Program-made: the position numbers and the translations under genes
Assembly: GCA_965221775.1 (NCBI GenBank)
Contig: CBDCSU010000004.1
Location: forward strand, 96,001 to 160,000
Reading direction: 5' to 3'
DNA from: Candidatus Latescibacterota bacterium
Lineage (GTDB): Bacteria; Latescibacterota; UBA2968; UBA8231
Length of the DNA: 64,000 nt
Shown here: positions 1 through 64,000 of the stretch, one piece after another
Position numbering within the stretch: position 1 is the stretch's first letter
Layout of the letters: each line of letters starts with the position of its first letter
Notes under the pieces: generated by a model
Database searches by the model: none
What the model saw: the letters and a program-made list of their open reading frames with translations, nothing else
What the model was told of the DNA's origin: nothing

Positions 1-1863
1 GATCAGGCAGGCCTTGACCATCCACACCAGGAAGACGCTGAACCACATGTGACGGGTGAGCATCATCTGCGACACCGCCAGCCCCATGGGATGGACGGGG
101 AAGGAGAGGACGTGGGCGCGCACCCAGTAGAGGGCGAGCATGACCGCCGCGCCCAACCCGATCAGTCCCATGCCGGCCAGGTCGGGGCCGACGGGCTCGC
201 GCAGGTAGCGGGCGGCGAAGTCGATGGTGTACCGGGGGCCGCTGAGGAAGAACCAGGCGTTGGCGTTGTTGGCCCCGGTCTGGTAGGCGTAGTAGAGGGT
301 GGTCCACACCGAGATCCCCAGCCCGAGGACCACGGCCAGGATCATGCTCCACAGCAGGACGCCCTTGCGGGTCACCGACTCGGCCACCTTCAGGCCGTTG
401 GCGGCCGAGGCCATGACGAAGGTGCGCACGTCGCTCATCCACACCTGGCCCAGGGCGAGCACGGTCACCGCCCCCGGACCGCCGAGCCAGGCGGTGCCGT
501 ACGCCGTGCGCACCACGGTGGGCGTGATCAGCTGGGCCCGCGTCGCCGCCAGGCCCGACTCGCAGAGGATGCGGGTGATGCCCAGGAAGGTGGCCGCCGC
601 CACCAGCACGAAGGTCACCGACGCCCACCAAGGCACCCCCGCGGCGATGAACCACCCCGTCATCAGCACCAGCCCCAGGATCAGCTGCCCGTAGACGCTG
701 CGCATGGAGAACTCGCCGGGGTCGCCGCCTCCGCCCCGGAAGACCGAGCGCCAAGTCTGTCCCAGGTACCCCCGCGCCGTCCACAGGGCGTAGCCGGTGA
801 GGGCCATGAGGGCGCCGAACTGCAGGTACGAGAGGATGGGACCGCCGTCGCTCTGGGCGTAGATGTCCAGGTTGAGGGTGCGCGTCAGGCCGATGTAGGT
901 GAGGTAGCCCTTGAGGGCGTAGCCGAGCAGGTAGAACAGCCAGATGCTCAGGGTCACCTCCTGGTGGGTCAGGTAGGCGAAGCCCATCATGGGAAAGCTG
1001 ACGACCACCGAGAGGGACTCGAGGTTGGGCAGAATGGGGATGCTCGCCGACAGGCTGACGCCGGGGATGAAGTGGTGGTAGGCGTGGAGCCCGTTCATGG
1101 AGGTGACGATGAAGGGCACGGCGAAGCCCGCCCACATGACGGGGTTGCGGAAGAAGGCGTTGAGGGCCCGGCCCCGCTCCTGGGAGCACATGACCAGGGG
1201 CAGCTGGGCCAGGGGATAGGCGAGGCGCTCGTGCTCCATCCACTGGCGGCGGAAGAGCACGGCGAGGGAGATCATCACCAGGTAGAGGCCGAGGAGGACG
1301 GGGACCCAGGCCAGCAGCGGCTTGACCCACACCATCCACGGGATCGCCTCGCCCCGCGCCACCCCCTCGTAGAACCCCTGGATGGCGTCGTCGCCCTGGG
1401 GCACCAGCCAGTGGGGGACGTAGGGCTGGATGTCCTGGGCCCACTCGTTCTCCGGGGTGGCCAGGTAGTAGATCGCCGGCAAGATGGGGATCAGGTAGAG
1501 GGTCAGCCCCATGGTGCAGATCGAGCAGGCGATCGCCGCCATCAGGTAGGTGATCGACAGCTCGCCCGTGGTCAGGGAGAAGGAGGGGAGCAGCCGCCGC
1601 AGGGCGGTGTTGGCCACCAGGGCCAGGAGGAAGAGGAGGAGGATGGCGGCGGCGGTGGTGAAGTCGATGGTCAGGTACGAGCCGCGCACCATCAGGCTGT
1701 TGTAGGGCCCCCAGAAAGCGACGGCGGCGCTCAGCAGCGAGCCCGCCAGCAGGGCCCGCGCCGGGCGCACGTACCCCGGGGACTCGGGGCCGGCCTCCGG
1801 CGCCTGTCCGGTGCGCTGGCGGAAGGCCTCGACGGCGGCGGAGGCGGCGGTCCGGGTGGTCAA
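1..1863 (-). CDS. DUF6785/DUF6784-type polytopic membrane protein (putative peptide transporter), 3' end outside window
   Basis: Not in the ORF track. Read manually on the minus strand from TTG at 1863: many hydrophobic helices and motifs LATPENEW, IPWMVWVKPL, FRRQWMEHERLAYPLAQLP. The + strand ORF 49..2577 is its antisense shadow. Start codon uncertain. Confidence 0.8.
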   Translation of the reverse strand, partial: MTTRTAASAAVEAFRQRTGQAPEAGPESPGYVRPARALLAGSLLSAAVAFWGPYNSLMVRGSYLTIDFTTAAAILLLFLLALVANTALRRLLPSFSLTTGELSITYLMAAIACSICTMGLTLYLIPILPAIYYLATPENEWAQDIQPYVPHWLVPQGDDAIQGFYEGVARGEAIPWMVWVKPLLAWVPVLLGLYLVMISLAVLFRRQWMEHERLAYPLAQLPLVMCSQERGRALNAFFRNPVMWAGFAVPFIVTSMNGLHAYHHFIPGVSLSASIPILPNLESLSVVVSFPMMGFAYLTHQEVTLSIWLFYLLGYALKGYLTYIGLTRTLNLDIYAQSDGGPILSYLQFGALMALTGYALWTARGYLGQTWRSVFRGGGGDPGEFSMRSVYGQLILGLVLMTGWFIAAGVPWWASVTFVLVAAATFLGITRILCESGLAATRAQLITPTVVRTAYGTAWLGGPGAVTVLALGQVWMSDVRTFVMASAANGLKVAESVTRKGVLLWSMILAVVLGLGISVWTTLYYAYQTGANNANAWFFLSGPRYTIDFAARYLREPVGPDLAGMGLIGLGAAVMLALYWVRAHVLSFPVHPMGLAVSQMMLTRHMWFSVFLVWMVKACLI

Positions 1864-1950
1864 GGGCGCTCCGGCGGGAGGGGGTCTGCCGGGCGGTGTC
1901 CGGGTCCGTCAGGTTGGCCGGCCGGCTTTCCACGGAAGCCTTCAGGCCGT

Positions 1951-1990
1951 AATTTGGAGGCGAAACCTCCAAATTTGGACCGAAAATGGA
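1951..1990. promoter_or_regulatory. Nested palindromes in a divergent intergenic region (operator-like, or RBS-sequestering hairpin)
   Basis: AATTTGGAGG-cgaaa-CCTCCAAATT is a perfect 10-bp inverted repeat (1951-1975). It overlaps the 12-bp palindrome TCCAAATTTGGA (1968-1979), just upstream of ATG 1986. Confidence 0.6.
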
Positions 1991-3137
1991 GATCATACAG
2001 CGATTCTTCCGTCCGCCGGAGGGCAGCTTCTTTCTCTTCGGCCCCCGCGGCACCGGCAAGTCGACCTGGCTCCGCCAGCGGTTCCCGGAAGCGCTCTGGG
2101 TGGATCTGCTCCAGCCCGACGTCCATCGAGACCTCCTGGCCCGCCCCGAGCGCCTGCGAGACCTCGTCCTGGCCGCCGAGGGACGGCCCGTCGTCATCGA
2201 CGAGGTGCAGAAGGCGCCGGAGCTGCTCGATGTCGTCCACGCCCTCATCGACTCCAGGGGCACCGTCTTCGCCCTCACCGGCTCCAGCGCCCGCAAGATC
2301 CGCCGGGCCGGCGTCGACCTGCTCGGCGGCCGGGCGGCGCGGCGCATCATGCCTCCCTTCATGGCGGCCGAGCTGGGCGGCCGCTTCGACCTCCAGCGCG
2401 CCCTTCGCGAGGGCATGCTGCCCCTCGTGTGGGGCTCCCCCGAGGGCCCGGACGCGCTGCGGGCCTATGCCTCCCTCTACCTTCGTGAGGAGGTCCAGGC
2501 CGAAGGACTGGTGCGCAACATCGGCCAGTTCTCGCGTTTCCTCGAGGCGATCTCCTTCGCCCACGGCGGTCTGCTGAACATCACCAACCTGGCCCGCGAC
2601 TGCGCCGTGGGACGCAAGACCGCCGAGGGCTACGTGGAGATCCTGGAGGACTTGCTCCTCGCCTTCCGTCTGCCCGTCTTCCGCCGCCGCGCCGCCCGCC
2701 GGGTCACGGCCCGGCCTAAGCTCTACCTCTTCGACGCCGGCGTCTTCCGCTCCCTGCGGCCCACGGGTCCTCTCGACCGTCCCGAGGAGATCGAAGGCGG
2801 CGCCCTCGAAGGTCTGGTGGCCCAACATCTGCGGGCCTGGGTCGACCTGACCCCGGAGGAGCACAGCCTCTCCTTCTGGCGCACCCCCTCCGGGACCGAG
2901 GTCGACTTCGTGGTCTACGGCGAGCAGGGGCTGTGGGCCTTCGAGGTCAAGAGCACGGCGGCGGTGCGAGGCTCGGACCTGCGGGGCCTGCGCGCGTTCT
3001 GCGAGGACTACCCCGAGGCCCGGCCCGTTCACCTGTACCGCGGGGCGGACCGCCTCCACGTGGACGGCGTTCTGTGCCTGCCCGTGGACGAGTTCCTCCG
3101 GCAACTGAGACCGGGGCGCCCGCCCTGGCCGGACTAG
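1986..3137 (+). CDS. AAA_14 ATPase with DUF4143 / C-terminal PD-(D/E)xK-like domain
   Basis: Walker A GPRGTGKS, Walker B VIDEVQK, LTGSS, KLYLFDAG, EVDFV...FEVK. Confidence 0.9.
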   Translation: MEIIQRFFRPPEGSFFLFGPRGTGKSTWLRQRFPEALWVDLLQPDVHRDLLARPERLRDLVLAAEGRPVVIDEVQKAPELLDVVHALIDSRGTVFALTGSSARKIRRAGVDLLGGRAARRIMPPFMAAELGGRFDLQRALREGMLPLVWGSPEGPDALRAYASLYLREEVQAEGLVRNIGQFSRFLEAISFAHGGLLNITNLARDCAVGRKTAEGYVEILEDLLLAFRLPVFRRRAARRVTARPKLYLFDAGVFRSLRPTGPLDRPEEIEGGALEGLVAQHLRAWVDLTPEEHSLSFWRTPSGTEVDFVVYGEQGLWAFEVKSTAAVRGSDLRGLRAFCEDYPEARPVHLYRGADRLHVDGVLCLPVDEFLRQLRPGRPPWPD

Positions 3138-3226
3138 CCGCCGGCGCGGGTCTTTCCCCTGACGGCCGCAGCCCCCGGGGGCCGACCGGCCATCCGCCGC
3201 AGCTCTCTTCAAGGGGTCCCCTTCCC

Positions 3227-4249
3227 TCAGAACCCGAGGACCATGACCCAGAACGGCGAGTCGCCCACCTCGCGCTCGTCGAACTCTTCCAGGCCGCCGG
3301 CATCCGGGTCGACGCGGAAGGAGCGCATGCGGCCGGCGGTCTCGCCGGCGCAGTAGCAGAACCGCCCCGTGGGATCGATGTTGAAGGAGCGCGGGCTCGA
3401 CGGCACGGGGAAGTGGCCGAAGGGGCTCAGGCCGCCGTCGGCGGCGATCTCGAAGCCGGCGATGCTGTCCCCGGGGCCGCGGTTGGAGGCGTAGGCCCAG
3501 CGGCCGTTGGGGTGGACCTCCACGTGGGCCGTGTGGCTCACCTCGCCGTAGCCCTCGGGCAGGGTGGAGACCTCCTGCACCGGCTCGAGGGTGCCGGACT
3601 CGCCGTCGTAGCGGTGCACGGTGACCGTGTTGCCCTGCTCGTTGACGGTGTAGACGATCCCGCCGCCGGGGCCGAAGCACATGTGCCGGGGGCCGGTGTA
3701 CTCCTCGGCGGGGACGACCTCGAAGGGCTCGTTGGGGGTCAGCCGGCCCGTGGCGGCGTCGTAGCGGAACTGGGAGGTCTTGTTGTTCGGGCAGACGTGG
3801 GGGATGAAGACGAAGCGGTCGTCGTCGAGGAGCACGGCGTGGGCCTTCGGACCCGTGTCGACGTACTCCACCTGCTCGCCGATGGAGCCGTCCTCGGAGA
3901 CGCGGTGCACGGTGACGCCGCCGCCGGTGTAGTAGCTGGCGATCAGGTGGCGCCCGGCGCCGTCGGTGATCGCCAGGGCCGGCGTCGCCAGGCCGGTGTC
4001 GACGGTGTTGACGTGGTGCAGGGCGCCGGTGGCGGTGTCGAGGCGGTAGCTCGACAGCTCCGTGGACTGCACGTGGGCGCCGTAGACCATGCTCGTGGAC
4101 CGGTGAAGGTGCAGGGAGCCGATGGGGCCCTGGGCGTCGCTGGAGGCGCTCAGCTCCAGGGCGCCCGTGGCCGGGTCCATCGACCAGGCCTGGATCTGCC
4201 GGTCGCCGGTGAGGGCGACGAAGACGAAGTAGCGGGATGCGTCCGCCAT
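3227..4249 (-). CDS. Lactonase family beta-propeller (6-phosphogluconolactonase-like)
   Basis: GPKAH, GPRHMCF, YTVNE, YASNRG, PRSFNIDPTG motifs; start moved to MADASRY with AAAGG upstream. Confidence 0.88.
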   Translation of the reverse strand: MADASRYFVFVALTGDRQIQAWSMDPATGALELSASSDAQGPIGSLHLHRSTSMVYGAHVQSTELSSYRLDTATGALHHVNTVDTGLATPALAITDGAGRHLIASYYTGGGVTVHRVSEDGSIGEQVEYVDTGPKAHAVLLDDDRFVFIPHVCPNNKTSQFRYDAATGRLTPNEPFEVVPAEEYTGPRHMCFGPGGGIVYTVNEQGNTVTVHRYDGESGTLEPVQEVSTLPEGYGEVSHTAHVEVHPNGRWAYASNRGPGDSIAGFEIAADGGLSPFGHFPVPSSPRSFNIDPTGRFCYCAGETAGRMRSFRVDPDAGGLEEFDEREVGDSPFWVMVLGF

Positions 4250-4389
4250 GAGATGGCCTTTCCGGGTTGGGTGGTGCCGGCGATGCTTGGGATCGTTTGA
4301 GAAGAGACTCAAACTACGACGACCCCGGAGGGCCCCGCCACGCGGGCCCCGCCCCGGCCGAGCCCGACACCGCAAGGAAAGCCGAGCGC

Positions 4390-6234
4390 ATGAGCGGACA
4401 GCTGCCACCCGGCGCCGACCTGGACCGTCTCGAGGACCAGGCCCGGCGTCTGCACAGGGCCCACCGCTCCGCCAGCCCCTTCGTGACCGGGCGCCTGCGC
4501 CGGCACCTGCCGCGGTTCACGGGAGCCCCCGACCACGAGATCCGCTCGGCGTCGCTGCCGCTGCGCGACGCCCGCCAGGTGATCGCCCGCGAGCTGGGGT
4601 TCCGCGGCTGGTCCAGCCTCGAGCGCCGGGCCGGGGCGAAAGGCGGCGACTCCCGCAACCCGCGGGCGGAAGTCGGCACCCGTCTCGCCCCGTACGAGCG
4701 CCAGGCCGCCGATCTGCACGCCCGCCACCGTGAGGGCTGCCTCGACCAGGCGCGGCACGACGTCGCCCGCCGCCACGGATTCCATACCTGGTGGCGGCTG
4801 GTGGCCGCCGTCGACCGGGCGCGGCAGGCGCCCCTGCCCGTGCGTGCCTGTCCGTCCGATCCTGCGTGGGATCTCAAGCGCGAGGCCCGGGAGCTGCTGA
4901 AGGCCGCCCGCGGCGGCAGCCCCGCCGCCCTGCAGCGATTCCGCGACAGCCTCCTGCCCTTCGCCGAAACCCCCGACGACGAGCTGGCCGCGGCCGTCGT
5001 CCTGCGCCAGGCGCGCTACGTCCTCGAAGCGGAGTACCGCGGCGACCCGGAGGCCCAGCGCGAGACCCCGGCCCAGGTGCGGGCCTGGCGCGAGCGGCTG
5101 TGGGCGTCCCACGACCGGCAGGCGTCGTCGCGGCGCACGCGGGCGCAGATGTCCTTGAGGGAGCAGGCCTTCGTCGAGGCCGCCATGGGCGACTGGCGCC
5201 GCCCGCACCGGGCCTCCCTGCCGCGCCTGCGGGCCCTGGCCGCGGAGGATTCCGCCCTGATCGCCGGCGCCGGTCCCGCGGCCCTGGCCCGGGCCCTCTC
5301 CTGGGAGGGCGGCGAGCCGATCGTGCGCTTCCTCCTGGAGCAGGGGGCCCGCCTCGACCACGAGCCCGGCACCTTCGGCCCCCTGGACGGGGCCGTCTGG
5401 ACCGGCTGCCTGGAGAGCGTGCGCCTGCTGCTGGAGGCCGGCGGCGCCCCGGACCCCGCCGAGGCGGCGGTGGAGCCGCCCCACGGCGGCCTCGCCTCCC
5501 ACCGCACGCCGCTGCACACCGCCGCCTGGCTGGCCCAGCCCGAGATGACGGAGGTCCTGCTGGAGCACGGCGCCGCCCGCACCATTGAGGCGCGGCTGGG
5601 GGAGGACGGCTCCACGCCCCTGCAGCGGGCCGTCCTGGCCAACAACTGGCCCACCACCGACCCCTGGGCCCGGCGCGACCCCAACGGCCGGTCGAACCAC
5701 CGCAGCGGCCGCGAGGTGGCGGCCCTGCTGCTGGAGTACGGCGCCCGCTACGACATCTGGTCCGCCTGCGGGCTCGACGACGCCTGGCGGGTGGAGCAGT
5801 TGCTCCGGGAGGATCCGGCGCTGGTGAGGGCCGGAGACCCCAGCGGGTTCACGCCCCTCCACTGGGCGGCGAAGCAGGGCGCCCTCGAATGCGCCCGGAT
5901 GCTCCTCGACGTCGGCGCCGACGTCAACGCCGACTCGAACTCGCTGAAGATGCCCCTGCACCAGGCCGCGGTGGCCCACCAGAACATGGTTCTCCTGCCA
6001 TCGAACGTGGACCTCATGGCCCTGCTCATCGAGGCGGGGGCCGACGTCGACGCTCGGGACTCCAAGGGCCGCACGCCGCTGTTTCTCGCCTGCCAGGGCG
6101 GGTACGACCTGAACGCCGGGTACCTGATCCTCCTCGGCGCGAGGACCACGATCCGCAACCGCAAGGGCAAGTCGCCGCTGGATGTGGCGGCGAAGGGGTG
6201 TCGCTATCTGAAGGGCGGACAACGCGGCATATAG
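4390..6234 (+). CDS. Ankyrin repeat protein with repeated N-terminal helical modules
   Basis: TPLHTAA, TPLQRAV, TPLHWAA...LLDVGADVNA, GRTPLFLA, SPLDVA; AAGGA RBS before ATG 4390. Confidence 0.88.
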   Translation: MSGQLPPGADLDRLEDQARRLHRAHRSASPFVTGRLRRHLPRFTGAPDHEIRSASLPLRDARQVIARELGFRGWSSLERRAGAKGGDSRNPRAEVGTRLAPYERQAADLHARHREGCLDQARHDVARRHGFHTWWRLVAAVDRARQAPLPVRACPSDPAWDLKREARELLKAARGGSPAALQRFRDSLLPFAETPDDELAAAVVLRQARYVLEAEYRGDPEAQRETPAQVRAWRERLWASHDRQASSRRTRAQMSLREQAFVEAAMGDWRRPHRASLPRLRALAAEDSALIAGAGPAALARALSWEGGEPIVRFLLEQGARLDHEPGTFGPLDGAVWTGCLESVRLLLEAGGAPDPAEAAVEPPHGGLASHRTPLHTAAWLAQPEMTEVLLEHGAARTIEARLGEDGSTPLQRAVLANNWPTTDPWARRDPNGRSNHRSGREVAALLLEYGARYDIWSACGLDDAWRVEQLLREDPALVRAGDPSGFTPLHWAAKQGALECARMLLDVGADVNADSNSLKMPLHQAAVAHQNMVLLPSNVDLMALLIEAGADVDARDSKGRTPLFLACQGGYDLNAGYLILLGARTTIRNRKGKSPLDVAAKGCRYLKGGQRGI

Positions 6235-6250
6235 CACCTGTTATACCGGG

Positions 6251-6279
6251 TTGCGAAATCAGAGCTCCATGGGTACACT
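6251..6279 (+). promoter_or_regulatory. Putative sigma70 promoter of the defence operon
   Basis: TTGCGA (6251-6256), 17-bp spacer, TACACT (6274-6279), 40 bp upstream of ATG 6319. Confidence 0.6.
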
Positions 6280-6318
6280 CTGCCGTAACAGAATCTACCA
6301 CAGAACGATAGAGGCAGA

Positions 6319-9300
6319 ATGTCATCCAGTTTCTCCGACACACTCCCCGGAGATTACCCCCGCCGGATCAAGAGCATCCGAGGCCTCCGGGGTCTGACGC
6401 AGACGCAGTTCGCGGAACTCGTCGGCGTCTCCTTTGCCTCCGTCAACCGCTGGGAGAACGGCCAGTCCCGTCCCAACACCCTGGCCTGGCGCCGCGTACT
6501 CGAGGTGGAAGCCCTGCCAGCAGACGGTTCGGACGAACCCTCGGCAGAGGAAACCGGGCCCCCAAGCATGGACTTCTCAGCCGATCCCGAGGCGGTCTCC
6601 GCCGTCGCCGAGGCCCATCGCCTCGCCAGCGGCCACCTCTTCAATCCCGCCTTCGCCACCGAGACCTCCCTGATCGACCCGCTTCCGCACCAGCGCATCG
6701 CCGTGTACCAGCGGATGCTTGACCAGTCCCCCCTTCGTTTTCTGCTGGCCGACGACGCCGGCGCCGGCAAGACCATCATGACCGGGCTGTACGTGCGCGA
6801 GATGCTTTCCCGCCGCCTCCTGCGGCGCGTGCTCGTCGTGCCCCCGGCCGGCTTGGTGGGCAACTGGGAGCGGGAGATGCGCACCCTCTTCCGCCTGCCC
6901 TTCCGCATCCTAGGCGGGGCCGACGCGCGCGCCGGCAACCCCTTCCTCGGACCGGAGAGCGACCTCGCCATCGTCAGCGTCGACACCCTGGCCGGGGAGC
7001 GCATGTTCGGCCACCTCGGGGATCCGCAGACCAGCCCCTACGACCTCGTTGTCTTCGACGAGGCCCACAAGCTGTCGGCAGACCGCCAGCCGGACTTCCG
7101 GGTGCGCAAGACGGGCCGCTACAAGCTGGCCGAGGCCCTGGCCGGCGCCGAGACCGACGACAAGGACGGGAGGGGGCTCTCCTGGTCGGCACAGCATCTC
7201 CTGCTGCTGACGGCCACCCCCCACATGGGCAAGGACCACCCCTACTACTATCTGTGGCGCCTGCTGCTGCCGGACGCCCTCTCCACCTACGACGCCTTCG
7301 AGGAGTTCCCCCCGGACTCGCGGCAGCGGCACTTCATCCGTCGCACCAAGGAGGAGATGGTCCACTTCGACCGTCGGCCCCTCTACCCGCAGCGCAAGTG
7401 CGACACCCTGGGCTACGAGCTGTCCCAGGGGCCGGGGAGCGAGCAGGAGCTGTACGACGAGACCACGGACTACATGCGCCATCACTACAACCGGGCGGCG
7501 GCGTTGAACCGGTCCGCCGCCCGCCTGGCGATGAGCGTCTTCCAGCGCCGCTTGGCCAGCTCCACCTATGCTCTCCTGCGCTCCTTCGAGCGCCGCCTCG
7601 AGAAGCTGGAGGGGCTCATCGACGACATCCGCAGCGGCCGCCTAACCGAGGAGCAGCTCGCGAGGCGGCAACAACAGCTCCGGCCCGACGATCTCTTCGA
7701 GACGCGCACGGCTGACGAGGAGGCGGAGATCGAAGACGGGGAACAGCACGAGGACTTCGAGGCCCGGGCCCTCGAAGGCACGGTGGCGGTCAACCTCGCC
7801 GAGCTGGAGGCGGAGCGTGTCAAGGTCGCCGGGTTGCGCGACAAGGCGCAGAGGCTCTTTGACCAAGGTGAGGAGTCGAAGTTCGAGAAGCTGAGGGAGG
7901 TCCTTGCGGCTCCGGACTACCGCGACCAGAAGCTCATCATCTTCACCGAGCACCGGGACACGGCGGGGTTCCTGGTGCGCCGACTCGAAGGCCTTGGCTA
8001 CACGGGCCACGTCGCCCTCATCCACGGCGGCCTTGCCTACCCGGAGAGGGAGCGCCAAGTCGAACTTTTCCGCCGGCCCGCGGACCAGGGCGGGGCCAGT
8101 TATCTCGTGGCCACCGACGCCGCCGGCGAGGGGATCAACCTCCAGTTCTGCTGGCTCATGGTGAACTACGACATCCCCTGGAACCCGGCCCGGCTGGAGC
8201 AGCGCATGGGGCGCATCCACCGTTACGGCCAGAAGCGGGACCCGGTGGTCATCGTCAACCTCGTCTCCGCGGGCACCCGGGAGGGCCGGGTGCTGAAGAC
8301 CCTGCTCGACAAGCTCGAGGCGATCCGACGGCAGCTCAGCTCCGACAAGGTCTTCGACGTGGTGGGCCGTCTCTTCGAGGGGCTGTCCGTCCGGGACTAC
8401 CTGGCCCAAGCGGTGATGGATGGAGCCGGCGCCGACGCCGCTGCTGAGCGGCTGGAGGGCCACCTCACGGAAGAGCAGGTCCGGGCCCTCGAGGAGAGAG
8501 AGCGCGCCATTTACGGGGACGGCGGCGAGGTGCGCGGCCGGCTGGACGATCTCAACGAGGAGATGGAGCAGGAGAACTACCGCCGGCTGCTGCCCGGGTA
8601 CGTGCGCCGTTTCGTCGAGCATGCCGCGCCGCTCCTCCACCTGCGCCTGGATGGGGATCCGGGTGGCGCCTTCTCCCTGGTGCCTGACCGGCCTCGGGCC
8701 GCCGACCCCCTGCTGTCCGCCCTGGAGGTCTACCCGGAGGAGGCGAGGGAGCGGCTGACGGTGTACAAGCCCGAGAGCCGCGACGACGCTATCTGGCTGC
8801 ATCCCGGTGAGCCGGTCTTCGACAGCCTCTCGGCCGCGGTCCGGGAGCGCCTCGGAGCCGAAGGGCTGCGCGGCGCCGTGTTCAGCGACCCCTATGCCAG
8901 CGACCCGTACCTGTTCCACATCGCCCGCGTCAGCGTGCACCAGCATACGCCGGCGGTTGACCGCGACGAGGGTGGAGAGGCGCCGCAACTGGTGGAGTCG
9001 CGGCTGGTGGGGCTGCGCCAGAGCAGAGAGGGTGCCGTGGAGGAGTGCCCCGTGGAGCACTTGCTCCTGTTGCGCGGCGCCGGCGGTATCGCCCCCGGCG
9101 GCGTGCCCCTGGCCACCTTGGCGCGGGGCATGGCCGGAGAGGCCGCCGATTTCCTTGGCGGGGAAGTGGTCGAGCAGATCGTGCAGACACACCGCCAGCG
9201 CCGCCTGGACGATCTGCCCGGCCGCCTGGAGTTCGTCAACCGCGGATTCGACTATCAGGCGGCCGAGCTGGCAGCCGCCCGGTCCCGTCTCAGGGAGAAA

Positions 9301-9939
9301 GCCGGCACCGGGGACCGTCAGTCCGCCGAGGAGTTGGCCAAGGTCAGGGAGCGGCAGCGGAGCCTCAACGCCCTGCGCGCCCACCGACTTGCCGGGCTGC
9401 GGGCCGAGCCAGAGCACATCCGGGCCGGGGAGGCCGAGTTCCTCGTGCATGCCCTGGTGGTGCCGGCCCAGGACGACAGGGAGGCGGAGCGCTACGACGC
9501 CGATGTCGAGGCCATCGCCATGGAGGTAGCCGCCGCCTACGAGAAGGAGCGGGGCGCCCAGGTGCGGGATGTCTCCAAGCCGGAGTTGGCGAGGCGGGCC
9601 GGACTGCCGGACTGGCCGGGCTTCGACCTCCTGTCCCGCGGCGAGGGAATGGAGGACCGAGCCATAGAAGTCAAGGGACGGGCCGGCACCGGCGGCGTGG
9701 AGTTGGAGGAGAACGAGTGGGCCAAGGCCTGCAACCTGAGAGAGAGATACTGGCTCTACGTGGTCTACGACTGCGCGACGGCGAGGCCGCGACTGGCGCG
9801 GGTGCGGGACCCATTCGCCAAGCTGCTGGTGAGGGAACGAGAGTCCCGTACCTTCATCATCACGGCGGGGGCGGTCATGGAGGCGTCGGAGGAGGGCAGA
9901 AAAGATGAACCGGGGTTAAAGCGGGGACAGGGTGATTGA
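6319..9939 (+). CDS. XRE-HTH + SNF2-family (SF2) helicase + C-terminal DUF3883 (PD-(D/E)xK) nuclease
   Basis: HTH LTQTQFAELVGVSFASVNRWENG; LADDAGAGKT, DEAH, LTATPH, IIFTEH, TDAAGEGINLQ, WNPARLEQRMGRIHRYGQ; C-terminal GFDLLS...IEVKG...ENEW...YWLYVV. Confidence 0.93.
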   Translation: MSSSFSDTLPGDYPRRIKSIRGLRGLTQTQFAELVGVSFASVNRWENGQSRPNTLAWRRVLEVEALPADGSDEPSAEETGPPSMDFSADPEAVSAVAEAHRLASGHLFNPAFATETSLIDPLPHQRIAVYQRMLDQSPLRFLLADDAGAGKTIMTGLYVREMLSRRLLRRVLVVPPAGLVGNWEREMRTLFRLPFRILGGADARAGNPFLGPESDLAIVSVDTLAGERMFGHLGDPQTSPYDLVVFDEAHKLSADRQPDFRVRKTGRYKLAEALAGAETDDKDGRGLSWSAQHLLLLTATPHMGKDHPYYYLWRLLLPDALSTYDAFEEFPPDSRQRHFIRRTKEEMVHFDRRPLYPQRKCDTLGYELSQGPGSEQELYDETTDYMRHHYNRAAALNRSAARLAMSVFQRRLASSTYALLRSFERRLEKLEGLIDDIRSGRLTEEQLARRQQQLRPDDLFETRTADEEAEIEDGEQHEDFEARALEGTVAVNLAELEAERVKVAGLRDKAQRLFDQGEESKFEKLREVLAAPDYRDQKLIIFTEHRDTAGFLVRRLEGLGYTGHVALIHGGLAYPERERQVELFRRPADQGGASYLVATDAAGEGINLQFCWLMVNYDIPWNPARLEQRMGRIHRYGQKRDPVVIVNLVSAGTREGRVLKTLLDKLEAIRRQLSSDKVFDVVGRLFEGLSVRDYLAQAVMDGAGADAAAERLEGHLTEEQVRALEERERAIYGDGGEVRGRLDDLNEEMEQENYRRLLPGYVRRFVEHAAPLLHLRLDGDPGGAFSLVPDRPRAADPLLSALEVYPEEARERLTVYKPESRDDAIWLHPGEPVFDSLSAAVRERLGAEGLRGAVFSDPYASDPYLFHIARVSVHQHTPAVDRDEGGEAPQLVESRLVGLRQSREGAVEECPVEHLLLLRGAGGIAPGGVPLATLARGMAGEAADFLGGEVVEQIVQTHRQRRLDDLPGRLEFVNRGFDYQAAELAAARSRLREKAGTGDRQSAEELAKVRERQRSLNALRAHRLAGLRAEPEHIRAGEAEFLVHALVVPAQDDREAERYDADVEAIAMEVAAAYEKERGAQVRDVSKPELARRAGLPDWPGFDLLSRGEGMEDRAIEVKGRAGTGGVELEENEWAKACNLRERYWLYVVYDCATARPRLARVRDPFAKLLVRERESRTFIITAGAVMEASEEGRKDEPGLKRGQGD
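9781..9897 (+). repeat. Direct repeat copy 1 (3' end of the helicase gene)
   Basis: Aligns by eye to 12026-12143 with 8 substitutions and one 1-nt indel. Confidence 0.95.
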
Positions 9940-11496
9940 GTGGACGAACGTACAATGAAGATTGGTATTGCAAGCCGATTCCTAAGGGACCTCCATGGCC
10001 TATCGCCTACGTTGAGGAAGAAGACCCTGGAGCTTATACACGAGCTTCAAGGGGTGGGGCAAACCGAGCTTAGGCAGAAGGCATTGCCGGGCTGGCGGCT
10101 CCACAGTCTCCGGGAGTCAAGTATGGTATCCCTCTCGGTAGATATGAACTTCCGGATCCTTGCTCAATTCACTCAGGGTGCTCTTATCCTCCATCGGGTA
10201 GTAAGACACGATGTGGCTGATCGTGCCACAGTGAACAGGAACGATCAAGCCGAAGCCATAGTCCAGATGAGCCCTGAAGAGATTCGTCCCGCGGATGTAT
10301 ATGATGCGTTGCTTTCCTTCGGTGTGCCCCGACATGAGGCTGAGTTCTTCCGCGAGTGCTCAACAGAAGATGACCTTCTGAACGTAGCAGTTAAGGTCTC
10401 AGAGGAAACGGCAAGTCTTGCCCTGACCCTGTACGAGACAAGCGGCCTCCCAATCCCTCAGGCTCGGTTCCGGATCCTCCAAAGAGATGAGGATCTCATG
10501 CGTCTTCTTGAGGCGGGAGGTACTGAGTGGAATCTATACCTACACCCGTCTCAAGCATACATTGTGGAACTAGAACCCTCCTTTCGAGCGGCCATCGTAG
10601 GTTCTGCCGGCACAGGTAAGACGGTTTGTGCGTGGCATCGCAGCAAGCATCTGATTGACTTGGGTGTATCGGTCGGTTTCGTTTGTCCGCACGAATCGGT
10701 GCTAGACATCTCGAAGCAGAATCTAATTGACATGATCGGACCGGAAGATGAACGGAGTTACTTCTTTGTCCCGAAGCAACCCGATGAGCTCCTACAGCTT
10801 GCTGATGCCGTTGACCATCTCATTATCGACGAGGCACAGGAGATTCCTCCGACATGGTTCTCCAACCTTGCAGCAAGAATGCGTGATACAGTTGGGCTGA
10901 CCGTGCTCTATGATCTGAATCAGCTCGGAGGTAATATCCGGGATGGCGACACCGCCCGATACCGGGACCGAATTGCCGGCTGGAAGTCAATGTTGAGCGG
11001 ATTCCCCAGAATGAGGAAGTTCAATCTGACGATCAATTATAGAAACGCACGAGAAATCGCCGAGTGTTATCTGGAACTGCTGTCAGAAGCACTGCCTGCA
11101 AAACCATTTGCTGACGTTCCCGTGTTCGAATCTGGAGAGGTTCTCCGGCATAGGGTCAAGAGTGGATACTTGGAAGACGAGCTTGCTAGTATTCTACGAA
11201 GGATGCTGGTGGACTATTCCTCTCACGAGATTGGGGTAGTTGTTCTCAACCGAGGACCGAGCAGCCTACTCTGCCACCTGTCCCGGCGCAAGCTTCCTGT
11301 CGTGCGGGATGCAAAGCAGGACGGAATTGTTATTACTACCGCGGCGAAGGTTCGCGGCCACGAACGAGAAGTGATGATTGTGATTGCGAAGAGCACCCAA
11401 GCTCTGTGTCGGAGTTTTGGCGCCGCAATCGATGCCTATATTGCGATGTCACGAGCGATAAAGCAGCTCATCGTAGTCGAGGAAGAGGGCAGATGA
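9940..11496 (+). CDS. RelE-like N-terminal domain fused to a compact SF1 (UvrD-like) helicase/ATPase
   Basis: N-terminal IASRFLRDL...WRLHSL...SLSVDMNFRIL...HD pattern; YLHPSQ, GSAGTGKT, LIIDEAQE, YDLNQ, LTINYRN, VRGHER, YIAMSRA; visibly lower GC; GTG start directly after the helicase stop. Confidence 0.75.
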   Translation: MDERTMKIGIASRFLRDLHGLSPTLRKKTLELIHELQGVGQTELRQKALPGWRLHSLRESSMVSLSVDMNFRILAQFTQGALILHRVVRHDVADRATVNRNDQAEAIVQMSPEEIRPADVYDALLSFGVPRHEAEFFRECSTEDDLLNVAVKVSEETASLALTLYETSGLPIPQARFRILQRDEDLMRLLEAGGTEWNLYLHPSQAYIVELEPSFRAAIVGSAGTGKTVCAWHRSKHLIDLGVSVGFVCPHESVLDISKQNLIDMIGPEDERSYFFVPKQPDELLQLADAVDHLIIDEAQEIPPTWFSNLAARMRDTVGLTVLYDLNQLGGNIRDGDTARYRDRIAGWKSMLSGFPRMRKFNLTINYRNAREIAECYLELLSEALPAKPFADVPVFESGEVLRHRVKSGYLEDELASILRRMLVDYSSHEIGVVVLNRGPSSLLCHLSRRKLPVVRDAKQDGIVITTAAKVRGHEREVMIVIAKSTQALCRSFGAAIDAYIAMSRAIKQLIVVEEEGR

Positions 11497-11900
11497 GGGA
11501 CTTCCGTCAACTGGTTGTGCAGCGTCCGCCAGACCAATCCGATATAGAGAACCTTCTGCGGAAGGGAGCACTTGGCAAGGCACTTCGACAGGCAAGAGCC
11601 ACGGGTTTGATCATTCCTCAAGAAGACATTGAGGCCACGGCAATCGAGATGTTCAATTCCAACCGTGCGGGCGAGTTATTGGCCATGGTTGGTAAAGTAG
11701 ATGTAGACCTGCCATTTGACACGAGCCAACTGCTTCTACGTGTCTTTGAAGCAGGAGACTACCATACGTTTCTGAAACAGGTGCATCGTTTGGGTGTCGG
11801 AGCGAATGAGGAGCTCAGGGTCACGGAAGCTATCGCAGTAGTTGAACGAACTGCTCCCCTGGAAGCACGGTCCTGGAGACGGAAGTTCCGTACAGTGTGA
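11493..11900 (+). CDS. Hypothetical alpha-helical protein (135 aa)
   Basis: ATG 11493 overlaps the upstream TGA (ATGA); same low-GC composition; no recognisable motif. Confidence 0.7.
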   Translation: MRDFRQLVVQRPPDQSDIENLLRKGALGKALRQARATGLIIPQEDIEATAIEMFNSNRAGELLAMVGKVDVDLPFDTSQLLLRVFEAGDYHTFLKQVHRLGVGANEELRVTEAIAVVERTAPLEARSWRRKFRTV

Positions 11901-12025
11901 AGCATGCGGCGTTGGTGAGAGGGAGATGTCTTAGGCAATGCTGCTGTCTCTGCATCGACCACTTGGACTTAGGAATTGGATCGTAGGTCTTGATCTGAGA
12001 CTATTGGAGATCGCACGATGCTGAA

Positions 12026-12143
12026 GCGAGGCAGCGACTGGCGCGGGTGCGGGACCCCTTCGCCAAGCTGCTGATGAAGGGAACGAGAGTCCCTTACCCT
12101 CACCATCACGGCGGGGGCGGTCATGCAGGCGGCGGAGGAGGGC
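12026..12143 (+). pseudogene. Direct repeat copy 2: remnant 3' end of a second helicase allele
   Basis: About 92% identical to 9781-9897. In the helicase frame it ends AGAVMQAAEEGPGS-stop, with TGA 12153-12155 overlapping ATG 12152. Confidence 0.88.
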
Positions 12144-12151
12144 CCAGGGTC

Positions 12152-13759
12152 ATGACGACGACTGGCATCCGTTTCTTCAACACCGCGGGACCGATCGTGG
12201 CGGCGGATCACTACCATGTGCCGCCGCTGGAGCGGCTGGACCGCGACGAGGTGCTGATGCTGATCCGTCAGCAGAAGTACTTCGTGCTGCACGCTCCCCG
12301 GCAGACAGGCAAGACCTCGGCCCTGCTGGCGCTGAGAGATCTGCTCAATAGCGGTGTCGCCGGCGAGTACCGCTGCGTCTACGTCAACGTCGAGGCGGGC
12401 CAAGCGGCGCGCGAGGATGTCGCAACGGCGATGCGGGCAATCCTCAGCGCCCTCGCCCGTGCGGCGCGTCAAACCCTCGATGACCAGTTCGTCGCTGACG
12501 CCTGGCCTGGCATCTTCGAGGGCTCCGGCCCCAACGATGCCCTTGGGGAAACCCTGTCCCGCTGGGCCGAGTCGGACCCCCAGCCGCTGGTGCTGCTGAT
12601 CGACGAGATCGACGCCCTGATCGGCGACAGCCTGCTGGCGGTGCTGCGGCAGTTGCGCGCCGGGTATGCAGACCGCCCACGGCGGTTTCCGCAGAGCGTG
12701 GTCCTTGGCGGGGTGCGGGACGTGCGCGACTACCGCATCCGCTCTTCCGCCGAGAACGCCGTCATCGCCGGGGGCAGCGCCTTCAACATCCGGGCCGAGT
12801 CCCTGCGCCTGGGGGGCTTCTCCCGCGAGGAGGTGGAGTCGCTGCTGGGGCAGCATACCGAGGAGACCGGGCAGGCCTTCACGGAGGAGGCGCGCGCGGC
12901 GGTCTGGGAACTGACCGAGGGCCAGCCGTGGCTGGTGAACGCCCTGGCCTACGAAGCCTGCTTCCGCAACAAGGCCGGCCGCGACCGGGGCCAGGAGGTG
13001 ACCGCCGAGGCCATCCAGGATGCGCGCGAGCAGTTGATCCTGCGCCGGGAAACGCACCTGGACCAGCTCACCGACAAGCTCCGGGAGGAGCGGGTGCGCC
13101 GGGTGATCGAGCCGCTGCTGAGAGGCGCCGACGACGCCGGTCCCATCGCTGCCGACGACTTGGAATACGTACGCGACCTCGGCCTGGTTGCCCGCGACAG
13201 CCCGGTCCGCATCGCCAACCCGATCTACCGCGAGGTGATCCCCCGCGATCTGACGTTCACGACCCAGGCGGGTTTCCATCACGACCCGTCCTGGTACGTG
13301 GACGAGGGCGGGGCCCTGGAGGTGGACAAGCTGCTGGCCGCGTTCCAGGAGTTCTTCCGGGAGCACTCCGAGCACTGGGTGGAGCGCTTCCAGTACAAGG
13401 AGGCGGGTCCGCAGTTGCTGCTTCAGGCCTTCCTTCAGCGCATCCTCAACAGCGGCGGCCGCATCGAGCGCGAGTACGGCCTGGGGCGCCTGCGCACCGA
13501 TCTGCTGCTGGTGTGGCCGCTGCCGGGAGATGCGGGCGGGGTGCAGAAGGCGGTCGTCGAGTGCAAGGTGCTGCACCGGGGCCTGGAGCGGACCCTGCGC
13601 GAAGGGCTGGAGCAGACACGGGCCTACATGGACCGCTGCGGGTCGGCGGAGGGGCACCTGGTGATCTTCGACCGCACCGAGGGCAAGTCGTGGGAGGAGA
13701 AGGTGTACCGCCGCGACGAGACCGGGGGCGGCGCCCCGGTCACAGCGTGGGGGATGTGA
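12152..13759 (+). CDS. AAA-like ATPase with C-terminal PD-(D/E)xK nuclease domain
   Basis: RFFNTAGP start, APRQTGKTS, LLIDEID, SAFNI, GQPWLVN, IEREYGLGRLRTDL...VVECK; GGAGG RBS. Confidence 0.9.
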   Translation: MTTTGIRFFNTAGPIVAADHYHVPPLERLDRDEVLMLIRQQKYFVLHAPRQTGKTSALLALRDLLNSGVAGEYRCVYVNVEAGQAAREDVATAMRAILSALARAARQTLDDQFVADAWPGIFEGSGPNDALGETLSRWAESDPQPLVLLIDEIDALIGDSLLAVLRQLRAGYADRPRRFPQSVVLGGVRDVRDYRIRSSAENAVIAGGSAFNIRAESLRLGGFSREEVESLLGQHTEETGQAFTEEARAAVWELTEGQPWLVNALAYEACFRNKAGRDRGQEVTAEAIQDAREQLILRRETHLDQLTDKLREERVRRVIEPLLRGADDAGPIAADDLEYVRDLGLVARDSPVRIANPIYREVIPRDLTFTTQAGFHHDPSWYVDEGGALEVDKLLAAFQEFFREHSEHWVERFQYKEAGPQLLLQAFLQRILNSGGRIEREYGLGRLRTDLLLVWPLPGDAGGVQKAVVECKVLHRGLERTLREGLEQTRAYMDRCGSAEGHLVIFDRTEGKSWEEKVYRRDETGGGAPVTAWGM

Positions 13760-13771
13760 ACGCACAGGAAG

Positions 13772-15058
13772 GTGGATAGAGTGCACTACCTTACTGATTT
13801 CAAGGGATTCAAGGAGGCCGCCATCGATCTGCTGCGGCCATTCACGCTGCTGATCGGACCGAACGGCTCGGGAAAGAGCAATGTCATCGAGGCGGTCGAG
13901 CTGCTGTCCTTCATCGCGCGGGGTCAACCTCTCCATGAGATCGCGGACGTTGGTCGTGCGCCCGGAGGTCTTCAGATCCGGGGGGGGGTTCAGGCTTGCG
14001 GCCGGGCCGGCGGGAACAGATTCACCCTTGGGTTCATCGCCAAGGTAAGGCTTCACGATGAGTTCAAGTCGGTCACCTACATTCTGAGCCTCTTTACAAG
14101 GCCACATCCCCAGATAGCCGCTGAGCGGCTGAGTTACGGCGACCGGGTGATCTACCGAACACTTCCAAGACATCCCGGATCAGTGCCACGCGATGTAACC
14201 GTGGAATACGACAACTTCGCTCGCGGTGGAAGGAAACCCCAAGCTGCCGCTTCATCAGACCGTTCCGTCCTTTCCCAGTATCAGGAGATTGCGCGCAAGA
14301 ACCGGAATATGAAAGAATGCATGCAGCTTGTGGATGCGCTCCGGCATCATCTGCAAGCCTCCTTCATTTTCGATCCAGATCCCAAGCTCATGCACGTCTA
14401 TGAGCGAATCGGCAACACTACCCTCTCCCGGGATGGCGCCAACTTGTCGGCGGTTCTCTACTCCCTTCATACAGGTGACGAAGCTGATCAGGCATTGTTG
14501 GCTCGTTTGCTTTCCCGCATTTCCCAGCTTCCCGATGAGCCGTACGAGGAGTTCAGTTTTACCACGACCGATCTCGGGGACGTGATCTTTGGACTCCGCG
14601 AGAGAACGGGCTACACCGTGGACGCCCGGGCCCTGTCCGATGGAACGCTGAGAACCCTGGCTATCCTGACCGCCCTGGAGACGGTCCAAGAGGGCTCCCG
14701 AGTCATCGTGGAGGAGTTCGACAACGGACTCCACCCGAGCCGGACAGGAGTACTGACGGCCGCCATAGGTGATGCCACTGAGAGACGCAAGTTGAAAGTA
14801 CTGGTTACCACGCACAATCCTGCCACCATGAACAGCCTGACAGATGAGCAGCTGAAGGGAGTGGTTCTCTGCACGTGGAGCCAGACCAAGGAATGCGCCG
14901 ATCTCGTTGGGTTGGCTAACCTTCCGCGGTCCGACGAGCTCCTTGAGCGCGGACAGCTGGGGGATCTCGTCTCGCGCCGCGTCGTCGAGCAGTACCTGGC
15001 ACCGGAGTTCGAGGAACGCCAGCGCGAGAAAGTCCAGGAGTGGGTTGAGGCTCTGTAG
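13772..15058 (+). CDS. ABC-type (AAA_21/AbiEii-like) ATPase
   Basis: GPNGSGKSN, LSDGTLR signature, IVEEFDNGLHP, TTHNP. Confidence 0.9.
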   Translation: MDRVHYLTDFKGFKEAAIDLLRPFTLLIGPNGSGKSNVIEAVELLSFIARGQPLHEIADVGRAPGGLQIRGGVQACGRAGGNRFTLGFIAKVRLHDEFKSVTYILSLFTRPHPQIAAERLSYGDRVIYRTLPRHPGSVPRDVTVEYDNFARGGRKPQAAASSDRSVLSQYQEIARKNRNMKECMQLVDALRHHLQASFIFDPDPKLMHVYERIGNTTLSRDGANLSAVLYSLHTGDEADQALLARLLSRISQLPDEPYEEFSFTTTDLGDVIFGLRERTGYTVDARALSDGTLRTLAILTALETVQEGSRVIVEEFDNGLHPSRTGVLTAAIGDATERRKLKVLVTTHNPATMNSLTDEQLKGVVLCTWSQTKECADLVGLANLPRSDELLERGQLGDLVSRRVVEQYLAPEFEERQREKVQEWVEAL

Positions 15059-15552
15059 TGAATCCGCCCGTCTACCTGATCGATACCAGCTACCTGCTGG
15101 AGCTGTTCGCCGTCCCAGGATGCTCTACCGAGGCAGCCGTTGCGGAGGTAAGGCGGCGCGTCAAGGATGGTGCGAGGAACGGCGCCCGGCTGTACGTGAC
15201 TGTGCCCTGCATATTCGAGTTGGCGAGTCACATCTCCGATGTGGCCGACGGCAATCTGCGGGTCTTTGGCCGGAACCATGGCAGACACCGTTCTGTCCAG
15301 TCTCGACGAAGGAATGCCATGGACCGTCTTGCCTTCTCGGGCGTCTCGCTGGCTCAGGGAGGCTGTAGCAGGCTTTACAGACACTCACGTCCGCGAGGCA
15401 TTGACTTGACTGATGGCACACTGATCGACGAGGCCCGCAGGCTCAGGCAGGGCCGGTACCGCGGGCCAGAGTGGCGAGTGCACATCTGGACCAAGGACAC
15501 GAAGCTGAAGGCGAGAGAGCCTGACACGGAGCCCGATGCGTTCCTCGGGTGA
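15058..15552 (+). CDS. PIN-domain-like protein, possibly with two compensating frameshifts
   Basis: YLIDTSYLLEL, IFELASHI, IDLTDGTLI, HIWTKD acidic PIN pattern; GTG overlaps the upstream TAG; the middle segment reads better in the +1 frame. Confidence 0.7.
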   Translation: MNPPVYLIDTSYLLELFAVPGCSTEAAVAEVRRRVKDGARNGARLYVTVPCIFELASHISDVADGNLRVFGRNHGRHRSVQSRRRNAMDRLAFSGVSLAQGGCSRLYRHSRPRGIDLTDGTLIDEARRLRQGRYRGPEWRVHIWTKDTKLKAREPDTEPDAFLG

Positions 15553-15576
15553 TCCTCTGCGGATGAACGGCCCACC

Positions 15577-16836
15577 ATGCTGAAGCGAGTCCAGATTCGG
15601 GGATACAAGTCCCTCAAGGACCTGGAGGTGACCCTCTCCTCCCTCGTCGTCCTCGTCGGGCCGAACGCCACGGGCAAGAGCAACCTGCTCGATGCCCTGC
15701 AGCTCCTGTCCAGGTTGGGAACGAGCCGCACCTTGAGGGAGGCCTTCGATCCACCCTACCGCGGCAAGCCGCTGGAATCGTTCACCATCGGGAGCGGGGG
15801 GATCAGGGGCCTGCTGGAGCAGGACAGGCTTTCCCTCTCCATCGAGGCCGACTTGAGCCTGTCGGACTCGGCGGTCGATGCTGTCAACCGACAGATCCGG
15901 GAGATGGGGCGTCCCCATGGAGCCCCCGCCCGGGTCCGTGAACGGGATCTCCGCTACCGGATCGAGGTGGAGATGCTGCCCCGATCCGGCATTCTGCGGG
16001 TGGCGGATGAATACCTCGCCGCCTTGAACCGCAAGGGCGAGCCCACGGGAAAGCGGAAGCCCTTCCTTGAGCGGCAGGGAGAGAGGATCCGCCTTCGCAA
16101 CGAAGGCCAGACGCACCCGACGTATTTCGACTGTTACCTCGACCACAGCATCCTCTCCATGCCGCACTACCCTCCGCACAATCCTCACTTGGTAGCGGCT
16201 CGTCACGAGCTGGAAAGCTGGCGGTTTTTCTACTTCGAGCCGCGTGAACGCATGCGCGCCGCCAGCCCGGTCAAGGAGGTTCGCCATATCGGGTTGATGG
16301 GCGAGGAACTGGCGGCCTTCCTCTATACCATGAAGGCCACCGATGCCCGGCGGTTCAGGGGCGTCGAGAAGGCCCTGCATGTCCTGATGCCCGACATCGA
16401 TGGAATCGAGGTGGATGTCAGCGATCTGGGTGAGGTCGAGCTCCGTCTCAGAGAGGGCGGTGCGGCCATTCCAGCCCGCGTCCTCTCGGAGGGCACACTC
16501 AGGATACTTGGTCTTCTCGCCCTGTCCGGACTGGACCAGGGCCCGGCCTTGGTCGGGATCGAGGAGCCCGAGAACGGGGTCCACTCCCGGCGAATCGAGT
16601 TGATCGCCGAGTTGCTGAGAACCCAGGAGAGCCTGAACCGGATCCAGCAGATCATCACCACCCACTCCCCGATCCTGCCTGATCTGCTGGAGGAGGAGTC
16701 GCTGTTCGGGGTCCGCCGGCTGAACGGCCGGACTCGCATCGATCCGGGCAGGAACGAGACCGACTTCCAGTGCCCGCACGCATCCGCTGTTGGGCACCGG
16801 CTCAAGAGTCTGCATGGAACGACAGCCGCGTCATAG
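15577..16836 (+). CDS. Second ABC-type (AAA_21) ATPase, C-terminus probably replaced
   Basis: MLKRVQIRGYKSL, GPNATGKSN, LSEGTLR, IEEPENGVH, TTHSP; the tail after RTRIDP looks unrelated and overlaps the next gene. Confidence 0.85.
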   Translation: MLKRVQIRGYKSLKDLEVTLSSLVVLVGPNATGKSNLLDALQLLSRLGTSRTLREAFDPPYRGKPLESFTIGSGGIRGLLEQDRLSLSIEADLSLSDSAVDAVNRQIREMGRPHGAPARVRERDLRYRIEVEMLPRSGILRVADEYLAALNRKGEPTGKRKPFLERQGERIRLRNEGQTHPTYFDCYLDHSILSMPHYPPHNPHLVAARHELESWRFFYFEPRERMRAASPVKEVRHIGLMGEELAAFLYTMKATDARRFRGVEKALHVLMPDIDGIEVDVSDLGEVELRLREGGAAIPARVLSEGTLRILGLLALSGLDQGPALVGIEEPENGVHSRRIELIAELLRTQESLNRIQQIITTHSPILPDLLEEESLFGVRRLNGRTRIDPGRNETDFQCPHASAVGHRLKSLHGTTAAS

Positions 16837-17068
16837 CAAGGAGGAGTTCGCCCGGCGTGGTCAGGCGATCTACGAGCAGCGAGTGAGGCCGCAGGTGGAA
16901 GAAGGCAACAGCGGTCGCGTCGTGGCGATTGACATTGAGACCGGCGAGTTCGAGGTGGGGGACGATCCCTTGGCCGCCTCCGACCAACTGTTCGCGCGCT
17001 GTCCAGATGCGCAGCCGTGGCTGATCCGGATCGGCCACCGTGCGCTACACCGGCTCGGCGCATCATGA
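16814..17068 (+). CDS. Small DUF5678-like protein (usual partner of clan AA aspartic proteases)
   Basis: SKEEFARRGQAIYE...VVAIDIETGEFEV...RIGH pattern. Confidence 0.72.
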   Translation: MERQPRHSKEEFARRGQAIYEQRVRPQVEEGNSGRVVAIDIETGEFEVGDDPLAASDQLFARCPDAQPWLIRIGHRALHRLGAS

Positions 17069-17085
17069 TCGAGGGTGCAGTTTCA
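17065..17085 (+). pseudogene. Stub (MIEGAVS) of a probable clan AA aspartic protease gene
   Basis: ATGA overlap with the upstream gene and an MIxGxV start typical of that family; the frame closes after 14 codons inside the CBASS start region. Confidence 0.45.
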
Positions 17086-17096
17086 GAAAGGAAACG

Positions 17097-18029
17097 ATGG
17101 CTATGCTAACTAGGAATTGGGAGAATGAATTCAGCCAGTGGGCACGGCCACCGGGTACGGTCGAGGATGAGCGTTGTGAGAACGCGATCAAAGCCATTCG
17201 CAATGCGATCGCCAAAAGCGACAAGCTGAAAAGCCGGCGATTGAAGGTCTTTCCACATGGCTCGTACCGCAATCGTGTCAATGTCCGTCAAGACAGCGAC
17301 GTCGATGTGGCAGTTCTCTGCGATGAGAGTTTTTTTCGCGACCTCCCCTCTGGGACTACCGACGAGACCTTTGAGATTACCCCAGCGACCTACCATTATG
17401 TTCAGTTCAAGAACGAACTTGTGGAAGCCTTGACCGAGCACTTTGGAGTTGGATCGGTCCGTCGGGGGAACAAAGCGATCGACGTTCGAGAGAACACGTA
17501 CCATGTGGAAGCTGATGTTGCTCCGTTTTTTGAATATCGATACTACTGGAAGAAAGGGACTTACCGATGCGGAGTGGCACTACGCCCTGACACCGGCCCA
17601 CTGATCAAGAACTACCCCGAATGTGTACTCGATAGCTGGCCGCAGATACCTATGCATTACGAGAATGCGGTCTCAAAGAACAAGAGAACTCATCGTTCTT
17701 ACAAGGGTGTAGTGCGTATTCTCAAGAAACTTCGTAACGAAATGGATGATGCTCTCATCTCTGCCGCCAAGTCAATTCCCGGGTTTCTGGTCGAGTGCAT
17801 GGTCTGGAATTCACCGACTGCGTGCTTCCGAGGGAACACTTGGGACGGCAAACTGCAAGCGGTGCTTGTACATCTGTGGTCGAACACCAAGAACGATATA
17901 CACTGTGAGGACTGGAAGGAGGTCAATGACATTAAATTTCTCTTTGCCTCAGGGCAGCCGTGGACACGACGTGAGGCTTTTGATTTCGTGGACGCCGCGT
18001 GGAGCTATGTCGGAAGAAGGACGAAGTGA
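17097..18029 (+). CDS. cdnE: CD-NTase (cGAS/DncV-like cyclase), CdnE-like
   Basis: NWENEFSQW start, HGSYRNRVNVRQDSDVD, RGNKAIDV, EADV, VRILKKLRN, IPGFLVECMVWN, WKEVNDIKFLF; start 17097 or 17103. Confidence 0.92.
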   Translation: MAMLTRNWENEFSQWARPPGTVEDERCENAIKAIRNAIAKSDKLKSRRLKVFPHGSYRNRVNVRQDSDVDVAVLCDESFFRDLPSGTTDETFEITPATYHYVQFKNELVEALTEHFGVGSVRRGNKAIDVRENTYHVEADVAPFFEYRYYWKKGTYRCGVALRPDTGPLIKNYPECVLDSWPQIPMHYENAVSKNKRTHRSYKGVVRILKKLRNEMDDALISAAKSIPGFLVECMVWNSPTACFRGNTWDGKLQAVLVHLWSNTKNDIHCEDWKEVNDIKFLFASGQPWTRREAFDFVDAAWSYVGRRTK

Positions 18030-18682
18030 GAGTTGATCGGGTTCATATCGCTGTCTTCCTTGCAATAGCTGCACTTGCTTGGTGGATTACTTTGGTCCTT
18101 CAGGGCACCGCAGTCACTTCTGAACACGCAGCACCCTTCACTGTGGTCATGAGTGCTCTTGGAGTGTTAGGGTATGTCTTCGAGCACTTTCTCTGGCGTT
18201 GCCAGTTACTTCACGGATGGTTTTTTACCAGGCCGAATCTTCGCGGGACTTGGCGTGTTGAACTTCGGTCAAGCCATATGAAGCAGGACAGCGGAGAGGG
18301 TGCACCCCTGATTGTGTGCTATATGGGAGTCGAACAGACACTATCGGAACTCAAAATGCATCTGATGACCTCAGAGTCTGAGTCTTGGTGCATCGCGAGC
18401 CATACGAAGCCCTCACCAAGCGGAAACGGTTACCAGGTAGTCTGTGTCTATAGTAGCAAGCCAAATATTCATCTGCGCGACGAACGGATTAGCGAGATAC
18501 ACAATGGAGCTATCATCCTTGACACTCATGGAGCTGGTGTTCGGCCCGACACCCTTACGGCAGAGTACTGGACGGACCGCAAGACGACAGGGACCATGAA
18601 TTTCACCAGCCGTGTGGATCGGGTTTTCACACGCTTTGAAGATGCGAATCAACACTTCGGGGCAAGGACGGGACTACCTTGA
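18026..18682 (+). CDS. cap15: CBASS effector, 2TM + beta-barrel (Cap15/S-2TM-beta)
   Basis: Two N-terminal TM helices, FEHFLWR...RPNLRGTW, SES.S, YWTDRKTTG; GTGA overlap with the cyclase stop. Confidence 0.88.
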   Translation: MRVDRVHIAVFLAIAALAWWITLVLQGTAVTSEHAAPFTVVMSALGVLGYVFEHFLWRCQLLHGWFFTRPNLRGTWRVELRSSHMKQDSGEGAPLIVCYMGVEQTLSELKMHLMTSESESWCIASHTKPSPSGNGYQVVCVYSSKPNIHLRDERISEIHNGAIILDTHGAGVRPDTLTAEYWTDRKTTGTMNFTSRVDRVFTRFEDANQHFGARTGLP

Positions 18683-18689
18683 GGAAGAC

Positions 18690-21600
18690 ATGACCGACAA
18701 ACGGCTCATCGAGGCCGCCTTCCCCCTCAAGCAGGTCTCCCTCGACTCCGTGCACGAGAAGAACGTGCGCCACGGCCATATCTCCACCCTGCACATCTGG
18801 CCCGCGCGGAGACCGCTGGCGGCCTGCCGGGCGGCCCTGATCGCGACGCTCCTCCCCGACCCCGGCAATGCGCGTGAGCGCAAGGAGATCCTGGAGCGCA
18901 TGGCCGGCCGCCTCATCCGGAGGCCCGAGCGCAAGCGGGTGAACGGCCGCGTGGTCGAGCGGGTGAAGGAGGAGACGAGAGGCGGCATCCTCCACTGGGG
19001 GCGGGAGAGCGGCCAGGACCTGGAGTGGTTCCGCGCCGAGATCCGCAAGGCGTACGGTGGGAAGGCGCCCAAGGTGCTGGATCCCTTCGCCGGCGGCGGC
19101 GCCATTCCCCTCGAAGCGATGCGCCTCGGGTGCGAGGTGACGGCCATGGACATCAACCCGGTGGCCTGGTTCATCCTCAAGTGCACCCTCGAGTACCCGC
19201 AGAAGCTCGCCGGCCAGACCCGGCCGCTGCCCGGGTTCGCGCTGCAGGACCGGGAGTTCATGGAGGCCTTCCTGAAGTCGAAAGGCTTCAGGGGCGCCCG
19301 GTTGCGGAGTCTGCTTGACCGCATCGGACACGGCGACGGTGGCGGCGTCCAACTCGACGCTTTGCCGGGCGATGTCCCGGTCACCGAGGCGGACCTCGCC
19401 TGGCACGTGCGCGCCTGGGGCCGGTGGGTGCTGTCGAGGGCGCGCAGGGAGCTGGCTTCCTGCTACCCGAGCTATGCCGGGTTCGAGCCCCTGAAGCCGG
19501 GTCGGGATTTCGAGGCCCGACCGATCCGGCTGCTCGACGTCGATGAAGACGGGGCGCCCCAGGTGGAGCCCTTCAATGCCGGATTCGACAAGGACTATCT
19601 GAAGGACCCGCTCAACCCGCGCTGGATCGCCAAGCCGGCGGTGGCCTATCTCTGGGCGCGGACCGTGACCTGCAAGCAGTGTCGGGCGGAGCTGCCGCTG
19701 CTCAAGACCCGCTGGCTATGCAAGAAGGACCGGAAGCGGGTGCTGCTGACCATGGAGCCCAAGGCGGACGGAACCGGCGTCGTCTTCGGTGTGCTGGGCG
19801 ACGTTGCGCAGAACGGCGGCAACGGGGCCCAGAGGCGGGAGCACGACCGGCGTCTCGGTGGGGGCACCATGTCGCGCACCGGCGCAGCCTGTCCCTGCTG
19901 CGGGGCGATCACGACCATGGAGGACATCCGTCTGGAAGGCCGCGCGGGTCGGCTGGGCGCGGTGATGACGGCCGTGGTCGTGGATGGGCTCAAGGGGAAG
20001 GAATACCGCCTGCCCACGGACCACGAGCGGGCGATGGCGGAGGTGACCGAGGACCGGCTGCAGGCACTCTACGCGGAGATTCCCTTCGGGCTGCCGGAGG
20101 AGCAGACTCCCAAGGCGGGCATCGGGGCGTCGCGGGCTTTCTCGGTGGATGGCTATGGCTTCGACACTTGGCGGAAGCTGTTCACGAATCGGCAGCTGCT
20201 GGCGCTTGGAGAGTTCGTCCGGACGCTTCGAACCCTGATGCAAGAACTCGACGACTGCTCGGAGGGTTGGCGCGAAGCGGTGATTGCGAATCTCGGCCTC
20301 GTCAACGACCGGCTGGCCGACTACTCCAGCGCGGTTTGCTCTTGGCACAACAGTGGGGAGAAGCTCAGAAACACCTTTGGGCGCTTTGCTCTGCCTATCG
20401 TCTGGGACTTTACCGAAGTCAATCCGCTATCAGAAACCTCGGGCAATTATCGCGGTGCACTTGATTGGGTCAGCAAGGCCTGCGAGCACCTCCAGAGAAG
20501 TGTCGATGGTGCCCGTAGCGGGGAGAGCATCCGTGGGTCCGCCATAGTCTGTCCGATCGACAGTTTCGATGTGATTCTCACCGACCCACCGTACTACGAC
20601 GCCATCCCCTACTCTGACCTGATGGACTTCTTCCATGTGTGGCTGAGGCGCACGGTTCCCGGACTGTCCGCCGAAGTCGAGTCTGCCTTCTCCGGGCCCC
20701 TCGGCCCCAAGTGGGACCACGAGAGCGGCGACGGCGAGCTCATAGACGACGCGGGCCGGTTCGGCGGCGACAAGGAGTGTTCCAAGCAGAGCTACGAAGA
20801 CGGCATGGCCCGCTCTTTCCGTTCCTGTCATGCTGCCCTGCAGCCGGACGGGCGGCTCGTGGTCGTCTTCGCCAACAAGCATCCCGATGCCTGGGAGACC
20901 CTGGTCGCTGCCCTGATCCGGGCCGGTTTCGTCGTCGACGGCTCCTGGCCCATCCAGACCGAGATGGGCACCAGGACTCGCGCCATGGCCTCCGCAGCCC
21001 TGTCATCTTCCGTCTGGATCGTCTGCAAGAAAAGGTCCGCCACGGGCTCCGGCTGGGACACCAGGGTCCTCGAGGAGATGCGCGTGAACATCACTCAACA
21101 GTTGCGAGACTTCTGGGACGCCGGCATCCGCGGTCCCGACTTCGTCTGGGCGGCCACCGGACCGGCCCTCGAAGCCTTCAGCAAGTACCCCGTGGTCAAG
21201 AAGGCCAACGCCCCGGGCGAGCAGATGTCCGTGGCGGAGTTCCTGCGCCAGGTGAGGCGCATGGTCGTGGATTTCGTCGTGGGCCGGGTGCTGATCCAGG
21301 ACGGCGCGGCAGAGCAGGCCGAGGAACGGGAGGCTGAGACCGGCCTCGACGACGTCACCACCTACTACCTGCTGCACCGCCACGACTTCGGCCTGGACGA
21401 AGCTCCGGTGGGCGGCTGCATCCTCTACGCCCTCTCCTGCAACCTGTCGGATTCCGCACTGGTCAACCAGCATGACCTTCTCGCCCAGGCGGGCAGGAGG
21501 GCAGCGGGTGAGGAAGCCGAGGAGGAGGGGGACGAGCCGGAAGAGCCAGAGGAGAAGGGCGGCGGCGCCAAGGTGAAGCTGAAGCCCTGGCATCGGAGGA

Positions 21601-21947
21601 AGGGCCGCAACCTCGGCCTGGAAGGGCAGGGAGGAAGGCCTGCGCCGCTCATCGACCAGGTGCACAAGCTCATGCACCTCTGGCGCGCCGGGGACCAGGT
21701 CAAGGTCAACGACTACCTCGACAGCCGCGGCCTGCCCCGAAATGCCCTGTTCAACCAGATCCTCCAGGCCCTCATCGAGCTGGCCGACGAAGGCTCGGAG
21801 GAGCGGGCACTGCTGGAATCGGTGAGCAACCACGCGGCCGGGCGGGGCGGGGTTCAAGCGCCGCGGCAGAGGCGGTTTCAGTTCGGAGAAGCCGGTCGTC
21901 GACCGGAGCCTGCCCAAGATGAGGCTCGACCTCGATATGCGAGGTGA
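18690..21947 (+). CDS. DUF1156-containing adenine-specific DNA methyltransferase
   Basis: KRLIE...LHIWPARRPLAACRA, DPFAGGGAIPLEA, CKQC/CPCC zinc ligands, TDPPYYD, SWPIQTE; GAGGA RBS. Confidence 0.93.
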   Translation: MTDKRLIEAAFPLKQVSLDSVHEKNVRHGHISTLHIWPARRPLAACRAALIATLLPDPGNARERKEILERMAGRLIRRPERKRVNGRVVERVKEETRGGILHWGRESGQDLEWFRAEIRKAYGGKAPKVLDPFAGGGAIPLEAMRLGCEVTAMDINPVAWFILKCTLEYPQKLAGQTRPLPGFALQDREFMEAFLKSKGFRGARLRSLLDRIGHGDGGGVQLDALPGDVPVTEADLAWHVRAWGRWVLSRARRELASCYPSYAGFEPLKPGRDFEARPIRLLDVDEDGAPQVEPFNAGFDKDYLKDPLNPRWIAKPAVAYLWARTVTCKQCRAELPLLKTRWLCKKDRKRVLLTMEPKADGTGVVFGVLGDVAQNGGNGAQRREHDRRLGGGTMSRTGAACPCCGAITTMEDIRLEGRAGRLGAVMTAVVVDGLKGKEYRLPTDHERAMAEVTEDRLQALYAEIPFGLPEEQTPKAGIGASRAFSVDGYGFDTWRKLFTNRQLLALGEFVRTLRTLMQELDDCSEGWREAVIANLGLVNDRLADYSSAVCSWHNSGEKLRNTFGRFALPIVWDFTEVNPLSETSGNYRGALDWVSKACEHLQRSVDGARSGESIRGSAIVCPIDSFDVILTDPPYYDAIPYSDLMDFFHVWLRRTVPGLSAEVESAFSGPLGPKWDHESGDGELIDDAGRFGGDKECSKQSYEDGMARSFRSCHAALQPDGRLVVVFANKHPDAWETLVAALIRAGFVVDGSWPIQTEMGTRTRAMASAALSSSVWIVCKKRSATGSGWDTRVLEEMRVNITQQLRDFWDAGIRGPDFVWAATGPALEAFSKYPVVKKANAPGEQMSVAEFLRQVRRMVVDFVVGRVLIQDGAAEQAEEREAETGLDDVTTYYLLHRHDFGLDEAPVGGCILYALSCNLSDSALVNQHDLLAQAGRRAAGEEAEEEGDEPEEPEEKGGGAKVKLKPWHRRKGRNLGLEGQGGRPAPLIDQVHKLMHLWRAGDQVKVNDYLDSRGLPRNALFNQILQALIELADEGSEERALLESVSNHAAGRGGVQAPRQRRFQFGEAGRRPEPAQDEARPRYAR

Positions 21948-21965
21948 AAGGGCGATAGGCCATCC

Positions 21966-23951
21966 ATGAGCGCGATTCTTCAGATCAACCTGGACGATCT
22001 CCTCCATTGCCGCGGCGTAGAGTCGGAACGGGTCGAGTTCAAGGAGTCCTGGGATTCGCACAGGACCGCCCCCCAAGTGCTGCAGACGATCTGCGCCTTC
22101 GCGAACGACTATCACAATCTGAACGGCGGATACGTCGTCATCGGCGTCGGTGAGCGGGACGGAAGTGCAGTGCTGCCGCCATCCGGATTGTCCGCAGCGG
22201 AGATCGAGGCCGCGCAGCGGTGGATTCGCGGCCACTGCCAACAACTCGACCCGACCTATCAGCCCATCCTCTCTCCCGAGACGGTCGAGGAGCGGCTTGT
22301 CCTGGTGGTGTGGGCACCGGGAAGCGAGATGAGACCTCATCGCGCGCCCTCCTCCAGAGGCGAGTCACCCCGGTACTGGGTTCGTCTCGGTTCAGAGACC
22401 GTTGATGCCGAACAACGCGGCGACCTGCTCCGGGGACTTATTCAGCAGACGGCCCGGGTGCCTTGGGACGATCGCCGGACGCCGGATGCTCAGGTCGATG
22501 ATCTGCGAGAGGCCAAGGTCCGCGAGTATCTGCGCGACGTGGGGAGTGGGCTCCTCAACGAGCCGAATGAGAGGGAAGTCTATCGCCGCATGCGGATCAC
22601 GATGAAGGTCAATGACCACGAGGCGCCCCGGAACGCAGGTCTTCTTTTCTTTTCTAGAGAGCCCGTAGAGTGGTTCCGAGGTGCCAGGATCGAAGTTGTG
22701 CACTTCACCGCGGATCGGGCTGGTGACGTTCAGGAGGAACGCACTTTCGGGGGAGGGCTCGCGGACCAGCTGCGGGACTGCCTGAACTATCTTCAGAATC
22801 TCTCGACCTTCCATGTGCAGAAGCAGGGAGATCGCAGCCAGGTGCGCGGCTGGGTCAGCTATCCGCTGCCGGCGTTGCGCGAGACCCTCGTCAACGCGAT
22901 CTATCACCGTGGTTACGATGTGGATCAGCCCGAGCCCACCAAGGTCTATCTCTATCCGAGCCGGGTCGAGGTGATCAGCTACCCCGGTCCTGTGCCGGGA
23001 ATCGAGCCTCGCCACTTGGTCCCGGACGCGGAGGTTCGGGCCGCGCCCGCTCGCAATCGCCGCATCGGCGAGTTCCTGAAAGAGCTGGGACTCGCGGAAG
23101 GACGCCTCACCGGGCTGCCAAGAGTGTTTCGGGCGATGAAGGACAACGGATCGCCGGTACCGCGCTTCGACTTTGACGAGCAGCGGACCTGGTTTCAAGC
23201 CACTCTGCCCGCTCACCCGGAGTACGCGGCGCTGTCCGCGTTGCGGGACACGGCTCACCTGCGGGCACTGGGAGAGCACGAGGAGGCCCTTCGCCGTATC
23301 GAATCAGCGTGGGCGTCGAACCCCGAGTCGGCGATCCTTGCCGCGGAGATGATTCGTTCGTACGCGGCACAGGGTGAGACCGGACGTGCCGAAGAGGTCT
23401 TGGAAGCGTTCGAGGCGAAGGGACCGCCGAGCGCTGCCGCCCACGTGGCCAATACGTTGATAGAGGCGCTGATGGAAGCCGGAGAGAGTGAGAAGGCGCG
23501 GCGCCTGCTCAAAGAAAACCGGGCGGAACTGTTCGGGCAGGACGCCATCGACGCGGCCATCCTCGCCAGGCGCGCGAAGAACTCCCAAGTCGCGCACCGG
23601 TACTTCGAGCGCGCCGCAGACGCCGTGTATGCCGACCCACGCGCGCTTCTCGAGTTTGCTCAGACCAAGATCTGGTTGGCGGGCGAGGCCCGCAGGCGGC
23701 GGCAACCGGACTCGCGGCGCCGGTTCCTCACGGAGGCCCGCGCGCTTCTGGAGCGTGTGCTTCAGCTGGAGGCCTCGCCGACCCGCCACGCCTGGGCATG
23801 GCGGGAGCTGGCGCGCACGCTCAACTGGCTGGGGGCTCCAGTTCGAGAAATCGAGGAGGCTTGGCAAAAGGCGATCGATCGGATGCCCGAAGAGAGTAGA
23901 TTCGTCGGAGAGAGGGACAATATGCGGGCGTCCAGGCGGCAGGAAACCTGA
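21966..23951 (+). CDS. Schlafen/AlbA_2 domain + HATPase_c_4 + C-terminal TPR-like helices
   Basis: ESERVEFKESW, ICAFAN...GGYVVIGV, YPLPALRETLVNAIYHRGY, RNRRIGEFLKELGLAEG; Ala/Glu/Arg-rich helical C-terminal third. Confidence 0.85.
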   Translation: MSAILQINLDDLLHCRGVESERVEFKESWDSHRTAPQVLQTICAFANDYHNLNGGYVVIGVGERDGSAVLPPSGLSAAEIEAAQRWIRGHCQQLDPTYQPILSPETVEERLVLVVWAPGSEMRPHRAPSSRGESPRYWVRLGSETVDAEQRGDLLRGLIQQTARVPWDDRRTPDAQVDDLREAKVREYLRDVGSGLLNEPNEREVYRRMRITMKVNDHEAPRNAGLLFFSREPVEWFRGARIEVVHFTADRAGDVQEERTFGGGLADQLRDCLNYLQNLSTFHVQKQGDRSQVRGWVSYPLPALRETLVNAIYHRGYDVDQPEPTKVYLYPSRVEVISYPGPVPGIEPRHLVPDAEVRAAPARNRRIGEFLKELGLAEGRLTGLPRVFRAMKDNGSPVPRFDFDEQRTWFQATLPAHPEYAALSALRDTAHLRALGEHEEALRRIESAWASNPESAILAAEMIRSYAAQGETGRAEEVLEAFEAKGPPSAAAHVANTLIEALMEAGESEKARRLLKENRAELFGQDAIDAAILARRAKNSQVAHRYFERAADAVYADPRALLEFAQTKIWLAGEARRRRQPDSRRRFLTEARALLERVLQLEASPTRHAWAWRELARTLNWLGAPVREIEEAWQKAIDRMPEESRFVGERDNMRASRRQET

Positions 23952-23987
23952 TCACATGAGGGAGCGGACTCCTTCCACGAGGACGAC

Positions 23988-26900
23988 ATGACAACCAGGA
24001 CATCCCGGAAACCCTGGCACGAGGTCGTGCAACTGCGCGACGATCTGAAGACGGGAGAGCTGTCCCTCGCGGTCTTCGCCGCCGACCTCTACGACGTGGT
24101 GATGCAGAAGGGCCAGCGGCCGGTGTACGAGCAGCCCGCCGAGTTCTTCGCCCTCACCTTTCCCACCCTGAACCTGCGGGAGTTGGTCAAGGATGTCTGC
24201 CACCGGCTCGCCGGCCGCAGCGACAAGGCGTACCGGAAGCTCTCCGTCAACTACGGCGGCGGCAAGACCCACACGCTCATCGCCCTCAGGCACCTGGTCC
24301 ACGACCCGGCGGCGCTTCCCCCCCTGCCGGCGGTGCAGGAGTTCGAGGCCCACATCGGCTTCAGGCCTCCACAGTCCCGGGTGGCCGCCCTCTGTTTCGA
24401 CAAGATCGACCTGGACAAGGGCGTCGAGACTCCGGGGCCGGACGGCGAGATCAGGATGCTCAGGCACCCGTGGAGCATCCTCGCCTTTCAGTTGGCGGGC
24501 CCCGATGGCCTGCGGCTCATCCACGCCGAGGGCGAGGACACGGAGCGCGATACTCCGCCGGCGGAGCCGCTGGTGGTGGAGCTGCTGTCCCGGCCGCAGA
24601 GGGACGGTCTCTCGACGCTGGTGTTGCTCGACGAGGTGCTGATGTATCTGCGGGTCCTGGCTGAGACCTCCTCCGAGTCACGTGGCCGTCTGTTGAGCTT
24701 CTTCCAGTACCTCACGCAGGCTGTGGTCAAGGTGGACCGCTGCGCCATGGTGGCCTCACTCCTCGCCTCCGACCCGAGAAGGCACGACGACCTCGGCAAC
24801 GAACTGCTGCGCGACGTCTCCGAGATCATCGTTCGGCAGGGGGAGGAGGGTGCCTACCCGGTGGGCAAGGAAGACGTGGCCGAGGTCCTGCGGCGCCGCT
24901 TCTTCACGCCCGAGTCGATTCGCGACCAGAACGCCTTCCGTCCTCACGTGACTTCCGCCGTGGGCAGCATCGCCGGTCTCGATGAGCAGACCGGAAGAGA
25001 GCGTGCCAGCGCCGAGGAGCGCTACCTCAACAGCTACCCCTTCCACCCGGATCTCACCGAGATCTTCTACAACCGCTGGACCCAGCTCGACGGCTTCCAG
25101 CGCACCCGCGGCATCCTCCGCACCTTCGCCATCGCCCTGCGCGACGCCTCCGAGTGGGACACCAGCCCGCTGGTGGGGCCGGGCGTCTTTCTGCGCGCCC
25201 CTGGGAAGGATGGCTTGGCCGAAGCGGCGGGCGACCTCGCTTCCTCTGCCAGCGTCGATTCCGATACCGGTCAGCCCCAGCAGTGGCGGCCGATCCTCGA
25301 AGGCGAGCTGGAGAAGGCGCGCACCATTCAGGACGAGTCGGCCGGCCTGGCACACCGGGAGGTGGAGCAAGCCGTGGTCTCCGTCTTCCTGTCCTCGCAG
25401 CCTATCGGCCACAAGGCGCAGTCCGGGGAGCTCATGGTCCTGCTCGGAGCGGGCCACCCGGACAGGATCGAGCTGGAGAAGGCCCTGCGGCGTTGGACGG
25501 AACAGTCCTGGTTCCTGGACGAGGCGGAGATCGCCACGGGCCAAACCGGCCAGGAGGGGGAACTGCCCAGGGCCTGGCGACTGGGCAACCGCCCCAACCT
25601 GCGCCAGATGCACCACGATGCCTGCAGCAACCGGGTGCCCCCATCACTGGTGGAGTCGCAGATCATCGACGCCATCGACAAGGAGAGGGCCCTCACTTCG
25701 GGCGCCTCCGCGGCCGGCGCCAAGGTGCACAACCTGCCGGAGAGACCGAGCGACATCGGTGATGACGGTGACTTCCACTACGCGGTCCTCGGGCCGCAGG
25801 CCGCCTCCGAGTCCGGCAAGCCGAGCACCCTGTCCAGGCGTTTCCTCGACGAGACCACTTCCAGGGACCGGCCCCGGGTCTACCGCAACGCAGTCGTACT
25901 CGCCGTGCCTTCCCGCGATGGTCTCGACGCGCTGCGCACCCGTGTCCGGGAGTACCTCGGCTGGGTGGAAGTTGGCGACCAGCTCAGTGGTCAGCCCATC
26001 GATCCGCTCCGGGAGCAGATGCTCGCAAGCGAGAGGGATTCGGCGAGGAAGCGAATTCCAGACGCTGTGCGGCAGGCGTACTCCGTCGTCGTCACCGTTG
26101 ACGAGAGCGACGCCGTTCACGCCTTCAAGGTCGTCGTCACCGGGGACCCTCTGTTCACGATCATCAAGGCGGACCAACGGGCCCGCATCCAGGAAACGGC
26201 TGTCAGCTCGGAGGCCATGTTGCCGGAGGGGCCCTACGACCTGTGGCGCGAGGGGGAGGACTCCCGCCGCGTAAAGGACTTGGTGGGCGCCTTCGCGCAG
26301 TTCCCCAAGCTGCCCAAGATGTTGCGGCCCAAAGAGGTTCTGGACACGGTGGTGGACGGGGTCCGGCAAGGGACCTGGGTGGCGCGGCTGGTGCGACCGG
26401 ACCGCACCGTCAGGACCTTCTGGCGCACGGAGGTCGACGAGGCGGCCCTGCAGGACCCGGCCCTGGAGGTGCTGCTGCCGCAGGCCGCCGAGTTGAGCGA
26501 CCTCGCCCCGGACCTGCTGGCGCACGAGAAGCTCCCGGGGCTCTGGTCGGGGGATGAGATCAGTGTGCAGGAGGTCTTCGACTACTTCGCCGGCGGACAC
26601 ACCGTGAGCTTGCCGCGGGAGGGGTACGACGAGATTCTGGTCATCCCGAAATGCGAGCCGGCTCATCTGGAATCGGCCATCTCGCAGGCCGTCGAGCAGG
26701 GGCAGGTGTGGTTGACGAGCGGGCCCGCCTCGATCCTCGACGAACCGGTGCCGGCGGGAGTCCTGAGCGCTGCCGCGAAGCTCAGGCCGCGGCCGGGACA
26801 GATCGAGGTTCCCGAGTTGATGGCCGTGTCGATCCCCGACGCCTGGAAGGATGGCAAGACCAACGCCCTTGCCCTTGCGACCGGCCTCTCCACGAAGCGA

Positions 26901-27305
26901 GGCGTCAGTCTTCCTTGGACCACGGTGCGATCGGCCATCGGGTCGGCCATCCGGGCGCGGTGGATCGAGTTGACAAAGGACAGCCCCGAATGGCCGTGCG
27001 ACTTTGCTGGCGCCCAGCACGTGATCTTTCAGGTCCCTGTCGACGAGGCTCGCGAGAAGGAGAAACCCCTCTACGGGTCGGGGAGCGGGTCCGGGTCTTC
27101 GCCATGTGCCGAGGCGGTTCTTGAGGCCGACCAGATCCAGGACTTGGCCGAACAAGTGCCGGAGCTGCTAAAGGCGGCCGTTGGAAGTGAGCTCAGGTTT
27201 ACGGTCCGCATTGAGGTGGGAGGAGCGGCCGCCCCCAGCCCGGAGGCGGTGCAGAAGATCAAAGATCTGCTTGCCGTGGTGTCGGAGAACCTGCGGCTTG
27301 ACTAG
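23988..27305 (+). CDS. DUF499 family AAA+ ATPase
   Basis: KPWHEVVQLRDD, FAADL, FFALTFPT, YGGGKTHTL, LLDE, EVLRRRFF, YPFHP, FQRTRGILR, YRNAVV. Confidence 0.92.
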   Translation: MTTRTSRKPWHEVVQLRDDLKTGELSLAVFAADLYDVVMQKGQRPVYEQPAEFFALTFPTLNLRELVKDVCHRLAGRSDKAYRKLSVNYGGGKTHTLIALRHLVHDPAALPPLPAVQEFEAHIGFRPPQSRVAALCFDKIDLDKGVETPGPDGEIRMLRHPWSILAFQLAGPDGLRLIHAEGEDTERDTPPAEPLVVELLSRPQRDGLSTLVLLDEVLMYLRVLAETSSESRGRLLSFFQYLTQAVVKVDRCAMVASLLASDPRRHDDLGNELLRDVSEIIVRQGEEGAYPVGKEDVAEVLRRRFFTPESIRDQNAFRPHVTSAVGSIAGLDEQTGRERASAEERYLNSYPFHPDLTEIFYNRWTQLDGFQRTRGILRTFAIALRDASEWDTSPLVGPGVFLRAPGKDGLAEAAGDLASSASVDSDTGQPQQWRPILEGELEKARTIQDESAGLAHREVEQAVVSVFLSSQPIGHKAQSGELMVLLGAGHPDRIELEKALRRWTEQSWFLDEAEIATGQTGQEGELPRAWRLGNRPNLRQMHHDACSNRVPPSLVESQIIDAIDKERALTSGASAAGAKVHNLPERPSDIGDDGDFHYAVLGPQAASESGKPSTLSRRFLDETTSRDRPRVYRNAVVLAVPSRDGLDALRTRVREYLGWVEVGDQLSGQPIDPLREQMLASERDSARKRIPDAVRQAYSVVVTVDESDAVHAFKVVVTGDPLFTIIKADQRARIQETAVSSEAMLPEGPYDLWREGEDSRRVKDLVGAFAQFPKLPKMLRPKEVLDTVVDGVRQGTWVARLVRPDRTVRTFWRTEVDEAALQDPALEVLLPQAAELSDLAPDLLAHEKLPGLWSGDEISVQEVFDYFAGGHTVSLPREGYDEILVIPKCEPAHLESAISQAVEQGQVWLTSGPASILDEPVPAGVLSAAAKLRPRPGQIEVPELMAVSIPDAWKDGKTNALALATGLSTKRGVSLPWTTVRSAIGSAIRARWIELTKDSPEWPCDFAGAQHVIFQVPVDEAREKEKPLYGSGSGSGSSPCAEAVLEADQIQDLAEQVPELLKAAVGSELRFTVRIEVGGAAAPSPEAVQKIKDLLAVVSENLRLD

Positions 27306-27423
27306 GAAGTTGGCCGAACCTGCGCCGTCTCCCGACCCGGAATCCCTTGTCCAGAAACGGGAGAACCCCGTAATTCTTCCCAATAGAGCACCTCGAAGAG
27401 CTGACGCGAGCCCATTTGTGGCC

Positions 27424-27434
27424 TATGCTAACCT
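27424..27434 (+). promoter_or_regulatory. Possible extended -10 element for the downstream trio
   Basis: TATGCTAACCT contains TG-c-TAACCT, about 25 bp before ATG 27460 in a 154-bp intergenic gap. Confidence 0.3.
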
Positions 27435-27459
27435 ATCTTAGGGACTGCAAATCTCCACG

Positions 27460-27975
27460 ATGCTGGACTTGAATAGTCTTGGCAACGGCCTCCCGGCTAT
27501 CACACCAAGCTTCGGCATGGCCCTAGCGGAGGCCGGAAGCGTATGCCTGGAATCACAGAACCACGGGCAAGGTGTCCAACTTCGCGTCAGAGGATACAGT
27601 AACAGATGCTATCCTTTGACCTGGCCTCGAACTACTGAGCAGACCCGCAGATGCTGGAATGACCATGAGGATGCAACTGAACACGGCGCGATGGGTATCG
27701 CGGTTTTGCTGGCGCAGAAGGAGATCGGTTACACAGTGATTGAGCGTTCGCGGAAAGGTACTGGCTTTGACTACTGGATGGGGGACGTATCAGCTTTTCC
27801 TTTCCAAAGCAAGGCAAGGTTAGAAGTATCGGGAATCCGAGAAGGTAACGATCAGGAAGTGAGGGCAAGAGTACAGCAGAAGCTGAGACAGACAGACCGA
27901 TCTGACGGTGCCCTACCAGCTTTCGTAATCGTAGTCGAGTTCGGACAACCCCTTGCTGAGGTGCAAGAAAAATGA
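27460..27975 (+). CDS. Hypothetical protein, putative PD-(D/E)xK restriction-endonuclease fold
   Basis: ATEHGA...RSRKGTGFDYW...RLEVSGI...KLRQ...VIVVEF. Confidence 0.72.
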   Translation: MLDLNSLGNGLPAITPSFGMALAEAGSVCLESQNHGQGVQLRVRGYSNRCYPLTWPRTTEQTRRCWNDHEDATEHGAMGIAVLLAQKEIGYTVIERSRKGTGFDYWMGDVSAFPFQSKARLEVSGIREGNDQEVRARVQQKLRQTDRSDGALPAFVIVVEFGQPLAEVQEK

Positions 27976-28403
27976 GCGTAAACGACTCTCACAGTAAGGC
28001 CATGGACTTCGCCGAACGTGCCTTTGTTGCGCGCATACATGGTAAGCGAGAACAGGCTCACCAGTTGTCTGTTCAAGCATTGAAGTACGAACTTGCGGCG
28101 ATCGCCAAATTGGAAGCAGAGGGACGAATCGAACCAACCTACTCGGTACTGCACCGCAGTGCTGCGACGCTTGCATTGGACTGCAACCAGCCAGAAAAAG
28201 CTAAGGAAATCGCGACCCGAGCTCTCAACCAAGATCCACATCCGGAGATCGCCGTAGAGCTACATGAGCTTCTACTTCGTCTATCCTTGCCCTTGCTCTC
28301 ATCGCCGCAATTAAAGAGAAGATCTTGGGAACGAGGGATTCTCGCTATAGAAACAGACTCAGCACCGGACGAGGTGAAACTGACTTGTAGGATGGTAGCC
28401 TAA
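27972..28403 (+). CDS. Hypothetical TPR-like helical protein
   Basis: HSKAMDFAE...EPTYSVLHRSAATLALDC...PEIAVELHELL; ATGA overlap with the upstream gene. Confidence 0.72.
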   Translation: MSVNDSHSKAMDFAERAFVARIHGKREQAHQLSVQALKYELAAIAKLEAEGRIEPTYSVLHRSAATLALDCNQPEKAKEIATRALNQDPHPEIAVELHELLLRLSLPLLSSPQLKRRSWERGILAIETDSAPDEVKLTCRMVA

Positions 28404-29185
28404 TGTATCTCACCGCACAGCGGGTTGTACGAATAAAGGATGAGACAACCGAGGTGGGCATCAATGTCTTCTTGTATCAACACCGCGAGTACAACCTCCC
28501 GCCAAATGTGCAACTTCCTACCGAAGGGATCATTGACTGGATCATCGATGAATCTCCGGGAACACTCATTGCAGAATCTGTGGACTTGGTTCCGATTGGC
28601 AATCAAGTCCTCAGCTTTGTCGATATTGTTGGAAGGGAAACTATTGGAAAGGAGTTTATCCAGAACTTTCTCGATCAGGTAGAAGGCGATATTGCAGAGA
28701 GACATGCACCCGTTGCAAGAATCACTCCAGCACGCGATTTCGCCGTTAGATTCAAGTTCATTGATGAATTGCAGGGGAATGAGGTGAGAGAGTATAAGGC
28801 CCTTATGGAGCGAGCCATGGATCTGTTCGAGTCTCGTAGCCCTCCCAAGTGGCGTTCTGAAGAGCCTTGGATAGAGATCATCCGTACTATTACTGATGAG
28901 AAGTCAGTCTTCAGGGTATCACCGGCAACTGCGAGGAAACTCCAACAGATTCATGGCAAAACCTGGTCTGTGAAGAGAATCTCAGTAGATCATCAGACAG
29001 AGAACCTTGTTAAGGCCATGTATGGCGATCTGATACGGCACATTGTCCCAACTTTGACCAACTTAACTCTCGAACAGATTGAGGCACAAGGCGGATTGAT
29101 TCTCTGCGACTCGTCGGACAATAGAAAGATCAAGTGGCCCCGGACCAAGGGAACTATAGGCCAAGCGGCCTCACGCATCCCATGA
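28403..29185 (+). CDS. Hypothetical protein (260 aa), low GC
   Basis: TAATG overlap with the upstream stop; long open frame in AT-richer DNA; no motif recognised. Confidence 0.72.
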   Translation: MYLTAQRVVRIKDETTEVGINVFLYQHREYNLPPNVQLPTEGIIDWIIDESPGTLIAESVDLVPIGNQVLSFVDIVGRETIGKEFIQNFLDQVEGDIAERHAPVARITPARDFAVRFKFIDELQGNEVREYKALMERAMDLFESRSPPKWRSEEPWIEIIRTITDEKSVFRVSPATARKLQQIHGKTWSVKRISVDHQTENLVKAMYGDLIRHIVPTLTNLTLEQIEAQGGLILCDSSDNRKIKWPRTKGTIGQAASRIP

Positions 29186-29256
29186 CCCAAATCGACCCCC
29201 AAGACACCAAAAGAGCTTCGACCGCCTGTTGGACATTCTAGTGAGCAGGTTCCCCC

Positions 29257-30114
29257 TCACCCCTTCAGCGCCCCCACCGTAATCCCCTTCGTCAGATACT
29301 GCTGCAAAAAGGCGTAGACCAGCATGGTCGGCGCCATGATCAGCACCAAGCCCGCGAAAGCCATGCCCCAGTCGCTGCGGTACTGGCTGACGATGGTGAT
29401 GTTGGCCAGGCCCAGGGGCAGGGTGCGCAGCTCCTGGGATCCCTCTCCCGAGAGGAACATGAAGGCCATGAAGAACTCGTTCCACGTGCCCAGGAAGGAG
29501 AAGATGCCCACCGTGATCAGGCCGGGGCGGGCCAGGGGCAGCATGATCGACCAGAAGGCGCGGAACTCGCCGGCGCCGTCCATCAGCGCCGACTCGTGCA
29601 GGCTCGAGGGCAGGGACTTGAAGAAGCCGGTGAGGATGAAGATGGCGAAGGGCATGCCGAAGGCGACGTAGACGATGAGGAGGCCGAGGCGCGAGTTGAG
29701 CAGGCCGAAGTCCTTCATCTGGAAGAACAGGGGCACGATCGACAGCTGCAGGGGAATCATGAGTCCGGCGAGGAAGTAGAAGAACAGGGGGCGCACGCCG
29801 GGGAAGGTGAAGCGCGCCAGGGCGTAGGCGGCCATCGCCGCCAGCAGCATCGACGCCGCCACCGTGGTCACCGTGAGCAGGACGCTGTTGAAGAAGTAGT
29901 CGCCGAAGAATCCCTTGGTCCAGGCGTTGGTGAAGTTGACCCACTGCAGGTCGCCGAGCTCGGGCAGGCTGAAGGGGTCGAGGAAGATCTCGCGGTCCGT
30001 CTTCAGCGACGTGTAGAGCAGCCACAGCATGGGATAGACGACGATCGCCAGGTAGCTGAAGAGGGCCGAGTAGAGGAAGGGCTTGATCAGGGCGTTGGTG
30101 CGCCGTTCGGCCAT
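29257..30114 (-). CDS. Carbohydrate ABC transporter permease (MalG-like)
   Basis: ESALMDGA EAA loop, WNEF, TLPLGL, six TM segments. Confidence 0.93.
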   Translation of the reverse strand: MAERRTNALIKPFLYSALFSYLAIVVYPMLWLLYTSLKTDREIFLDPFSLPELGDLQWVNFTNAWTKGFFGDYFFNSVLLTVTTVAASMLLAAMAAYALARFTFPGVRPLFFYFLAGLMIPLQLSIVPLFFQMKDFGLLNSRLGLLIVYVAFGMPFAIFILTGFFKSLPSSLHESALMDGAGEFRAFWSIMLPLARPGLITVGIFSFLGTWNEFFMAFMFLSGEGSQELRTLPLGLANITIVSQYRSDWGMAFAGLVLIMAPTMLVYAFLQQYLTKGITVGALKG

Positions 30115-30117
30115 CGC

Positions 30118-32412
30118 TCAGAACTCCACGGCTTCGCGCTTCATGGCGCGCAGGGTGGCGGTGGTGCCGAAGAACACGATCAGGAAGAGGAGAACGGCGA
30201 TCGCCGTCGCCTCTCCCACCTTGAACTCGGTGAACATGGCCTGCACCATCCTCGTGCCGATGACGTGGTTGTCGGTGGTGGGCCGCTGGTTGGTGAGCAG
30301 CCAGATCACCTCGAAGGCCTTCATGCCGCCGATGATCATGAAGACGATGGAGATCGACAGCACTTCCCAGATGAGGGGAATGGTGATCGACCGGAACTGG
30401 CGCCAGGCGGAGGCGCCGTCGATGTCGGCGGCCTCGTACATGGTCTGGGGGATGCTCTCCATGGCCGCCAGGAAGAGGATCATGTTGAAGCCGGCGGCGC
30501 CCCAGATCGACATGGGGATGAGCGCCCAGTAGAGGTTGTCCTGGGCGAGCCAGGCGAAGCCGGCGAACTGGTCGAAGCCGATGGCGGTGAGGACCGTGTT
30601 CACCGGGCCGCCCTGGGGGTTGTAGAGGTGCATCCACAACAGGGTGGCAGCCACCCCGCCGAGGATGTTGGGGAAGAAGAAGGCGATGCGGAAGAGCTTG
30701 GCCCCCACCACGCCGCGGCTGATGCAGACCGCCAGGAACAGCGACAGGGGCAGCACGCACGCGGGGATGACGAACATGATGAAGAGGTTGTTCGACAGGG
30801 CGACCCAGAACTCGTCGCTCTCGAAGAGCAGGCGGTGGAAGTGGAGCAGCCCCACGAAGGACATCTCGGTGAGTCCGTCCCAGCGCATGGTGCTCCACAC
30901 GAAGGACTTGACACTCGGGACGATGACGAAGAGGGAGTAGAACACCGCCGCCGGCCCCACGAAGAAGGCAACGGCGCGCCAGCCCATGCGCACCGTGCTG
31001 TTGGGCTTCGGCGCCTCGCCGCCGCGCTTCGCCCGCCACTGGCGGACCGTGGTGTAGAGCCAGAAGCCCATGGCCAGCCCCAGCAACCCGATCAGCAGCG
31101 CCGGCTTCCACAGGTGGCGCACGGTGACGTCGTCGGGGTGGGTGGCGCGGTTGCGCACGGCCACCGCCGCCGACTCCAGCTCCCGGGCTCCCTCCTGGGG
31201 GGTGATCTCGCCGTTGACGATCTTGAAGCGCGTGTCGTTGAGGAACTGGTCCATCTCCGGGAAGCCCTCGCCGGGGGCGGTGCCGTAGGTCGTGGTCGCC
31301 CGCCGGGCCATGTCCACCAGGTCCTGCAGGTCGGCGCTGGTGCGGCCCTCCATCGACCCCTCGACGGCGACCAGGATGTCGCGCATCTCGGCGAAGGTGC
31401 CGGCCTGCTCCCGGGAGGTCATGAAGCGCAGGAAGTCGACGCCCAGCTCCGGGCGGGCGCTGTCGCGGAAGACGAAGTAGTAGCCGGCGCCGGTGTACAC
31501 GGCGTTGGGGTCGCCCACGCCGCCCTCCACGGCGGGGAAGTTGAACGCCCCCAGGCGGAAGCCCTCGGGGATCTTGCCGAGCATCTCGCTCTTCAGCCAC
31601 GAGCCGCAGAACACCATCGCCGTGTGGCCGAGGAAGAACTCGAGCTGCGCCTCGGTGTGGCTCATGCCGAGGGCGCCGGGCTGGAAGTAGTTCACGGCGG
31701 TGCGCTGGATCAGCCCGAGGGCGGTGACGAACTCGGGGTTGTCGAAGCTGCCCGGCAGCAGGTCCTTCTGCTCGTAGTAGCGGTCGCGCCCGGCCAGGTG
31801 GTAGTAGGCGTTGTCGGTGACGCCGCCGATGTAGCCGGGGTACCGCCCCTGGAAGGCGAGGGGCGCGATCCCGGCCTGCTGGATCGTCTCGCAGAGGGCG
31901 AAGAACTCGTCCCACGTCCGCGGCGGGGTCCAGCCGCGCTCCTCGAACATCCCCTTGTTGTACCAGATAGCGTAGATCGAGTAGAGGAAGGGGATGCCGT
32001 AGGTCCTGCCCTCGTGCTGGTAACGCTCCAGGCTGCCGGGCAGGAAGGACTCGCGCCAGCTTCGGTCGCCCTCCCAGCTCGGCCCGTCGAGGTAGTCGTC
32101 GAGGGGCAGGATCTCGCCGTTGCGGATCAGGGCCCAGTAGTTGAGGCCGGCGTTGCTGACCTCGGGGAAGGTCCCCTCGAGGATGCGCACCCGCACCTTG
32201 TCGGCGATGCGCGGGTCGCCGTAGAGATCGACCTCGACGTCGGGGCGGACCTTCTCGTACTCGCGGGCGGCGTGGAAGAAGAAGCTCAGCCCCTCGCCGC
32301 CCTCGAAGACGGGCACCTCGATGCGGGTGCGCTCCTCGGCGCCGGCGGGGGCCAGCAGGGCGAGGGGGAGCAGCCCCCTCAGCATCCGTCGGTAGATGGC
32401 GCGCGCGGCCAC
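30118..32412 (-). CDS. Fused extracellular solute-binding protein + ABC permease (MalF-like)
   Basis: Signal-like N-terminus, SBP motifs (YGIPF, WYNKGMFEE, PRTWDEF), then TM domain with YEAADIDGA; start 32412 or 32385. Confidence 0.9.
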   Translation of the reverse strand: MAARAIYRRMLRGLLPLALLAPAGAEERTRIEVPVFEGGEGLSFFFHAAREYEKVRPDVEVDLYGDPRIADKVRVRILEGTFPEVSNAGLNYWALIRNGEILPLDDYLDGPSWEGDRSWRESFLPGSLERYQHEGRTYGIPFLYSIYAIWYNKGMFEERGWTPPRTWDEFFALCETIQQAGIAPLAFQGRYPGYIGGVTDNAYYHLAGRDRYYEQKDLLPGSFDNPEFVTALGLIQRTAVNYFQPGALGMSHTEAQLEFFLGHTAMVFCGSWLKSEMLGKIPEGFRLGAFNFPAVEGGVGDPNAVYTGAGYYFVFRDSARPELGVDFLRFMTSREQAGTFAEMRDILVAVEGSMEGRTSADLQDLVDMARRATTTYGTAPGEGFPEMDQFLNDTRFKIVNGEITPQEGARELESAAVAVRNRATHPDDVTVRHLWKPALLIGLLGLAMGFWLYTTVRQWRAKRGGEAPKPNSTVRMGWRAVAFFVGPAAVFYSLFVIVPSVKSFVWSTMRWDGLTEMSFVGLLHFHRLLFESDEFWVALSNNLFIMFVIPACVLPLSLFLAVCISRGVVGAKLFRIAFFFPNILGGVAATLLWMHLYNPQGGPVNTVLTAIGFDQFAGFAWLAQDNLYWALIPMSIWGAAGFNMILFLAAMESIPQTMYEAADIDGASAWRQFRSITIPLIWEVLSISIVFMIIGGMKAFEVIWLLTNQRPTTDNHVIGTRMVQAMFTEFKVGEATAIAVLLFLIVFFGTTATLRAMKREAVEF

Positions 32413-32415
32413 GGG

Positions 32416-32841
32416 TCAGGGCAGCTCCACGACCACGTAGTGCTCGTCCACGGAGACCGGGTAGGTCTCGACCACGTACGGCCCTTTTCGCGGACCGGCC
32501 ACCTCCTCTCCCGCCACCACCTCCACCTCGTAGCTGCGGGCGCGGGTGCGGCCCGGGTCCCACCAGGACTGGCCGGTGCGGATGTCGAACTCCCAGCCGT
32601 GCCAGGGGCAGCGCAGGATCTCGCCCTTTCGCGTGTACGTGTAGTCCCCCGGCCCCCGCGACTGCAGGAAGCCGGTGAGCCGGCCCTTGCACAGGGGGCC
32701 TCCCTGGTGGGCGCAGCGGTTGCGCAGGGCGAAGAACTCGCCCTCCAGGTTGAAGACGCCGATGGAGCGGCCCTCGACCTCCACCAGCTTGCGGCCCCCC
32801 GGGGGGATCTCCGCCACCGTGCCGACCACGTGGCGCGCCAT
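32416..32841 (-). CDS. Rieske [2Fe-2S] ferredoxin
   Basis: CAH...CPWHGWEFD. Confidence 0.93.
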   Translation of the reverse strand: MARHVVGTVAEIPPGGRKLVEVEGRSIGVFNLEGEFFALRNRCAHQGGPLCKGRLTGFLQSRGPGDYTYTRKGEILRCPWHGWEFDIRTGQSWWDPGRTRARSYEVEVVAGEEVAGPRKGPYVVETYPVSVDEHYVVVELP

Positions 32842-32844
32842 GCC

Positions 32845-33945
32845 TCAGTCCAGCCCGTAGAGACGGCGGGCGTTGCCGGACAGGATCGCCTTGCGCAGAT
32901 CCCGGTCGAGGCGCGCCGGCAGGGCCTGCGCCGGCGAGTCGAAGTCCCAGTGCGGGTAGTCGGTGGCGAACATGAGGCGGCCGTCCATGTCCATCCATTC
33001 CAGCATCTGCTCGAAGTAGGCCGGATCGGGCGGTTCTTCCATGGGCTGGGTGGTGACCCAGAAGTGCTCGCGCACGTACTCCGAGGGCGGCCGCCGCAGA
33101 TGGCCCAGCTCGGCGCCCATGCGCTTCCAGCAGTGGTCGAGGCGCCACATGAGCGGCGCCAGCCACCCGAAGCCGCCCTCGATGAGGACCACCTTCAGGG
33201 TGGGGAAGCGCTCGAAGACGCCCTCGTACACGAGGCTGGCCACCTGGGGCTGGAAGGACTGGGGCATGCCGCCGTGGTCCTCCACGTAGTGGGAGGGCCA
33301 GCCGGCGCCGGTGATCGGCCCGCCCCCGGCGCCGCCGAAGTGGATGGCCACCGGCAGATCGTGGCGCGCGGCGGCCTCGTACATCTTCCAGTACTTGCGG
33401 TGGCCCAGGGGCTCGCGGGTGCGCACCAGCACCAGCAGCTGCAGGAAGCCGGGGTGGCCGCCCACGCGCTCGACCTCGGCCGCCGCCAGATCGCCGTCCT
33501 CGTAGGGCACCACGATGGAACCGCGCAGCCGCGGCTCCTTGTCGATCCACTCGGCCAGCTGCCAGTCGTTCATCGCCCGGGCGAGGGCGGCGCCGTACTC
33601 CAGGTTGACGTCCCCCCCGGCGCGGATGAGGGGGGTCAGGATGCCGTAGTCCATCTCCCACTCGTCGAGCAGCTGCATCCGCAGGAAGTCCAGGTCCGAG
33701 CCCGGCGGGCCTCCGGAGGGCGGCCAGGCGTCGTGTCGCGCCGCGTTCGGCGCGATCCGCGGGTACGCCGAGCCGACGTGGCCGCGCATGCCGATGGTGC
33801 GGTGGTGCTCGCGCCACTCCGGGGGCAGGAAGCGCTCCGTCGTTCCGTCCTCGGGCATGTACACGTGGATGTCGGTGTCGATGACGGCCAGCTTCCGCGG
33901 CCGCTCGGCCGCGGCGGACGTTGGTTCGACGAGCGTGGTGGTCAT
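32845..33945 (-). CDS. Amidohydrolase_2-fold protein (candidate dinuclear oxygenase subunit)
   Basis: IDTDIH, VAIHFGG, LIEGG, ATDYPHWD; AAGGAGG RBS before ATG 33945. Confidence 0.9.
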   Translation of the reverse strand: MTTTLVEPTSAAAERPRKLAVIDTDIHVYMPEDGTTERFLPPEWREHHRTIGMRGHVGSAYPRIAPNAARHDAWPPSGGPPGSDLDFLRMQLLDEWEMDYGILTPLIRAGGDVNLEYGAALARAMNDWQLAEWIDKEPRLRGSIVVPYEDGDLAAAEVERVGGHPGFLQLLVLVRTREPLGHRKYWKMYEAAARHDLPVAIHFGGAGGGPITGAGWPSHYVEDHGGMPQSFQPQVASLVYEGVFERFPTLKVVLIEGGFGWLAPLMWRLDHCWKRMGAELGHLRRPPSEYVREHFWVTTQPMEEPPDPAYFEQMLEWMDMDGRLMFATDYPHWDFDSPAQALPARLDRDLRKAILSGNARRLYGLD

Positions 33946-33959
33946 CCTCAATTCCTCCT

Positions 33960-35027
33960 TCACAGCCGGTAGAAGGCGCGGGCGTTCTCCGACCAGATCC
34001 TCCCCGTCAGGGCCTCGTCCAGGCGCACCGGCCAGGCCTCTTCGGGCGAATCGAACCACCCGTGGGGGTAGTCGGTGGCGAACATCAGCATCTCGTCCGA
34101 GTCCATCTGCCCGATGATCTGCCCCAGCGGCTCCGGGTCCGCGGGCGCGTCCCAGGGCTGCACGGTGAGGCGGATGTGCTCGCGCATGTACTCCGAGGGC
34201 GGGCGCCTCACCCACGGCGTGTCGCTGCGCAGCCCCTTCCACTCCTTGTCGAGGCGCCACATGAGCGACGGCATCCACGTGAAGCCGCTCTCCACGAGGG
34301 CGACGCGCAGCTCCGGGAAGCGGTCGAAGGCGCCGTCCATGATCAGGCTGTTCACCTGCGACTGGAAGAGGGCGGCCATGCCCGCGTACTCCTCGACGAA
34401 GCTCGTGGGCCACCCCGAAGGCGTCGAGGGGTGACCGGGGGCGCCGCCGTAGTGGACGGCCACCGCCAGGCCGTGGCGTACCGCCGCCGCGTAGATGGGG
34501 TCGTATCGCCGGTTTCCGTAGGGGACCAGGGAGCGCACCGGCAGGATCACCTGCACGAACCCGGGGACGCCGCCGACGCGGTCGATCTCGGCGGCGGCCA
34601 GCACCGGGTCCTGGGACGGCACCACCACCGAGGCGCGCAGCCTCGGCTCGGGTTCCAGCCACTCCTCGATCTGCCAGGTGTTGACCGCCGCTGCCAGGGC
34701 CGCCCCGAGGTCGGCGTTGTGAACCGAGGAGGCCTGGTAGTTGCAGGTCAGGATCCCGTGCTCCAGCTCCCAGGCGTCGAGGACGTGGCCGCGGACCTGC
34801 GCCAGGGTGGACCCCGGGGCCCCGCCTCCCTCGCCCCGGAAGTCGGACCGCGCCGTCAGCGGCAACCCCGGCGGATAGTCGGAAGCGTCGGGCCCGCGAA
34901 AGCCCGAGTGGGAGGTGTAGTCGACCCAGTGGTCGGGCAGGTGCGCCTGCAGGTTCTCGAGGGCGGGCTCGTTGTGGATGTCGCAGTCGATGAGGGGGCG
35001 GCCCCCGCGGTCGCCGAGGGTCCGCAT
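33960..35027 (-). CDS. Amidohydrolase_2-fold protein (paralog)
   Basis: IDCDIH, VAVHYGG, LVESG, ATDYPHGW. Confidence 0.9.
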   Translation of the reverse strand: MRTLGDRGGRPLIDCDIHNEPALENLQAHLPDHWVDYTSHSGFRGPDASDYPPGLPLTARSDFRGEGGGAPGSTLAQVRGHVLDAWELEHGILTCNYQASSVHNADLGAALAAAVNTWQIEEWLEPEPRLRASVVVPSQDPVLAAAEIDRVGGVPGFVQVILPVRSLVPYGNRRYDPIYAAAVRHGLAVAVHYGGAPGHPSTPSGWPTSFVEEYAGMAALFQSQVNSLIMDGAFDRFPELRVALVESGFTWMPSLMWRLDKEWKGLRSDTPWVRRPPSEYMREHIRLTVQPWDAPADPEPLGQIIGQMDSDEMLMFATDYPHGWFDSPEEAWPVRLDEALTGRIWSENARAFYRL

Positions 35028-35028
35028 C

Positions 35029-35781
35029 TCAGAAGCGCTCCAGCAGCAGGCCGGTGATGGCGTTGGGCCGCTGGTAGTAGCGGCGGACCGCCTCGTCGCC
35101 GTGCTCCCACAGCCGCCGCGGGAAGATGGTGTAGTTGCTGACGGGCGGCGCCGAGCGGCGGCCGCAGTAGACGTGGATGGTGCGCCGCTCCACCGGGCTG
35201 CGGCGGACGTTGCCGGCGTGGAACATGCCGGCGTTGAAGAGGATCGCCGTGCCCTTCTCCCCCTCGACGTGGTGGGCCGTGTCCAGGTCGTAGTGCTCCA
35301 GTGGCGGTAGCTCCTCGCCCTGGGCCGAGCCGGGGATGAGGCTGAAGGTGTGGGTGGTGGCGTCCACGTCGCTCAGGTAGTAGGCGACGGAGAGGTAGTG
35401 GGTGGAGAAGGGAGGCCGCGGTCCGAGATGGGGCCAGCCGCCGCCGTCGCGGTGCCAGTTGCAGTAGGGTTCGCCGTCGTGGGGCCGGCGGATGCGCACC
35501 GAGTGCTCCTCGGCGCACAGCTCGGGTCCGAGGATCGCCTCCAGCAGCGGCAGCAGGGACGGGGGCCGCATGGTGACGTCCATCTCCTCGTGGGCCAGCA
35601 GCATGTGCACGTTGAGGGTGACGTGGCCCTCCTCGCGCTCGATCCAGAACGGCGTGCCGGCAGCCAGGTCGCGGTCGATGGCGTCGTTGGCCGCTTCCAC
35701 CTGGCCGGAGTCCAGTGCGCCGGGCACCACGAGGTATCCCGTGCGGCGGTAGTCTTCGAGCTGTTCGTCGAGAGTGGTCAT
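35029..35781 (-). CDS. Phytanoyl-CoA dioxygenase (PhyH) family protein
   Basis: YRRTGYLVV, WHRD, IPGS, MFHAG, RR. Confidence 0.88.
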   Translation of the reverse strand: MTTLDEQLEDYRRTGYLVVPGALDSGQVEAANDAIDRDLAAGTPFWIEREEGHVTLNVHMLLAHEEMDVTMRPPSLLPLLEAILGPELCAEEHSVRIRRPHDGEPYCNWHRDGGGWPHLGPRPPFSTHYLSVAYYLSDVDATTHTFSLIPGSAQGEELPPLEHYDLDTAHHVEGEKGTAILFNAGMFHAGNVRRSPVERRTIHVYCGRRSAPPVSNYTIFPRRLWEHGDEAVRRYYQRPNAITGLLLERF

Positions 35782-35840
35782 GGCCGCGGGGACGATAATC
35801 CCGGGGGGCCGCGGCCGTCCACAGGCGGCGCCGAGGGAGT

Positions 35841-36596
35841 TCAAGCGGTCCAGGGCTCCGGATCGGCGAAGAGGGTTCGAGCCTCCGGGCCCAGGCGGGC
35901 GGCCGCCTCCAGGCTCAGGGCGCTGGAGAACACCATGTGCGGGTCGTCGCGCCGGCAGAAGAAGCTGGTCAGGCTGTGGCGCGGCTCGCCGCTGTCGTTG
36001 CGGGTGGTGCCGTGCCACATGTGGCTGTTGATGACGATCACGGTGCCGGCCTCGCCGGGCACCAGCCTCTCCTCCGGGTGGGGGGCGGCTGGATCGTCCA
36101 GGACGTCGGGAGCCTGCTCTCGAAGATGGGTGCCGGGAATCACCCGCGTGGCGCCGTTGGCCTCGGTGAAATCGGAGAGCATCCAGATCGAGTTGGCGAC
36201 CGCGCAGCGCCCGGGCCGCGGCGGCGGGCCGTTGTAATCGACGTGGAGCTTCTGCTGCTCGGCCCCGGGGGGATGAGGACGGCCGTGGACGCCGAAGGAC
36301 TTGACGTGTCCGTCGAGGAGGTGGCAGACGGCGGCCAGCACCCGGGGGTGGGTGAAGCAGATGTCGAAGCCGGCGGCCTTGTTCTGCATGTAGCTGGACT
36401 CGGCGGGGCCGTCCGGGCAGCCCGTGCCTTCGCCGGCGTAGACCGCCTCCGCCGCGGCGATGAGCCCCGCGATCTGTTGAGCGTTCAGGATGCCGGGCAG
36501 CGGCAGGTACCCCTCCCGGTCGAGGTGCGCCTTCTCGTCCTCGGAGAGGGTGTCCGGCCGGACGCCCAGAGCCTCCAGGGCTTCGGGGAGCGTCAC
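35841..36596 (-). CDS. PhyH family dioxygenase
   Basis: LDREGYL, LHVD, DFTEANGATRVIPGTH, MWHG; GTG start inferred. Confidence 0.88.
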   Translation of the reverse strand: MTLPEALEALGVRPDTLSEDEKAHLDREGYLPLPGILNAQQIAGLIAAAEAVYAGEGTGCPDGPAESSYMQNKAAGFDICFTHPRVLAAVCHLLDGHVKSFGVHGRPHPPGAEQQKLHVDYNGPPPRPGRCAVANSIWMLSDFTEANGATRVIPGTHLREQAPDVLDDPAAPHPEERLVPGEAGTVIVINSHMWHGTTRNDSGEPRHSLTSFFCRRDDPHMVFSSALSLEAAARLGPEARTLFADPEPWTA

Positions 36597-36744
36597 CGGC
36601 CTGCGGTCCCGTCTTCGGCCGGGTCCTCGCTGCCATAGCCGGGCGCCTCCGGCGCCCGGGGCCGGGTGACGCGTCCTCCGCGGCTGGCCCGCGGCCCTCG
36701 GCGTGATCCAGGTGCGCCCGGCCCATCCACGGCTTCGGGCACGG

Positions 36745-37782
36745 TCACGGCCCCGTCGATCCGCCGCCAGCGGCTTGATCCGCCGCGGCGGCGCGCACGT
36801 CGTCCTCGGTGATCCGTCCCGTGCGGCCGGTGCCGCGGACCTTCCGCCAGTCGATGCCGAGCTGCTGCGCCAGGCGCCGGGCCCGGGGGCTGATGGCGGG
36901 GGCGGCGGACGGGGCTCCCCCGGGCGCATCGGATCCGGCTTCCGATGTCGGCGACTTCGCGCCCCCTGCAGGCTCGCCCCCGGCCGACGCCGGCGCGTTG
37001 CTCGCATCGGGCGCCGCCGCGCTCTCTGCCTGGCTCGCCGTAGGTGGACCGGCTTCCGGTGCCGATGGCCCCCTCGCGGATCCCGGTGAGGCGCTGCCTG
37101 GAGGGCTCGCCGCGGATGGCCCGGCTTCCGGTGCCGGCTGCCCGCCAGCGGATCCCGCTGACGCGGTGCCGGCCGGGCCCGGCGCGCTCGAGGCGGGTGG
37201 GGACGCCGCATCGGCATCGGACCCTGGAGGTGACGCGCTCCCAGCCGGGCTCCCCGCCGGTGCCGCGGCTTCCTCCCCCGGCCGGCCGGCGGCCCCCTTG
37301 GGCACGCCTCCGACGGCGGGTGGCGCGGGCGCCGCATCGGCACCGGATCCTGGCGGCGGCGCCGGTCCTGCTCCCGCCGGCGCCTCGCTCCCCGCGCCGG
37401 CCGCCGCGGCTGAGGCAGCCGCCTCCGACGCCGGGGCACTGGCGGCCCCTGGGCGCGCGCCCTCCGAGGACGCCGCGGGTGCCGCACCGGCCCCGGCCCC
37501 TGCGGCCGGCGCCTGCACCGAGGCCGGCGGTTCCTCTCCCTCGGCCAGCAGAAACCCCAGCACCGTGCCCACGGGCACCGTGGCCCCGGGGCCGGGGGCG
37601 TCCCCGGGGATGTGCAGCCGCCCGGCGTCGAAGGACTCGACCTCGTTGATCGCCTTGTCCGTCTCCACCGTGAGCAGGACCTCGCCGGCCTGCACCGCCT
37701 CGCCCGGCTTCTTCAGCCACTCCACGAGGGTGCCCTCCTCCATGGTCCAGCCGAGCCGGGGCATGACGATCTCGACGGCCAC
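36745..37782 (-). CDS. Lipoyl domain + long Ala/Pro linker + peripheral subunit-binding domain (E2-like, no acyltransferase domain)
   Basis: MPRLGWTMEEG...VETDKA lipoyl motif; SPRARRLA...GTGRTGRITEDDV; stop shortly afterwards. Confidence 0.85.
   Translation of the reverse strand: MAVEIVMPRLGWTMEEGTLVEWLKKPGEAVQAGEVLLTVETDKAINEVESFDAGRLHIPGDAPGPGATVPVGTVLGFLLAEGEEPPASVQAPAAGAGAGAAPAASSEGARPGAASAPASEAAASAAAAGAGSEAPAGAGPAPPPGSGADAAPAPPAVGGVPKGAAGRPGEEAAAPAGSPAGSASPPGSDADAASPPASSAPGPAGTASAGSAGGQPAPEAGPSAASPPGSASPGSARGPSAPEAGPPTASQAESAAAPDASNAPASAGGEPAGGAKSPTSEAGSDAPGGAPSAAPAISPRARRLAQQLGIDWRKVRGTGRTGRITEDDVRAAAADQAAGGGSTGP
37049..37136. repeat. 16-bp direct repeat in the linker-coding DNA
   Basis: CCGGCTTCCGGTGCCG at 37049-37064 and 37121-37136 (72-nt period, APEAGP); degenerate copy near 36935. 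Confidence 0.7.
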
Positions 37783-37784
37783 GA

Positions 37785-38768
37785 CTACTCCTCGGCCAGC
37801 CCGCGCACGGCGTCGGCCACGTGTTCGGCGGTGGGCGCCACCGCCGCCTCCAGGGGCGCGCTGTAGGGGGTCGGCGCGTGGGCGCCGTTGAGGCGGCGCA
37901 CCGGGGCGCCGAGATCGTCGAAGCCGTGCTCCATCACCCGGGCGGAGATCTCGGCGCCGACGCCGCAGGGGCCGAAGGACTCGTCGGCCACCAGCAGCTT
38001 CCCGGTCTTGCGCAGCGACGCCAGGATCGTCTCCAGGTCGAGGGGCGCCAGGGTGCGCGGGTCGATGACCTCCACCGAGATCCCCTCGCCGGCGAGGGTG
38101 TCGGCGGCCTGCAGGCTCCGGGGCACCATGGGGCCGATGGCGACGACGGTGATGTCCGTGCCCTCGCGGCAGATCCGCGCCTGGCCGAAGGGCACCTCGA
38201 AGTCGTCCTCGGGGACCTCGCCGCGCTGGCCGAGGAGGGACTTGTGCTCCAGGTAGATCACCGGGTCGTCGCCGCTGAGGGCGGAAGCCATCAGCCCCTT
38301 GGCGTCGTATGGTGAGGCGGGCACGGCCACCCGCAGGCCGGGGACGTTGACGAAGAGCGGGTAGTAGCTGCCCGAGTGATGGGTGGCGTGGCCGCCGCCG
38401 ATGCCGACGCAGCCGCGCAGGAGCACGGGCATCCGCAGGCGGCCTCCGGACATGTACTGGATCTTGGCGATCTGGTTGGTCAGCTCGCCGGCAGCGTCGA
38501 GGAGGAAGTCGACGAACATGAAGTCGACCACCGGCCGGGTGCCGGTCATGGCGGCGCCGGCGCACAGGCCGACGAAGCCGCGCTCGCAGATCGGCGTGTC
38601 CCGCAGGCGCCGGGGGCCGAAGCGGTCGTAGAGGCCGGTGGTGGTGTTGAAGTTGCCGCCGCGCTCGCCGATCCCCTCGCCGAGGACGAAGATCGTCGGG
38701 TCGCGCTCCATGGCCGCGGTCAGGGCCTCGCGGGCGGCCTCGGTGTAGGTGATCCGGCGGCCGGCCAT
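37785..38768 (-). CDS. ThDP-dependent dehydrogenase E1 beta subunit (AcoB/PdhB-like)
   Basis: DTPICE, RPVVDFMF, THHS, DPVIYLEHK, EVIDPRTL. Confidence 0.92.
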   Translation of the reverse strand: MAGRRITYTEAAREALTAAMERDPTIFVLGEGIGERGGNFNTTTGLYDRFGPRRLRDTPICERGFVGLCAGAAMTGTRPVVDFMFVDFLLDAAGELTNQIAKIQYMSGGRLRMPVLLRGCVGIGGGHATHHSGSYYPLFVNVPGLRVAVPASPYDAKGLMASALSGDDPVIYLEHKSLLGQRGEVPEDDFEVPFGQARICREGTDITVVAIGPMVPRSLQAADTLAGEGISVEVIDPRTLAPLDLETILASLRKTGKLLVADESFGPCGVGAEISARVMEHGFDDLGAPVRRLNGAHAPTPYSAPLEAAVAPTAEHVADAVRGLAEE

Positions 38769-39739
38769 CAGGAGCCGCCTCCGTACACGTGGTCGCTCAC
38801 GGTGGCCGCGTCCGGCCAGGGGCTGGCCTCGGCGAAGGCGGCGGCCTCCGCGATCTCGGCGTCCACGTCGGCGGCGACCGCCTCCAGGTCGTCCGCCGAC
38901 GCCGCGGAGCCGTCCAGCAGGGCGTGCGCGAGCAGGGGAATGGGGTCCCGCTGCCGCCAGCGGTCGATCTCCTCCCGGGAGCGGTAGCCGCCGTCGCCCA
39001 TGCCCTCGGCGTGGGGCCGCGTGCGGTAGGTGCGGCACTCCAACAACGACGGGCCGCCGCCGGACCGGGCCCGCTCCACGGCCTTCCCGGCCGCCGCGTA
39101 CAAGGCCAGCGCGTCGTTGCCGTCGACGCACTCGCCCGGCATGCCGTAGCCGCCAGCGCGGCCGGCCACGTCGGTGTTGCGCGCCGCGTAGTCGAAGGCG
39201 ACCTCGGTGGCATACAGGTTGTTCTCGCAGACGAAGAGCACCGGCAGGTCCCAGATGGCGGCCAGGTTCAGCCCCTCGTGGAAGGCGCCGTTGCCCACGG
39301 CGCCGTCGCCGAAGAAGGCGACGCCCACCCGGTCGGTCTCCAAAAGCTGGAAGGAGTAGCCGGCGCCGGCGGCCTGGAGGATGCAGGGGCCGACGATGCC
39401 ACTGGTGCCCATCATCCCTATTTCCGGGGCGAAGAGGTGCATGCTGCCGCCGCGGCCCCCGGAGCAGCCCGTGGCCCGTCCGAAGAGCTCGGCCATCAGC
39501 GCCCGGGGCGGCACGCCCTTGGCCAGGGCGTGGCCGTGGCCGCGGTGGGTGCTGAAGACGGCGTCGTCGTGGCGCAGGTGGGCGCAGACCCCGGCGGCCA
39601 CCGCCTCCTGGCCGACGTAGGTGTGGCAGGCGCCGGTGATCCGGCCGGCGGCGTACGACCGCGCCAGCTGCTCCTCGCAGCGGCGGATGCGCAGCATCGT
39701 GCGGTAGAGGTCCAGCTGGGTGGCGGCGGAGGGGGTCAT
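38768..39739 (-). CDS. ThDP-dependent dehydrogenase E1 alpha subunit (AcoA/PdhA-like)
   Basis: GQEA, STHRGHGH, GRGGSMH, FFGDGA...ENN, TYR. Confidence 0.93.
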   Translation of the reverse strand: MTPSAATQLDLYRTMLRIRRCEEQLARSYAAGRITGACHTYVGQEAVAAGVCAHLRHDDAVFSTHRGHGHALAKGVPPRALMAELFGRATGCSGGRGGSMHLFAPEIGMMGTSGIVGPCILQAAGAGYSFQLLETDRVGVAFFGDGAVGNGAFHEGLNLAAIWDLPVLFVCENNLYATEVAFDYAARNTDVAGRAGGYGMPGECVDGNDALALYAAAGKAVERARSGGGPSLLECRTYRTRPHAEGMGDGGYRSREEIDRWRQRDPIPLLAHALLDGSAASADDLEAVAADVDAEIAEAAAFAEASPWPDAATVSDHVYGGGS

Positions 39740-39743
39740 GCGC

Positions 39744-40559
39744 TCATCCCGTGATCCCCGGCCCCCCGGGGTAGGAAGCGCCGGCGTTCATGGCGAGGTT
39801 GCCGCCGTCCACGGGCAGCAGCACCCCGGTGACCCAGCGCGACGCATCCGAGGCCAGGAAGACGGCGGCCCCCTTCACGTCGTCCGGTTGGCCCAGGCGG
39901 CCCCGGGCCAGGCCCCGCAGCCACTGCTCCTCCATGCGCGGGTCCCGCTCGATGCGCTCCCGCAGGTTGGGGTTGAGGATCTGCGCCAGGAGGATGGCGT
40001 TGACGCGCACCCCGCGGCTGGCCCACTCGGTGCTCAGCTCGCGGGTCATCTGGGCGACGCCGCCCATGGCGGTGCTGTAGGCCATGTGGCCTCGCCCCAT
40101 GGCGGTCAGGCTCGCCAGGGAGCCGATGTTGATGATGCTGCCGCCGCCGGCGGCGAGCATGCGGCGCCCCGCCTCCTGGCAGCTGCAGAACCGCCCCACC
40201 ACCAGCCCCTGGAGCGACTCCTTGACGCTGTCGAGGTCGAGCTGCTCCGGCGGCCCGAGGACGATCTCGCCGCCGGCGACGTTGGCGAGGGCGTCGATGC
40301 GGCCGAACTCGCGGTCGAGGCGCTCGAACATGGGCCGGACCTGCTCCGGGTCGGAGACGTCGCAGCGCACCGGCACGGCGCGCCGGCCCAGGGCCTCGAT
40401 GTTGGCGGCGGTGGCCTCGGCGCCGGACCCGTCGAGGTCGGCCAGCATCAGGTCGGCGCCGGCCTCGGCCAGGGCCAGGCTGATGGCGCGGCCCACGCCC
40501 CGGGCGGCGCCCGAGACCAGGGCCACGCGCCCGCTCATATCGAACAGGGAGTTGGTCAT
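39744..40559 (-). CDS. SDR family oxidoreductase (atypical YxxxM active site)
   Basis: SGAARGVG, INIGS, YSTAM, VRVNAI, PVDGG. Confidence 0.9.
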   Translation of the reverse strand: MTNSLFDMSGRVALVSGAARGVGRAISLALAEAGADLMLADLDGSGAEATAANIEALGRRAVPVRCDVSDPEQVRPMFERLDREFGRIDALANVAGGEIVLGPPEQLDLDSVKESLQGLVVGRFCSCQEAGRRMLAAGGGSIINIGSLASLTAMGRGHMAYSTAMGGVAQMTRELSTEWASRGVRVNAILLAQILNPNLRERIERDPRMEEQWLRGLARGRLGQPDDVKGAAVFLASDASRWVTGVLLPVDGGNLAMNAGASYPGGPGITG

Positions 40560-41623
40560 CCATCCTCCAGAACGGCGGGGTCGTGGAGCTTCAGCGGCAC
40601 CCGGGGCACGACCTCGGGGTTGACGACTTGATCGGGGCGGGGCATGTGGCCGCGGAGCACGCAGGCCAGGTTCTCGACGCTGCCGGTGGCCACGTCCCGC
40701 GTCGAGTCCACGGAGAGGGCCGAGACGTGGGGCGTGGCGATGACGTTGGGGGCGGTGATGAGCGGGTGGGTCGGCACCTCCTCGGTCTCGCCGAAGATCT
40801 CGATGATGCCGAAGGTGTCGAGGCCGGCGCCGCCGAGGCGTCCGGCGCGCAGCAGCTCGTCCAGAGCGTCCTCGTCGACGATGTCGCCCCGCGAGGCGTT
40901 GATCAGGAAGGCGCCGGGCTTCATGCGCTCCAGGCGCTCCCGGTCGAGGAGCCGGTGCGTCTGTCCGGTCAAGGGCAGGTGCAGGGAGACGAAGTCCGAG
41001 CGCTGCAGCAGCTCGTCGAGGCCGACCATCTCGACCCCCAGCTCATCGGCCTCCGGCGAGGGCCGGTCCATGTCGCGGCGGGTGGCGATCACGGTGAGGC
41101 CGCAGGGCCGGGCGCGGCGCGTCACGGCGATCGCCGAGGCGCCCCAGCCGACGAGGCCCAGGGTGAGGCTCGACAGGCGGCGCAGGGCCAGCGACTCGAC
41201 GCGGGCCTTGCGGTAGGCGCCGTCCAGCATGTGGCGGGCCATGCGCGGGATGAGGCGGCCCAGGGAGAGGATCATGGCCATCACGTGGTCGGCCATCTCC
41301 TCGGTGCTGAAGTCGGGCACGTTGGAGACGACGATGCCGCGCTCGGTGGCGCGGGCCACGTCGATGCGGTCGGTGCCGTTGCCGATGCGCGAGATGAGGG
41401 CGCAGCGCTCCAGGCCGTCGACGACGGCGGCGGGCAGCTTGGCCGAGACCACGCAGACCGCGTCGGCATCGCGCACGTGGGGCAGGATCTGCTCCGGCTC
41501 GGCGGCCTCGACCTCCACCGGGCGGATGCCGAGGCGGTCGAGGAGCCGGCGCTCGGTCCCGGACATGGGGAACAGCTCGGCGTTGAGGCGGACCACCCGG
41601 GCCTCGGCAGGTGATGGCAGCAA
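40556..41623 (-). CDS. D-2-hydroxyacid dehydrogenase family (CtBP/SerA-like)
   Basis: DRIDV, VSNVPD, GLVGWG, SLHLPL, INASRG, TPHVS; start approximate. Confidence 0.9.
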   Translation of the reverse strand: MLPSPAEARVVRLNAELFPMSGTERRLLDRLGIRPVEVEAAEPEQILPHVRDADAVCVVSAKLPAAVVDGLERCALISRIGNGTDRIDVARATERGIVVSNVPDFSTEEMADHVMAMILSLGRLIPRMARHMLDGAYRKARVESLALRRLSSLTLGLVGWGASAIAVTRRARPCGLTVIATRRDMDRPSPEADELGVEMVGLDELLQRSDFVSLHLPLTGQTHRLLDRERLERMKPGAFLINASRGDIVDEDALDELLRAGRLGGAGLDTFGIIEIFGETEEVPTHPLITAPNVIATPHVSALSVDSTRDVATGSVENLACVLRGHMPRPDQVVNPEVVPRVPLKLHDPAVLEDG

Positions 41624-41735
41624 ACGGCGAATCCTCCGGAGGGGCAGCGGTGGCCGCCGGCCGGGGCCGCCGGCGAACCGGGCGACAAGGTAGTGCTCCG
41701 GCCGAGAGCCGAAAACGCGCCGGCCGAGGGCGGCC

Positions 41736-42950
41736 TCAGGCCCACCCGGCGATGAAGCTGTCCACGGTGAGGGACTCGGGGACCTCGTTGAAGAAGTAGC
41801 GCGTCGACCGCCCCTGGAAGCCGGGGACGGTCTGCTTCTCCTCGCCCCGCAGGCTCCGGTCGACGGGCTCGAAGCGCGCCCACAGAGCCTCTGCCTCCGC
41901 GTTGGAGAAGCGGTCGCCCAGCCGCCGGCCCCACTGCAGGGTCATGGGGTGGACCATGGCGGCGAACTTGCGGTCCTTCTCCGGCAGACTCTCGAAGTCG
42001 GGATGCTTCAGGTTGCGGATGTCCCGGGCCGACTTGCTCAGGAAGATGGTGCTCTGTCGCCTGGCCATGGGGCCCGAGCCCGGGTGCAACGTCTCGAGAG
42101 CCTGATGGTAGCCCGGGCCGTCGCCTTGCAGAACGGCCCTCAGGGCGGACTCCACGTGGTCGAGGGCGAGGTCGCTGCGTCCGCGCCAGCGCTCGAAGGT
42201 GGCCTGCGCCCCGGGCGAGAGATGCTCGATGTAGTGCGGGTCCGGGTAGTGGGTGAAGTTCGAGAAGCCGCCGTGGATGACGCGCCGCAGGCGGGTGCTG
42301 TAGTCGCTGGCCCAGTGCAGGATCGGCAGGATGTAGGCGACCCCGTCACCGGCGGCCAGGCGGGTCTGCACGCCGCTGTCGAGGGGGGCGCGGTCGTTGC
42401 GGCTCAGCTGCTCCGCCTCCTCCGGCGTGTTCGGCCGCAGGTGGCTGCCGGGCACCACCCAGAGGACGTCGTCGTCGTAGAGGGTGAGGTTCCACTGCAC
42501 GTAGCGGGGGCCGCTCTCGCGGATGTCCTCGGCGTAGCCCATGACGGTGGAGCTGTGGGCCGGGGAGAAGTCCCGGTGCCAGCGCGCCGGACCGTGATCG
42601 CGCACCGGGCTGCACATGAGCATCATCTCCGTCACCGCCGCGTCCTCGACGCCGAGGAGCCGGCTGCTGACGCCCTGCACGTTCTCGTGGAGCCAGATCT
42701 CGACGGCGCCGGCGGTGGAGGCGTCGATCTCCCCGGCCATGTCGGTGAGGATCAGCCGCGGCTGGGCGCCGGTCTCCCAGTGGCCGCCCGGCGGGTCCCC
42801 GGGGGCGCGGTCCCGGGCCCAGACGGCGCGCTGGCGGTCGACGAGGATCTCGTAGACGCGGCGCAGCTCCTCGAGCTGGTCGGGAGGGATGACCTGCCGC
42901 AGGATGACATAGCCCTCTTCGAGAAAGCGCTGGCGGTCCACCTCCATCAC
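41736..42950 (-). CDS. PhyH-like dioxygenase with C-terminal extension
   Basis: FLEEGYVIL, WHRD, LWVVPGSH, ILHW. Confidence 0.8.
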   Translation of the reverse strand: MMEVDRQRFLEEGYVILRQVIPPDQLEELRRVYEILVDRQRAVWARDRAPGDPPGGHWETGAQPRLILTDMAGEIDASTAGAVEIWLHENVQGVSSRLLGVEDAAVTEMMLMCSPVRDHGPARWHRDFSPAHSSTVMGYAEDIRESGPRYVQWNLTLYDDDVLWVVPGSHLRPNTPEEAEQLSRNDRAPLDSGVQTRLAAGDGVAYILPILHWASDYSTRLRRVIHGGFSNFTHYPDPHYIEHLSPGAQATFERWRGRSDLALDHVESALRAVLQGDGPGYHQALETLHPGSGPMARRQSTIFLSKSARDIRNLKHPDFESLPEKDRKFAAMVHPMTLQWGRRLGDRFSNAEAEALWARFEPVDRSLRGEEKQTVPGFQGRSTRYFFNEVPESLTVDSFIAGWA

Positions 42951-43039
42951 GAACCCTCCTGTCCGTCTTGCCGTGCAAGGCTGCTCGCGGCACCATAGGT
43001 TGTCGAGCGCCCCGAGGTCAACCTGCCAGGAGAGCGACC

Positions 43040-43408
43040 GTGACCGAAATGCCCATCGCCAAGGAGCCCTTCTACAACACCACCCGCCGCGCCGGCGACA
43101 CCCTGTACCTGTCCGGCTTCGGCCCCGTCGATCTCGACTTGAACGTCGTCGGCCGGGACATCATCGAGCAGACCCGGTACACCATGCAGCTCATGGTGCA
43201 GGCCATGAAGAAGGAAGGAGCGACCACCGCGGACCTGGTGCGCGTGAACGTCTTCCTCCTCGACATGGCCGACCGCGACGGCTTCAACGAGGCCTACATG
43301 GAGTTCTTCGACGGGCCGCCCATGCCGACGCGGCGGCTCATCGGCGCCGGCGACCTCTTCAAGGGGATCCTCGTCGAGATCGACGGCATCGCCTGGATGG
43401 GAGACTGA
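43040..43408 (+). CDS. Rid/YjgF family protein
   Basis: LYLSG, IIEQT, VNVFL, FNEAY..FF, PTR, LVEID; CAGGAG RBS. Confidence 0.88.
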   Translation: MTEMPIAKEPFYNTTRRAGDTLYLSGFGPVDLDLNVVGRDIIEQTRYTMQLMVQAMKKEGATTADLVRVNVFLLDMADRDGFNEAYMEFFDGPPMPTRRLIGAGDLFKGILVEIDGIAWMGD

Positions 43409-43411
43409 CAG

Positions 43412-44353
43412 ATGACCACGAGAGTCGGATCGGGAGACCACCGCTTCGAGGAGCGGCACGACTGGCCGCGGCTGCCGGAGGGCTGGAGCTTCCGGGAAGT
43501 GGTGGACGTGGCCGTGGACGCGCAGGACCGGGTCTGCGTCTTCGGCCGCGGCCAGCAGCCGGTCATGGTCTTCGAGGCCGACGGCTCCCTCGCCGGGGCC
43601 TGGGGCGAAGGCATGTTCACGCGGCCCCACGGCGTCACCGCGGGGCCCGACGGCGCCCTCTGGACCGCTGACGACGACGGCCACTGCGTGCGCCGCTTCA
43701 CCTGGGACGGCGAGCTGCAGCTGACCATCGGCACGCCGGGGCAGGGTTCGCCGGTGCACAGCGGCGACCCCTTCAACCGGCCCACCAAAATCGCCGTCGA
43801 CCCCCGCTCCGGGGCGCTCTACATCGCCGACGGCTACGGCAACGCCAGGGTCCACAAGTACTCCCCGGAAGGCGAGCACCTGCTCTCCTGGGGCGAGTTC
43901 GGCACCGGCCCGGGGCAGTTCAACCTGGTCCACAGCGTCTGCACCGACGACGCCGGCCGCGTCTACATCGCCGACCGCGAGAACCACCGCGTGCAGATCT
44001 TCGACGACCAGGGCACCTGCCTCGACCAGTGGAACAACATGCACCGCCCCTGCGGCCTGCTCGTCTCCGGCGACCGCGTCTACATCGGCCAGCTGCCCAG
44101 CCACCTCGACGTCAACGCCGCCTACCCCAACATCGGCGCCTGCGTCACCATCCACGACCTGCAGGGGAACCAGCTCGCCCGCCTCGGCGGCGCCCACCCC
44201 GGCGAGGGTCCGGGGGAGTACACGGCGCCCCACGGTTTGGCGGTGGACTCGCGGGGGGATCTGTATGTGGGCGAGGTTTCCTGGAGAGCCTACGGTCGGC
44301 GGCTGGATCCGCCGCGGCTGGTGCGCTGCTTCCGCAAGCTGGTCCGGGTGTGA
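43412..44353 (+). CDS. NHL-repeat protein (peptidyl-alpha-hydroxyglycine lyase-like)
   Basis: FTRPHG, FNRPT.IA, ADGYGNARVHK, ADRENHRVQIFD, PHGLAVD. Confidence 0.9.
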   Translation: MTTRVGSGDHRFEERHDWPRLPEGWSFREVVDVAVDAQDRVCVFGRGQQPVMVFEADGSLAGAWGEGMFTRPHGVTAGPDGALWTADDDGHCVRRFTWDGELQLTIGTPGQGSPVHSGDPFNRPTKIAVDPRSGALYIADGYGNARVHKYSPEGEHLLSWGEFGTGPGQFNLVHSVCTDDAGRVYIADRENHRVQIFDDQGTCLDQWNNMHRPCGLLVSGDRVYIGQLPSHLDVNAAYPNIGACVTIHDLQGNQLARLGGAHPGEGPGEYTAPHGLAVDSRGDLYVGEVSWRAYGRRLDPPRLVRCFRKLVRV

Positions 44354-44395
44354 GGGGCGGACGACTCCCTGACCTCCCTTCGACTTTCTTGCATC

Positions 44396-46819
44396 GTGTT
44401 GTTGGCCCCCCTCCTGTTCCTGCTGGACAGCCGGGCCCAGGACTACACCTACCGGAATCTGCCCGAAGGGGCCATCGCACGCCTGGGAAAGGGACACTTC
44501 ACGGGGACTGTCTATTCGCCCGACGGGTCGCTTCTGGCTATAGGCAGGAGCATCGGTCTCTCGATCTACGAGGTGAGTACCGGCAGGGAGGTCGCTTTTC
44601 TGCAGGACAGCAGTCCCAGGAAGACCCGTTCTATGGTCTTCTCTCCGGACGGAAGTACCCTGGCCTGTATCATCGGCGCCTCTGCTTCCAAGGACAATTC
44701 GATTCTCCTGTGGGATGTATCTACCTGGGAGATGATCGCTTCCTTGGAGGGACACGAATGGAGCATCCACTTGGTAGCGTTCTATCCGGACGGGGAGAAG
44801 CTGATCAGTTCCAGCTCGGAGATGATCCGCCTATGGGATGTGGATACCGGGTCTGTGGAGTTCACCGAAGAAACGGGCCAAGAGAGTGCTACTTCTCCGG
44901 TACTGTCGCCGGAGGGGGATATCCTGGTCAGAGGGATTGATGATGATGTAGAGATACGGGATGCCTCCACCGGAGAGCTGTTGCATACTCTGGAGTCAAG
45001 TGGAGAATCCCGCACTATGGATTCAAACCCGGGTGATGTCAGGTTTCTGGAGTTTTCGCCGGACGGCGCCACTCTGGCTGTGGGCAGATGGAGCGGCTAC
45101 GTAGACCTCCTCGACGTAGCCACTTGGAGCGTGCTGGCCACACTCGGGGACCATGGCAAGGAAGTGGAATCCCTGACCTTTTCACCCGATGGCCAGACCG
45201 TGGCAGGTGCCAGCAGATTCACGGTCCTCCTGTGGGACCTGGCTACCGGGGGCCTGGTAAAGGCCCTTGAAAGACCTGGGCAAGAGTGGGTTGTCGATTC
45301 TGTGACTTTCTCCGCGGACGGCACTCTTCTGGCCAGCAGCAGCCGGGCGATTTCGCACCTGTGGGATCCGTCGAGTGGAGAGAGACTGGTCACGGTGGCA
45401 GGCCGGTTCAAGGCGTTCTCTCCGACGGGCGACAGCTTCGTCAGTGCAGATCCCAACGGATTGGTCAGTCTGTGGGACATCGACGGATCTCTGATCGCCA
45501 CCTTCGAATCTGACAGTCCTGTCGCCTCTCTCGTCTTTTCCCCGGACAGCCGGACCCTGGCGAGTGTCAGCTATCGCTACACCCGCCTGTGGGACGTGTC
45601 CAGCAGGACGCTGATCACAGCTCTGGAAGGCGCGGACGGGGGGCCACGTTGTCTGGCATTCTCCCCGGACGGAGAGACCGTAGCTACCGGCCATTTCGCT
45701 CAGATTCTGCTGTGGGATGCCACCGGGAGTCCCTTGAGTGCCCTCGAGGGTCCTACCTCTTACGTGTTCTCTCTGATGTTCTCGCCAGACGGAAGCCTCC
45801 TGGCCAGTCGCGGCCAGGAAGAAACCCTCTATCTGTGGAATACGTCAGACTGGACGCTGGTGACTACCCTTGCAGGCCACGATCATGACCATGAGGTCCG
45901 TTCGATGCGCTTTTCCCCGGACGGCTCTCTCCTGGCCACTGCGAGAAGGGGAGATGGGATCGTCCGTCTATGGAATACGTCCAACTGGACTCTCGCAGGC
46001 ACCCTCGATCACAGCAGGTCCGTCAGGACCGTACTATTCTCCCCTGACGGGAGCATTCTGGCCACTGTCAGTGGTGACAAAGGCTGGTTGTGGGATCTTT
46101 CTACCGGAGAGGCCCTGATCACTATCGACGGGTGGTTGCGGGAGGGGTCGGAGAGACCGATGGGTATCGGCTTTCTGGAGTTCTCTCCCGATGGGACGAT
46201 GTTGGCCGCTGGCAGCGGCGACGGGGTTCTCCTGTGGGACGTGGCCGGGAGAACCCGGATCGCCAGACTCGAAGGCCATACGTACATACTCCTTTCGATG
46301 GCTATCTCTCCCGACGGGAGAATCCTGGCCAGTGGGAGCGGCGGCTGGGACAAGACCATCCGCCTGTGGAACACGTCCACGGCGGACTCGGTCATCACCC
46401 TCGCGGGGCACTCGGACGATATTTCCAGCCTCGTGTTCTCTCCTGATGGAAGAGTCTTGGCCAGCGGCGGCGAGGACGCTGCGATCCTGCTGTGGGACGT
46501 ACCCTATGAGAGGGTCCAGTCCTTCGGAGTCTCCCGGCCGGCCCATACCGTCCTGCTGCCCAACTACCCCAACCCATTCAACGGTGGCACGGAGATCCCT
46601 TACCGGCTGGCAGATCCCGGCCCGGTGCAGCTGGTCGTCTACAATCTCCTGGGGCAGCCGGTGCGCACGTTGGTGGATCAATTCCAGGACCTCGGTCCGC
46701 ACCGGGTCCCCTGGGACGCCAGGGACGGGCTGGGGGCTGGGGTAGCCTCCGGGGTCTATCTTGCCCATCTTCGGTATCCTGGTGGGACCCAGACGCGCCG
46801 GCTGCTCTACCTCGAGTAG
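44396..46819 (+). CDS. Secreted WD40-repeat protein with C-terminal FlgD-Ig-like sorting-type domain
   Basis: Signal-like N-terminus, LPEGAIARLGKG, 16 FSPDG-type repeats, LLPNYPNPFN...VYNLLGQ.VRTL...WDA...ASGVY. Confidence 0.9.
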   Translation: MLLAPLLFLLDSRAQDYTYRNLPEGAIARLGKGHFTGTVYSPDGSLLAIGRSIGLSIYEVSTGREVAFLQDSSPRKTRSMVFSPDGSTLACIIGASASKDNSILLWDVSTWEMIASLEGHEWSIHLVAFYPDGEKLISSSSEMIRLWDVDTGSVEFTEETGQESATSPVLSPEGDILVRGIDDDVEIRDASTGELLHTLESSGESRTMDSNPGDVRFLEFSPDGATLAVGRWSGYVDLLDVATWSVLATLGDHGKEVESLTFSPDGQTVAGASRFTVLLWDLATGGLVKALERPGQEWVVDSVTFSADGTLLASSSRAISHLWDPSSGERLVTVAGRFKAFSPTGDSFVSADPNGLVSLWDIDGSLIATFESDSPVASLVFSPDSRTLASVSYRYTRLWDVSSRTLITALEGADGGPRCLAFSPDGETVATGHFAQILLWDATGSPLSALEGPTSYVFSLMFSPDGSLLASRGQEETLYLWNTSDWTLVTTLAGHDHDHEVRSMRFSPDGSLLATARRGDGIVRLWNTSNWTLAGTLDHSRSVRTVLFSPDGSILATVSGDKGWLWDLSTGEALITIDGWLREGSERPMGIGFLEFSPDGTMLAAGSGDGVLLWDVAGRTRIARLEGHTYILLSMAISPDGRILASGSGGWDKTIRLWNTSTADSVITLAGHSDDISSLVFSPDGRVLASGGEDAAILLWDVPYERVQSFGVSRPAHTVLLPNYPNPFNGGTEIPYRLADPGPVQLVVYNLLGQPVRTLVDQFQDLGPHRVPWDARDGLGAGVASGVYLAHLRYPGGTQTRRLLYLE

Positions 46820-46897
46820 CTCGAGCCTGGTGATGGCCCATCCAGCTCTGCCGAAGCAGCCGCCGTGGCATCCAGTGACGATCACAAGGAGTCTGCA

Positions 46898-48250
46898 ATG
46901 CGGCCGAACGCTCGATGGATGGTGTTGGTCCTCATGTCCGTGATGACTCTCCAACTCGGCTCCGCCCACGGGCAGGCAGCGGAGTTGAGCCGCGGCAAGC
47001 GCTGGGTGCGCAGCCACCCGTTCACCACGATGGCGCTGACGATCGTGCCGAACACGTTCAACGCCGATCACTACGCCCGGGCCAACCTGACGAAGGTCCT
47101 GGCTTGGAAGATCAGGCCCAAGCTGCTGGAAAAGGCGGCGGCCAAGGGGCTGAGTTGGCACCAGCACGTGCGCCCGCACATGGACGGCCTGACCGACGAG
47201 CTCAAAGCCACGCTGCAGGGGCTGAATGCCGACTATCCCGGGCAGACGGGGTGGCTGGTCTGGGACGAGCCGAACCGGCCGAAGATGTTCAAGGCCGCCA
47301 GGACGGTGGAGTGGCTCAGACAGACCTATCCCGACGCCCTGGTCTACTCCTGCGCCTTTCCGATGGGCGCGACGGCGGAGAGGTACTACGGAGGGCCGGT
47401 GCCCGAGGGTGGTTACAGCTACGAAGACTACCTGCGCGACTTTGCCACGATCATTGACCCGGACGTGGTGCTGTTCAACGCCTATCCCTTCATGGAGGAC
47501 GGGGGGACGAAGAACCTCTTTCCCACGTTGATGACCGCACGCAAGACCGGCAAGGAGAGAGACGCGCCGTACTGGGCCTTCGTGCAGGCATACGCCGACG
47601 ACAGGCGCGGCTATCGCATGCCCAGTGAATCGGACGTGCGCATGCAGGTGTTCATGCACCTGACCTGCGGGTACACGGGGATCGCGTACTTCACCTACGA
47701 AGACCAGCAGGGTCCGGCCATGATCGAGGGGGGCACCGGCCGGCGTCGGCCGATCTACTACGACGTGGCCCGGCTGAACATCGAAGTGGGCAACCTCGGC
47801 GCGGCGCTGCGCTTCCTGGAGAGCACGGCCGTGCGCTACGTGCCGCAAGGCGGCAATGGTGTCCCCGACGGGGTGACCGCCTGGAAGCCGGGCGACGGGG
47901 GTGACACGATCATCGAGGCGATCACCATCGAAGGCGGCGAGCCCGCCCCGGGGAGAGACCTGCTCATCGGGTTCTTCAAGGACGACGATGGCCAGGACTA
48001 CTTCATGCTGACCAACCTGTGGCACGGCATGGGCGCGCCGTCGGCCGAGCGGGCGGTGACGGTGACGTTGACGCTGGACCCGAAGGTGCGAGTCATCGGC
48101 CGGCTGTCACGCGAGACGGGGCAGCCGGAAGCGTTGGCCGTCGAAAGGGGTGAGTTCCGCATCACCTTGCCCGGCGGCACGGGTGAGCTGCTGCGCTTCG
48201 GGGACTCCGGGTTCCCCGGGTTGGATCCGTCCGGGCGTCAAACCCGCTGA
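46898..48250 (+). CDS. Secreted hypothetical protein, glycoside-hydrolase-like barrel
   Basis: Signal peptide, VWDEP, NAYP, GIAYFTY; AAGGAG RBS. Confidence 0.7.
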   Translation: MRPNARWMVLVLMSVMTLQLGSAHGQAAELSRGKRWVRSHPFTTMALTIVPNTFNADHYARANLTKVLAWKIRPKLLEKAAAKGLSWHQHVRPHMDGLTDELKATLQGLNADYPGQTGWLVWDEPNRPKMFKAARTVEWLRQTYPDALVYSCAFPMGATAERYYGGPVPEGGYSYEDYLRDFATIIDPDVVLFNAYPFMEDGGTKNLFPTLMTARKTGKERDAPYWAFVQAYADDRRGYRMPSESDVRMQVFMHLTCGYTGIAYFTYEDQQGPAMIEGGTGRRRPIYYDVARLNIEVGNLGAALRFLESTAVRYVPQGGNGVPDGVTAWKPGDGGDTIIEAITIEGGEPAPGRDLLIGFFKDDDGQDYFMLTNLWHGMGAPSAERAVTVTLTLDPKVRVIGRLSRETGQPEALAVERGEFRITLPGGTGELLRFGDSGFPGLDPSGRQTR

Positions 48251-48305
48251 CTCTCATGTCGTCTGCTCATCGACATTCACGGGTTTCCTTCCGAGGGAGC
48301 GTCCT

Positions 48306-50852
48306 ATGCCGAAGTACAGGAGAGGCGGGTACGTTGGCTTTCTCACCGGACTGCTGGTGCTGATGGCCTCGATCGATCCGGCTGCGCACGCACAGATCGA
48401 ACTGGCCCATGCGGGAGAGGCCAGGGCTGTCATCGTGGCCGACGAGTGGGTGCCCGAAGCAACCGCGGCCTTCAGGCAGTTGTCCGTTTCCGCCGGGGAA
48501 GAGGGCGACCTTCTTGGTGAGACCTTCGAAGGAGCGACTGGTCAGCCCATCGAGACCCGGGGCTGGACGAACGTGGAGGGTGCGCATGTGGTCTCCCATG
48601 ACGGTGAGGAGTCGGGATACTCGGCCAGACCCCGCTCCCCGGGCTCTCCGCAGTTCGCGGCGGTTTCCGACAAGAAGCTGTCCCGGCCGCACACGGTCAC
48701 CGAGGACGCGCCGCTGACGCTGGAATATGTGCTCGCGCGGCCAGCCGACACCAGCCACGAGTCGTGGGCACACGCTGGCATTCATACGGAGGGTGGAGAG
48801 CGATGGGCCCATGGTGTCCACATCGCTCGGGGCGGAGATTTCTCCTTCGAGTTCGCGGCCGAAGGGGCCGATCCCGATCGCGTACCGATGCCCGGCGAGG
48901 CGGGCCGGGTATTGGATCTGAAGATGGAGATGCGGCCGGCCACCGTCCGGTGGTACTGGCGCAACCATGGGTCCGGCGAGCCATACAAGAGATGCCAGGA
49001 AGGGACGATCGCCGGCCCCGTAACGATCACCGGCGTTCGCATCAGCACGATGAGTCATCTCGGGGACAGCAAGAGAGATCTTGCCGGCATTCGACAGAAT
49101 GCGGCAACGGGCGACCTGAAGAAGTACCTCGACGTCGTCACCGGGGCAGAGTTCGCGATTGCGCGGCCAATGGAAGTCCCCGACGGCGTGGCGAGGATTC
49201 TCGTGGGCGATTCGCAGCACGCCCGAGCGCTTGCGCCCGACGTGGATTGGGACTCGCTGGGAACGGATGACATCGTGATCAAGACCGTCGGCAATTATCT
49301 GATACTGGCCGGGGGCCAACCACGCGGCACCGTGTACGCCATCTACACGTTTCTCCAGGACGCGCTCGGTTGCCGCTGGTGGGCACCTGGCGCCGCAAGC
49401 ATCCCCAGCCAGCCGAACTTGAGCGTGCCGCCGATGGATGTCGTGTACCGACCCCCTTTCAACATGCGCGTCCATGCCGGCACCTACGGCGCGACCCACG
49501 AACCGCGGGTCTGGCATCGGATGAGCTTCGACGTGAACTACGACTGGACCACCCACAGTTTCCCCAAACTGCTGCCCCCCAGTGAGCACTTCCTCGAGCA
49601 TCCCGATTGGTACATGTACTGCAAAGAGGATGGCAGTGAGGATGAGAGGTACAGCTATCTGTACACCCTCAGCGCGTTGGAGAGAGAGAGCAAGACCGAT
49701 CGGCCAGACTCCGCGTTGATCCGCCAGTATGTGGAAGTCGCCAGGCAGACCCGGCGCCTGCCCGGGCAGCCGTGCCCGAACAGCGAGGGGGGGGAGCGGA
49801 CGATTACCGCCAACGTCCTGGCCGAGCTGGAGCGCGACTATCCGGGCTGGATATATCCACAGAAGATTGCGTGGGTGCTTCAGGGGGACGGCCGGAACAT
49901 GTGCACGTGCGATCGCTGTGACGCGATGCGCCGGGAGGAAGGATCCGATGCGGCCAACTGGATGCGACTGGTCAATGCCATTGCGGAAAAGGTCGAGCGG
50001 AAGTATCCCGATGTCCTCGTCGGCATGTTTGCCTATCTGCATACCGAAGCGCCGCCCCGCACGATGCGTCCGCGGAAGAACGTGCTGGTCTACCAGGCGT
50101 TGCTCGACATGAACCGGCTGGACCCGGTGCCGAGCTACGCCTTTCACCGGGAGGCGATGAAGAAGTGGGCCGACATGAGCTCCCAGGTGTTCGTCTGGGA
50201 CTACGATGGCAACTTCCGCCATCACTTCCAGCCCCATCCGAACTACTTCAACATGGGTGTCAACGCCCGGTTCTTCCAGGAGATCGGGGTGGACGGCATC
50301 CTGCTCCAGGCCAGCTACGGGACCGCGGCGGACATGGGCCCCATGCGCACCTGGGTGGCCGGGCAGATGATGTGGGATCCACGACAGGACCAGCGAGAGC
50401 TGATGATAGAGTTTCTCAATGGCTACTACGGACCGGCTGGACCGTACTTGATGGAGTACATCGATGCCATGGTAGCCGCCGCGCACCGCCACGGTGACGA
50501 TTTCTGGCTGTCATGCTTCGAGACCGATACCGCCAACTGGGCGACCCTGGAGGATCTCAATGAGGCGACGCGTCTCTTCGATGAAGCGGCGGCTGCAATA
50601 GCCGGGGACGGGGTCTTGTCAGAGCGATTGTGGCTGGCTCGTTCGTCGATCGATATGGCCTGGTTGGACCGGTATGACGAGTTGCGTCAGGATGCGGAGC
50701 GCAGAGGGGTGCGGTTTGGCGGGCCAGAGAATCCAGCAGAGGTGGTGGATGGATGGGCACCCTATCGGCACGCATGGGGACAATTCAAGTTGCCGGGGCA
50801 GTTCTCGGAGTATTTCGACAGCATGCGAGAGAGATTTCCTTCGGCAAATTGA
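48306..50852 (+). CDS. DUF4838-domain secreted protein
   Basis: DLKKYL..VTG, RGTVYAIYTFL..LGCRWW, HPDWY, CTCDRC, FAYLHT, VWDY, FLNGYYGPA. Confidence 0.8.
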   Translation: MPKYRRGGYVGFLTGLLVLMASIDPAAHAQIELAHAGEARAVIVADEWVPEATAAFRQLSVSAGEEGDLLGETFEGATGQPIETRGWTNVEGAHVVSHDGEESGYSARPRSPGSPQFAAVSDKKLSRPHTVTEDAPLTLEYVLARPADTSHESWAHAGIHTEGGERWAHGVHIARGGDFSFEFAAEGADPDRVPMPGEAGRVLDLKMEMRPATVRWYWRNHGSGEPYKRCQEGTIAGPVTITGVRISTMSHLGDSKRDLAGIRQNAATGDLKKYLDVVTGAEFAIARPMEVPDGVARILVGDSQHARALAPDVDWDSLGTDDIVIKTVGNYLILAGGQPRGTVYAIYTFLQDALGCRWWAPGAASIPSQPNLSVPPMDVVYRPPFNMRVHAGTYGATHEPRVWHRMSFDVNYDWTTHSFPKLLPPSEHFLEHPDWYMYCKEDGSEDERYSYLYTLSALERESKTDRPDSALIRQYVEVARQTRRLPGQPCPNSEGGERTITANVLAELERDYPGWIYPQKIAWVLQGDGRNMCTCDRCDAMRREEGSDAANWMRLVNAIAEKVERKYPDVLVGMFAYLHTEAPPRTMRPRKNVLVYQALLDMNRLDPVPSYAFHREAMKKWADMSSQVFVWDYDGNFRHHFQPHPNYFNMGVNARFFQEIGVDGILLQASYGTAADMGPMRTWVAGQMMWDPRQDQRELMIEFLNGYYGPAGPYLMEYIDAMVAAAHRHGDDFWLSCFETDTANWATLEDLNEATRLFDEAAAAIAGDGVLSERLWLARSSIDMAWLDRYDELRQDAERRGVRFGGPENPAEVVDGWAPYRHAWGQFKLPGQFSEYFDSMRERFPSAN

Positions 50853-50931
50853 CCGAGAGTGGTTTCCCAGGGAGTGGGAGTTTCTCCAATCCCGTAGAGG
50901 CGGATCGTTCCAGCCAGTGGAGAGGGTATCG

Positions 50932-51129
50932 ATGATCTACAAGGTCGCGCTGCGAGAGTCCGATGAAGGATACAGCGTTTCTGTGCCGGGGCTACCCGGT
51001 TGCTGGTCCCAGGGAGCAACGGAGACGGAGGCGCTTGCAAACATCGAAGTGGCCATACGCGAGTATCTGGAAGCTGTCGACGAGCTCCTGGATAGCGGTG
51101 AAGTCCGAGAGGTCGAGTTGACCATTTAG
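50932..51129 (+). CDS. hicB: HicB family antitoxin
   Basis: YSVSVPGLPGCWSQGATETEALANIEVAI.EYL. Confidence 0.92.
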   Translation: MIYKVALRESDEGYSVSVPGLPGCWSQGATETEALANIEVAIREYLEAVDELLDSGEVREVELTI

Positions 51130-51345
51130 ATGCCGAGGATCCCAGGAGTCGGTCACCTACGGGCAGTACGTGCCCTTGAGAGGGCAGGATTCTATGTAGT
51201 CCGGCAGGGGAAACACACTGTAATGAGCGACGGTACCAGGATCCTGACAATCCCTCGAAGCAACCCCGTCAATGCCTTTACCATGGGCGGTATCGTTCGC
51301 GATGCTGGTCTAACGGTCGAGCAATTCCGCAATCTCTTGAACTAG
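51130..51345 (+). CDS. hicA: HicA family toxin
   Basis: VRALERAGF.VVRQGKH..M...TIP...IVRDAGLT. Confidence 0.92.
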   Translation: MPRIPGVGHLRAVRALERAGFYVVRQGKHTVMSDGTRILTIPRSNPVNAFTMGGIVRDAGLTVEQFRNLLN

Positions 51346-51441
51346 TGTTGTGTCGCAGAGATGTGTTCACAGCTGAACAGCTTTGGGCGCCAGCCTCTTG
51401 CCCTTGCGCCACTCGAGTCCTACGAGGTCCTGCTTGGAGCC

Positions 51442-52338
51442 ATGATCTACCCCTGTGCGGTCGAAGGCATCCTGCGGCAGGAGGGCCTCGATGATCCCGT
51501 CTTCCTCGGAGCGGGCGAGGATGCCTGGGCTTTCGCACTCTCCGACACCGAGGCGATCCGCATCTTCCCGCACGCGTCGCAAGACTTCGTCTCGGAGCTG
51601 GTGCGTCTCTACGAGCGACTCCAGGGACACTCCTTCTCCTTCCAGTGTCCGCGCATCCATGAGGTGCGGGTCCACGAGGGGATCGTCTACACCATCGAGG
51701 CGAGGCTGCCCGGACGGCCGATGGGGGAGTTCTGTCGGCAGGTCGATGGGGAAGCCCGGCGGCGGGTCCTGCGGAACTACCTGGGTGCGCTCCGGGAGCT
51801 TGGGGAGGTCGAGATTGGCGATCGCGACTTCGGGGGCCTGAGCGCTTCAGCGGTCTGGCCCACGGCCGGGACGTGGAGGGAGTTTCTCCGGCGGGCTCTG
51901 GAGACGTCGTGGCGGCAAGTCGGACCGGGGCTGACGGAAGAGTGCCCAGATCTTCGGCGGACCGTCTCGCGGCTCGAGGCGCTGATTGAAGAAGACCAGA
52001 TGAACTGGGACCGGAAGTCCCTTGTCCATGGCGACGCCTATCCCGGCAATGTGCTCGTCGATGACGACGGAGAGGTCGCAACGATCCTGGACTTCGGGCG
52101 GTACAGCCTGGTCGGAGACCCGCGCCTGGACGTGGCCATCGCCATCGAGCTCACCGAGATGGCTGGGGGTTTCAGCCCGGAGGACACGGAGTTCCTGCGC
52201 GGACTGATCGAGGAGGACCCGGCGGCGGCGGCCTACCGGGCCTGGACGGCGATCGTGCTGGCAGCCGTGTATGGCGGCGACTCCCGGATCGTGCGGAAGT
52301 GCATGAGAACCCTTCGTGAGACGGCTGGTCGGCTCTGA
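51442..52338 (+). CDS. Aminoglycoside phosphotransferase/choline kinase-fold protein
   Basis: LVHGDAYPGNVLV, ILDFG, GDPRLD; start 51442 or 51361. Confidence 0.85.
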   Translation: MIYPCAVEGILRQEGLDDPVFLGAGEDAWAFALSDTEAIRIFPHASQDFVSELVRLYERLQGHSFSFQCPRIHEVRVHEGIVYTIEARLPGRPMGEFCRQVDGEARRRVLRNYLGALRELGEVEIGDRDFGGLSASAVWPTAGTWREFLRRALETSWRQVGPGLTEECPDLRRTVSRLEALIEEDQMNWDRKSLVHGDAYPGNVLVDDDGEVATILDFGRYSLVGDPRLDVAIAIELTEMAGGFSPEDTEFLRGLIEEDPAAAAYRAWTAIVLAAVYGGDSRIVRKCMRTLRETAGRL

Positions 52339-52342
52339 CCCC

Positions 52343-52918
52343 ATGGCGGCGAGGTGGTCATCACCCCATGCACTCCGCGTGCAGAAAACGCGGCGGAGCA
52401 CCTTCGAACGCGAACGGGTCCGCTGGCCGATCTCTCTCCGCCGAAGGCAGTCGACGGATGCCGGCCGAATCTGGGTCTTCACCGATGGGGGCGGGAACGG
52501 CAGGTTCTCGGCGGTCGTCCTCCGTCCGGGAACCGAGGAGCACCGGATGGCCGGGCGGCGGGGAACCGCCACCAACAGCGTGGTGGCCGAGCTCGACGGG
52601 GTCGTGCTGGGTCTGGAGAGCTGTCGGCCCCGTGAGAGGGTCACCATCGTCTCCGACTACCTCTGGACGGCCTACTACATCAACGGCTGGCACCGGGTGC
52701 ATCACCCGCATCTGCGCGAAGCGGTGATCCGGGCGAGGTTCTGCCTCGAGGAGTTGGCGAGCGCCGTGTTCGTCCATTACGTGTTGGAGACGGGCGGCGA
52801 GTGCGCCTTCCGGCGATGGAACGCGGTCGCCCATGACCTGTGTCAGGAGCACCCGACCACGTGGCACTACTATCAAGACGCAGATTCAACTTCACTTCCC
52901 ATGGCGAGGCCACCATGA
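52343..52918 (+). CDS. RNase HI-like fold protein
   Basis: WVFTDGG, TNSVVAEL, VTIVSDY, WNAVAHDL; start uncertain. Confidence 0.65.
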   Translation: MAARWSSPHALRVQKTRRSTFERERVRWPISLRRRQSTDAGRIWVFTDGGGNGRFSAVVLRPGTEEHRMAGRRGTATNSVVAELDGVVLGLESCRPRERVTIVSDYLWTAYYINGWHRVHHPHLREAVIRARFCLEELASAVFVHYVLETGGECAFRRWNAVAHDLCQEHPTTWHYYQDADSTSLPMARPP

Positions 52919-54102
52919 CCAGCACTTTGACCGACCAACAGATCGCCGACTACCATTCTGACGGCTACCTCATCATCCGCGATGTCGTCTCCTCCCGGGA
53001 GACCTCGGAGCTGAGGCGAATCGTCCAGAGGATGGTTCGCGAAGAAGCGGACCCATCCTCTCGGAAGTACCCCGCGCCCGGCAAGTACACCATCGCCGGC
53101 AATCGGATGGCCGAACCCGGATTGGCGCCCATTGCCGAGCATCCGGCAGTGGTCGATGCCGTCGAGGCCGTACTGGGGCAAGCCGCTCATCTGACTGCCT
53201 ACGTCGCCTATCTGCGCGCTCCGGGCGACAAGGGCGGCAGTCCTCACTGCGACTACAAGCGATGGCGCCCCGTGGGCTCTTCGATGCGCTGGCTCTTCGC
53301 CATCATTCCGCTGAACGACTTCAACCGCGAATACGGCCCGCTGCTGGTCTCGCCCGGCTCCCACAAGCTCACGCGGGTCGTCGACCCGGAGGCGCACATC
53401 CTGGATGTGACGCCCCCCGATCGCGAGCAACTGCCCGACTTCGTCGATCCCGAGCTCAGGGCCGGCGACCTTCTGCTGATGGACATGCATACCTGGCACG
53501 ATGCACCGGCGGGGACGAGCACCGATGACCGCGTCGGGATCTTCAACAAGTACTGTGCCGTCAACGCGCCGCCCGCCGCGGGCTACTATCCATACGATCC
53601 CGCCGCCCACCATGCGATGAGCGACGCCGGCAAGCGGCTGATCCCCCTCCACTTCGACCGGCCGATCACGGACACGCGGCTCCTCATCGAATCGACATCC
53701 GGTGCGGAGCCGCGGTATCTCCTCACCAGCGCCGACGGCAACGGGAGCCGGGAACTGCCCGGCGGCCCGGGTCGGGAAGAGGAAAGGGCGGGCTGGGACA
53801 TCGGTTGTCGGATCGGCTCCCTGCAGTCCCTCGTCAAGAGCCGGCTGAACCTGGATCTCCCGTGGGCCTCCTACATCGAGGACGTGGCAACCGATGTCGG
53901 CGTATCCCGCGTCTACGGGTATGCGGACGGCGAGGTGGATCGCGGATCACTCGGCGCCGGAGACTGGTTCACGCACGACCAGCTCCTGAACATGCTCGGC
54001 GAGTCCCACTCCATCTGTCGCGCCGTCTCGACCTGGCACCGGGAGGACCTCATCCGGGGCCGAGGCAAGGCTGTCAGCCAGAAGGAAGTGCAGTTCGAAT
54101 AG
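52915..54102 (+). CDS. PhyH family dioxygenase with C-terminal Nudix-like domain
   Basis: LTDQQIADYHSDGY, PHCD, VSPGSH, TWH; C-terminal YLL...ELPGG. Confidence 0.82.
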   Translation: MTSTLTDQQIADYHSDGYLIIRDVVSSRETSELRRIVQRMVREEADPSSRKYPAPGKYTIAGNRMAEPGLAPIAEHPAVVDAVEAVLGQAAHLTAYVAYLRAPGDKGGSPHCDYKRWRPVGSSMRWLFAIIPLNDFNREYGPLLVSPGSHKLTRVVDPEAHILDVTPPDREQLPDFVDPELRAGDLLLMDMHTWHDAPAGTSTDDRVGIFNKYCAVNAPPAAGYYPYDPAAHHAMSDAGKRLIPLHFDRPITDTRLLIESTSGAEPRYLLTSADGNGSRELPGGPGREEERAGWDIGCRIGSLQSLVKSRLNLDLPWASYIEDVATDVGVSRVYGYADGEVDRGSLGAGDWFTHDQLLNMLGESHSICRAVSTWHREDLIRGRGKAVSQKEVQFE

Positions 54103-54112
54103 GTGATGGAAG

Positions 54113-55015
54113 GTGATGGCAGAGATCCGTCTGGAGTCGCTTCCTGATAGCGGTGGCTATTGGCTCTATCAGTTTGGCGATATGGTTCTGCGCACGGAGT
54201 CTCTGTCCAAAGCGGATCGCCAGCGAGTGATCCCTTTGGGGCAAGCCAGCGGCATCCTGATGGCCTATATAGCACGGCATCGCGATCTCTTGGAGAGGAA
54301 AAGGGTCATCGAGCCTTTTGCAGGTAGTGGTCCATTGGGTCTCCTGGCCCTTCACGTAGGAGCAGAGTCAGCTCATTTTGTGGATCTCAATCCCAGAGTC
54401 AGGGACTTCATTCACTACAATGCGATGAGGAACGACATACCCAGTCATCGCTATGCAGTCCACATTTCTGATGTAGAGAGGTTTCATCCCCAGGAGCCAT
54501 TCGATTGGCTCTTTGCCAACCCCCCTTTTGTCCCCACGCCTCCCGGAGTTCCGGGTGTCCTTCATTCAGCGGCCGGGCCGGATGGGAGTCGCCTGGCGGA
54601 ACTCTTGATAGCACGGATTCCACACTTGCTTCATGCCAGTGGCGAAGCCCTGATCTGTCTCTTGCAGTTGGAAGTAGCTGGGCGTCCATTGGTATCCCTG
54701 GCCTGCGAGGAACTTCTGCCGGATCGGTCTGTCGAGTTCACCAAGGGCTGGCAATACCAGCTTCCCTTCGAGCGCCTGGTTGCAGCCTACCGCGATCAGG
54801 TTCCTGAGAAGAGAGCCGCTATTGATGAGTGGTCTTTCTCTCTCTCGGAAGAACTGGGAGGAGAGCTGTTCATGGACTCGTATGTGATCCACATTGGGCC
54901 CGTGGGAGCTCAGCCGGGAGTACGTATCCGCAACTATGACGGAACAAAGTATGGCAATGGGTTTTTCCGCTCTCGTGACTCTTTGCATGAGGTTGTTGGG
55001 GAGAACTTGATTTGA
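54113..55015 (+). CDS. Class I SAM-dependent methyltransferase (NPPF type), lower GC
   Basis: IEPFAGSG, FVDLNP, FANPPFVP. Confidence 0.82.
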   Translation: MMAEIRLESLPDSGGYWLYQFGDMVLRTESLSKADRQRVIPLGQASGILMAYIARHRDLLERKRVIEPFAGSGPLGLLALHVGAESAHFVDLNPRVRDFIHYNAMRNDIPSHRYAVHISDVERFHPQEPFDWLFANPPFVPTPPGVPGVLHSAAGPDGSRLAELLIARIPHLLHASGEALICLLQLEVAGRPLVSLACEELLPDRSVEFTKGWQYQLPFERLVAAYRDQVPEKRAAIDEWSFSLSEELGGELFMDSYVIHIGPVGAQPGVRIRNYDGTKYGNGFFRSRDSLHEVVGENLI

Positions 55016-55096
55016 CAGCCGTCCTCTGAGCCCTATAGCTCGGTACGGCCAGACTGCGCAGACACGAGATAGCTCTTCTCTGCATTCGGAGCCTTG

Positions 55097-56365
55097 ATGA
55101 CACGCCATACCGTTGCCGGCCATCGACCGCGCGAGCACGCCCGCTACGGAGCCGCTTCCCAGCAGGAGGCCGAAGGACCGCTGCCGCAGCCCTTCCCGCG
55201 GCAGATCGGAGCGCGGGCCATGGAGTACCTCCAGGAGGTCGTCGACTCCGGTCTCACCAGCGACATGGGGACCCGTTTCGAGCAGGCCTTCGCCGAGGCC
55301 CACGGCGCCGCCTACTGCATCGCCACGCCGGGATGCACGCCGGCCCTGGCGGTGCTCGCAGCGGCCTTCGACTTCGAGCCGGGCGACGAGATCGTGGTCA
55401 GCTCGGTGAGCGACTACGGCACGGTGCAGGGTCTGATCAGCGCCGGCTACATCCCCGTCTTCGCCGACACCGCGCCCGGCACCGTGATCGTCGACGCGGA
55501 GACCGTGGAGGCCTGCATCTCCGAGCGCACCCGGGCGATCCTGGTCGTGCACCTGACGGGGCTGATCTGCGACATGGACGGCATCAACGAGGTCGCGGCG
55601 GGCCACGGGCTGGTCGTGTACGAGGACGCATGCCAGGCCGTCTTCGGCCGCTACAAGGGCCGCTGGGCCGGGACCCTGGCCGCGGCGGGCGCCTTCTCCT
55701 TCGACTCGGAGAAGACCATGGGTTCCGACGTGGGCGGCTGCATCCTCACCGACGACGACCGGCTGGCCGAGCGCGCCCGCTTCGTCGGCCAGAGCCGCGG
55801 CGGCGAGATGGTGGAGCACTTCGGGCGCGTGCACACGGTGAACGGCTTCGCCCACCGAATGACCCAGTCCACGGCCGCCATCAGCCTCGCCCAACTGGAG
55901 GTCATCTGTCCGCAGGTCGAGCACCGGGACCGTATGATCCGCCTGTTGAGCGCCCTCCTCGACGAGATCCCCGGCGTGTCGGCCCTGCCGATCCCGCCGG
56001 AGACCGAGGTCTACTCCTGCTGGATGGCGGGCTTCACCATCGACCCGGAGCAGTTTCGGTGCTCCACGGAGGAGTTCGGCGACCGCGTGGCGGCGGCCGG
56101 CATCCCGGGGGCGGGACAGGCGCGATACTACCTGCTGCCGGCGGCCTTGCCCTATCTCACCGAGGCGGCCGAGAGACGCAGCTACCCGTACTCGCAGCCG
56201 CCGGCGTCGCGGACCTACCGCTACGACGCGTCCACCTGCCCCAACGCGCAGGCCGTGCTGGAGCGCTTCGTCCGCTGGAGCAGTTTCTGCGAGAAGTACG
56301 AGCCCCGCCACTGCGAGCAGGCGGCGGAGATCGTGCGCCGCGTCGCCGAGGAGTGCAGGAGATGA
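55097..56365 (+). CDS. DegT/DnrJ/EryC1/StrS PLP-dependent aminotransferase
   Basis: PGDEIV, PVFAD, VVHLTG, EDACQA, FSFDSEKTM..DVGG. Confidence 0.9.
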   Translation: MTRHTVAGHRPREHARYGAASQQEAEGPLPQPFPRQIGARAMEYLQEVVDSGLTSDMGTRFEQAFAEAHGAAYCIATPGCTPALAVLAAAFDFEPGDEIVVSSVSDYGTVQGLISAGYIPVFADTAPGTVIVDAETVEACISERTRAILVVHLTGLICDMDGINEVAAGHGLVVYEDACQAVFGRYKGRWAGTLAAAGAFSFDSEKTMGSDVGGCILTDDDRLAERARFVGQSRGGEMVEHFGRVHTVNGFAHRMTQSTAAISLAQLEVICPQVEHRDRMIRLLSALLDEIPGVSALPIPPETEVYSCWMAGFTIDPEQFRCSTEEFGDRVAAAGIPGAGQARYYLLPAALPYLTEAAERRSYPYSQPPASRTYRYDASTCPNAQAVLERFVRWSSFCEKYEPRHCEQAAEIVRRVAEECRR

Positions 56366-57138
56366 CCGGGGCCGCTCTGCAGCTCGAGGCCCGCTACTAC
56401 CGGGCCCTGCCCATCGACCGCCCGGGATACGAGGAGGTGACGCTGTCGCTGCCGGTGGAGAAGACAGCCCTGGTGGGCATGCACTGCTGGAACATCGGCT
56501 GCCCCGACGGCCCGCCCGTGGACGTGGACTACTGCGTCGGCATGGGCTGGCCCCAGTCGACGGAGGAAGCCGGGCGCATCATGGCCGAGGTCATCCGCCC
56601 GGCCATGGACGAGGCCCGCGCCATTGGCATGGCGGTCTGCCACGTGGAGAGCGACTGGATGGACCACCAGTATCCCCACATCGAGTCGCGGCGCTCGGGC
56701 GGGCCGGGGTCTCTACACCCGTACCAGCAGGAGATGCTCGAACGGGCTCACGGCGTCGACTACATGAGACGCTCGCCGCTGGCGAAGATGCGCCGCGCCG
56801 AGGTCGTCTCGCCGGTGGGGGACGAGCCTCTCGTGTTCTACACCGACGTGCTCGACGAGTACCTCCGCGGCCGCGGCGTGGAGACCCTCATCTACATGGG
56901 CTTCGCCGCCGACATGTGCCTCCTCGGCGCCGAGGGGGGAGCCCGGGCGATGCTGGCCCGCGGCTATCGCTGTGTGGTCATGCGCGACGCCACCGTCGGC
57001 GTGGAGACCCCCGAGAGCTTCCCGCGGCGGCTGGCCACCGACTACGCCCTTCACATCTTCGAGTGGAGCCTCGGCTTCGGCTGCACCTCCGCGCAGTTCC
57101 GCGAGGCTGTCCACCGGTTGCGGGAGGAGCAGCCATGA
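56362..57138 (+). CDS. Isochorismatase/cysteine hydrolase-like protein
   Basis: KTALVGMHCW, LRGRGVETLIYMGFAADMCL, MRDAT; ATGA overlap. Confidence 0.8.
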   Translation: MTGAALQLEARYYRALPIDRPGYEEVTLSLPVEKTALVGMHCWNIGCPDGPPVDVDYCVGMGWPQSTEEAGRIMAEVIRPAMDEARAIGMAVCHVESDWMDHQYPHIESRRSGGPGSLHPYQQEMLERAHGVDYMRRSPLAKMRRAEVVSPVGDEPLVFYTDVLDEYLRGRGVETLIYMGFAADMCLLGAEGGARAMLARGYRCVVMRDATVGVETPESFPRRLATDYALHIFEWSLGFGCTSAQFREAVHRLREEQP

Positions 57139-58139
57139 GCCTGAGCATCTGCCCGTGGAAGTACGGCAAGCGCTGGGTCTACTCGATCACCTACGACGAG
57201 GCCCTGGCCGACCTGCACCGCTTCGCCGTGCCCATGCACGAGGAGTACGGCATCCCCGGCCACGTGGAGATCCTCGTCGGCCAGATGGGCGAGATCCGCA
57301 AGGCCGGCAACTCCAGCTACAACGGATTCCGTCACATGAGCGGGGAGGAGCTGCGCGACCTGCTCGCCCGCGGCTGGGGCGTGGGCAACCACTCCTGGAG
57401 CCACGAGGTGATCACCCCGGAGACGGTGGACGAGGAGATCGGCCGCGCCAGGCAGGTCCTGGAGGAAGCCCTCGGTGAACCGATCATCCTCTACTGCTCG
57501 CCCGGCAACAACACGAACATGGCCGATCACGTCCTCGAGGCCTGCCGCCGCTACGGGTACCTGGGCGCCATGAGCCTGACGGACGCCCTCAACCGGCCCG
57601 GGGACGAGCTGTTCTGGATCAACCGCACGGCCCTGCACGACCACTACTACGAGCCGTTCTACAGCGCCTACGATCCGTACCGCAACATCCGCCAGGCCGA
57701 GGCCGTGCAGGGCTGGCTCATCGACTACTGCCACTGCCCGCTGGAGGAGCCGGTGCATCCCAACAAGGACTGCTCCGAGGCCCAGCTGCGGCAGCGCTTC
57801 GAGACGGTGCTGTCCGAGGGGGGCGACGAGGTCTGGTGCGCCGTGCCCGAGGAGGCCCTCGGCTACCACCTGACGCGGCGCCACGCCCGCATCGAAGTCG
57901 TGGAGGGCGGCGATGGGGAACAGCGCTATCGCATCGGGCTGGCGGGACTGCCGGAGCAGGTGCCGTACCGCAGCCTTACGCTGGAGGCGGACGTGCCGGC
58001 GGCCTGGTGCCGGGACCCGCGCGTTGTCGTGGACGGGCGGGAGCTGGCGGCGGAGGTGGTGCGTCCCGGCGTTCTGCGGGTGACGACACCGGTCAGCGAC
58101 GGGATGGAGGTCGAGGTGCGCGTCTCGCCGCGGCCCTGA
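57135..58139 (+). CDS. Polysaccharide deacetylase (NodB-like) family protein
   Basis: SITYDE, GNHSWSH, YCSPG; ATGA overlap. Confidence 0.82.
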   Translation: MSLSICPWKYGKRWVYSITYDEALADLHRFAVPMHEEYGIPGHVEILVGQMGEIRKAGNSSYNGFRHMSGEELRDLLARGWGVGNHSWSHEVITPETVDEEIGRARQVLEEALGEPIILYCSPGNNTNMADHVLEACRRYGYLGAMSLTDALNRPGDELFWINRTALHDHYYEPFYSAYDPYRNIRQAEAVQGWLIDYCHCPLEEPVHPNKDCSEAQLRQRFETVLSEGGDEVWCAVPEEALGYHLTRRHARIEVVEGGDGEQRYRIGLAGLPEQVPYRSLTLEADVPAAWCRDPRVVVDGRELAAEVVRPGVLRVTTPVSDGMEVEVRVSPRP

Positions 58140-58141
58140 CC

Positions 58142-58957
58142 ATGTCAGGCGACTCTCGGTCGAATTCCGACGCGCAGACCCGCCTCATGCCGACGGAGGC
58201 GCACTCGAGCCGTGGCTCGGAGTACGACAAGGCAGGCGACTTCTACCTGAGATGGCTGGACAGGAATGTCCCGGACAGGGACCGGCGCATCCAGGCCTCG
58301 ACGGGGATCATGCTGGCCATGCTGGGAGATGTCGAGGGAATCCGTGTGTGTGACCTGGGATGCGGTGAGGGGTACCTGTCCCGCATCCTGGCGAGCCGAG
58401 GCGCTCTGGTCACGGGCGTCGACATCTCACGGGTCCTGCTGCAGCATGCGAGGGAGCACTCCGACGGCCAGGACATCACGTATCTCCTGGACGATGCGCA
58501 ATCGCTGAGTCAGCTCTCCGACGCCGGCATGGACGCCGTCATCTGCCACATGGCGCTCATGGACATCCCCAACCTGGCGGCAACACTGTCCAGTGTCCGC
58601 CGCATACTCGTCGACCATGGCAGGTTCGTCTTCACGATCCTGCACCCGTGCTTCTATTCTCCCTTCGACGCGGAGAACCCCGGGGAGGATCTCGACGAAG
58701 AGGGCCACTTCAAGGCCGTGCGAATCTCACGCTATGGCCGTGAAGGCAAGTGGTACTCCGATGGAAGCGGGATGTGCGGGACCCTCGGCAGTCACCACCG
58801 AACGCTGTCGACCTACTTCAACACCCTGATCAATAGCGGATTCCAGCTCTCCGAGATCTCGGAACCGCTCGATTCCGCAGCAGGCCCGGAGGAGCGGCGC
58901 CGCGAGAGCGTGGTGCCCACACTGCTCATCGGGGGGGCGACCGCCCTGCCATCCTGA
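58142..58957 (+). CDS. Class I SAM-dependent methyltransferase
   Basis: CDLGCGEG, GVDIS, MALMDI, LHPCF, HRTLSTY. Confidence 0.9.
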   Translation: MSGDSRSNSDAQTRLMPTEAHSSRGSEYDKAGDFYLRWLDRNVPDRDRRIQASTGIMLAMLGDVEGIRVCDLGCGEGYLSRILASRGALVTGVDISRVLLQHAREHSDGQDITYLLDDAQSLSQLSDAGMDAVICHMALMDIPNLAATLSSVRRILVDHGRFVFTILHPCFYSPFDAENPGEDLDEEGHFKAVRISRYGREGKWYSDGSGMCGTLGSHHRTLSTYFNTLINSGFQLSEISEPLDSAAGPEERRRESVVPTLLIGGATALPS

Positions 58958-58982
58958 GTGTTCGCCGAGCTCGCCGGAGGAG

Positions 58983-59570
58983 CTACGGCTTGCGCGCCAG
59001 AAGCTGTACCACCGCTTCCTGCCTTCCGTCCTCGAGCTTGTTCACCCTTTCGGCAAACCGCAGCAGCTCCCAATCGGCAAAGGCGCGCCGCAACTCCCGC
59101 GGGTCGGCGAGGTGGTCGGGATTGGTGGGGCCCCATCCGAACTCCGCCTGCGCCCTGGCATAGGTCTGAAACAGGAAGTGGCCGCCGCGCCTGAGGGCCG
59201 ACCGGACACGGGGAAAGACCGCCGGCTCGTGGAAGTAGAGGTTGGTCACCAGGTCCCAGCTTTCCACGCCGGCGTCGAAGGAGAGCACGTCGGCCGCGAT
59301 CGTCTCGACCTCGACACCGCCCTCGGCGGCCAGCCGCCGGCACCACGCCAGTCCGGTTGGAGCGATGTCGACGGCGGTCACCGCGAAACCGAGCTGCGCC
59401 AGGAAGACGGCGTTCCGGCCGGCACCGGCGGCCAGGCACAAGGCGCGGCCCGGTTCCAGTCGGCTCGCTTCCGCCGCGAGAAACGGCACCGGCTCGCGCT
59501 TCGGCTCGTAGTCGCCGGAGCGGTAGCGGGACTCCCACTTCTCCCTGGGAGATAGGGGTGGTTCTGCCAT
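58983..59570 (-). CDS. Class I SAM-dependent methyltransferase (TehB-like)
   Basis: KWESRY, GRALCLAAGAGRNAVFLA, VTAVD. Confidence 0.9.
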   Translation of the reverse strand: MAEPPLSPREKWESRYRSGDYEPKREPVPFLAAEASRLEPGRALCLAAGAGRNAVFLAQLGFAVTAVDIAPTGLAWCRRLAAEGGVEVETIAADVLSFDAGVESWDLVTNLYFHEPAVFPRVRSALRRGGHFLFQTYARAQAEFGWGPTNPDHLADPRELRRAFADWELLRFAERVNKLEDGRQEAVVQLLARKP

Positions 59571-59583
59571 ATGGCGCCGGTCG

Positions 59584-60531
59584 CTACTTCCGGTCTCCGG
59601 CGCCGAAGCCCCCGTCGAAGAACGTCTTCAGGCCGGGGTGCTCCTGGATGTAGCTCTTGAGCTCCAGGACGATGTTCTCCTGGAGCTGGATGCTGTGGCC
59701 GCCGTCGACGGGCAGCACCACGCCGGTGATGAAGGCGGCTTCTTCCGAGCACAGGAAGGAGACCGCGTTGCCGATGTCTTCCGGCACCCCGGTGCGCCGC
59801 ACCGGGTACTGAAGCTCGTGAAGCCGGAACCCGGCCTCGTCGCCCACCTCGGACCACAGCTTCTCCAGACCCTCGGTCACGATATGGCCGGGAGCGATGG
59901 CGTTCACCGTGATCCCCAGGGGCCCGAAGTCGATCGCCATCTGGCGCGTGAGACCGATGACCGCCGCCTTCCCGGACTCGTAGATCATGGCCCCCGCCGC
60001 CTGCAGCAGCCCGTGCACGGAGGAGATGTTGACGATGCGGCCGACCTCCATGGCCGGCGGCGAGCCGTGGCGCAGGCCGTGGCCCTCCCACGGCCCGGGA
60101 TCGTATCCCTCGGGCGGTCCCGACTCGGTCATGGCCGGCACCCCGTACTTGGCGCCGAGGAAGTGGGCCATCACCAACAGGTCCATCCCCGTGCGCCAGG
60201 ACTCGACGTCCACTTCGAGGGCGCTGCCGTCCGAGTAGCCGATGACGCCGAAGGCGTTCTGAACGAGGATGTCGAGGCGCCCGTATTCCTCGACGGCCCG
60301 TGCGACCATCTCCTGGGCGACCTCTTCCTTCGACACGTCGCCGAGCATGGAGGAGGCGCGGCCACCCCCATCCCGGATCCCATCGGCGCTGGCAGCCGCC
60401 CCGTCCTCGTCGATGTCGACGATGAGGACCGCCGAGCCGTCGGCGGCCAGCTTGCGGGCGATGCCGGCGCCGATCCCGGTGGCCCCGCCCGTCACGATGG
60501 CGACCTTGCCGTGCAGTTTCTTCCGATCCAT
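59584..60531 (-). CDS. SDR family oxidoreductase
   Basis: TGGATGIG, VNISS, YESGK, VNAIAPG, PVDGG; GGAGG RBS. Confidence 0.92.
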   Translation of the reverse strand: MDRKKLHGKVAIVTGGATGIGAGIARKLAADGSAVLIVDIDEDGAAASADGIRDGGGRASSMLGDVSKEEVAQEMVARAVEEYGRLDILVQNAFGVIGYSDGSALEVDVESWRTGMDLLVMAHFLGAKYGVPAMTESGPPEGYDPGPWEGHGLRHGSPPAMEVGRIVNISSVHGLLQAAGAMIYESGKAAVIGLTRQMAIDFGPLGITVNAIAPGHIVTEGLEKLWSEVGDEAGFRLHELQYPVRRTGVPEDIGNAVSFLCSEEAAFITGVVLPVDGGHSIQLQENIVLELKSYIQEHPGLKTFFDGGFGAGDRK

Positions 60532-60575
60532 GCGGTTGCCTCCTGGCGACGAAGATGCCCGCGGCTTCAGGGCGG

Positions 60576-63074
60576 TCAAGTGGAGCGTGGGTGCAGAATG
60601 GCGCCGCCTTGGCGGGACACGTCGAAGGCAAGCTCCCTGCCGCCGGCGCGCAGCCGGAACCCTTCCTCCTGCTGGACGACCCTCGCCTTCGCCGAGCGGC
60701 TGCAGAAGGCGAGGACGAGGACGTCGTCCTCCGTGCCCGCCACCAGCCGGGTCGACGCCTCGGCGGCGTCCGGGAGAAAGCTCACGAGGCTGCCGGCGGC
60801 CAGTCCCGAGGGCGCGAAGGGGACCTCCTCGGTCCGCAGTTGCAGGCCCTCCCCGAAGGCCGCGAACACCTCCACCACGCGGGGCCCGGCTCCGAGACGG
60901 GCGCGACTCCGGCTCACACCGCGCAGTTCCACCGGGTTCAGCTTGTAAGCGAGCTCGCCGCCGCCCGTCTCGGGTCCCGCGCCGTGGGCCGGGTCCACCG
61001 TGAGCCGCCGGCGCCCCGGGCAGCTCAGGTCGACGAGGGCCAGATCGCAGGCCCCCGAGACGCCTGGCGTCTGCAGGGCGCCGCCGAAGGCCAGGGATGT
61101 GTGGGGGTGCACGTAGAAGGTGCGCGGCTCCTGCCGCGAGGCGAGTCCCTGGGAGTCGCGGCCCATCTCGCCGAAGGTGGCCGGCTCGTCCTGCCGCCTC
61201 GACCTGCCGTCCAGGGAGGCCTCCATCCACGGCCGTCCGGCGCGCCGGTTGAAGCCGCCCCAGCCGATCTCGGCCTCGTGCCAGGCTCCGGTCTTCACCC
61301 GCCCCGGTGCGGCGACGGTGACCTCGTGGTTGCGCTGGCTCTGCACGGTGAAGCGCAGCCGGCCGTCCTCTTCGACGACGAGGGCGAAGGTGTTGACCCC
61401 CGTGCCGCGGAGGCCGCCGGCGCCGTGACCGGTGTTGAACAGGACCCGGGACCCGGTGCGTCGCCCCCGCAGCCTCAAGCGCAGTCGCAGGCGTCCCCCG
61501 TGGGGGCGGAACCAGGGGGCGGCCTCGTACTGCAGGGCGTCCCCGCCGCTCAGTCGGAGCAGAGAACAACCGGCCTCCTGGATCCGCCGCAGCCCCCGCG
61601 CTCTGCGCCTCAGGGCCAGCAGCAGGACCGGATGCTCCCCGGGCCGCAGCCAGTACTCCTGCTCGGTGCGCCGGCCGGAGACCCGCAGCCGCTGCCAGTC
61701 CCCCTTCCGCTCCGGCGCACCGGGCACCGCGACGACCTCGTTCTGGCCGCCCACGCAGGGCAGGCTGCCGCAGCTCACGGGCTGGGCCTCGGCGGCGCTG
61801 ATCGTGCGCAGCAGGGGATGCCCCGCCCACTGCAGGTGGAGGTTCATGAAGCCATGGGCGACGCCGCCGTCGTAGCCGCTGACGCAGAGGATCGCCGCCC
61901 CGGGTCCGTGGCCGCTGCGCATCACCGCCGAGCGGCCGGTCCGGGCGGAGAACCGCCGCGCCAGCGGAGCAGGCCGGCGGGACCCGGCGGCGCCGAAGGC
62001 GGGGTCGTGGAAGCAGTAGGCGTAGGGTCCGTAGGAGATCATGCACTCCGCCGTGGAGCCCTTGACGCCGGCGCCGAAGCGGTAGAGCCGCCCCAGGCGC
62101 GGGTCGGCGAGGGCGGCGTCTCGCATCTCTCCGTCTCCCGCCTCCTGGGCGAGCCACAGCAGGGCGGGGGAGCAGGCGTCGAGCTGGGTGCCGAGGACGG
62201 TGGCGTTGGCCGGATAGTAGAGCCGGTCGGGGATCCGCCGGGGCGCCGCCCGGTGGGCGCGGAACCAGGTCAGGGGCCGCCGGAACCGCGCCGGCGCCTC
62301 GCGGACGAGGTCGATGCCGGTGACGTTGCGCAGGGCCTCGGCGAACTGCAGCAGCCACAGGTTCTCCCAGGGCCAGAAGGAGGGGCCGTCCACCGGCTCG
62401 CCGGCGGGTCCGCATCCGTGGGGCAGGATGGCCGCGCGGAAGCGGTCGATCACCGCCTGCACCCACTCCTCGGCGTCGGGGTGGTCGCCCAGCAGGTGCA
62501 GGGCGGCGACGCCGAAGTGGCCGTTGTCGACGACGGCGTGATGCCCGCCCTCCGGCGAGCGGCGCTGCCCGTCGACGTCCGGCCACCAGCGCTCCAGAAG
62601 GCGCACCAGGCAGACGCGGGCCGACTCCTTCTCGGCGGCCGGCAACTCGCCGTCGAGCAGGTCGAGGGCCACGGCGAAGGCCTGCATGTAGCGGTTGGCC
62701 GTGTAGAAGTGCTCCTCTACCGTGTCGTCGTGGTCCCAGGCCGCTGCCGCCCGCAGCCAGGCGCGGGCCCGGCCGAGCCAGCGGCGGTCGCCCGTCAGCC
62801 GCCAGGCGAAGGCGTAGTTCTCGATCAGCGCCGTGGCCTGCATGCCGGTGTAGAAGGTCAGGTAGAGCTGGTGGTACGGGTGGGGGCTGTCGGGCCGCCG
62901 GGGGATGCTGCGCCACGGCCGCCGGTTCGCGTACAGCTCGCAGTCGGCCAGCAGGTTGGCGAGGATGCGCCGGCGCACCGGGTCGGCTGCCGGCTCGAAG
63001 CGGAAGTCCGGATCGTCGTGCGGCCGCAGCAGCCGCGGGCGCTGGCGGCGGATCACCGGCAGGGCGGCGGGCAT
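60576..63074 (-). CDS. Large hypothetical protein, heparinase II/III / oligosaccharide-lyase-like helical domain plus LamG-like beta region
   Basis: N-terminal (alpha/alpha) pattern (AFAWRLTGDRRW, HHAV, DGPSFW), MRSG, C-terminal WHEAEIGW...LDG; TGATG coupling with the upstream gene. Confidence 0.6.
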   Translation of the reverse strand: MPAALPVIRRQRPRLLRPHDDPDFRFEPAADPVRRRILANLLADCELYANRRPWRSIPRRPDSPHPYHQLYLTFYTGMQATALIENYAFAWRLTGDRRWLGRARAWLRAAAAWDHDDTVEEHFYTANRYMQAFAVALDLLDGELPAAEKESARVCLVRLLERWWPDVDGQRRSPEGGHHAVVDNGHFGVAALHLLGDHPDAEEWVQAVIDRFRAAILPHGCGPAGEPVDGPSFWPWENLWLLQFAEALRNVTGIDLVREAPARFRRPLTWFRAHRAAPRRIPDRLYYPANATVLGTQLDACSPALLWLAQEAGDGEMRDAALADPRLGRLYRFGAGVKGSTAECMISYGPYAYCFHDPAFGAAGSRRPAPLARRFSARTGRSAVMRSGHGPGAAILCVSGYDGGVAHGFMNLHLQWAGHPLLRTISAAEAQPVSCGSLPCVGGQNEVVAVPGAPERKGDWQRLRVSGRRTEQEYWLRPGEHPVLLLALRRRARGLRRIQEAGCSLLRLSGGDALQYEAAPWFRPHGGRLRLRLRLRGRRTGSRVLFNTGHGAGGLRGTGVNTFALVVEEDGRLRFTVQSQRNHEVTVAAPGRVKTGAWHEAEIGWGGFNRRAGRPWMEASLDGRSRRQDEPATFGEMGRDSQGLASRQEPRTFYVHPHTSLAFGGALQTPGVSGACDLALVDLSCPGRRRLTVDPAHGAGPETGGGELAYKLNPVELRGVSRSRARLGAGPRVVEVFAAFGEGLQLRTEEVPFAPSGLAAGSLVSFLPDAAEASTRLVAGTEDDVLVLAFCSRSAKARVVQQEEGFRLRAGGRELAFDVSRQGGAILHPRST

Positions 63075-64000
63075 CAGAAGTGGTCGGGCTCCCAGTAGAG
63101 GACCTCGCGCCGGGGGAACCACTCCTCGAGGTCGTCGATCGCACCGGCGCCGAGAGGGATCCCGCGGCCGCGGAGGACCGGCTCCAGGTCGCGGCCGGAG
63201 GACTCGCCGAAGAGCAGCCGGCAGGTGAGGTCGTGGGGCAGCCGGCGCACCCACTCCTCGGCTTCGGGCGCGGCCCGGGCGATCAGCTCGTCCAGCTGCA
63301 GGGGCAGGACCATCATCGAGGCCTCCCCCGTCAGGTGCAGGTCCGCTCCCGAGGCGCCGACCACGGCGTCGACGAAGGGATGGCCGTGGGGGATCCCGCC
63401 CTCCACCCGCTTTAGCCCGGCCGCCGCGCACTTCTTGAGCAGGTAGCCCACGAGGGCCTCCAGGGCGGCAGCGCTCTCCCAGGCGACTTCGTTCACCCAG
63501 GCGCCGCCGCCGTCGGCCCTCTCCCAGTTGATGTACCCGCCGAGGGCGGCGCCGTCACGGACGACGGCCGTGGGCAGCACGCCCCGCAGGCGCGAGGGTG
63601 CGTAGTCCCAGTAAGGGCGGGGGCGCAGCAGGGTGCCGCTGCGGCCGGCGTTGTGGCGCTGGTAGAGGGCCGCCGTGTCGTCGAGGTCGCGGCTCTCGTC
63701 GAAGGGGTGCACATCGAGGCCGGACCGTCCCGGCCGGGGATCCGCCTGCCACTCGGCGCGGAATCCCATGAGGGGCACGCAGCTCCACCCCATTCGCAGG
63801 TAGAACCGCGCCGGGATCGCCGAGAACAGCAAGCCCAGGTCGCAGCCGTCGTCGCGCAGTTGCCCCGCCGTGTGCCGCATGAGCCGGGTCGCCAGGCCGC
63901 GCCCCCGGTGATCGGGATGGGTGGTGACACCGCCGATGCCGCCCATGCGCACGGGCGTGGCGCCGAGGTGGATCCACCGGTCCCAGATGCGCAGGGTCGA
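63074..64000 (-). CDS. GNAT family (Eis-like) acetyltransferase, 5' end outside window
   Basis: MGGIGGVTTHPDHRGRGLA, FYLRMGW; frame open to the window edge. Confidence 0.88.
   Translation of the reverse strand, partial: STLRIWDRWIHLGATPVRMGGIGGVTTHPDHRGRGLATRLMRHTAGQLRDDGCDLGLLFSAIPARFYLRMGWSCVPLMGFRAEWQADPRPGRSGLDVHPFDESRDLDDTAALYQRHNAGRSGTLLRPRPYWDYAPSRLRGVLPTAVVRDGAALGGYINWERADGGGAWVNEVAWESAAALEALVGYLLKKCAAAGLKRVEGGIPHGHPFVDAVVGASGADLHLTGEASMMVLPLQLDELIARAAPEAEEWVRRLPHDLTCRLLFGESSGRDLEPVLRGRGIPLGAGAIDDLEEWFPRREVLYWEPDHF

Follow-up and report, generated by a model that had tools for sequence, protein, structure and literature searches.

Introduction

Hma systems, the closest described relatives of the locus reported here, consist of a SNF2 helicase with an active C-terminal PD-(D/E)xK domain (HmaA), a DUF1156 methylase of the N6 type with a nested insert (HmaB) and a DUF499 ATPase (HmaC). 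They were named by Payne et al. (2021; PMC8565338), who called HmaB an m5C methylase, and renamed Type-1 BR in a later article (NAR 2026; PMC12839542), which places Gao_RL (Type-2 BR), type 3 BREX and DISARM among their relatives. In the one experimental study (Liu et al., 2024; PMC11232893), Halomonas HmaA guarded Escherichia coli against T4, for which its nickase domain was required and HmaA alone sufficed; hmaB and hmaC were absent from 15-19% of hmaA neighbourhoods, and T4 from an HmaB-overexpressing host was unaltered in infectivity (PMC11232893). Embedded genes were found in 62.7% of 1,485 Hma systems (Payne et al., 2024; bioRxiv 10.1101/2024.01.29.577857), in a census whose PADLOC rule, a detection rule and not a biological criterion, tolerates up to three intervening genes in each slot of the hma core. 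An earlier note on the DNA studied here had read its operon as a defence hotspot, analogous to PrrC inside restriction-modification loci, whose slots could be mined for new systems; this 'guilt-by-embedding' is the subject of Payne et al. (2024), and the hotspot, the PrrC analogy and slot mining also appear in one section of Liu et al. (2024). Defence genes embedded in the hma core are likewise described by Payne et al. (2021) and in NAR 2026.

Our window is a stretch of 64,000 nucleotides from an uncultured Latescibacterota bacterium. We consider it very probable that its locus is an Hma system (Type-1, DUF499-centred BREX-related) which carries cargo in both slots between the core genes and after hmaC, and that this arrangement was built stepwise. 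For comparison, 75 related loci from at least seven phyla, with flanks of up to 10 kb, were obtained from the best 80 of 279 relatives. The lineages carrying them are mostly uncultured and presumably typical marine-sponge symbionts.

Results

Core genes and system identity

The three hma genes form a single locus on one strand (Table 1), with intact catalytic motifs and a GC content of 0.67-0.69, against 0.69 in the rest of the window. The earlier note had placed a helicase-nuclease, a DUF1156 DPPY methyltransferase and a DUF499 ATPase of host-like GC at 6319, 18690 and 23988, and coordinates, strand, Pfam domains and motifs all agree with this. The product of hmaA combines HTH_3, SNF2-rel_dom, Helicase_C and a C-terminal NOV_C domain in Pfam with the motifs DAGAGKT, FDEAHK and D..EVK. 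Its best PADLOC match is HmaA (1.2e-163, over residues 84-1150); unlike that model, whose alignment begins at residue 84, it is extended at its N-terminus by an XRE-type HTH of about 80 aa. RapA is its nearest solved relative by sequence (4.6e-22), and HmaA is the predicted effector of the system. HmaB, the predicted self-marking enzyme, matches DUF1156 (Pfam, 9.1e-19) and PADLOC HmaB (5.8e-119) and carries FAGGG at residue 133 and DPPY at residue 632, with a variable stretch at about residues 495-615; the DPPY motif is indicative of an amino-methyltransferase, contrary to the m5C assignment of Payne et al. (2021). HmaC, a predicted sensor or scaffold, matches DUF499 (Pfam, 1e-17) and PADLOC HmaC (5.1e-70), has the Walker A and B motifs GGGKT and LVLLDE and is hypervariable at residues 1001-1040; a HEPN domain was not detected. 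Sequence searches for a solved relative found none for HmaB or HmaC.

Table 1. Features of the locus and its cargo, in window positions
Feature	Position	Strand	Description
hmaA	6319-9939	+	N-terminal XRE-type HTH, SNF2-family helicase, C-terminal PD-(D/E)xK (NOV_C) nuclease
g2	9955-11496	+	~513-aa SF1 helicase, Schlafen-group-3/UvrD type; N-terminal alpha+beta domain of ~100 aa
g3	11406-11900	+	164-aa ORF, travels with g2
g7-start duplicate scar	12018-12030	+	first 13 nt of g7, identical to 15577-15589
scar A'	12031-12155	+	non-functional duplicate of the ~125 nt at the 3' end of hmaA
g4	12152-13759	+	535-aa ORC/Cdc6-like AAA+ ATPase (AAA_35/AAA_22)
PDC-M07 candidate system	13772-15552	+	ABC ATPase 13772-15058 and 164-aa partner 15058-15552
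g7	15577-16836	+	ABC ATPase (AAA_21), HEC-01A/MAD3-like
f13	16814-17068	+	84-aa ORF
aspartyl-protease scar	16999-17088	+	first 36 codons only of L018-type gene
minimal type I CBASS	17098-18682	+	CD-NTase cyclase 17098-18029 and Cap15-like two-transmembrane effector 18026-18682
hmaB	18690-21947	+	DUF1156 amino-methyltransferase, large insert between motifs I and IV
Schlafen/AlbA_2 gene	21966-23951	+	661 aa; SLFN_AlbA_2, HATPase_c_4 and TPR/PPR-like (Pfam)
hmaC	23988-27305	+	DUF499 ORC/Cdc6-like AAA+ ATPase
d1-d3	27460-29185	+	three overlapping low-GC ORFs (171, 143 and 260 aa) after hmaC

When the models of PADLOC-DB v2.0.0 were matched against the locus proteins, those for Hma reached 1e-163, 6e-119 and 5e-70, whereas the Gao_RL-type ones stayed between 4e-25 and 3e-13. 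The domain architectures of all three proteins are identical to those described for Hma, and gene order, common strand and embedded defence genes agree as well. That the core belongs instead to another helicase-methylase family, be it Gao_RL, type 3 BREX or DISARM, which are relatives after all (NAR 2026), is hinted at by weaker PADLOC matches (DrmD 1.1e-96, BrxHI/HII 3.7e-90, DUF1156_MTase 3.4e-35, DUF499 3.1e-13). However, the Hma models score much higher, the NCBIfam equivalogs all stay far under their cut-offs, and Pfam detects no DUF3780, PLD/HKD, PglZ, BrxA/B/L or DrmA/B/C domain in the 16 proteins of 6319-33972, so that we regard this assignment as extremely improbable. Gao_RL shares the homologous DUF1156 methylase, DUF499 ATPase and SNF2 helicase, but has DUF3780 and an HKD/PLD nuclease on its helicase, whereas the nuclease in the window is a C-terminal PD-(D/E)xK domain. 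Gao_RL was rejected as those 16 proteins include no stand-alone DUF3780 by Pfam, and on the NCBIfam scores of DUF1156_antiphage (162.9 bits for a cut-off of 1000), DUF499_antiphage (74.7 for 1200) and phospholipD_antiphage (143.7 for 1100). BREX of types 1-6 was set aside since Pfam and PADLOC found neither PglZ, BrxA/BrxB/BrxL nor type-specific partners in the locus, and DISARM since only the helicase core is DrmD-like (327.9 bits, cut-off 610) and Pfam finds no DUF1998 or PLD gene in the 16 proteins. The three-component system without DUF3780, PglZ and BrxA/B that the earlier note described is thus borne out by Pfam across the 16 proteins, and of the PADLOC models, those for Hma fit best; its view that the system is little-characterised gives way to the published Hma and Type-1 BR names (PMC8565338, PMC12839542).

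Cargo between and behind the core genes

The interval between hmaA and hmaB (9940-18689, 8750 bp) holds nine co-oriented ORFs, in accord with the nine genes and about 8.7 kb of the earlier note; the count is right because the 84-aa ORF f13 joins eight ORFs of at least 160 aa. It exceeds the three genes per slot of the published census. Gene gaps within the span range from -91 to +36 nt with several overlaps of 1-4 nt, consistent with tight packing and coupling in places, so that of the claim of co-oriented, often translationally coupled genes the first part stands and the second fits in places. Scans for consensus promoters and terminators did not rise above shuffled controls. The GC content is mixed: 0.53 in g2/g3, 0.52 in CBASS and 0.48-0.53 in d1-d3, 0.59-0.65 in the rest and a host-like 0.69 in g4.

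The helicase g2, whose true start is likely 9955, shows weak AAA_19 and SLFN-g3_helicase matches in Pfam, a Walker A motif (GSAGTGKT) and a ParE_like match at E=0.11 only. Its family comprises 189 proteins, and its AF2 model (pLDDT 81.9) is matched best by SLFN11/SLFN14 and UvrD in Foldseek. The low-GC g2/g3 cassette is shared only with the related locus L018 among the best 80 of 279 relatives, where g3 likewise follows g2 (78% identity for g2, 76% for g3); g3 has no match in Pfam, PADLOC, NCBIfam or PHROGs. The AAA+ ATPase g4 scores 1.00 in the Atlas against AAA_35 clusters of about 525 aa. It matched no PADLOC model and is a recurrent accessory gene, found by tblastn directly after hmaA or hmaC in 14 of the best 80 of 279 relatives. 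An ORF was first called at 12047, but its real start is the ATG at 12152 and the upstream part a frameshifted 3' fragment of hmaA. Next come the adjacent PDC-M07 genes (PDC-M07A 3.1e-100, PDC-M07B 1.5e-34 in PADLOC; 1-nt overlap), a pair also present in loci L055 and L045, and g7 (PADLOC HEC-01A, 4.1e-55). The C-terminal ~46 aa of g7 are replaced from a break at about 16746. Its orthologues occur in 19 loci, and their usual 193-aa partner, which matches no PADLOC model, in 10 (best 80 of 279 relatives); this partner gene was not found in the window, and g7 is therefore probably an orphan ATPase. In contrast to HEC-01, it is not followed by a TOPRIM/DUF4276-type HEC-01B gene. The small ORF f13 is 93-94% identical in nucleotides to copies in L001, L018 and L055, with blastn matches in 18 loci (best 80 of 279 relatives) and usually a retropepsin-like aspartyl protease gene downstream of it; profile searches including PHROGs and PADLOC assign it no family.

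The CBASS pair (PADLOC cyclase 1.4e-112, two-transmembrane effector 3.2e-54; Pfam Cap15_CD_rec; GS..DSDVD motif; likely true starts 17098 for the cyclase and 18026 for Cap15) is assigned to type I as no Cap2/Cap3 or HORMA/TRIP13 ancillary genes adjoin it. The same pair lies directly upstream of hmaB in five of the loci from the best 80 of 279 relatives. CBASS and PDC-M07 look like the only complete cargo systems of the window.

The slot between hmaB and hmaC (2040 bp) holds a single gene, the Schlafen-type gene of the earlier note, whose SLFN_AlbA_2, HATPase_c_4 and TPR/PPR domains we recover. Its product matches PHROG 12156 (4e-35) and has a PPR-like C-terminus. The 75 related loci (best 80 of 279) contain no full copy, but its 5' and 3' remnants lie between hmaA and hmaB in L055, and a shorter analogue lies between hmaB and hmaC in L070. 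Beyond 27305, where the span of the earlier note ended, the co-oriented chain runs on, and d1-d3 form a third cargo position. They are shared with L001 only among the best 80 of 279 relatives and match no family in Pfam, PADLOC, NCBIfam or PHROGs; for d3, the family counts 103 proteins and the AF2 model (pLDDT 80.5) finds no fold match in the PDB.

Related loci

The order hmaA, hmaB, hmaC on one strand is seen in 63 of the 75 related loci, namely those with both neighbours inside the flanks (best 80 of 279). All 63 have at least one filled slot, and they display 62 architectures; the variable-cargo hotspot of the earlier note is thereby confirmed, and the invariance of inter-core content that it named as the outcome speaking against it did not occur. 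Among the same best 80 of 279 relatives, the gap between hmaA and hmaB exceeds 1 kb in 68/70 cases and that between hmaB and hmaC exceeds 300 bp in 61/67, loci embed a median of six and up to 14 ORFs, and 380 of 418 embedded ORFs of at least 100 aa (91%) are co-oriented; ORF calls in relatives are heuristic, and at least one family (f19) is an opposite-strand shadow of a real gene. ABC ATPases are the commonest cargo: when the window is counted together with its 75 relatives (best 80 of 279), 49 of the 76 loci have them, 82 members in all. The relatives also carry pAgo systems, both short and long, as well as Nsn, Avs2, HEC-01, type II RM, CBASS, and TIR, SIR2 and GmrSD domains. The PDC-M07 pair, the dominance of ABC ATPases and the co-orientation all match the Hma-embedded PDC systems of Payne et al. 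(2024); in contrast to the candidates described there, PADLOC-DB v2.0.0 contains no matching model for g2/g3, g4, the Schlafen-TPR gene, f13 or d1-d3. The locus L019 occupies the same chromosomal site as ours, with both flanks in common (92% and 95% nucleotide identity) and different cargo, and by sequence comparison appears to record cargo turnover at one site.

Junction scars

The set of relatives in which a cassette recurs differs from one cassette of the window to the next (best 80 of 279), and remnants lie at the junctions between cassettes. Scar A' is 92-93% identical to 9781-9897 and frameshifted by a 1-nt insertion, as seen from direct repeats, blastn, alignment and translation; its stop overlaps the ATG of g4, as in relatives. 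Just before the 13-nt duplicate of the g7 start, alignment and exact matching reveal an L018-like g7 leader. The aspartyl-protease remnant (tblastn, 67% over 36 aa) ends where the CBASS block starts, the homology blocks of which begin at 17094-17100.

Discussion

What can be said about how the core works and how its cargo was assembled? Judging from their families, HmaB would put an amino-methyl mark on host DNA, the ORC/Cdc6-like ATPase HmaC would assemble on or scan DNA, and HmaA would translocate on unmarked DNA and nick it via its C-terminal PD-(D/E)xK domain. The methylation-based distinction of self and non-self is a model rather than a result, because HmaA defends alone, hmaB and hmaC can be absent and the infectivity of T4 was unaltered. 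The cargo may be viewed as separate gene-sized modules in one co-oriented chain (g2/g3, g4, PDC-M07, g7, f13, CBASS, Schlafen/AlbA_2, d1-d3), which would have built up stepwise as different Hma loci recombined, the conserved core genes serving as common flanks. At least one illegitimate join, at 5 nt of microhomology, would have fused an L018-like left part (hmaA, g2, g3, start of g7) to an L055/L045-like right part (end of hmaA, g4, both PDC-M07 genes, g7); later, a CBASS block travelling with hmaB would have replaced the genes downstream of f13. A single junction is the source of this history, and the same product could have arisen from events in another order. The 'parental' arrangements L018 and L045 both reside on chromosome OZ244619.1.

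How is the cargo related to the core? In the PrrC/EcoprrI type I RM system, the gene of an ABC-ATPase-type effector is likewise nested in a restriction-modification operon, and PrrC is physically regulated by EcoprrI. In an analogous manner, to which Payne et al. (2024) drew attention, Hma proteins could keep the embedded effectors silent until a phage disables Hma and thereby sets them off. Such wiring would agree with the tightly packed, co-oriented genes and their occasionally overlapping stop and start codons, with g4 starting on the stop codon of hmaA or following hmaC directly in 14 loci (best 80 of 279 relatives), and with the prevalence of ABC ATPases, the class of PrrC. We nevertheless hold it to be improbable: the cargo is highly interchangeable, by contrast with PrrC, as the same cassettes turn up in either slot, after hmaC or beside quite different neighbours, and orphans and fragments persist. 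The 62 architectures in 63 complete loci (best 80 of 279) argue against specific protein-protein contacts. CBASS, pAgo and Avs2, moreover, function on their own in other settings.

Alternatively, the slots may be a neutral genomic sink, stated as a hypothesis in Payne et al. (2024), in which insertions between hma genes are tolerated, hitch-hike on transfer and have no adaptive meaning. The scars and the frameshifted fragment fit this, as do L055, with an internally deleted g7 and remnants of a lost Schlafen gene, and the transposase genes in some slots. Several cargo pieces of the window are decayed or partnerless, which suits a sink as well as selected back-up defence; of the back-up abortive-infection effectors that the earlier note expected, the CBASS pair is the only recognised module, several other pieces being orphans or fragments. 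Against neutrality, 91% of embedded ORFs run in the same direction as the core (best 80 of 279 relatives), the cargo is overwhelmingly of the defence type and the spacers are very short, which together suggest selection for co-expression of defence cargo; we therefore find a purely neutral sink doubtful. More tentatively than the stepwise build-up itself, we propose that the Hma core may provide portable homology arms, an integrase-free 'defence integron' whose cassettes would be shuffled, through homologous and microhomology-mediated recombination, among Hma loci both paralogous and foreign; the whole assemblage would thereby circulate in at least seven phyla.

The Hma system and the nesting of other defences within it are already in print, so that our locus adds an example rather than a principle; new are the scars of cargo assembly and the cassette behind hmaC. 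Hma loci with a heavy cargo load, of up to 14 embedded ORFs, are abundant in uncultured lineages, and their number would be underestimated by a census that admits no more than three genes per slot. Candidates that recur in the slots and lack a PADLOC model are g2/g3, g4, the Schlafen-TPR protein, d1-d3 and the pair of small ORF and retropepsin-like protease. The junction scars are concrete, checkable evidence of the route by which cargo accumulates, which the published Hma work cited here leaves open. If the core genes do act as homology arms, the scars of the window would represent, caught in the act, the fusion of two locus types that coexist in one related genome.

Identification of an Hma core

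An unbroken run of co-oriented ORFs occupies the + strand from 6319 to 29185 and contains the three core genes of the Hma anti-phage system, hmaA, hmaB and hmaC, with further genes, the cargo, embedded between hmaA and hmaB (A-B slot) and between hmaB and hmaC (B-C slot). The earlier note had described a three-gene core with nested cargo, nine genes of it between helicase and methylase, and this is borne out by the domain content, by matches to the PADLOC-DB Hma models (HmaA 1.2e-163, HmaB 5.8e-119, HmaC 5.1e-70) and by the nine ORFs in the 8750-bp hmaA-hmaB interval. In HmaA the motifs DAGAGKT, FDEAHK and D..EVK are all present. By sequence, its nearest solved relative is RapA, and no solved relative was found for HmaB or HmaC.

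Membership in Gao_RL, BREX or DISARM is ruled out by absent signature genes and sub-threshold scores. A Pfam scan of the 16 proteins of the region returned no DUF3780, PLD/HKD, PglZ, BrxA/B/L or DrmA/B/C domain; Gao_RL-type PADLOC models matched the core genes at only 3.7e-25, 3.4e-35 and 3.1e-13, and the Gao_RL-type NCBIfam equivalogs scored 143.7, 162.9 and 74.7 bits against cut-offs of 1100, 1000 and 1200.

The XRE-type HTH_3 domain at HmaA residues 1-80 (window 6319-6560; 1.1e-11) lies outside the PADLOC HmaA model. The N-terminal element of HmaA is a TUDOR domain according to NAR 2026 (PMC12839542), whose description does not mention an HTH. In tblastn comparisons some relatives are covered from residue 1 and others begin near residue 82, suggesting that the HTH is present in some; it could serve autoregulation of the operon. 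Two stretches are locally hypervariable, HmaB residues ~495-615 (window ~20170-20535; mean identity 0.43-0.60) and HmaC residues 1001-1040 (0.33), compared with about 0.70 overall, and nucleotide alignments to the related loci L055, L045 and L015 break at 20197-20567. Both fit features described in NAR 2026 (PMC12839542), namely a nested target-recognition insert in the methylase and a variable C-terminal domain in the DUF499 protein.

Core and cargo genes of the Hma locus, with the occurrence of cargo among 75 related loci
Feature	Position	Strand	Description	Occurrence
hmaA	6319-9939	+	1206 aa; N-terminal HTH_3, SNF2/Helicase_C core, C-terminal NOV_C of PD-(D/E)xK type (Pfam)	
g2	9955-11496	+	GC 0.53 with g3; ~512-517-aa family of 189 proteins	g2/g3 cassette: L018 only
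g3	11406-11900	+	GC 0.53	as g2
g4	12152-13759	+	GC 0.69; AAA_35/AAA_22 ORC-like ATPase; widespread ~525-aa family	14 loci, directly after hmaA or after hmaC
PDC-M07A/B	13772-15552	+	PADLOC candidate defence system, 3.1e-100 and 1.5e-34	L055 and L045
g7	15577-16836	+	ABC ATPase; nearest PADLOC model HEC-01A, 4.1e-55	orthologues in 19 loci
f13	16814-17068	+	84-aa ORF	
CBASS cyclase	17098-18029	+	1.4e-112; GS..DSDVD motif	CBASS cassette: 5 loci, always abutting hmaB
CBASS Cap15-like 2TM effector	18026-18682	+	3.2e-54	as CBASS cyclase
hmaB	18690-21947	+	1085 aa; DUF1156; FAGGG at residue 133, DPPY at residue 632	
Schlafen gene	21966-23951	+	SLFN_AlbA_2, HATPase_c_4, TPR/PPR-like tail; sole gene between hmaB and hmaC	full copy in none
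hmaC	23988-27305	+	1105 aa; DUF499; GGGKT and LVLLDE	
d1-d3	27460-29185	+	three overlapping low-GC ORFs (171, 143 and 260 aa) 3' of hmaC	L001 only

Cargo of the locus

Within this high-GC genome (0.69 outside the island), the CBASS pair, which is of type I, has a GC content of 0.52. The structural model of g2 (pLDDT 81.9) has as its closest folds the helicase part of human SLFN11/SLFN14 and also UvrD; a ParE-like reading of its N-terminal ~100 aa, from a ParE_like match at E=0.11 and the precomputed label of one homologue, is a lead only. For g3, Pfam (including low stringency), PADLOC, NCBIfam and PHROGs gave no match, and f13 has no family match in PHROGs or low-stringency Pfam.

Beyond the end of the span delimited in the earlier note lie d1-d3, whose counterpart in L001, the closest relative, is at 21290-22961. 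PHROGs and low-stringency Pfam returned nothing for d1 and d3 and weak TPR matches only for d2. Only 103 members of the d3 family could be detected; the family has no Pfam domain, and a PDB search with its confident model (pLDDT 80.5) gave no fold match. In other loci the position after hmaC holds g4 or other genes; it thus acts as a third cargo slot.

Cargo across related loci

Relatives of HmaB number in the thousands, with identities of 75-89% for the best of them. Scanning species-representative genomes yielded 279 relatives, and the best 80 of these 279 matches, taken with 10-kb flanks, gave 75 loci, all from MAGs titled Latescibacterota, Chloroflexota, Binatota, Poribacteria, Spirochaetota, Acidobacteriota or Gemmatimonadota. 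ORF calls in these loci are heuristic and include some errors. Upstream on the same strand, the 3' end of hmaA was seen in 70/75, and downstream of hmaB the start of hmaC in 67/75; 63 loci show both. The A-B gap measures 44 to 8989 bp (median 4150; >1 kb in 68/70), the B-C gap 8 to 9915 bp (median 2319; >300 bp in 61/67). None of the 63 complete loci has both slots empty, and in 56 both are filled; the 63 represent 62 distinct architectures, so the invariance of inter-core content among relatives that would have spoken against the earlier note was looked for and is absent. Of 418 embedded ORFs of at least 100 aa, 380 share the orientation of the core. With nine such ORFs, the window stands in the upper range without being extreme (at least nine in 13/63 loci).

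ABC ATPases recur as cargo: 82 are spread over 49 of 76 loci, the window being counted with its 75 relatives. The relatives further carry short pAgo with TIR- or SIR2-APAZ, long pAgo with a Cas4-like nuclease, NsnA/C, HEC-01, Avs2, type II RM, PDC-S32, PDC-S15, GmrSD, OLD-TOPRIM, MNT/HEPN, a reverse transcriptase and a few transposases. At L053 (8385-9191) an IS4/5-type transposase gene (DDE_Tnp_1, DUF4096) lies between CBASS cyclase and Cap15 effector.

In a tree of 66 HmaB sequences the clade is very shallow, with 64-86% amino-acid identity across 7 phyla; phylum labels change 11 times against a minimum of 6, and Latescibacterota fall into at least 7 groups, a pattern that fits repeated cross-phylum transfer.

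Assembly of the slots

How did the present arrangement come about? Turnover at one chromosomal site can be followed in L019, whose flanks match those of the window at 92.3% nucleotide identity for 4.2 kb on the upstream side and at 95% for 1 kb on the downstream side, with the hma genes at only 83-87%. Its cargo is different: in the A-B slot there is just a g7 orthologue with a 193-aa partner, in the B-C slot there are three ABC-ATPase modules, and nothing follows hmaC.

The cassettes of the window are each common to a different set of relatives (Table). In L055, remnants of the 5' and 3' ends of the Schlafen gene lie between g4 and M07A, which indicates that the same gene formerly occupied the other slot there. 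The left part of the A-B slot is collinear with L018 (window 6979-12030, L018 1-5065), which past that point runs straight into g7. In the window the match to L018 extends across the g7 leader and the initial 13 nt of g7 (12018-12030, the same sequence as 15577-15589), after which the sequence changes at a shared GCGAG to a duplicate of the final ~125 nt of hmaA (12031-12155). This copy is 92-93% identical to 9781-9897, and a 1-nt insertion breaks its frame; the overlap of its stop with the g4 start (TCATGA) is exactly that seen for intact hmaA in L001. The simplest reading of these junctions is a single illegitimate join, in which an L018-type locus (A-g2-g3-g7...) would have been fused to one of L055/L045 type (A-g4-M07A-M07B-g7...). 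One chromosome, OZ244619.1, bears L018 and L045 as two full Hma loci with different cargo, so that both arrangements can coexist in one cell. Together these two are the arrangements whose fusion would yield the A-B slot of the window.

Further to the right, g7 lacks its last ~46 codons and its partner gene, with the same junction in L018, and of an aspartyl-protease gene no more than the first 36 codons are left where the CBASS block starts (17094-17100). A search for repeats at other cassette edges, as integron-like sites, found only the duplicates of the hmaA end and the g7 start; the remaining homology blocks terminate at ORF boundaries.

A small ORF of 84-120 aa followed by a retropepsin-like aspartyl protease of 125-150 aa forms a recurrent pair in Hma slots, often directly after hmaA (window 16814-17088; e.g. 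L018 6373-7015 and L045 6555-6935; gag-asp_proteas 2.5e-7). Proteases of L045 type were found in 22 loci, those of L018 type in 6. In the window the small ORF, f13, has 93-94% nucleotide identity to the copies in L001, L018 and L055 and is more conserved than the hma genes.

Surroundings of the island

Lactonase and ankyrin-repeat protein genes precede the island; ABC transporter, Rieske and amidohydrolase genes follow it, and then metabolic genes and WD40/NHL repeat proteins. Such ankyrin/WD40/NHL-rich flanks, and many of the lineages surveyed, are typical of marine-sponge symbionts. The ankyrin-repeat gene directly upstream of hmaA (4267-6234, GC 0.75) is missing from the L019 flank, which is otherwise collinear but has no counterpart of window 4360-6006. 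ARAGORN found no tRNA in the whole window, and there is no tRNA-linked island signature; Rfam returned no RNA family over 5000-31000, and Pfam scans of the window no integrase or transposase. Promoter and terminator counts do not exceed shuffled controls and have no bearing on operon structure either way.

Function and relation to published work

With gene content, intact catalytic motifs, gene order and orientation, cargo variability and junction scars observed here, what might the locus do? Judging from the families and the cited papers, HmaB would methylate host DNA, HmaC would be an ATP-dependent sensor or scaffold, and HmaA would translocate on and nick unmarked DNA. CBASS would operate independently of the core, by cyclic-nucleotide signalling to its membrane effector, and the remaining cargo modules may be independent candidate defences. 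The RM-like mechanism adopted here is the one proposed in NAR 2026, where Hma is reclassified as a Type-1 DUF499-centred BREX-related system and the DUF3780/HKD-bearing relative as Type-2 (PMC12839542). However, data on the Halomonas system are a caution against a simple RM picture: HmaA alone sufficed to protect E. coli against T4, through its nickase domain, and T4 grown on a host overexpressing HmaB showed no change in infectivity (Liu et al., 2024; PMC11232893).

The three-gene operon was named Hma by Payne et al. (2021; PMC8565338), who counted 1,638 occurrences across 26 phyla. With no more than three genes permitted per slot, Payne et al. (2024; bioRxiv 10.1101/2024.01.29.577857) found embedded genes in 931 of 1,485 Hma systems (62.7%), 96.7% of these genes being co-oriented and 22.8% belonging to known defence systems. 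'Guilt-by-embedding' was put forward in the same study, together with a release of 145 PDC models and the validation of seven of nine Hma-embedded candidates. Its discussion takes up the genomic-sink idea as well as the PrrC analogy; its main text nowhere uses the word 'recombination'. Liu et al. (2024; PMC11232893) reported insertions in about 66.5% of hma loci and termed the region an insertion hotspot.

The earlier note had interpreted the locus as a little-characterised system serving as a cargo hotspot. The interpretation is supported, but not its novelty: it agrees almost point by point with the Hma literature and is thus correct, not new. The locus is a new, well-loaded Hma representative whose additional content is modest. 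Its contributions beyond the published work are the scars of assembly, the position after hmaC as a third site for cargo, a list of cargo genes that recur but lack a model, and the very shallow cross-phylum spread of this Hma clade.

Follow-up and report, generated by a model that had tools for sequence, protein, structure and literature searches.

The window, by which we mean the whole stretch of 64,000 nucleotides analysed, carries what its gene content marks as an Hma (helicase-methylase-ATPase) phage-defence system, with the predicted hmaA, hmaB and hmaC genes all on one strand (Table 1). The PADLOC match of HmaA spans profile positions 68–1131 of 1176, and Pfam recognises HTH_3, SNF2-rel_dom, Helicase_C and NOV_C domains in the same product; the hmaB product matches DUF1156 (Pfam, E 9.1e-19). 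Eight embedded defence genes occupy the hmaA–hmaB interval, and 3′ of the g1–g2 cassette the array, which is presumably co-transcribed, continues unbroken and in a single orientation. Its CBASS-type pair is low in G+C (0.52) and was recognised through the PADLOC profiles Cyclase (E 1.4e-112) and Effector 2TM (E 3.2e-54) and through Pfam Cap15_CD_rec. Homology of the HEC-01A gene with the related locus L002 ends at 16746, and in the related locus L001 the AAA gene is likewise followed by the PDC-M07A/PDC-M07B pair. Pfam scans of 14 + 19 ORFs detected neither an integrase nor a transposase domain, and the window yielded no tRNA or Rfam element, in agreement with the integrase-free character proposed for the locus by an earlier, sequence-only reading.

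Table 1. Features of the Hma locus, in window coordinates.
Feature	Position	Strand	Basis or remark
hmaA, 1206 aa, HTH + SNF2/DEAD helicase + NOV_C (DUF3883)	6319..9939	+	PADLOC HmaA E 1.2e-163
Putative left homologous crossover in hmaA, between codons 1090 and 1097	9589..9609	+	Informative protein sites
Copy 1 of the repeat	9781..9897	+	Codons 1155–1193 of working hmaA, P0008/P0369-like allele
g1, 513-aa SF1/UvrD-like helicase core, unassigned N-terminal domain, low G+C	9955..11496	+	Pfam, PADLOC, NCBIfam
g2, 135 aa, ATGA-coupled to g1	11493..11900	+	ORF; adjoins g1 in L004 at 78%
Putative imported-block spacer, ending in HEC-01A ribosome-binding region	11901..12017	+	Colinear with L004 up to 12030
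HEC-01A start remnant (ATGCTGAAGCGAG)	12018..12030	+	13-mer shared with HEC-01A start at 15577
Copy 2, orphan hmaA 3′ end	12026..12155	+	Codon 1155 to stop, L003/P0002-like, extra G in 12079–12081
AAA_22/AAA_35 ATPase, C-terminal PD-(D/E)xK-like motif, 535 aa	12152..13759	+	Pfam
PDC-M07A (ABC ATPase, 13772–15058) and PDC-M07B (15058–15552)	13772..15552	+	PADLOC E 3.1e-100, 1.5e-34
HEC-01A ABC ATPase, without DUF4276 partner	15577..16836	+	PADLOC E 4.1e-55
CBASS-type pair: CD-NTase (17040–18029) and Cap15-like 2TM effector (17999–18682)	17040..18682	+	PADLOC, Pfam
hmaB, DUF1156 DNA adenine methylase, ATG at 18690 (MTDKRLIEAAFPL)	18690..21947	+	PADLOC HmaB E 5.8e-119
Nested gene in the hmaB–hmaC interval: Schlafen AlbA_2 + HATPase_c_4 + TPR	21966..23951	+	Pfam
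hmaC, DUF499-type ATPase	23988..27305	+	PADLOC HmaC E 5.1e-70

The tail of HmaA is conserved, ending in ...ITxGAVxEAAE in most of the 60 relatives listed, with ...EAAE as the C-terminus; the variable part is the cargo behind hmaA. In the window, the 3′ end of hmaA is prolonged by a 14-codon extension (9898–9936) that runs into the leader of the cassette, and within the 90% HmaA cluster of nine members a length of 1206 aa is found only for this protein.

Part of this tail is present twice. Alignment with MAFFT, self-blastn and a repeat search confirmed that 9781–9897 recurs at 12026–12143, differing by 8 substitutions and an indel of 1 nt (92.4% identity over 118 columns, E 1.5e-44; longest unbroken identity 24 nt), the copies lying about 2.2 kb apart in direct orientation around the cassette. 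This is the sole long, high-identity direct repeat found by the repeat search within 1–30000. When the HmaA C-terminus was compared with 9940–30000, copy 2 was the only significant match (tblastn E 1e-9, blastn E 3.8e-40; runner-up E 0.012), and the other cassette borders in this range showed neither a tail remnant nor a further repeat.

Copy 2 comprises only codons 1155–1193 plus PGS and the stop, without 5′ part or start, and lies 3′ of the full-length hmaA. Because of the extra G in the GGG at 12079–12081, which shifts the frame, it is unreadable in a single frame: the first 18 codons share the frame of the gene that follows, and only the last 24 sense codons (RESLTLTITAGAVMQAAEEGPGS) are in frame with the TGA at 12153–12155. 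The TGA does overlap the ATG of the AAA gene (12152–12154), as had been noted, and both the TCATGA overlap and a Shine-Dalgarno-like GGAGGAGGG (12134–12142) for this gene are situated inside copy 2. By hand count, 7 of the 8 substitutions between the copies change an amino acid, and most of the residues so produced occur in the tails of intact relatives. Copy 2 carries the allele-specific ending EEGPGS followed by the stop, as do L003 and P0002, and its reconstructed peptide differs from the P0002 tail by four residues and one frameshift. The match to this allele is not uniform: alignment columns 33–84 and 98–130 are L003-like, whereas columns 1–32 and 85–97 are copy 1-like (1 and 0 mismatches, respectively). 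Such a patchwork could have arisen from later gene conversion between the copies, which would blur any reconstruction, the microhomology described below included.

Comparison with 77 related loci revealed each half of the arrangement separately. In L003 an intact hmaA tail with the identical TCATGA overlap (GGGTCATGACGACGAC junction) leads into the same AAA gene, and window positions 12035–13759 are colinear with this hmaA end and AAA gene at 89.8% over 1726 columns. Copy 2 is evidently a genuine former hmaA end, and the suggestion that it is still joined to its own cargo is upheld. L004, in turn, has the gene order hmaA, g1, g2, HEC-01A; window positions 9402–12030 are colinear with its positions 13093–15731 (79.8%, 2645 columns), the match stopping inside the HEC-01A start. 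These comparisons support the earlier proposal that two differently loaded alleles were stacked. The relatives show both of the single-cargo arrangements: in 7 of the 77 loci the AAA gene comes immediately after hmaA, and in one locus g1–g2 takes this place. A variant of the tail/HEC-01A junction of the window was seen in 0/77.

The cassette between the copies consists of two low-G+C genes, as first described. G+C falls to 0.51–0.54 over 10000–12000 against about 0.70 on both sides, the value being 0.529 in g1–g2 compared with 0.692 in hmaA and 0.693 in the AAA gene. This composition, the sole indicator, points to a foreign origin. The product of g1 gave weak matches to Pfam AAA_19 and to PADLOC RTasNERD-Hel/AbiO/Nhi and a match to the C-terminal part of NCBIfam HelR that lies well under the cut-off (E 6.6e-13); its Atlas neighbours are UvrD helicases, and no known defence family was matched in Pfam, PADLOC or NCBIfam. 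g2, joined to g1 by an ATGA overlap (11493–11496), gave zero matches in the same three collections. None of 637 matches to g1 exceeds 78% identity, the value of the nearest other homologue, whose contig is apparently that of L004.

The gene behind copy 2 had been called an AAA-nuclease. The first half of this label is supported by a P-loop ATPase domain (Pfam AAA_22 E 1.6e-8, AAA_35 E 6.1e-6), and the nuclease half is plausible in view of D450, E470 and K472, invariant in 32 sequences, which we take to be a PD-(D/E)xK-type motif. Residues 281–535 had no Pfam match even at E 5 and no sequence relative was found in the PDB; PDDEXK_3 occurs in 32–50% of the members of the Atlas neighbours. This gene was probably the original first cargo of the hmaA lineage of the window. 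P0241 and P0242, homologues of it with 96% identity, come from contigs that measure 19112 and 381823 nt; P0001 and P0364, the closest HmaA relatives, come from contigs with these lengths too, and to judge by this equality alone the two pairs appear to share them. Since none of the 120 g1 matches listed falls on the apparent P0001/P0364 contigs, it seems that g1 is missing from the closest relatives, which would have hmaA and the AAA gene.

The right junction of the cassette is not a tail-to-tail join. There, the first 13 nt of a HEC-01A gene, together with its ribosome-binding region, are joined to hmaA codon 1155. The 13-mer ATGCTGAAGCGAG occurs exactly twice in the window (12018 and 15577; 0.01 expected), two copies arose in 0/100 shuffles, and at the matching position L004 reads ATGCTGAAACGAGTCC. 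GCGAG (12026–12030) is common to the HEC-01A start and hmaA codons 1155–1156 and constitutes a microhomology of 5 nt. The HEC-01A remnant also opens an 18-codon junction ORF (12018–12074).

On the left, HmaA appears to be a mosaic, with the best-supported single breakpoint at aa 1090–1097. Up to this point the informative sites divide 106:29 between P0001-like and P0008-like, and beyond it 2:16 (Fisher p 3e-8). P0364 differs from the HmaA of the window at 23/1096 residues up to aa 1096 and at 21/97 in aa 1097–1193; P0369 and P0008 differ at 4–6 of 97 in the latter segment and at 13–15% elsewhere. Because of the position of this breakpoint, the 3′ part of hmaA is a plausible homologous left anchor. 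The idea of the helicase 3′ end as a homology handle is therefore retained for the left side and abandoned for the right, where HEC-01A meets codon 1155 at a microhomology, so that the duplication would be a by-product of an illegitimate join and not the trace of a two-sided handle.

Second copies of hma gene segments were also surveyed locus by locus (E ≤ 1e-10). The last 400 nt of hmaA had one in 4/73 loci (the window, L008, L064 and L071), the first 400 nt of hmaB in 8/67 and the last 400 nt of hmaB in 2/56; among the controls, the first 400 nt of hmaA gave 0/69, the middle of hmaA 0/78 and the middle of hmaB 1/57, this single match being a short local tandem repeat. Besides the window, 13 array-facing hma locus-ends thus have orphan ends. 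The orphan of L008 is a clean 60-codon hmaA end, 0.8 kb past the real stop. The three hmaA orphans do not share a breakpoint (codon about 1128 in L008, 1155 in the window and about 1174 in L064). Several orphans of the hmaB head, found next to three different kinds of cargo, have breakpoints no more than about 10 nt apart, immediately ahead of the HIWPARRP codons.

We consider it probable (about 0.7) that the tail duplication is a recombination scar in the Hma locus and not a working element, left by a one-sided homologous and otherwise illegitimate import of g1–g2. The starting point would have been an hmaA directly and translationally coupled to the AAA/PD-(D/E)xK-like gene, as in L003 today, and the donor a differently loaded, L004-like Hma locus (hmaA, g1, g2, HEC-01A). 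At the left end, homologous recombination would have taken place within the conserved region towards the 3′ end of hmaA (about nt 9589–9609); at the right end, the donor HEC-01A would have been joined illegitimately, 13 nt in, to resident hmaA codon 1155 at GCGAG. About 180 nt of resident hmaA would thereby have been exchanged and about 2.25 kb of low-G+C cargo gained, with the last 39–40 or so resident hmaA codons stranded as an orphan before the AAA gene. Although the orphan makes no helicase, it may have been retained for the Shine-Dalgarno and start context that it provides to the AAA gene. The order and direction of the events, and the kind of DNA uptake, are what we infer from these comparisons. 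Several observations fit the import of g1–g2 less well. The microhomology is short. P0008 and P0369 end in ...EEGNQES and ...EEGNQGS, resembling the AAA-coupled and not the g1-coupled tail. A close donor was not found among the relatives, the nearest g1 being 78% identical and the hmaA tail of L004 not P0008-like. The copy 2 tail resembles L003/P0002, unlike the tails of P0364 and P0001, which implies either that the resident allele was already mosaic or that more than one event occurred.

The structure of the locus is symmetric and reads equally well as a block, 12031–15589, inserted in the HEC-01A start of an L004-like resident. The same illegitimate junction would then have formed in the reverse direction, with a piece running from the hmaA tail through AAA, M07A and M07B onward coming in, its left end attached to the resident HEC-01A after the first 13 nt of that gene, and its right end entering by a homologous crossover in HEC-01A or downstream of it. 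Such a history accounts for the doubling of the 13-nt HEC-01A head (12018 and 15577) alongside that of the 117-nt hmaA tail, for the colinearity of tail 2 and the AAA gene with a single relative, L003, and for the dissimilarity of tail 2 to the tails of the closest HmaA relatives. We nevertheless regard it as unlikely, since the 97.9%-identical HmaA relatives (aa 1–1096) appear contig-linked to 96%-identical AAA genes without g1, the breakpoint at aa 1090–1097 would require a separate event, and the compositional outlier is g1–g2, not the AAA gene.

Reversible, integrase-free stacking, in which tail-bearing cassettes excise as circles and re-enter any hmaA tail by a single crossover, would be the strong form of the switchable defence content suggested earlier. 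The direct repeats that border the cassette, the patchwork of copy 2, as expected with exchange between copies, and the clustered breaks of the hmaB heads in different cargo contexts are all in its favour. The left edge of copy 2, however, is an HEC-01A start fused at a 5-nt microhomology and not a defined site, the remaining cassette boundaries of the window are devoid of tail remnants, hmaA orphans break at three different codons, perfect identity between the copies extends over at most 24 nt, and the junction is absent from all 77 loci of the relatives. Of the 100 bases in identical blocks, 46 lie upstream of the frameshift, and a crossover there would create an in-frame HmaA–AAA fusion in place of the restored hmaA that had been anticipated. 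Switching of this kind is unsupported and improbable.

We judge it very improbable that the junction is a chimera, formed during assembly or within a read, of two strains living side by side (hmaA–g1–g2–HEC-01A and hmaA–AAA). In favour of a chimera, the genomes of the closest relatives are metagenome-assembled, HmaA is known in several variants that are nearly identical (nine members in the 90% cluster) and the indel sits in a short run of G. Against it, orphans of a similar kind are present in assemblies made independently (L008, L064 and the loci with hmaB heads or tails), the downstream array is continuous and in one orientation, and the parental overlap at the junction, only 5 nt, is far too short for assembler bridging. 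Direct repeats 2.2 kb apart would also result if the hmaA end had been duplicated in tandem within this genome, the copies had diverged and the cassette had entered between them afterwards. This history can be virtually dismissed: the copies match two natural alleles (copy 1 P0008/P0369-like, copy 2 L003/P0002-like down to its final residues), most of the residues arising from the 7/8 nonsynonymous substitutions are known from intact relatives, and copy 1 with the cassette is colinear with L004.

Embedding of genes in Hma systems has already been published, and use of a scar as a clue to the embedding mechanism was not found in our literature search. According to the available portion of the Hma preprint (Payne, Hughes, Fineran and Jackson; bioRxiv 10.1101/2024.01.29.577857), 931/1485 Hma systems contain embedded genes, and at most three genes were allowed between hma neighbours, a detection threshold and not a biological criterion. 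As far as that portion goes, the systems resemble the present one in their co-strand HmaA, HmaB and HmaC and their nested, co-oriented defence systems (here HEC-01A, PDC-M07 and CBASS), whereas the eight genes between hmaA and hmaB exceed the three allowed. Loci with pseudogenes were filtered out, and within the same portion orphan hma ends are not described, no embedding mechanism is given, ‘recombin’ occurs 0 times, and a ‘genomic sink’ is put forward with its significance left for exploration. Its discussion, so far as available, also cites PrrC, nested in the EcoprrI type I restriction-modification system; there too a defence gene lies within, and co-oriented with, a modification-based system, but that case is one of functional coupling, for which the Hma cargo of the window is at most a candidate.

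An orphan-tail scar is of a known kind in a new setting. Orphan modules of Rhs/CDI toxins are reportedly treated by Jackson in 2009, Poole in 2011 and Koskiniemi in 2014. C-terminal displacement is described both for these toxins and for T6SS effector-immunity modules (Kirchberger et al., 2017, PMC5361080). To judge from the accessible parts of this work, the likeness extends to a conserved upstream homology anchor with illegitimate joining of the incoming module, to the old 3′ end being moved downstream with its partner gene as an orphan, and to the integrase-free extension of arrays by successive events. In those systems, as presented there, a variable toxin domain is displaced and the partner of the orphan is an immunity gene; here the displaced part is a conserved helicase tail, the partner is an ATPase-nuclease-like gene and the cargo that varies consists of whole defence systems. 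Hma loci also show the mirror image of this, orphans that derive from the 5′ head of hmaB, the next core gene.

The proposed import of g1–g2 would also resemble homology-facilitated illegitimate recombination, in having one homologous anchor (the hmaA breakpoint), a microhomology join and a gain of foreign DNA. This process is said to have been described by de Vries and Wackernagel and by Prudhomme et al. in 2002 and by Meier and Wackernagel in 2003. It also features in PMC3240628, so far as its accessible text shows; at the Hma locus, by comparison, it is deduced from sequence, in an organism known from metagenome-assembled relatives only. With integron arrays the locus shares a one-directional, promoter-less array of cargo beside a fixed gene, older cargo being pushed downstream, but it has neither an integrase nor a recurring site at the cassette borders, and its junction is a gene-start fragment at a microhomology.

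It is conceivable, if doubtful, that array-facing hma gene ends are general integrase-free recombination handles and that Hma loci are self-extending arrays, in effect an ‘integron without an integrase’. If so, orphan ends (hmaA tail, hmaB head and hmaB tail) would mark cassette borders in many lineages, repeat-flanked cassettes could shift between Hma loci or be lost by homologous recombination, and the clustering of hmaB-head orphans would reflect a preferred insertion point and not shared descent.

The window carries an Hma (helicase-methylase-ATPase) phage-defence system, with eight co-oriented genes lying between hmaA and hmaB. The locus is an instance of a published phenomenon, defence genes "embedded" in Hma, which was reported for 931 of 1485 Hma systems in a preprint that introduced the name HEC for candidate genes embedded in Hma, tolerated no more than three genes from one hma gene to the next and excluded pseudogene-containing loci (Payne et al., bioRxiv 10.1101/2024.01.29.577857). 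The array of the window would escape this three-gene rule. The distance between hmaA and hmaB exceeds 500 nt in 66 of 68 loci and 8 kb in 5 of 68, and is 8751 nt in the window. Scanning of 9600–12400 for promoters and terminators gave sites no more frequent than in shuffled sequence and no plus-strand terminator, and an Rfam scan of 9000–19000 gave no match at E <= 0.1.

Genes of the Hma locus in the window and features of related loci (L numbers), each in the coordinates of its own stretch.
Stretch	Feature	Position	Strand	Matches and remarks
Window	Ankyrin-repeat gene	4267–6234		655 aa; G+C up to 0.80
Window	hmaA	6319–9939	+	PADLOC E 1.2e-163; HTH, SNF2 helicase, NOV_C/DUF3883
Window	g1	9955–11496	+	SF1/UvrD-like helicase core; N-terminus of no assigned family
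Window	g2	11493–11900	+	No family match
Window	AAA gene	12152–13759	+	AAA_22/AAA_35 ATPase
Window	PDC-M07A, PDC-M07B, HEC-01A, CBASS cyclase, Cap15-like 2TM effector	Between AAA gene and hmaB	+	PADLOC
Window	92-codon ORF	16790–17068		No family match
Window	hmaB	18690–21947	+	PADLOC E 5.8e-119; DUF1156 methylase; start settled by a separate check
Window	Schlafen AlbA_2 + HATPase_c_4 + TPR gene	21966–23951		Pfam; hmaB-hmaC interval; PADLOC matches limited to N-terminal regions of Argonaute-associated proteins (E 5e-17)
Window	hmaC	23988–27305	+	PADLOC E 5.1e-70
L014	hmaB-head orphan	17271–17376		
L016	hmaB-head orphan	16390–16491		
L023	hmaB-head orphan	18686–18762		
L025	hmaB-head orphan	17775–17841		
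L026	hmaB-head orphan	17997–18075		
L027	hmaB-head orphan	8385–8463		
L032	hmaB-head orphan	18386–18464		
L072	hmaB-head orphan	15334–15428		
L057	hmaB 3'-end second copy	21116–21262		Between hmaB and hmaC
L067	hmaB 3'-end second copy	22312–22424		hmaC not detected in the fetched stretch
L001	5'-truncated HEC-01A ORF	17466–18152		228 aa; matches C-terminal third only
L008	HmaB-head ORF	16513–17430		305 aa; match limited to about the first 190 residues; 1.7 kb upstream of the region matching the remainder of hmaB

Pairwise alignment and repeat search placed 8 substitutions and one 1-nt indel between 9781–9897 (copy 1, in the 3' part of hmaA) and 12026–12143 (copy 2), exactly as the sequence-only reading had it, and self-blastn aligned the two at 92.4% over 118 columns (E 1.5e-44). 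The repeat search found no other repeat of equal length and identity in 1–30000. Likewise, copy 2 was the sole significant match of the HmaA C-terminus in 9940–30000 (tblastn E 1e-9, blastn E 3.8e-40), the runner-up having E 0.012. The low-GC two-gene cassette claimed between the copies is also present: G+C is 0.51–0.54 there and about 0.70 on either side, with 0.529 for g1-g2, 0.692 for hmaA and 0.693 for the AAA gene.

Copy 2 had been read in the helicase frame to a TGA overlapping the next ATG. The overlap stands (TGA 12153–12155 over ATG 12152–12154), but an extra G in copy 2 (GGG 12079–12081) shifts the frame, such that just the final 24 sense codons run into the TGA and the initial 18 codons lie in the frame of the AAA gene. 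With the frameshift bridged, copy 2 translates to RQRLARVRDPFAKLLMK/RESLTLTITAGAVMQAAEEGPGS and a stop, which is the tail of the HmaA relative P0002 with four residues changed. HmaA is highly conserved: over the C-terminal 407 aa, the best 120 of 2625 relatives (E <= 1e-3 among 8000 proteins scored) show 61–89% identity. Most of the 60 relatives listed end in ...ITxGAVxEAAE, and a minority carry short extensions.

Related loci were taken from species-representative genomes, where 157 of 305 matched stretches were confirmed and the best 80 kept, giving 77 loci for comparison. Among these, L003 has the same tail intact, ending ...GGGTCATGACGACGAC, with its TGA over the ATG of the AAA-gene homologue, and window 12035–13759 is colinear with L003 13481–15204 at 89.8%. 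Copy 2 is thus a true former hmaA end still coupled to its own cargo, as had been proposed, and an hmaA followed directly by the AAA gene occurs in 7/77 loci (L001, L003, L014, L019, L049, L051 and L064). An HmaA-AAA fusion considered for L001 was ruled out by a TAG immediately after ...EASE.

The other half of the locus resembles a different allele. Window 9402–12030, comprising the hmaA 3' end, g1, g2, a spacer and the start of HEC-01A, is colinear with L004 13093–15731 (79.8% over 2645 columns), and L004 alone among the 77 loci has hmaA followed by g1-g2. The source of copy 1 and the cassette was an allele with other cargo, in agreement with the proposal that cargo from two alleles was stacked. 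The right-hand junction did not turn out to use the conserved helicase 3' end as a homology handle. Window 12018–12030, ATGCTGAAGCGAG (ATGCTGAAACGAGTCC in L004), corresponds to the first 13 nt of HEC-01A with its ribosome-binding context; an identical 13-mer opens the window's own HEC-01A at 15577, these being the only two occurrences with 0.01 expected. From 12026 onward the sequence is that of hmaA from codon 1155. Since the HEC-01A head and hmaA codon 1155 meet at GCGAG (12026–12030), five bases common to both parents, the junction is a microhomology join of a cargo gene start to a helicase tail, neither a tail-tail crossover nor a defined attachment site. Weak similarity ahead of 12026 (DYW...HDAE against RYWLYVV...YDCAT) was rejected as a continuation of the repeat, that stretch being colinear with the L004 spacer and HEC-01A start.

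On the left, a probable homologous crossover maps within hmaA. The window HmaA belongs to a 90% cluster of nine proteins and is alone in having 1206 aa, the rest having 1191 or 1197. Its nearest cluster member, P0364, differs at 2/100, 7/500 and 14/496 positions up to aa 1096 and at 21/97 in aa 1097–1193, the region in which P0369 and P0008 show 4–6/97 differences, against 13–15% elsewhere. At sites diagnostic for P0001 versus P0008, the counts are 106:29 before a breakpoint lying between aa 1090 and 1097 and 2:16 after it (p 3e-8), which corresponds to nt 9589–9609, about 180 nt upstream of copy 1. Furthermore, the best homologues of the AAA protein (P0241 and P0242, 96%) are on contigs of 19112 and 381823 nt, as are P0001 and P0364, the contigs being equated by size alone. 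None of 637 g1 matches exceeds 78%, and none of the 120 listed is on a contig of either size. In plasmids, g1 gave only distant, partial UvrD-like matches (35 records, 0 covering 80% of the query), and in phages no match.

Because of the HmaA breakpoint, the contigs matching P0001 and P0364 and the lack of a close g1 homologue among these matches, we favour, from sequence comparison, an order in which a resident hmaA followed directly by the AAA gene received the g1-g2 block. The incoming block of about 2.4 kb (~9600–12030) would have brought a P0008-like hmaA end, g1, g2 and 13 nt of HEC-01A from another Hma locus; homology within the conserved helicase gene would have anchored it and the microhomology join closed it, stranding the resident's last 39 codons as an orphan. 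The mirror reading, insertion of a block with the orphan tail, the AAA gene and M07A/B into an L004-like resident, is possible. The orphan tail is L003/P0002-like, not P0364-like, and copy 2 is a patchwork: columns 1–32 and 85–97 side with copy 1 (mismatching it at 1 and 0 positions, and L003 at 7 and 4), and columns 33–84 and 98–130 match L003. Possibly the resident allele was already mosaic, P0368 being another mosaic HmaA, or patches were exchanged later between the copies by gene conversion.

A chimeric assembly of two parents is unlikely, these overlapping by just 5 nt at the junction. Local duplication of the hmaA end would also yield two copies, and is contradicted by their allele-specific differences. 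There is no support for a site-specific or integron-like system: the 33 ORFs scanned held no integrase or transposase domain, which bears out the integrase-free part of the original proposal, the window scan gave no tRNA, and no recurring border site emerged from the repeat search of 1–30000 or the HmaA-tail search of 9940–30000.

It had also been proposed that recombination between the copies would excise the cassette, restore a helicase coupled to the AAA gene and make the defence content switchable. Upstream of the indel the copies share identical blocks of 7, 24 and 15 nt, and downstream of it blocks of 16, 22, 5 and 11 nt, and efficient RecA recombination usually needs a minimum of about 25 nt; deletion between the copies is conceivable and should be rare. 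A crossover in the last ~65 nt, and only there, would restore an hmaA ending ...EEGPGS and coupled to the AAA gene, whereas one before the indel would produce an in-frame HmaA-AAA fusion, so that the claim of restored coupling applies to the former alone. The window junction was found in 0/77 relatives and there is no sign of reversibility, leaving switching without backing.

The orphan yields no helicase. It does hold GGAGGAGGG (12134–12142), 9 nt ahead of the AAA start, and alleles of the L003 type have the AAA gene's ribosome-binding site within hmaA; because of this, any insertion leaving the AAA gene translatable would have had to keep the end of hmaA. The junction moreover creates an 18-codon ORF at 12018–12074 (MLKRGSDWRGCGTPSPSC) with the HEC-01A ribosome-binding region intact ahead of it. 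The frameshift brings the first half of the orphan into frame with the AAA gene, and an ORF from GTG 12047 (12047–12151) could add a 35-aa N-terminal extension to the AAA protein. This protein is a putative nuclease, an assignment resting on invariant D450, E470 and K472 and on its Atlas neighbours, in which PDDEXK_3 occurs in 32–50% of members. Its family is very large and tightly conserved (all 8000 scored candidates at E <= 1e-30, the best 120 listed being 68–96% identical), and contigs of 575302, 7053776, 216348 and 18940 nt each recur in the list, hinting at more than one copy per genome.

To see how far such scars extend, each locus was searched for second copies of its own 400-nt hma pieces (E <= 1e-10). 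Among the ends facing a cargo slot, second copies were found for the last 400 nt of hmaA in 4/73 (the window, L008, L064 and L071), for the first 400 nt of hmaB in 8/67 (the loci with hmaB-head orphans in the table) and for the last 400 nt of hmaB in 2/56 (L057 and L067, with copies 2–3 kb downstream of the gene, within the hmaB-hmaC slot or in its direction), a total of 14 in 196 examinations with the window included. Pieces not facing cargo gave 0/69 (hmaA first), 0/78 (hmaA middle) and 1/57 (hmaB middle), the sole match in these 204 control examinations being a short local tandem repeat of 50 nt. This suggests, from a small survey, that the displacement scar recurs and is not a one-off.

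In L008, a clean hmaA end of 60 codons plus stop lies 0.8 kb past the real stop, and L008 was the only locus with a second tail in a protein-level search, which misses short orphans. In L064 the last 18 codons and stop precede a small aspartyl-protease-like ORF and a CBASS cyclase, of the type that directly follows hmaA in L047. The L071 copy, inside a 551-aa ORF 33–40% like the HmaA C-terminal region, may represent a paralogue carrying a converted patch instead of an orphan, and is still counted in the 4/73. The hmaA orphans break at different codons (~1128, 1155 and ~1174) and are independent events. The hmaB-head orphans consist of the start codon and ~20–35 codons, 77–97% identical to the real head and 1.5–3.7 kb upstream of hmaB; in L025, L026, L027 and L032 they lie ~40 nt ahead of a HEC-01A gene. 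Across three cargo contexts they break within ~10 nt of one another, just before the HIWPARRP codons, and two of the three groups have ~12 nt in common beyond the break; the common break reflects either shared descent or a preferred site. The copies of the hmaB tail in L057 and L067 look like comparable scars at the second slot for embedded genes.

The window scar combines a conserved gene serving as homologous anchor, a microhomology join opposite and the old 3' end shifted downstream with its partner gene. This same pattern has been put forward for "C-terminal displacement" in Rhs and for the way T6SS effector-immunity modules are displaced. For module displacement, homology-facilitated illegitimate recombination was invoked (Kirchberger et al., 2017, PMC5361080). 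Both Hma embedding and displacement scars at Rhs, CDI and T6SS loci are already known. Literature searches on Hma or defence-system embedding and C-terminal displacement returned no orphan hma gene ends and no recombination mechanism for embedding; among the matches listed for C-terminal displacement with defence, almost all concerned Rhs or T6SS and none Hma or defence-system embedding. The accessible text of the Hma preprint contains "recombin" 0 times and offers on the origin of embedding only the idea of a "genomic sink" (bioRxiv 10.1101/2024.01.29.577857). The window scar has some value as a first mechanistic clue to the growth of Hma arrays. Nested defence systems serve the discovery of antiviral genes ("guilt by embedding"), and the window locus offers, in a single case, a legible answer to how nesting arises, which the same text leaves open. 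Should a full survey bear the pattern out, orphan core-gene ends could serve to delimit cassettes, order acquisition events and help reveal long arrays missed by the three-gene rule, and they would explain why embedded genes stay in the host system's orientation and translational context.

Other turnover is visible in the same slot. The window HEC-01A has no DUF4276 partner (HEC-01B), which follows HEC-01A in L002 (14941–15522), a locus sharing the window's upstream genes at 83–87% aa. DNA homology to L002 ends at 16746, 90 nt short of the HEC-01A stop, and restarts in hmaB at 18696; the low-G+C CBASS pair and the 92-codon ORF seem to have displaced the HEC-01A 3' end and its partner (window 15577–18689). 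In place of the ankyrin-repeat gene upstream of hmaA, L002 has a gap of ~390 nt (9608–10001). Finally, a TIR-APAZ protein and a short prokaryotic Argonaute are embedded between HEC-01A or M07 and hmaB in L001 (18791–21749, assigned by matching ORF sizes only) and L004 (17665–20635), the L004 ORFs matching PADLOC Aga_TIR-PNTD1-PNTD2 (E 1.9e-68) and pAgo_I (E 2.8e-167).
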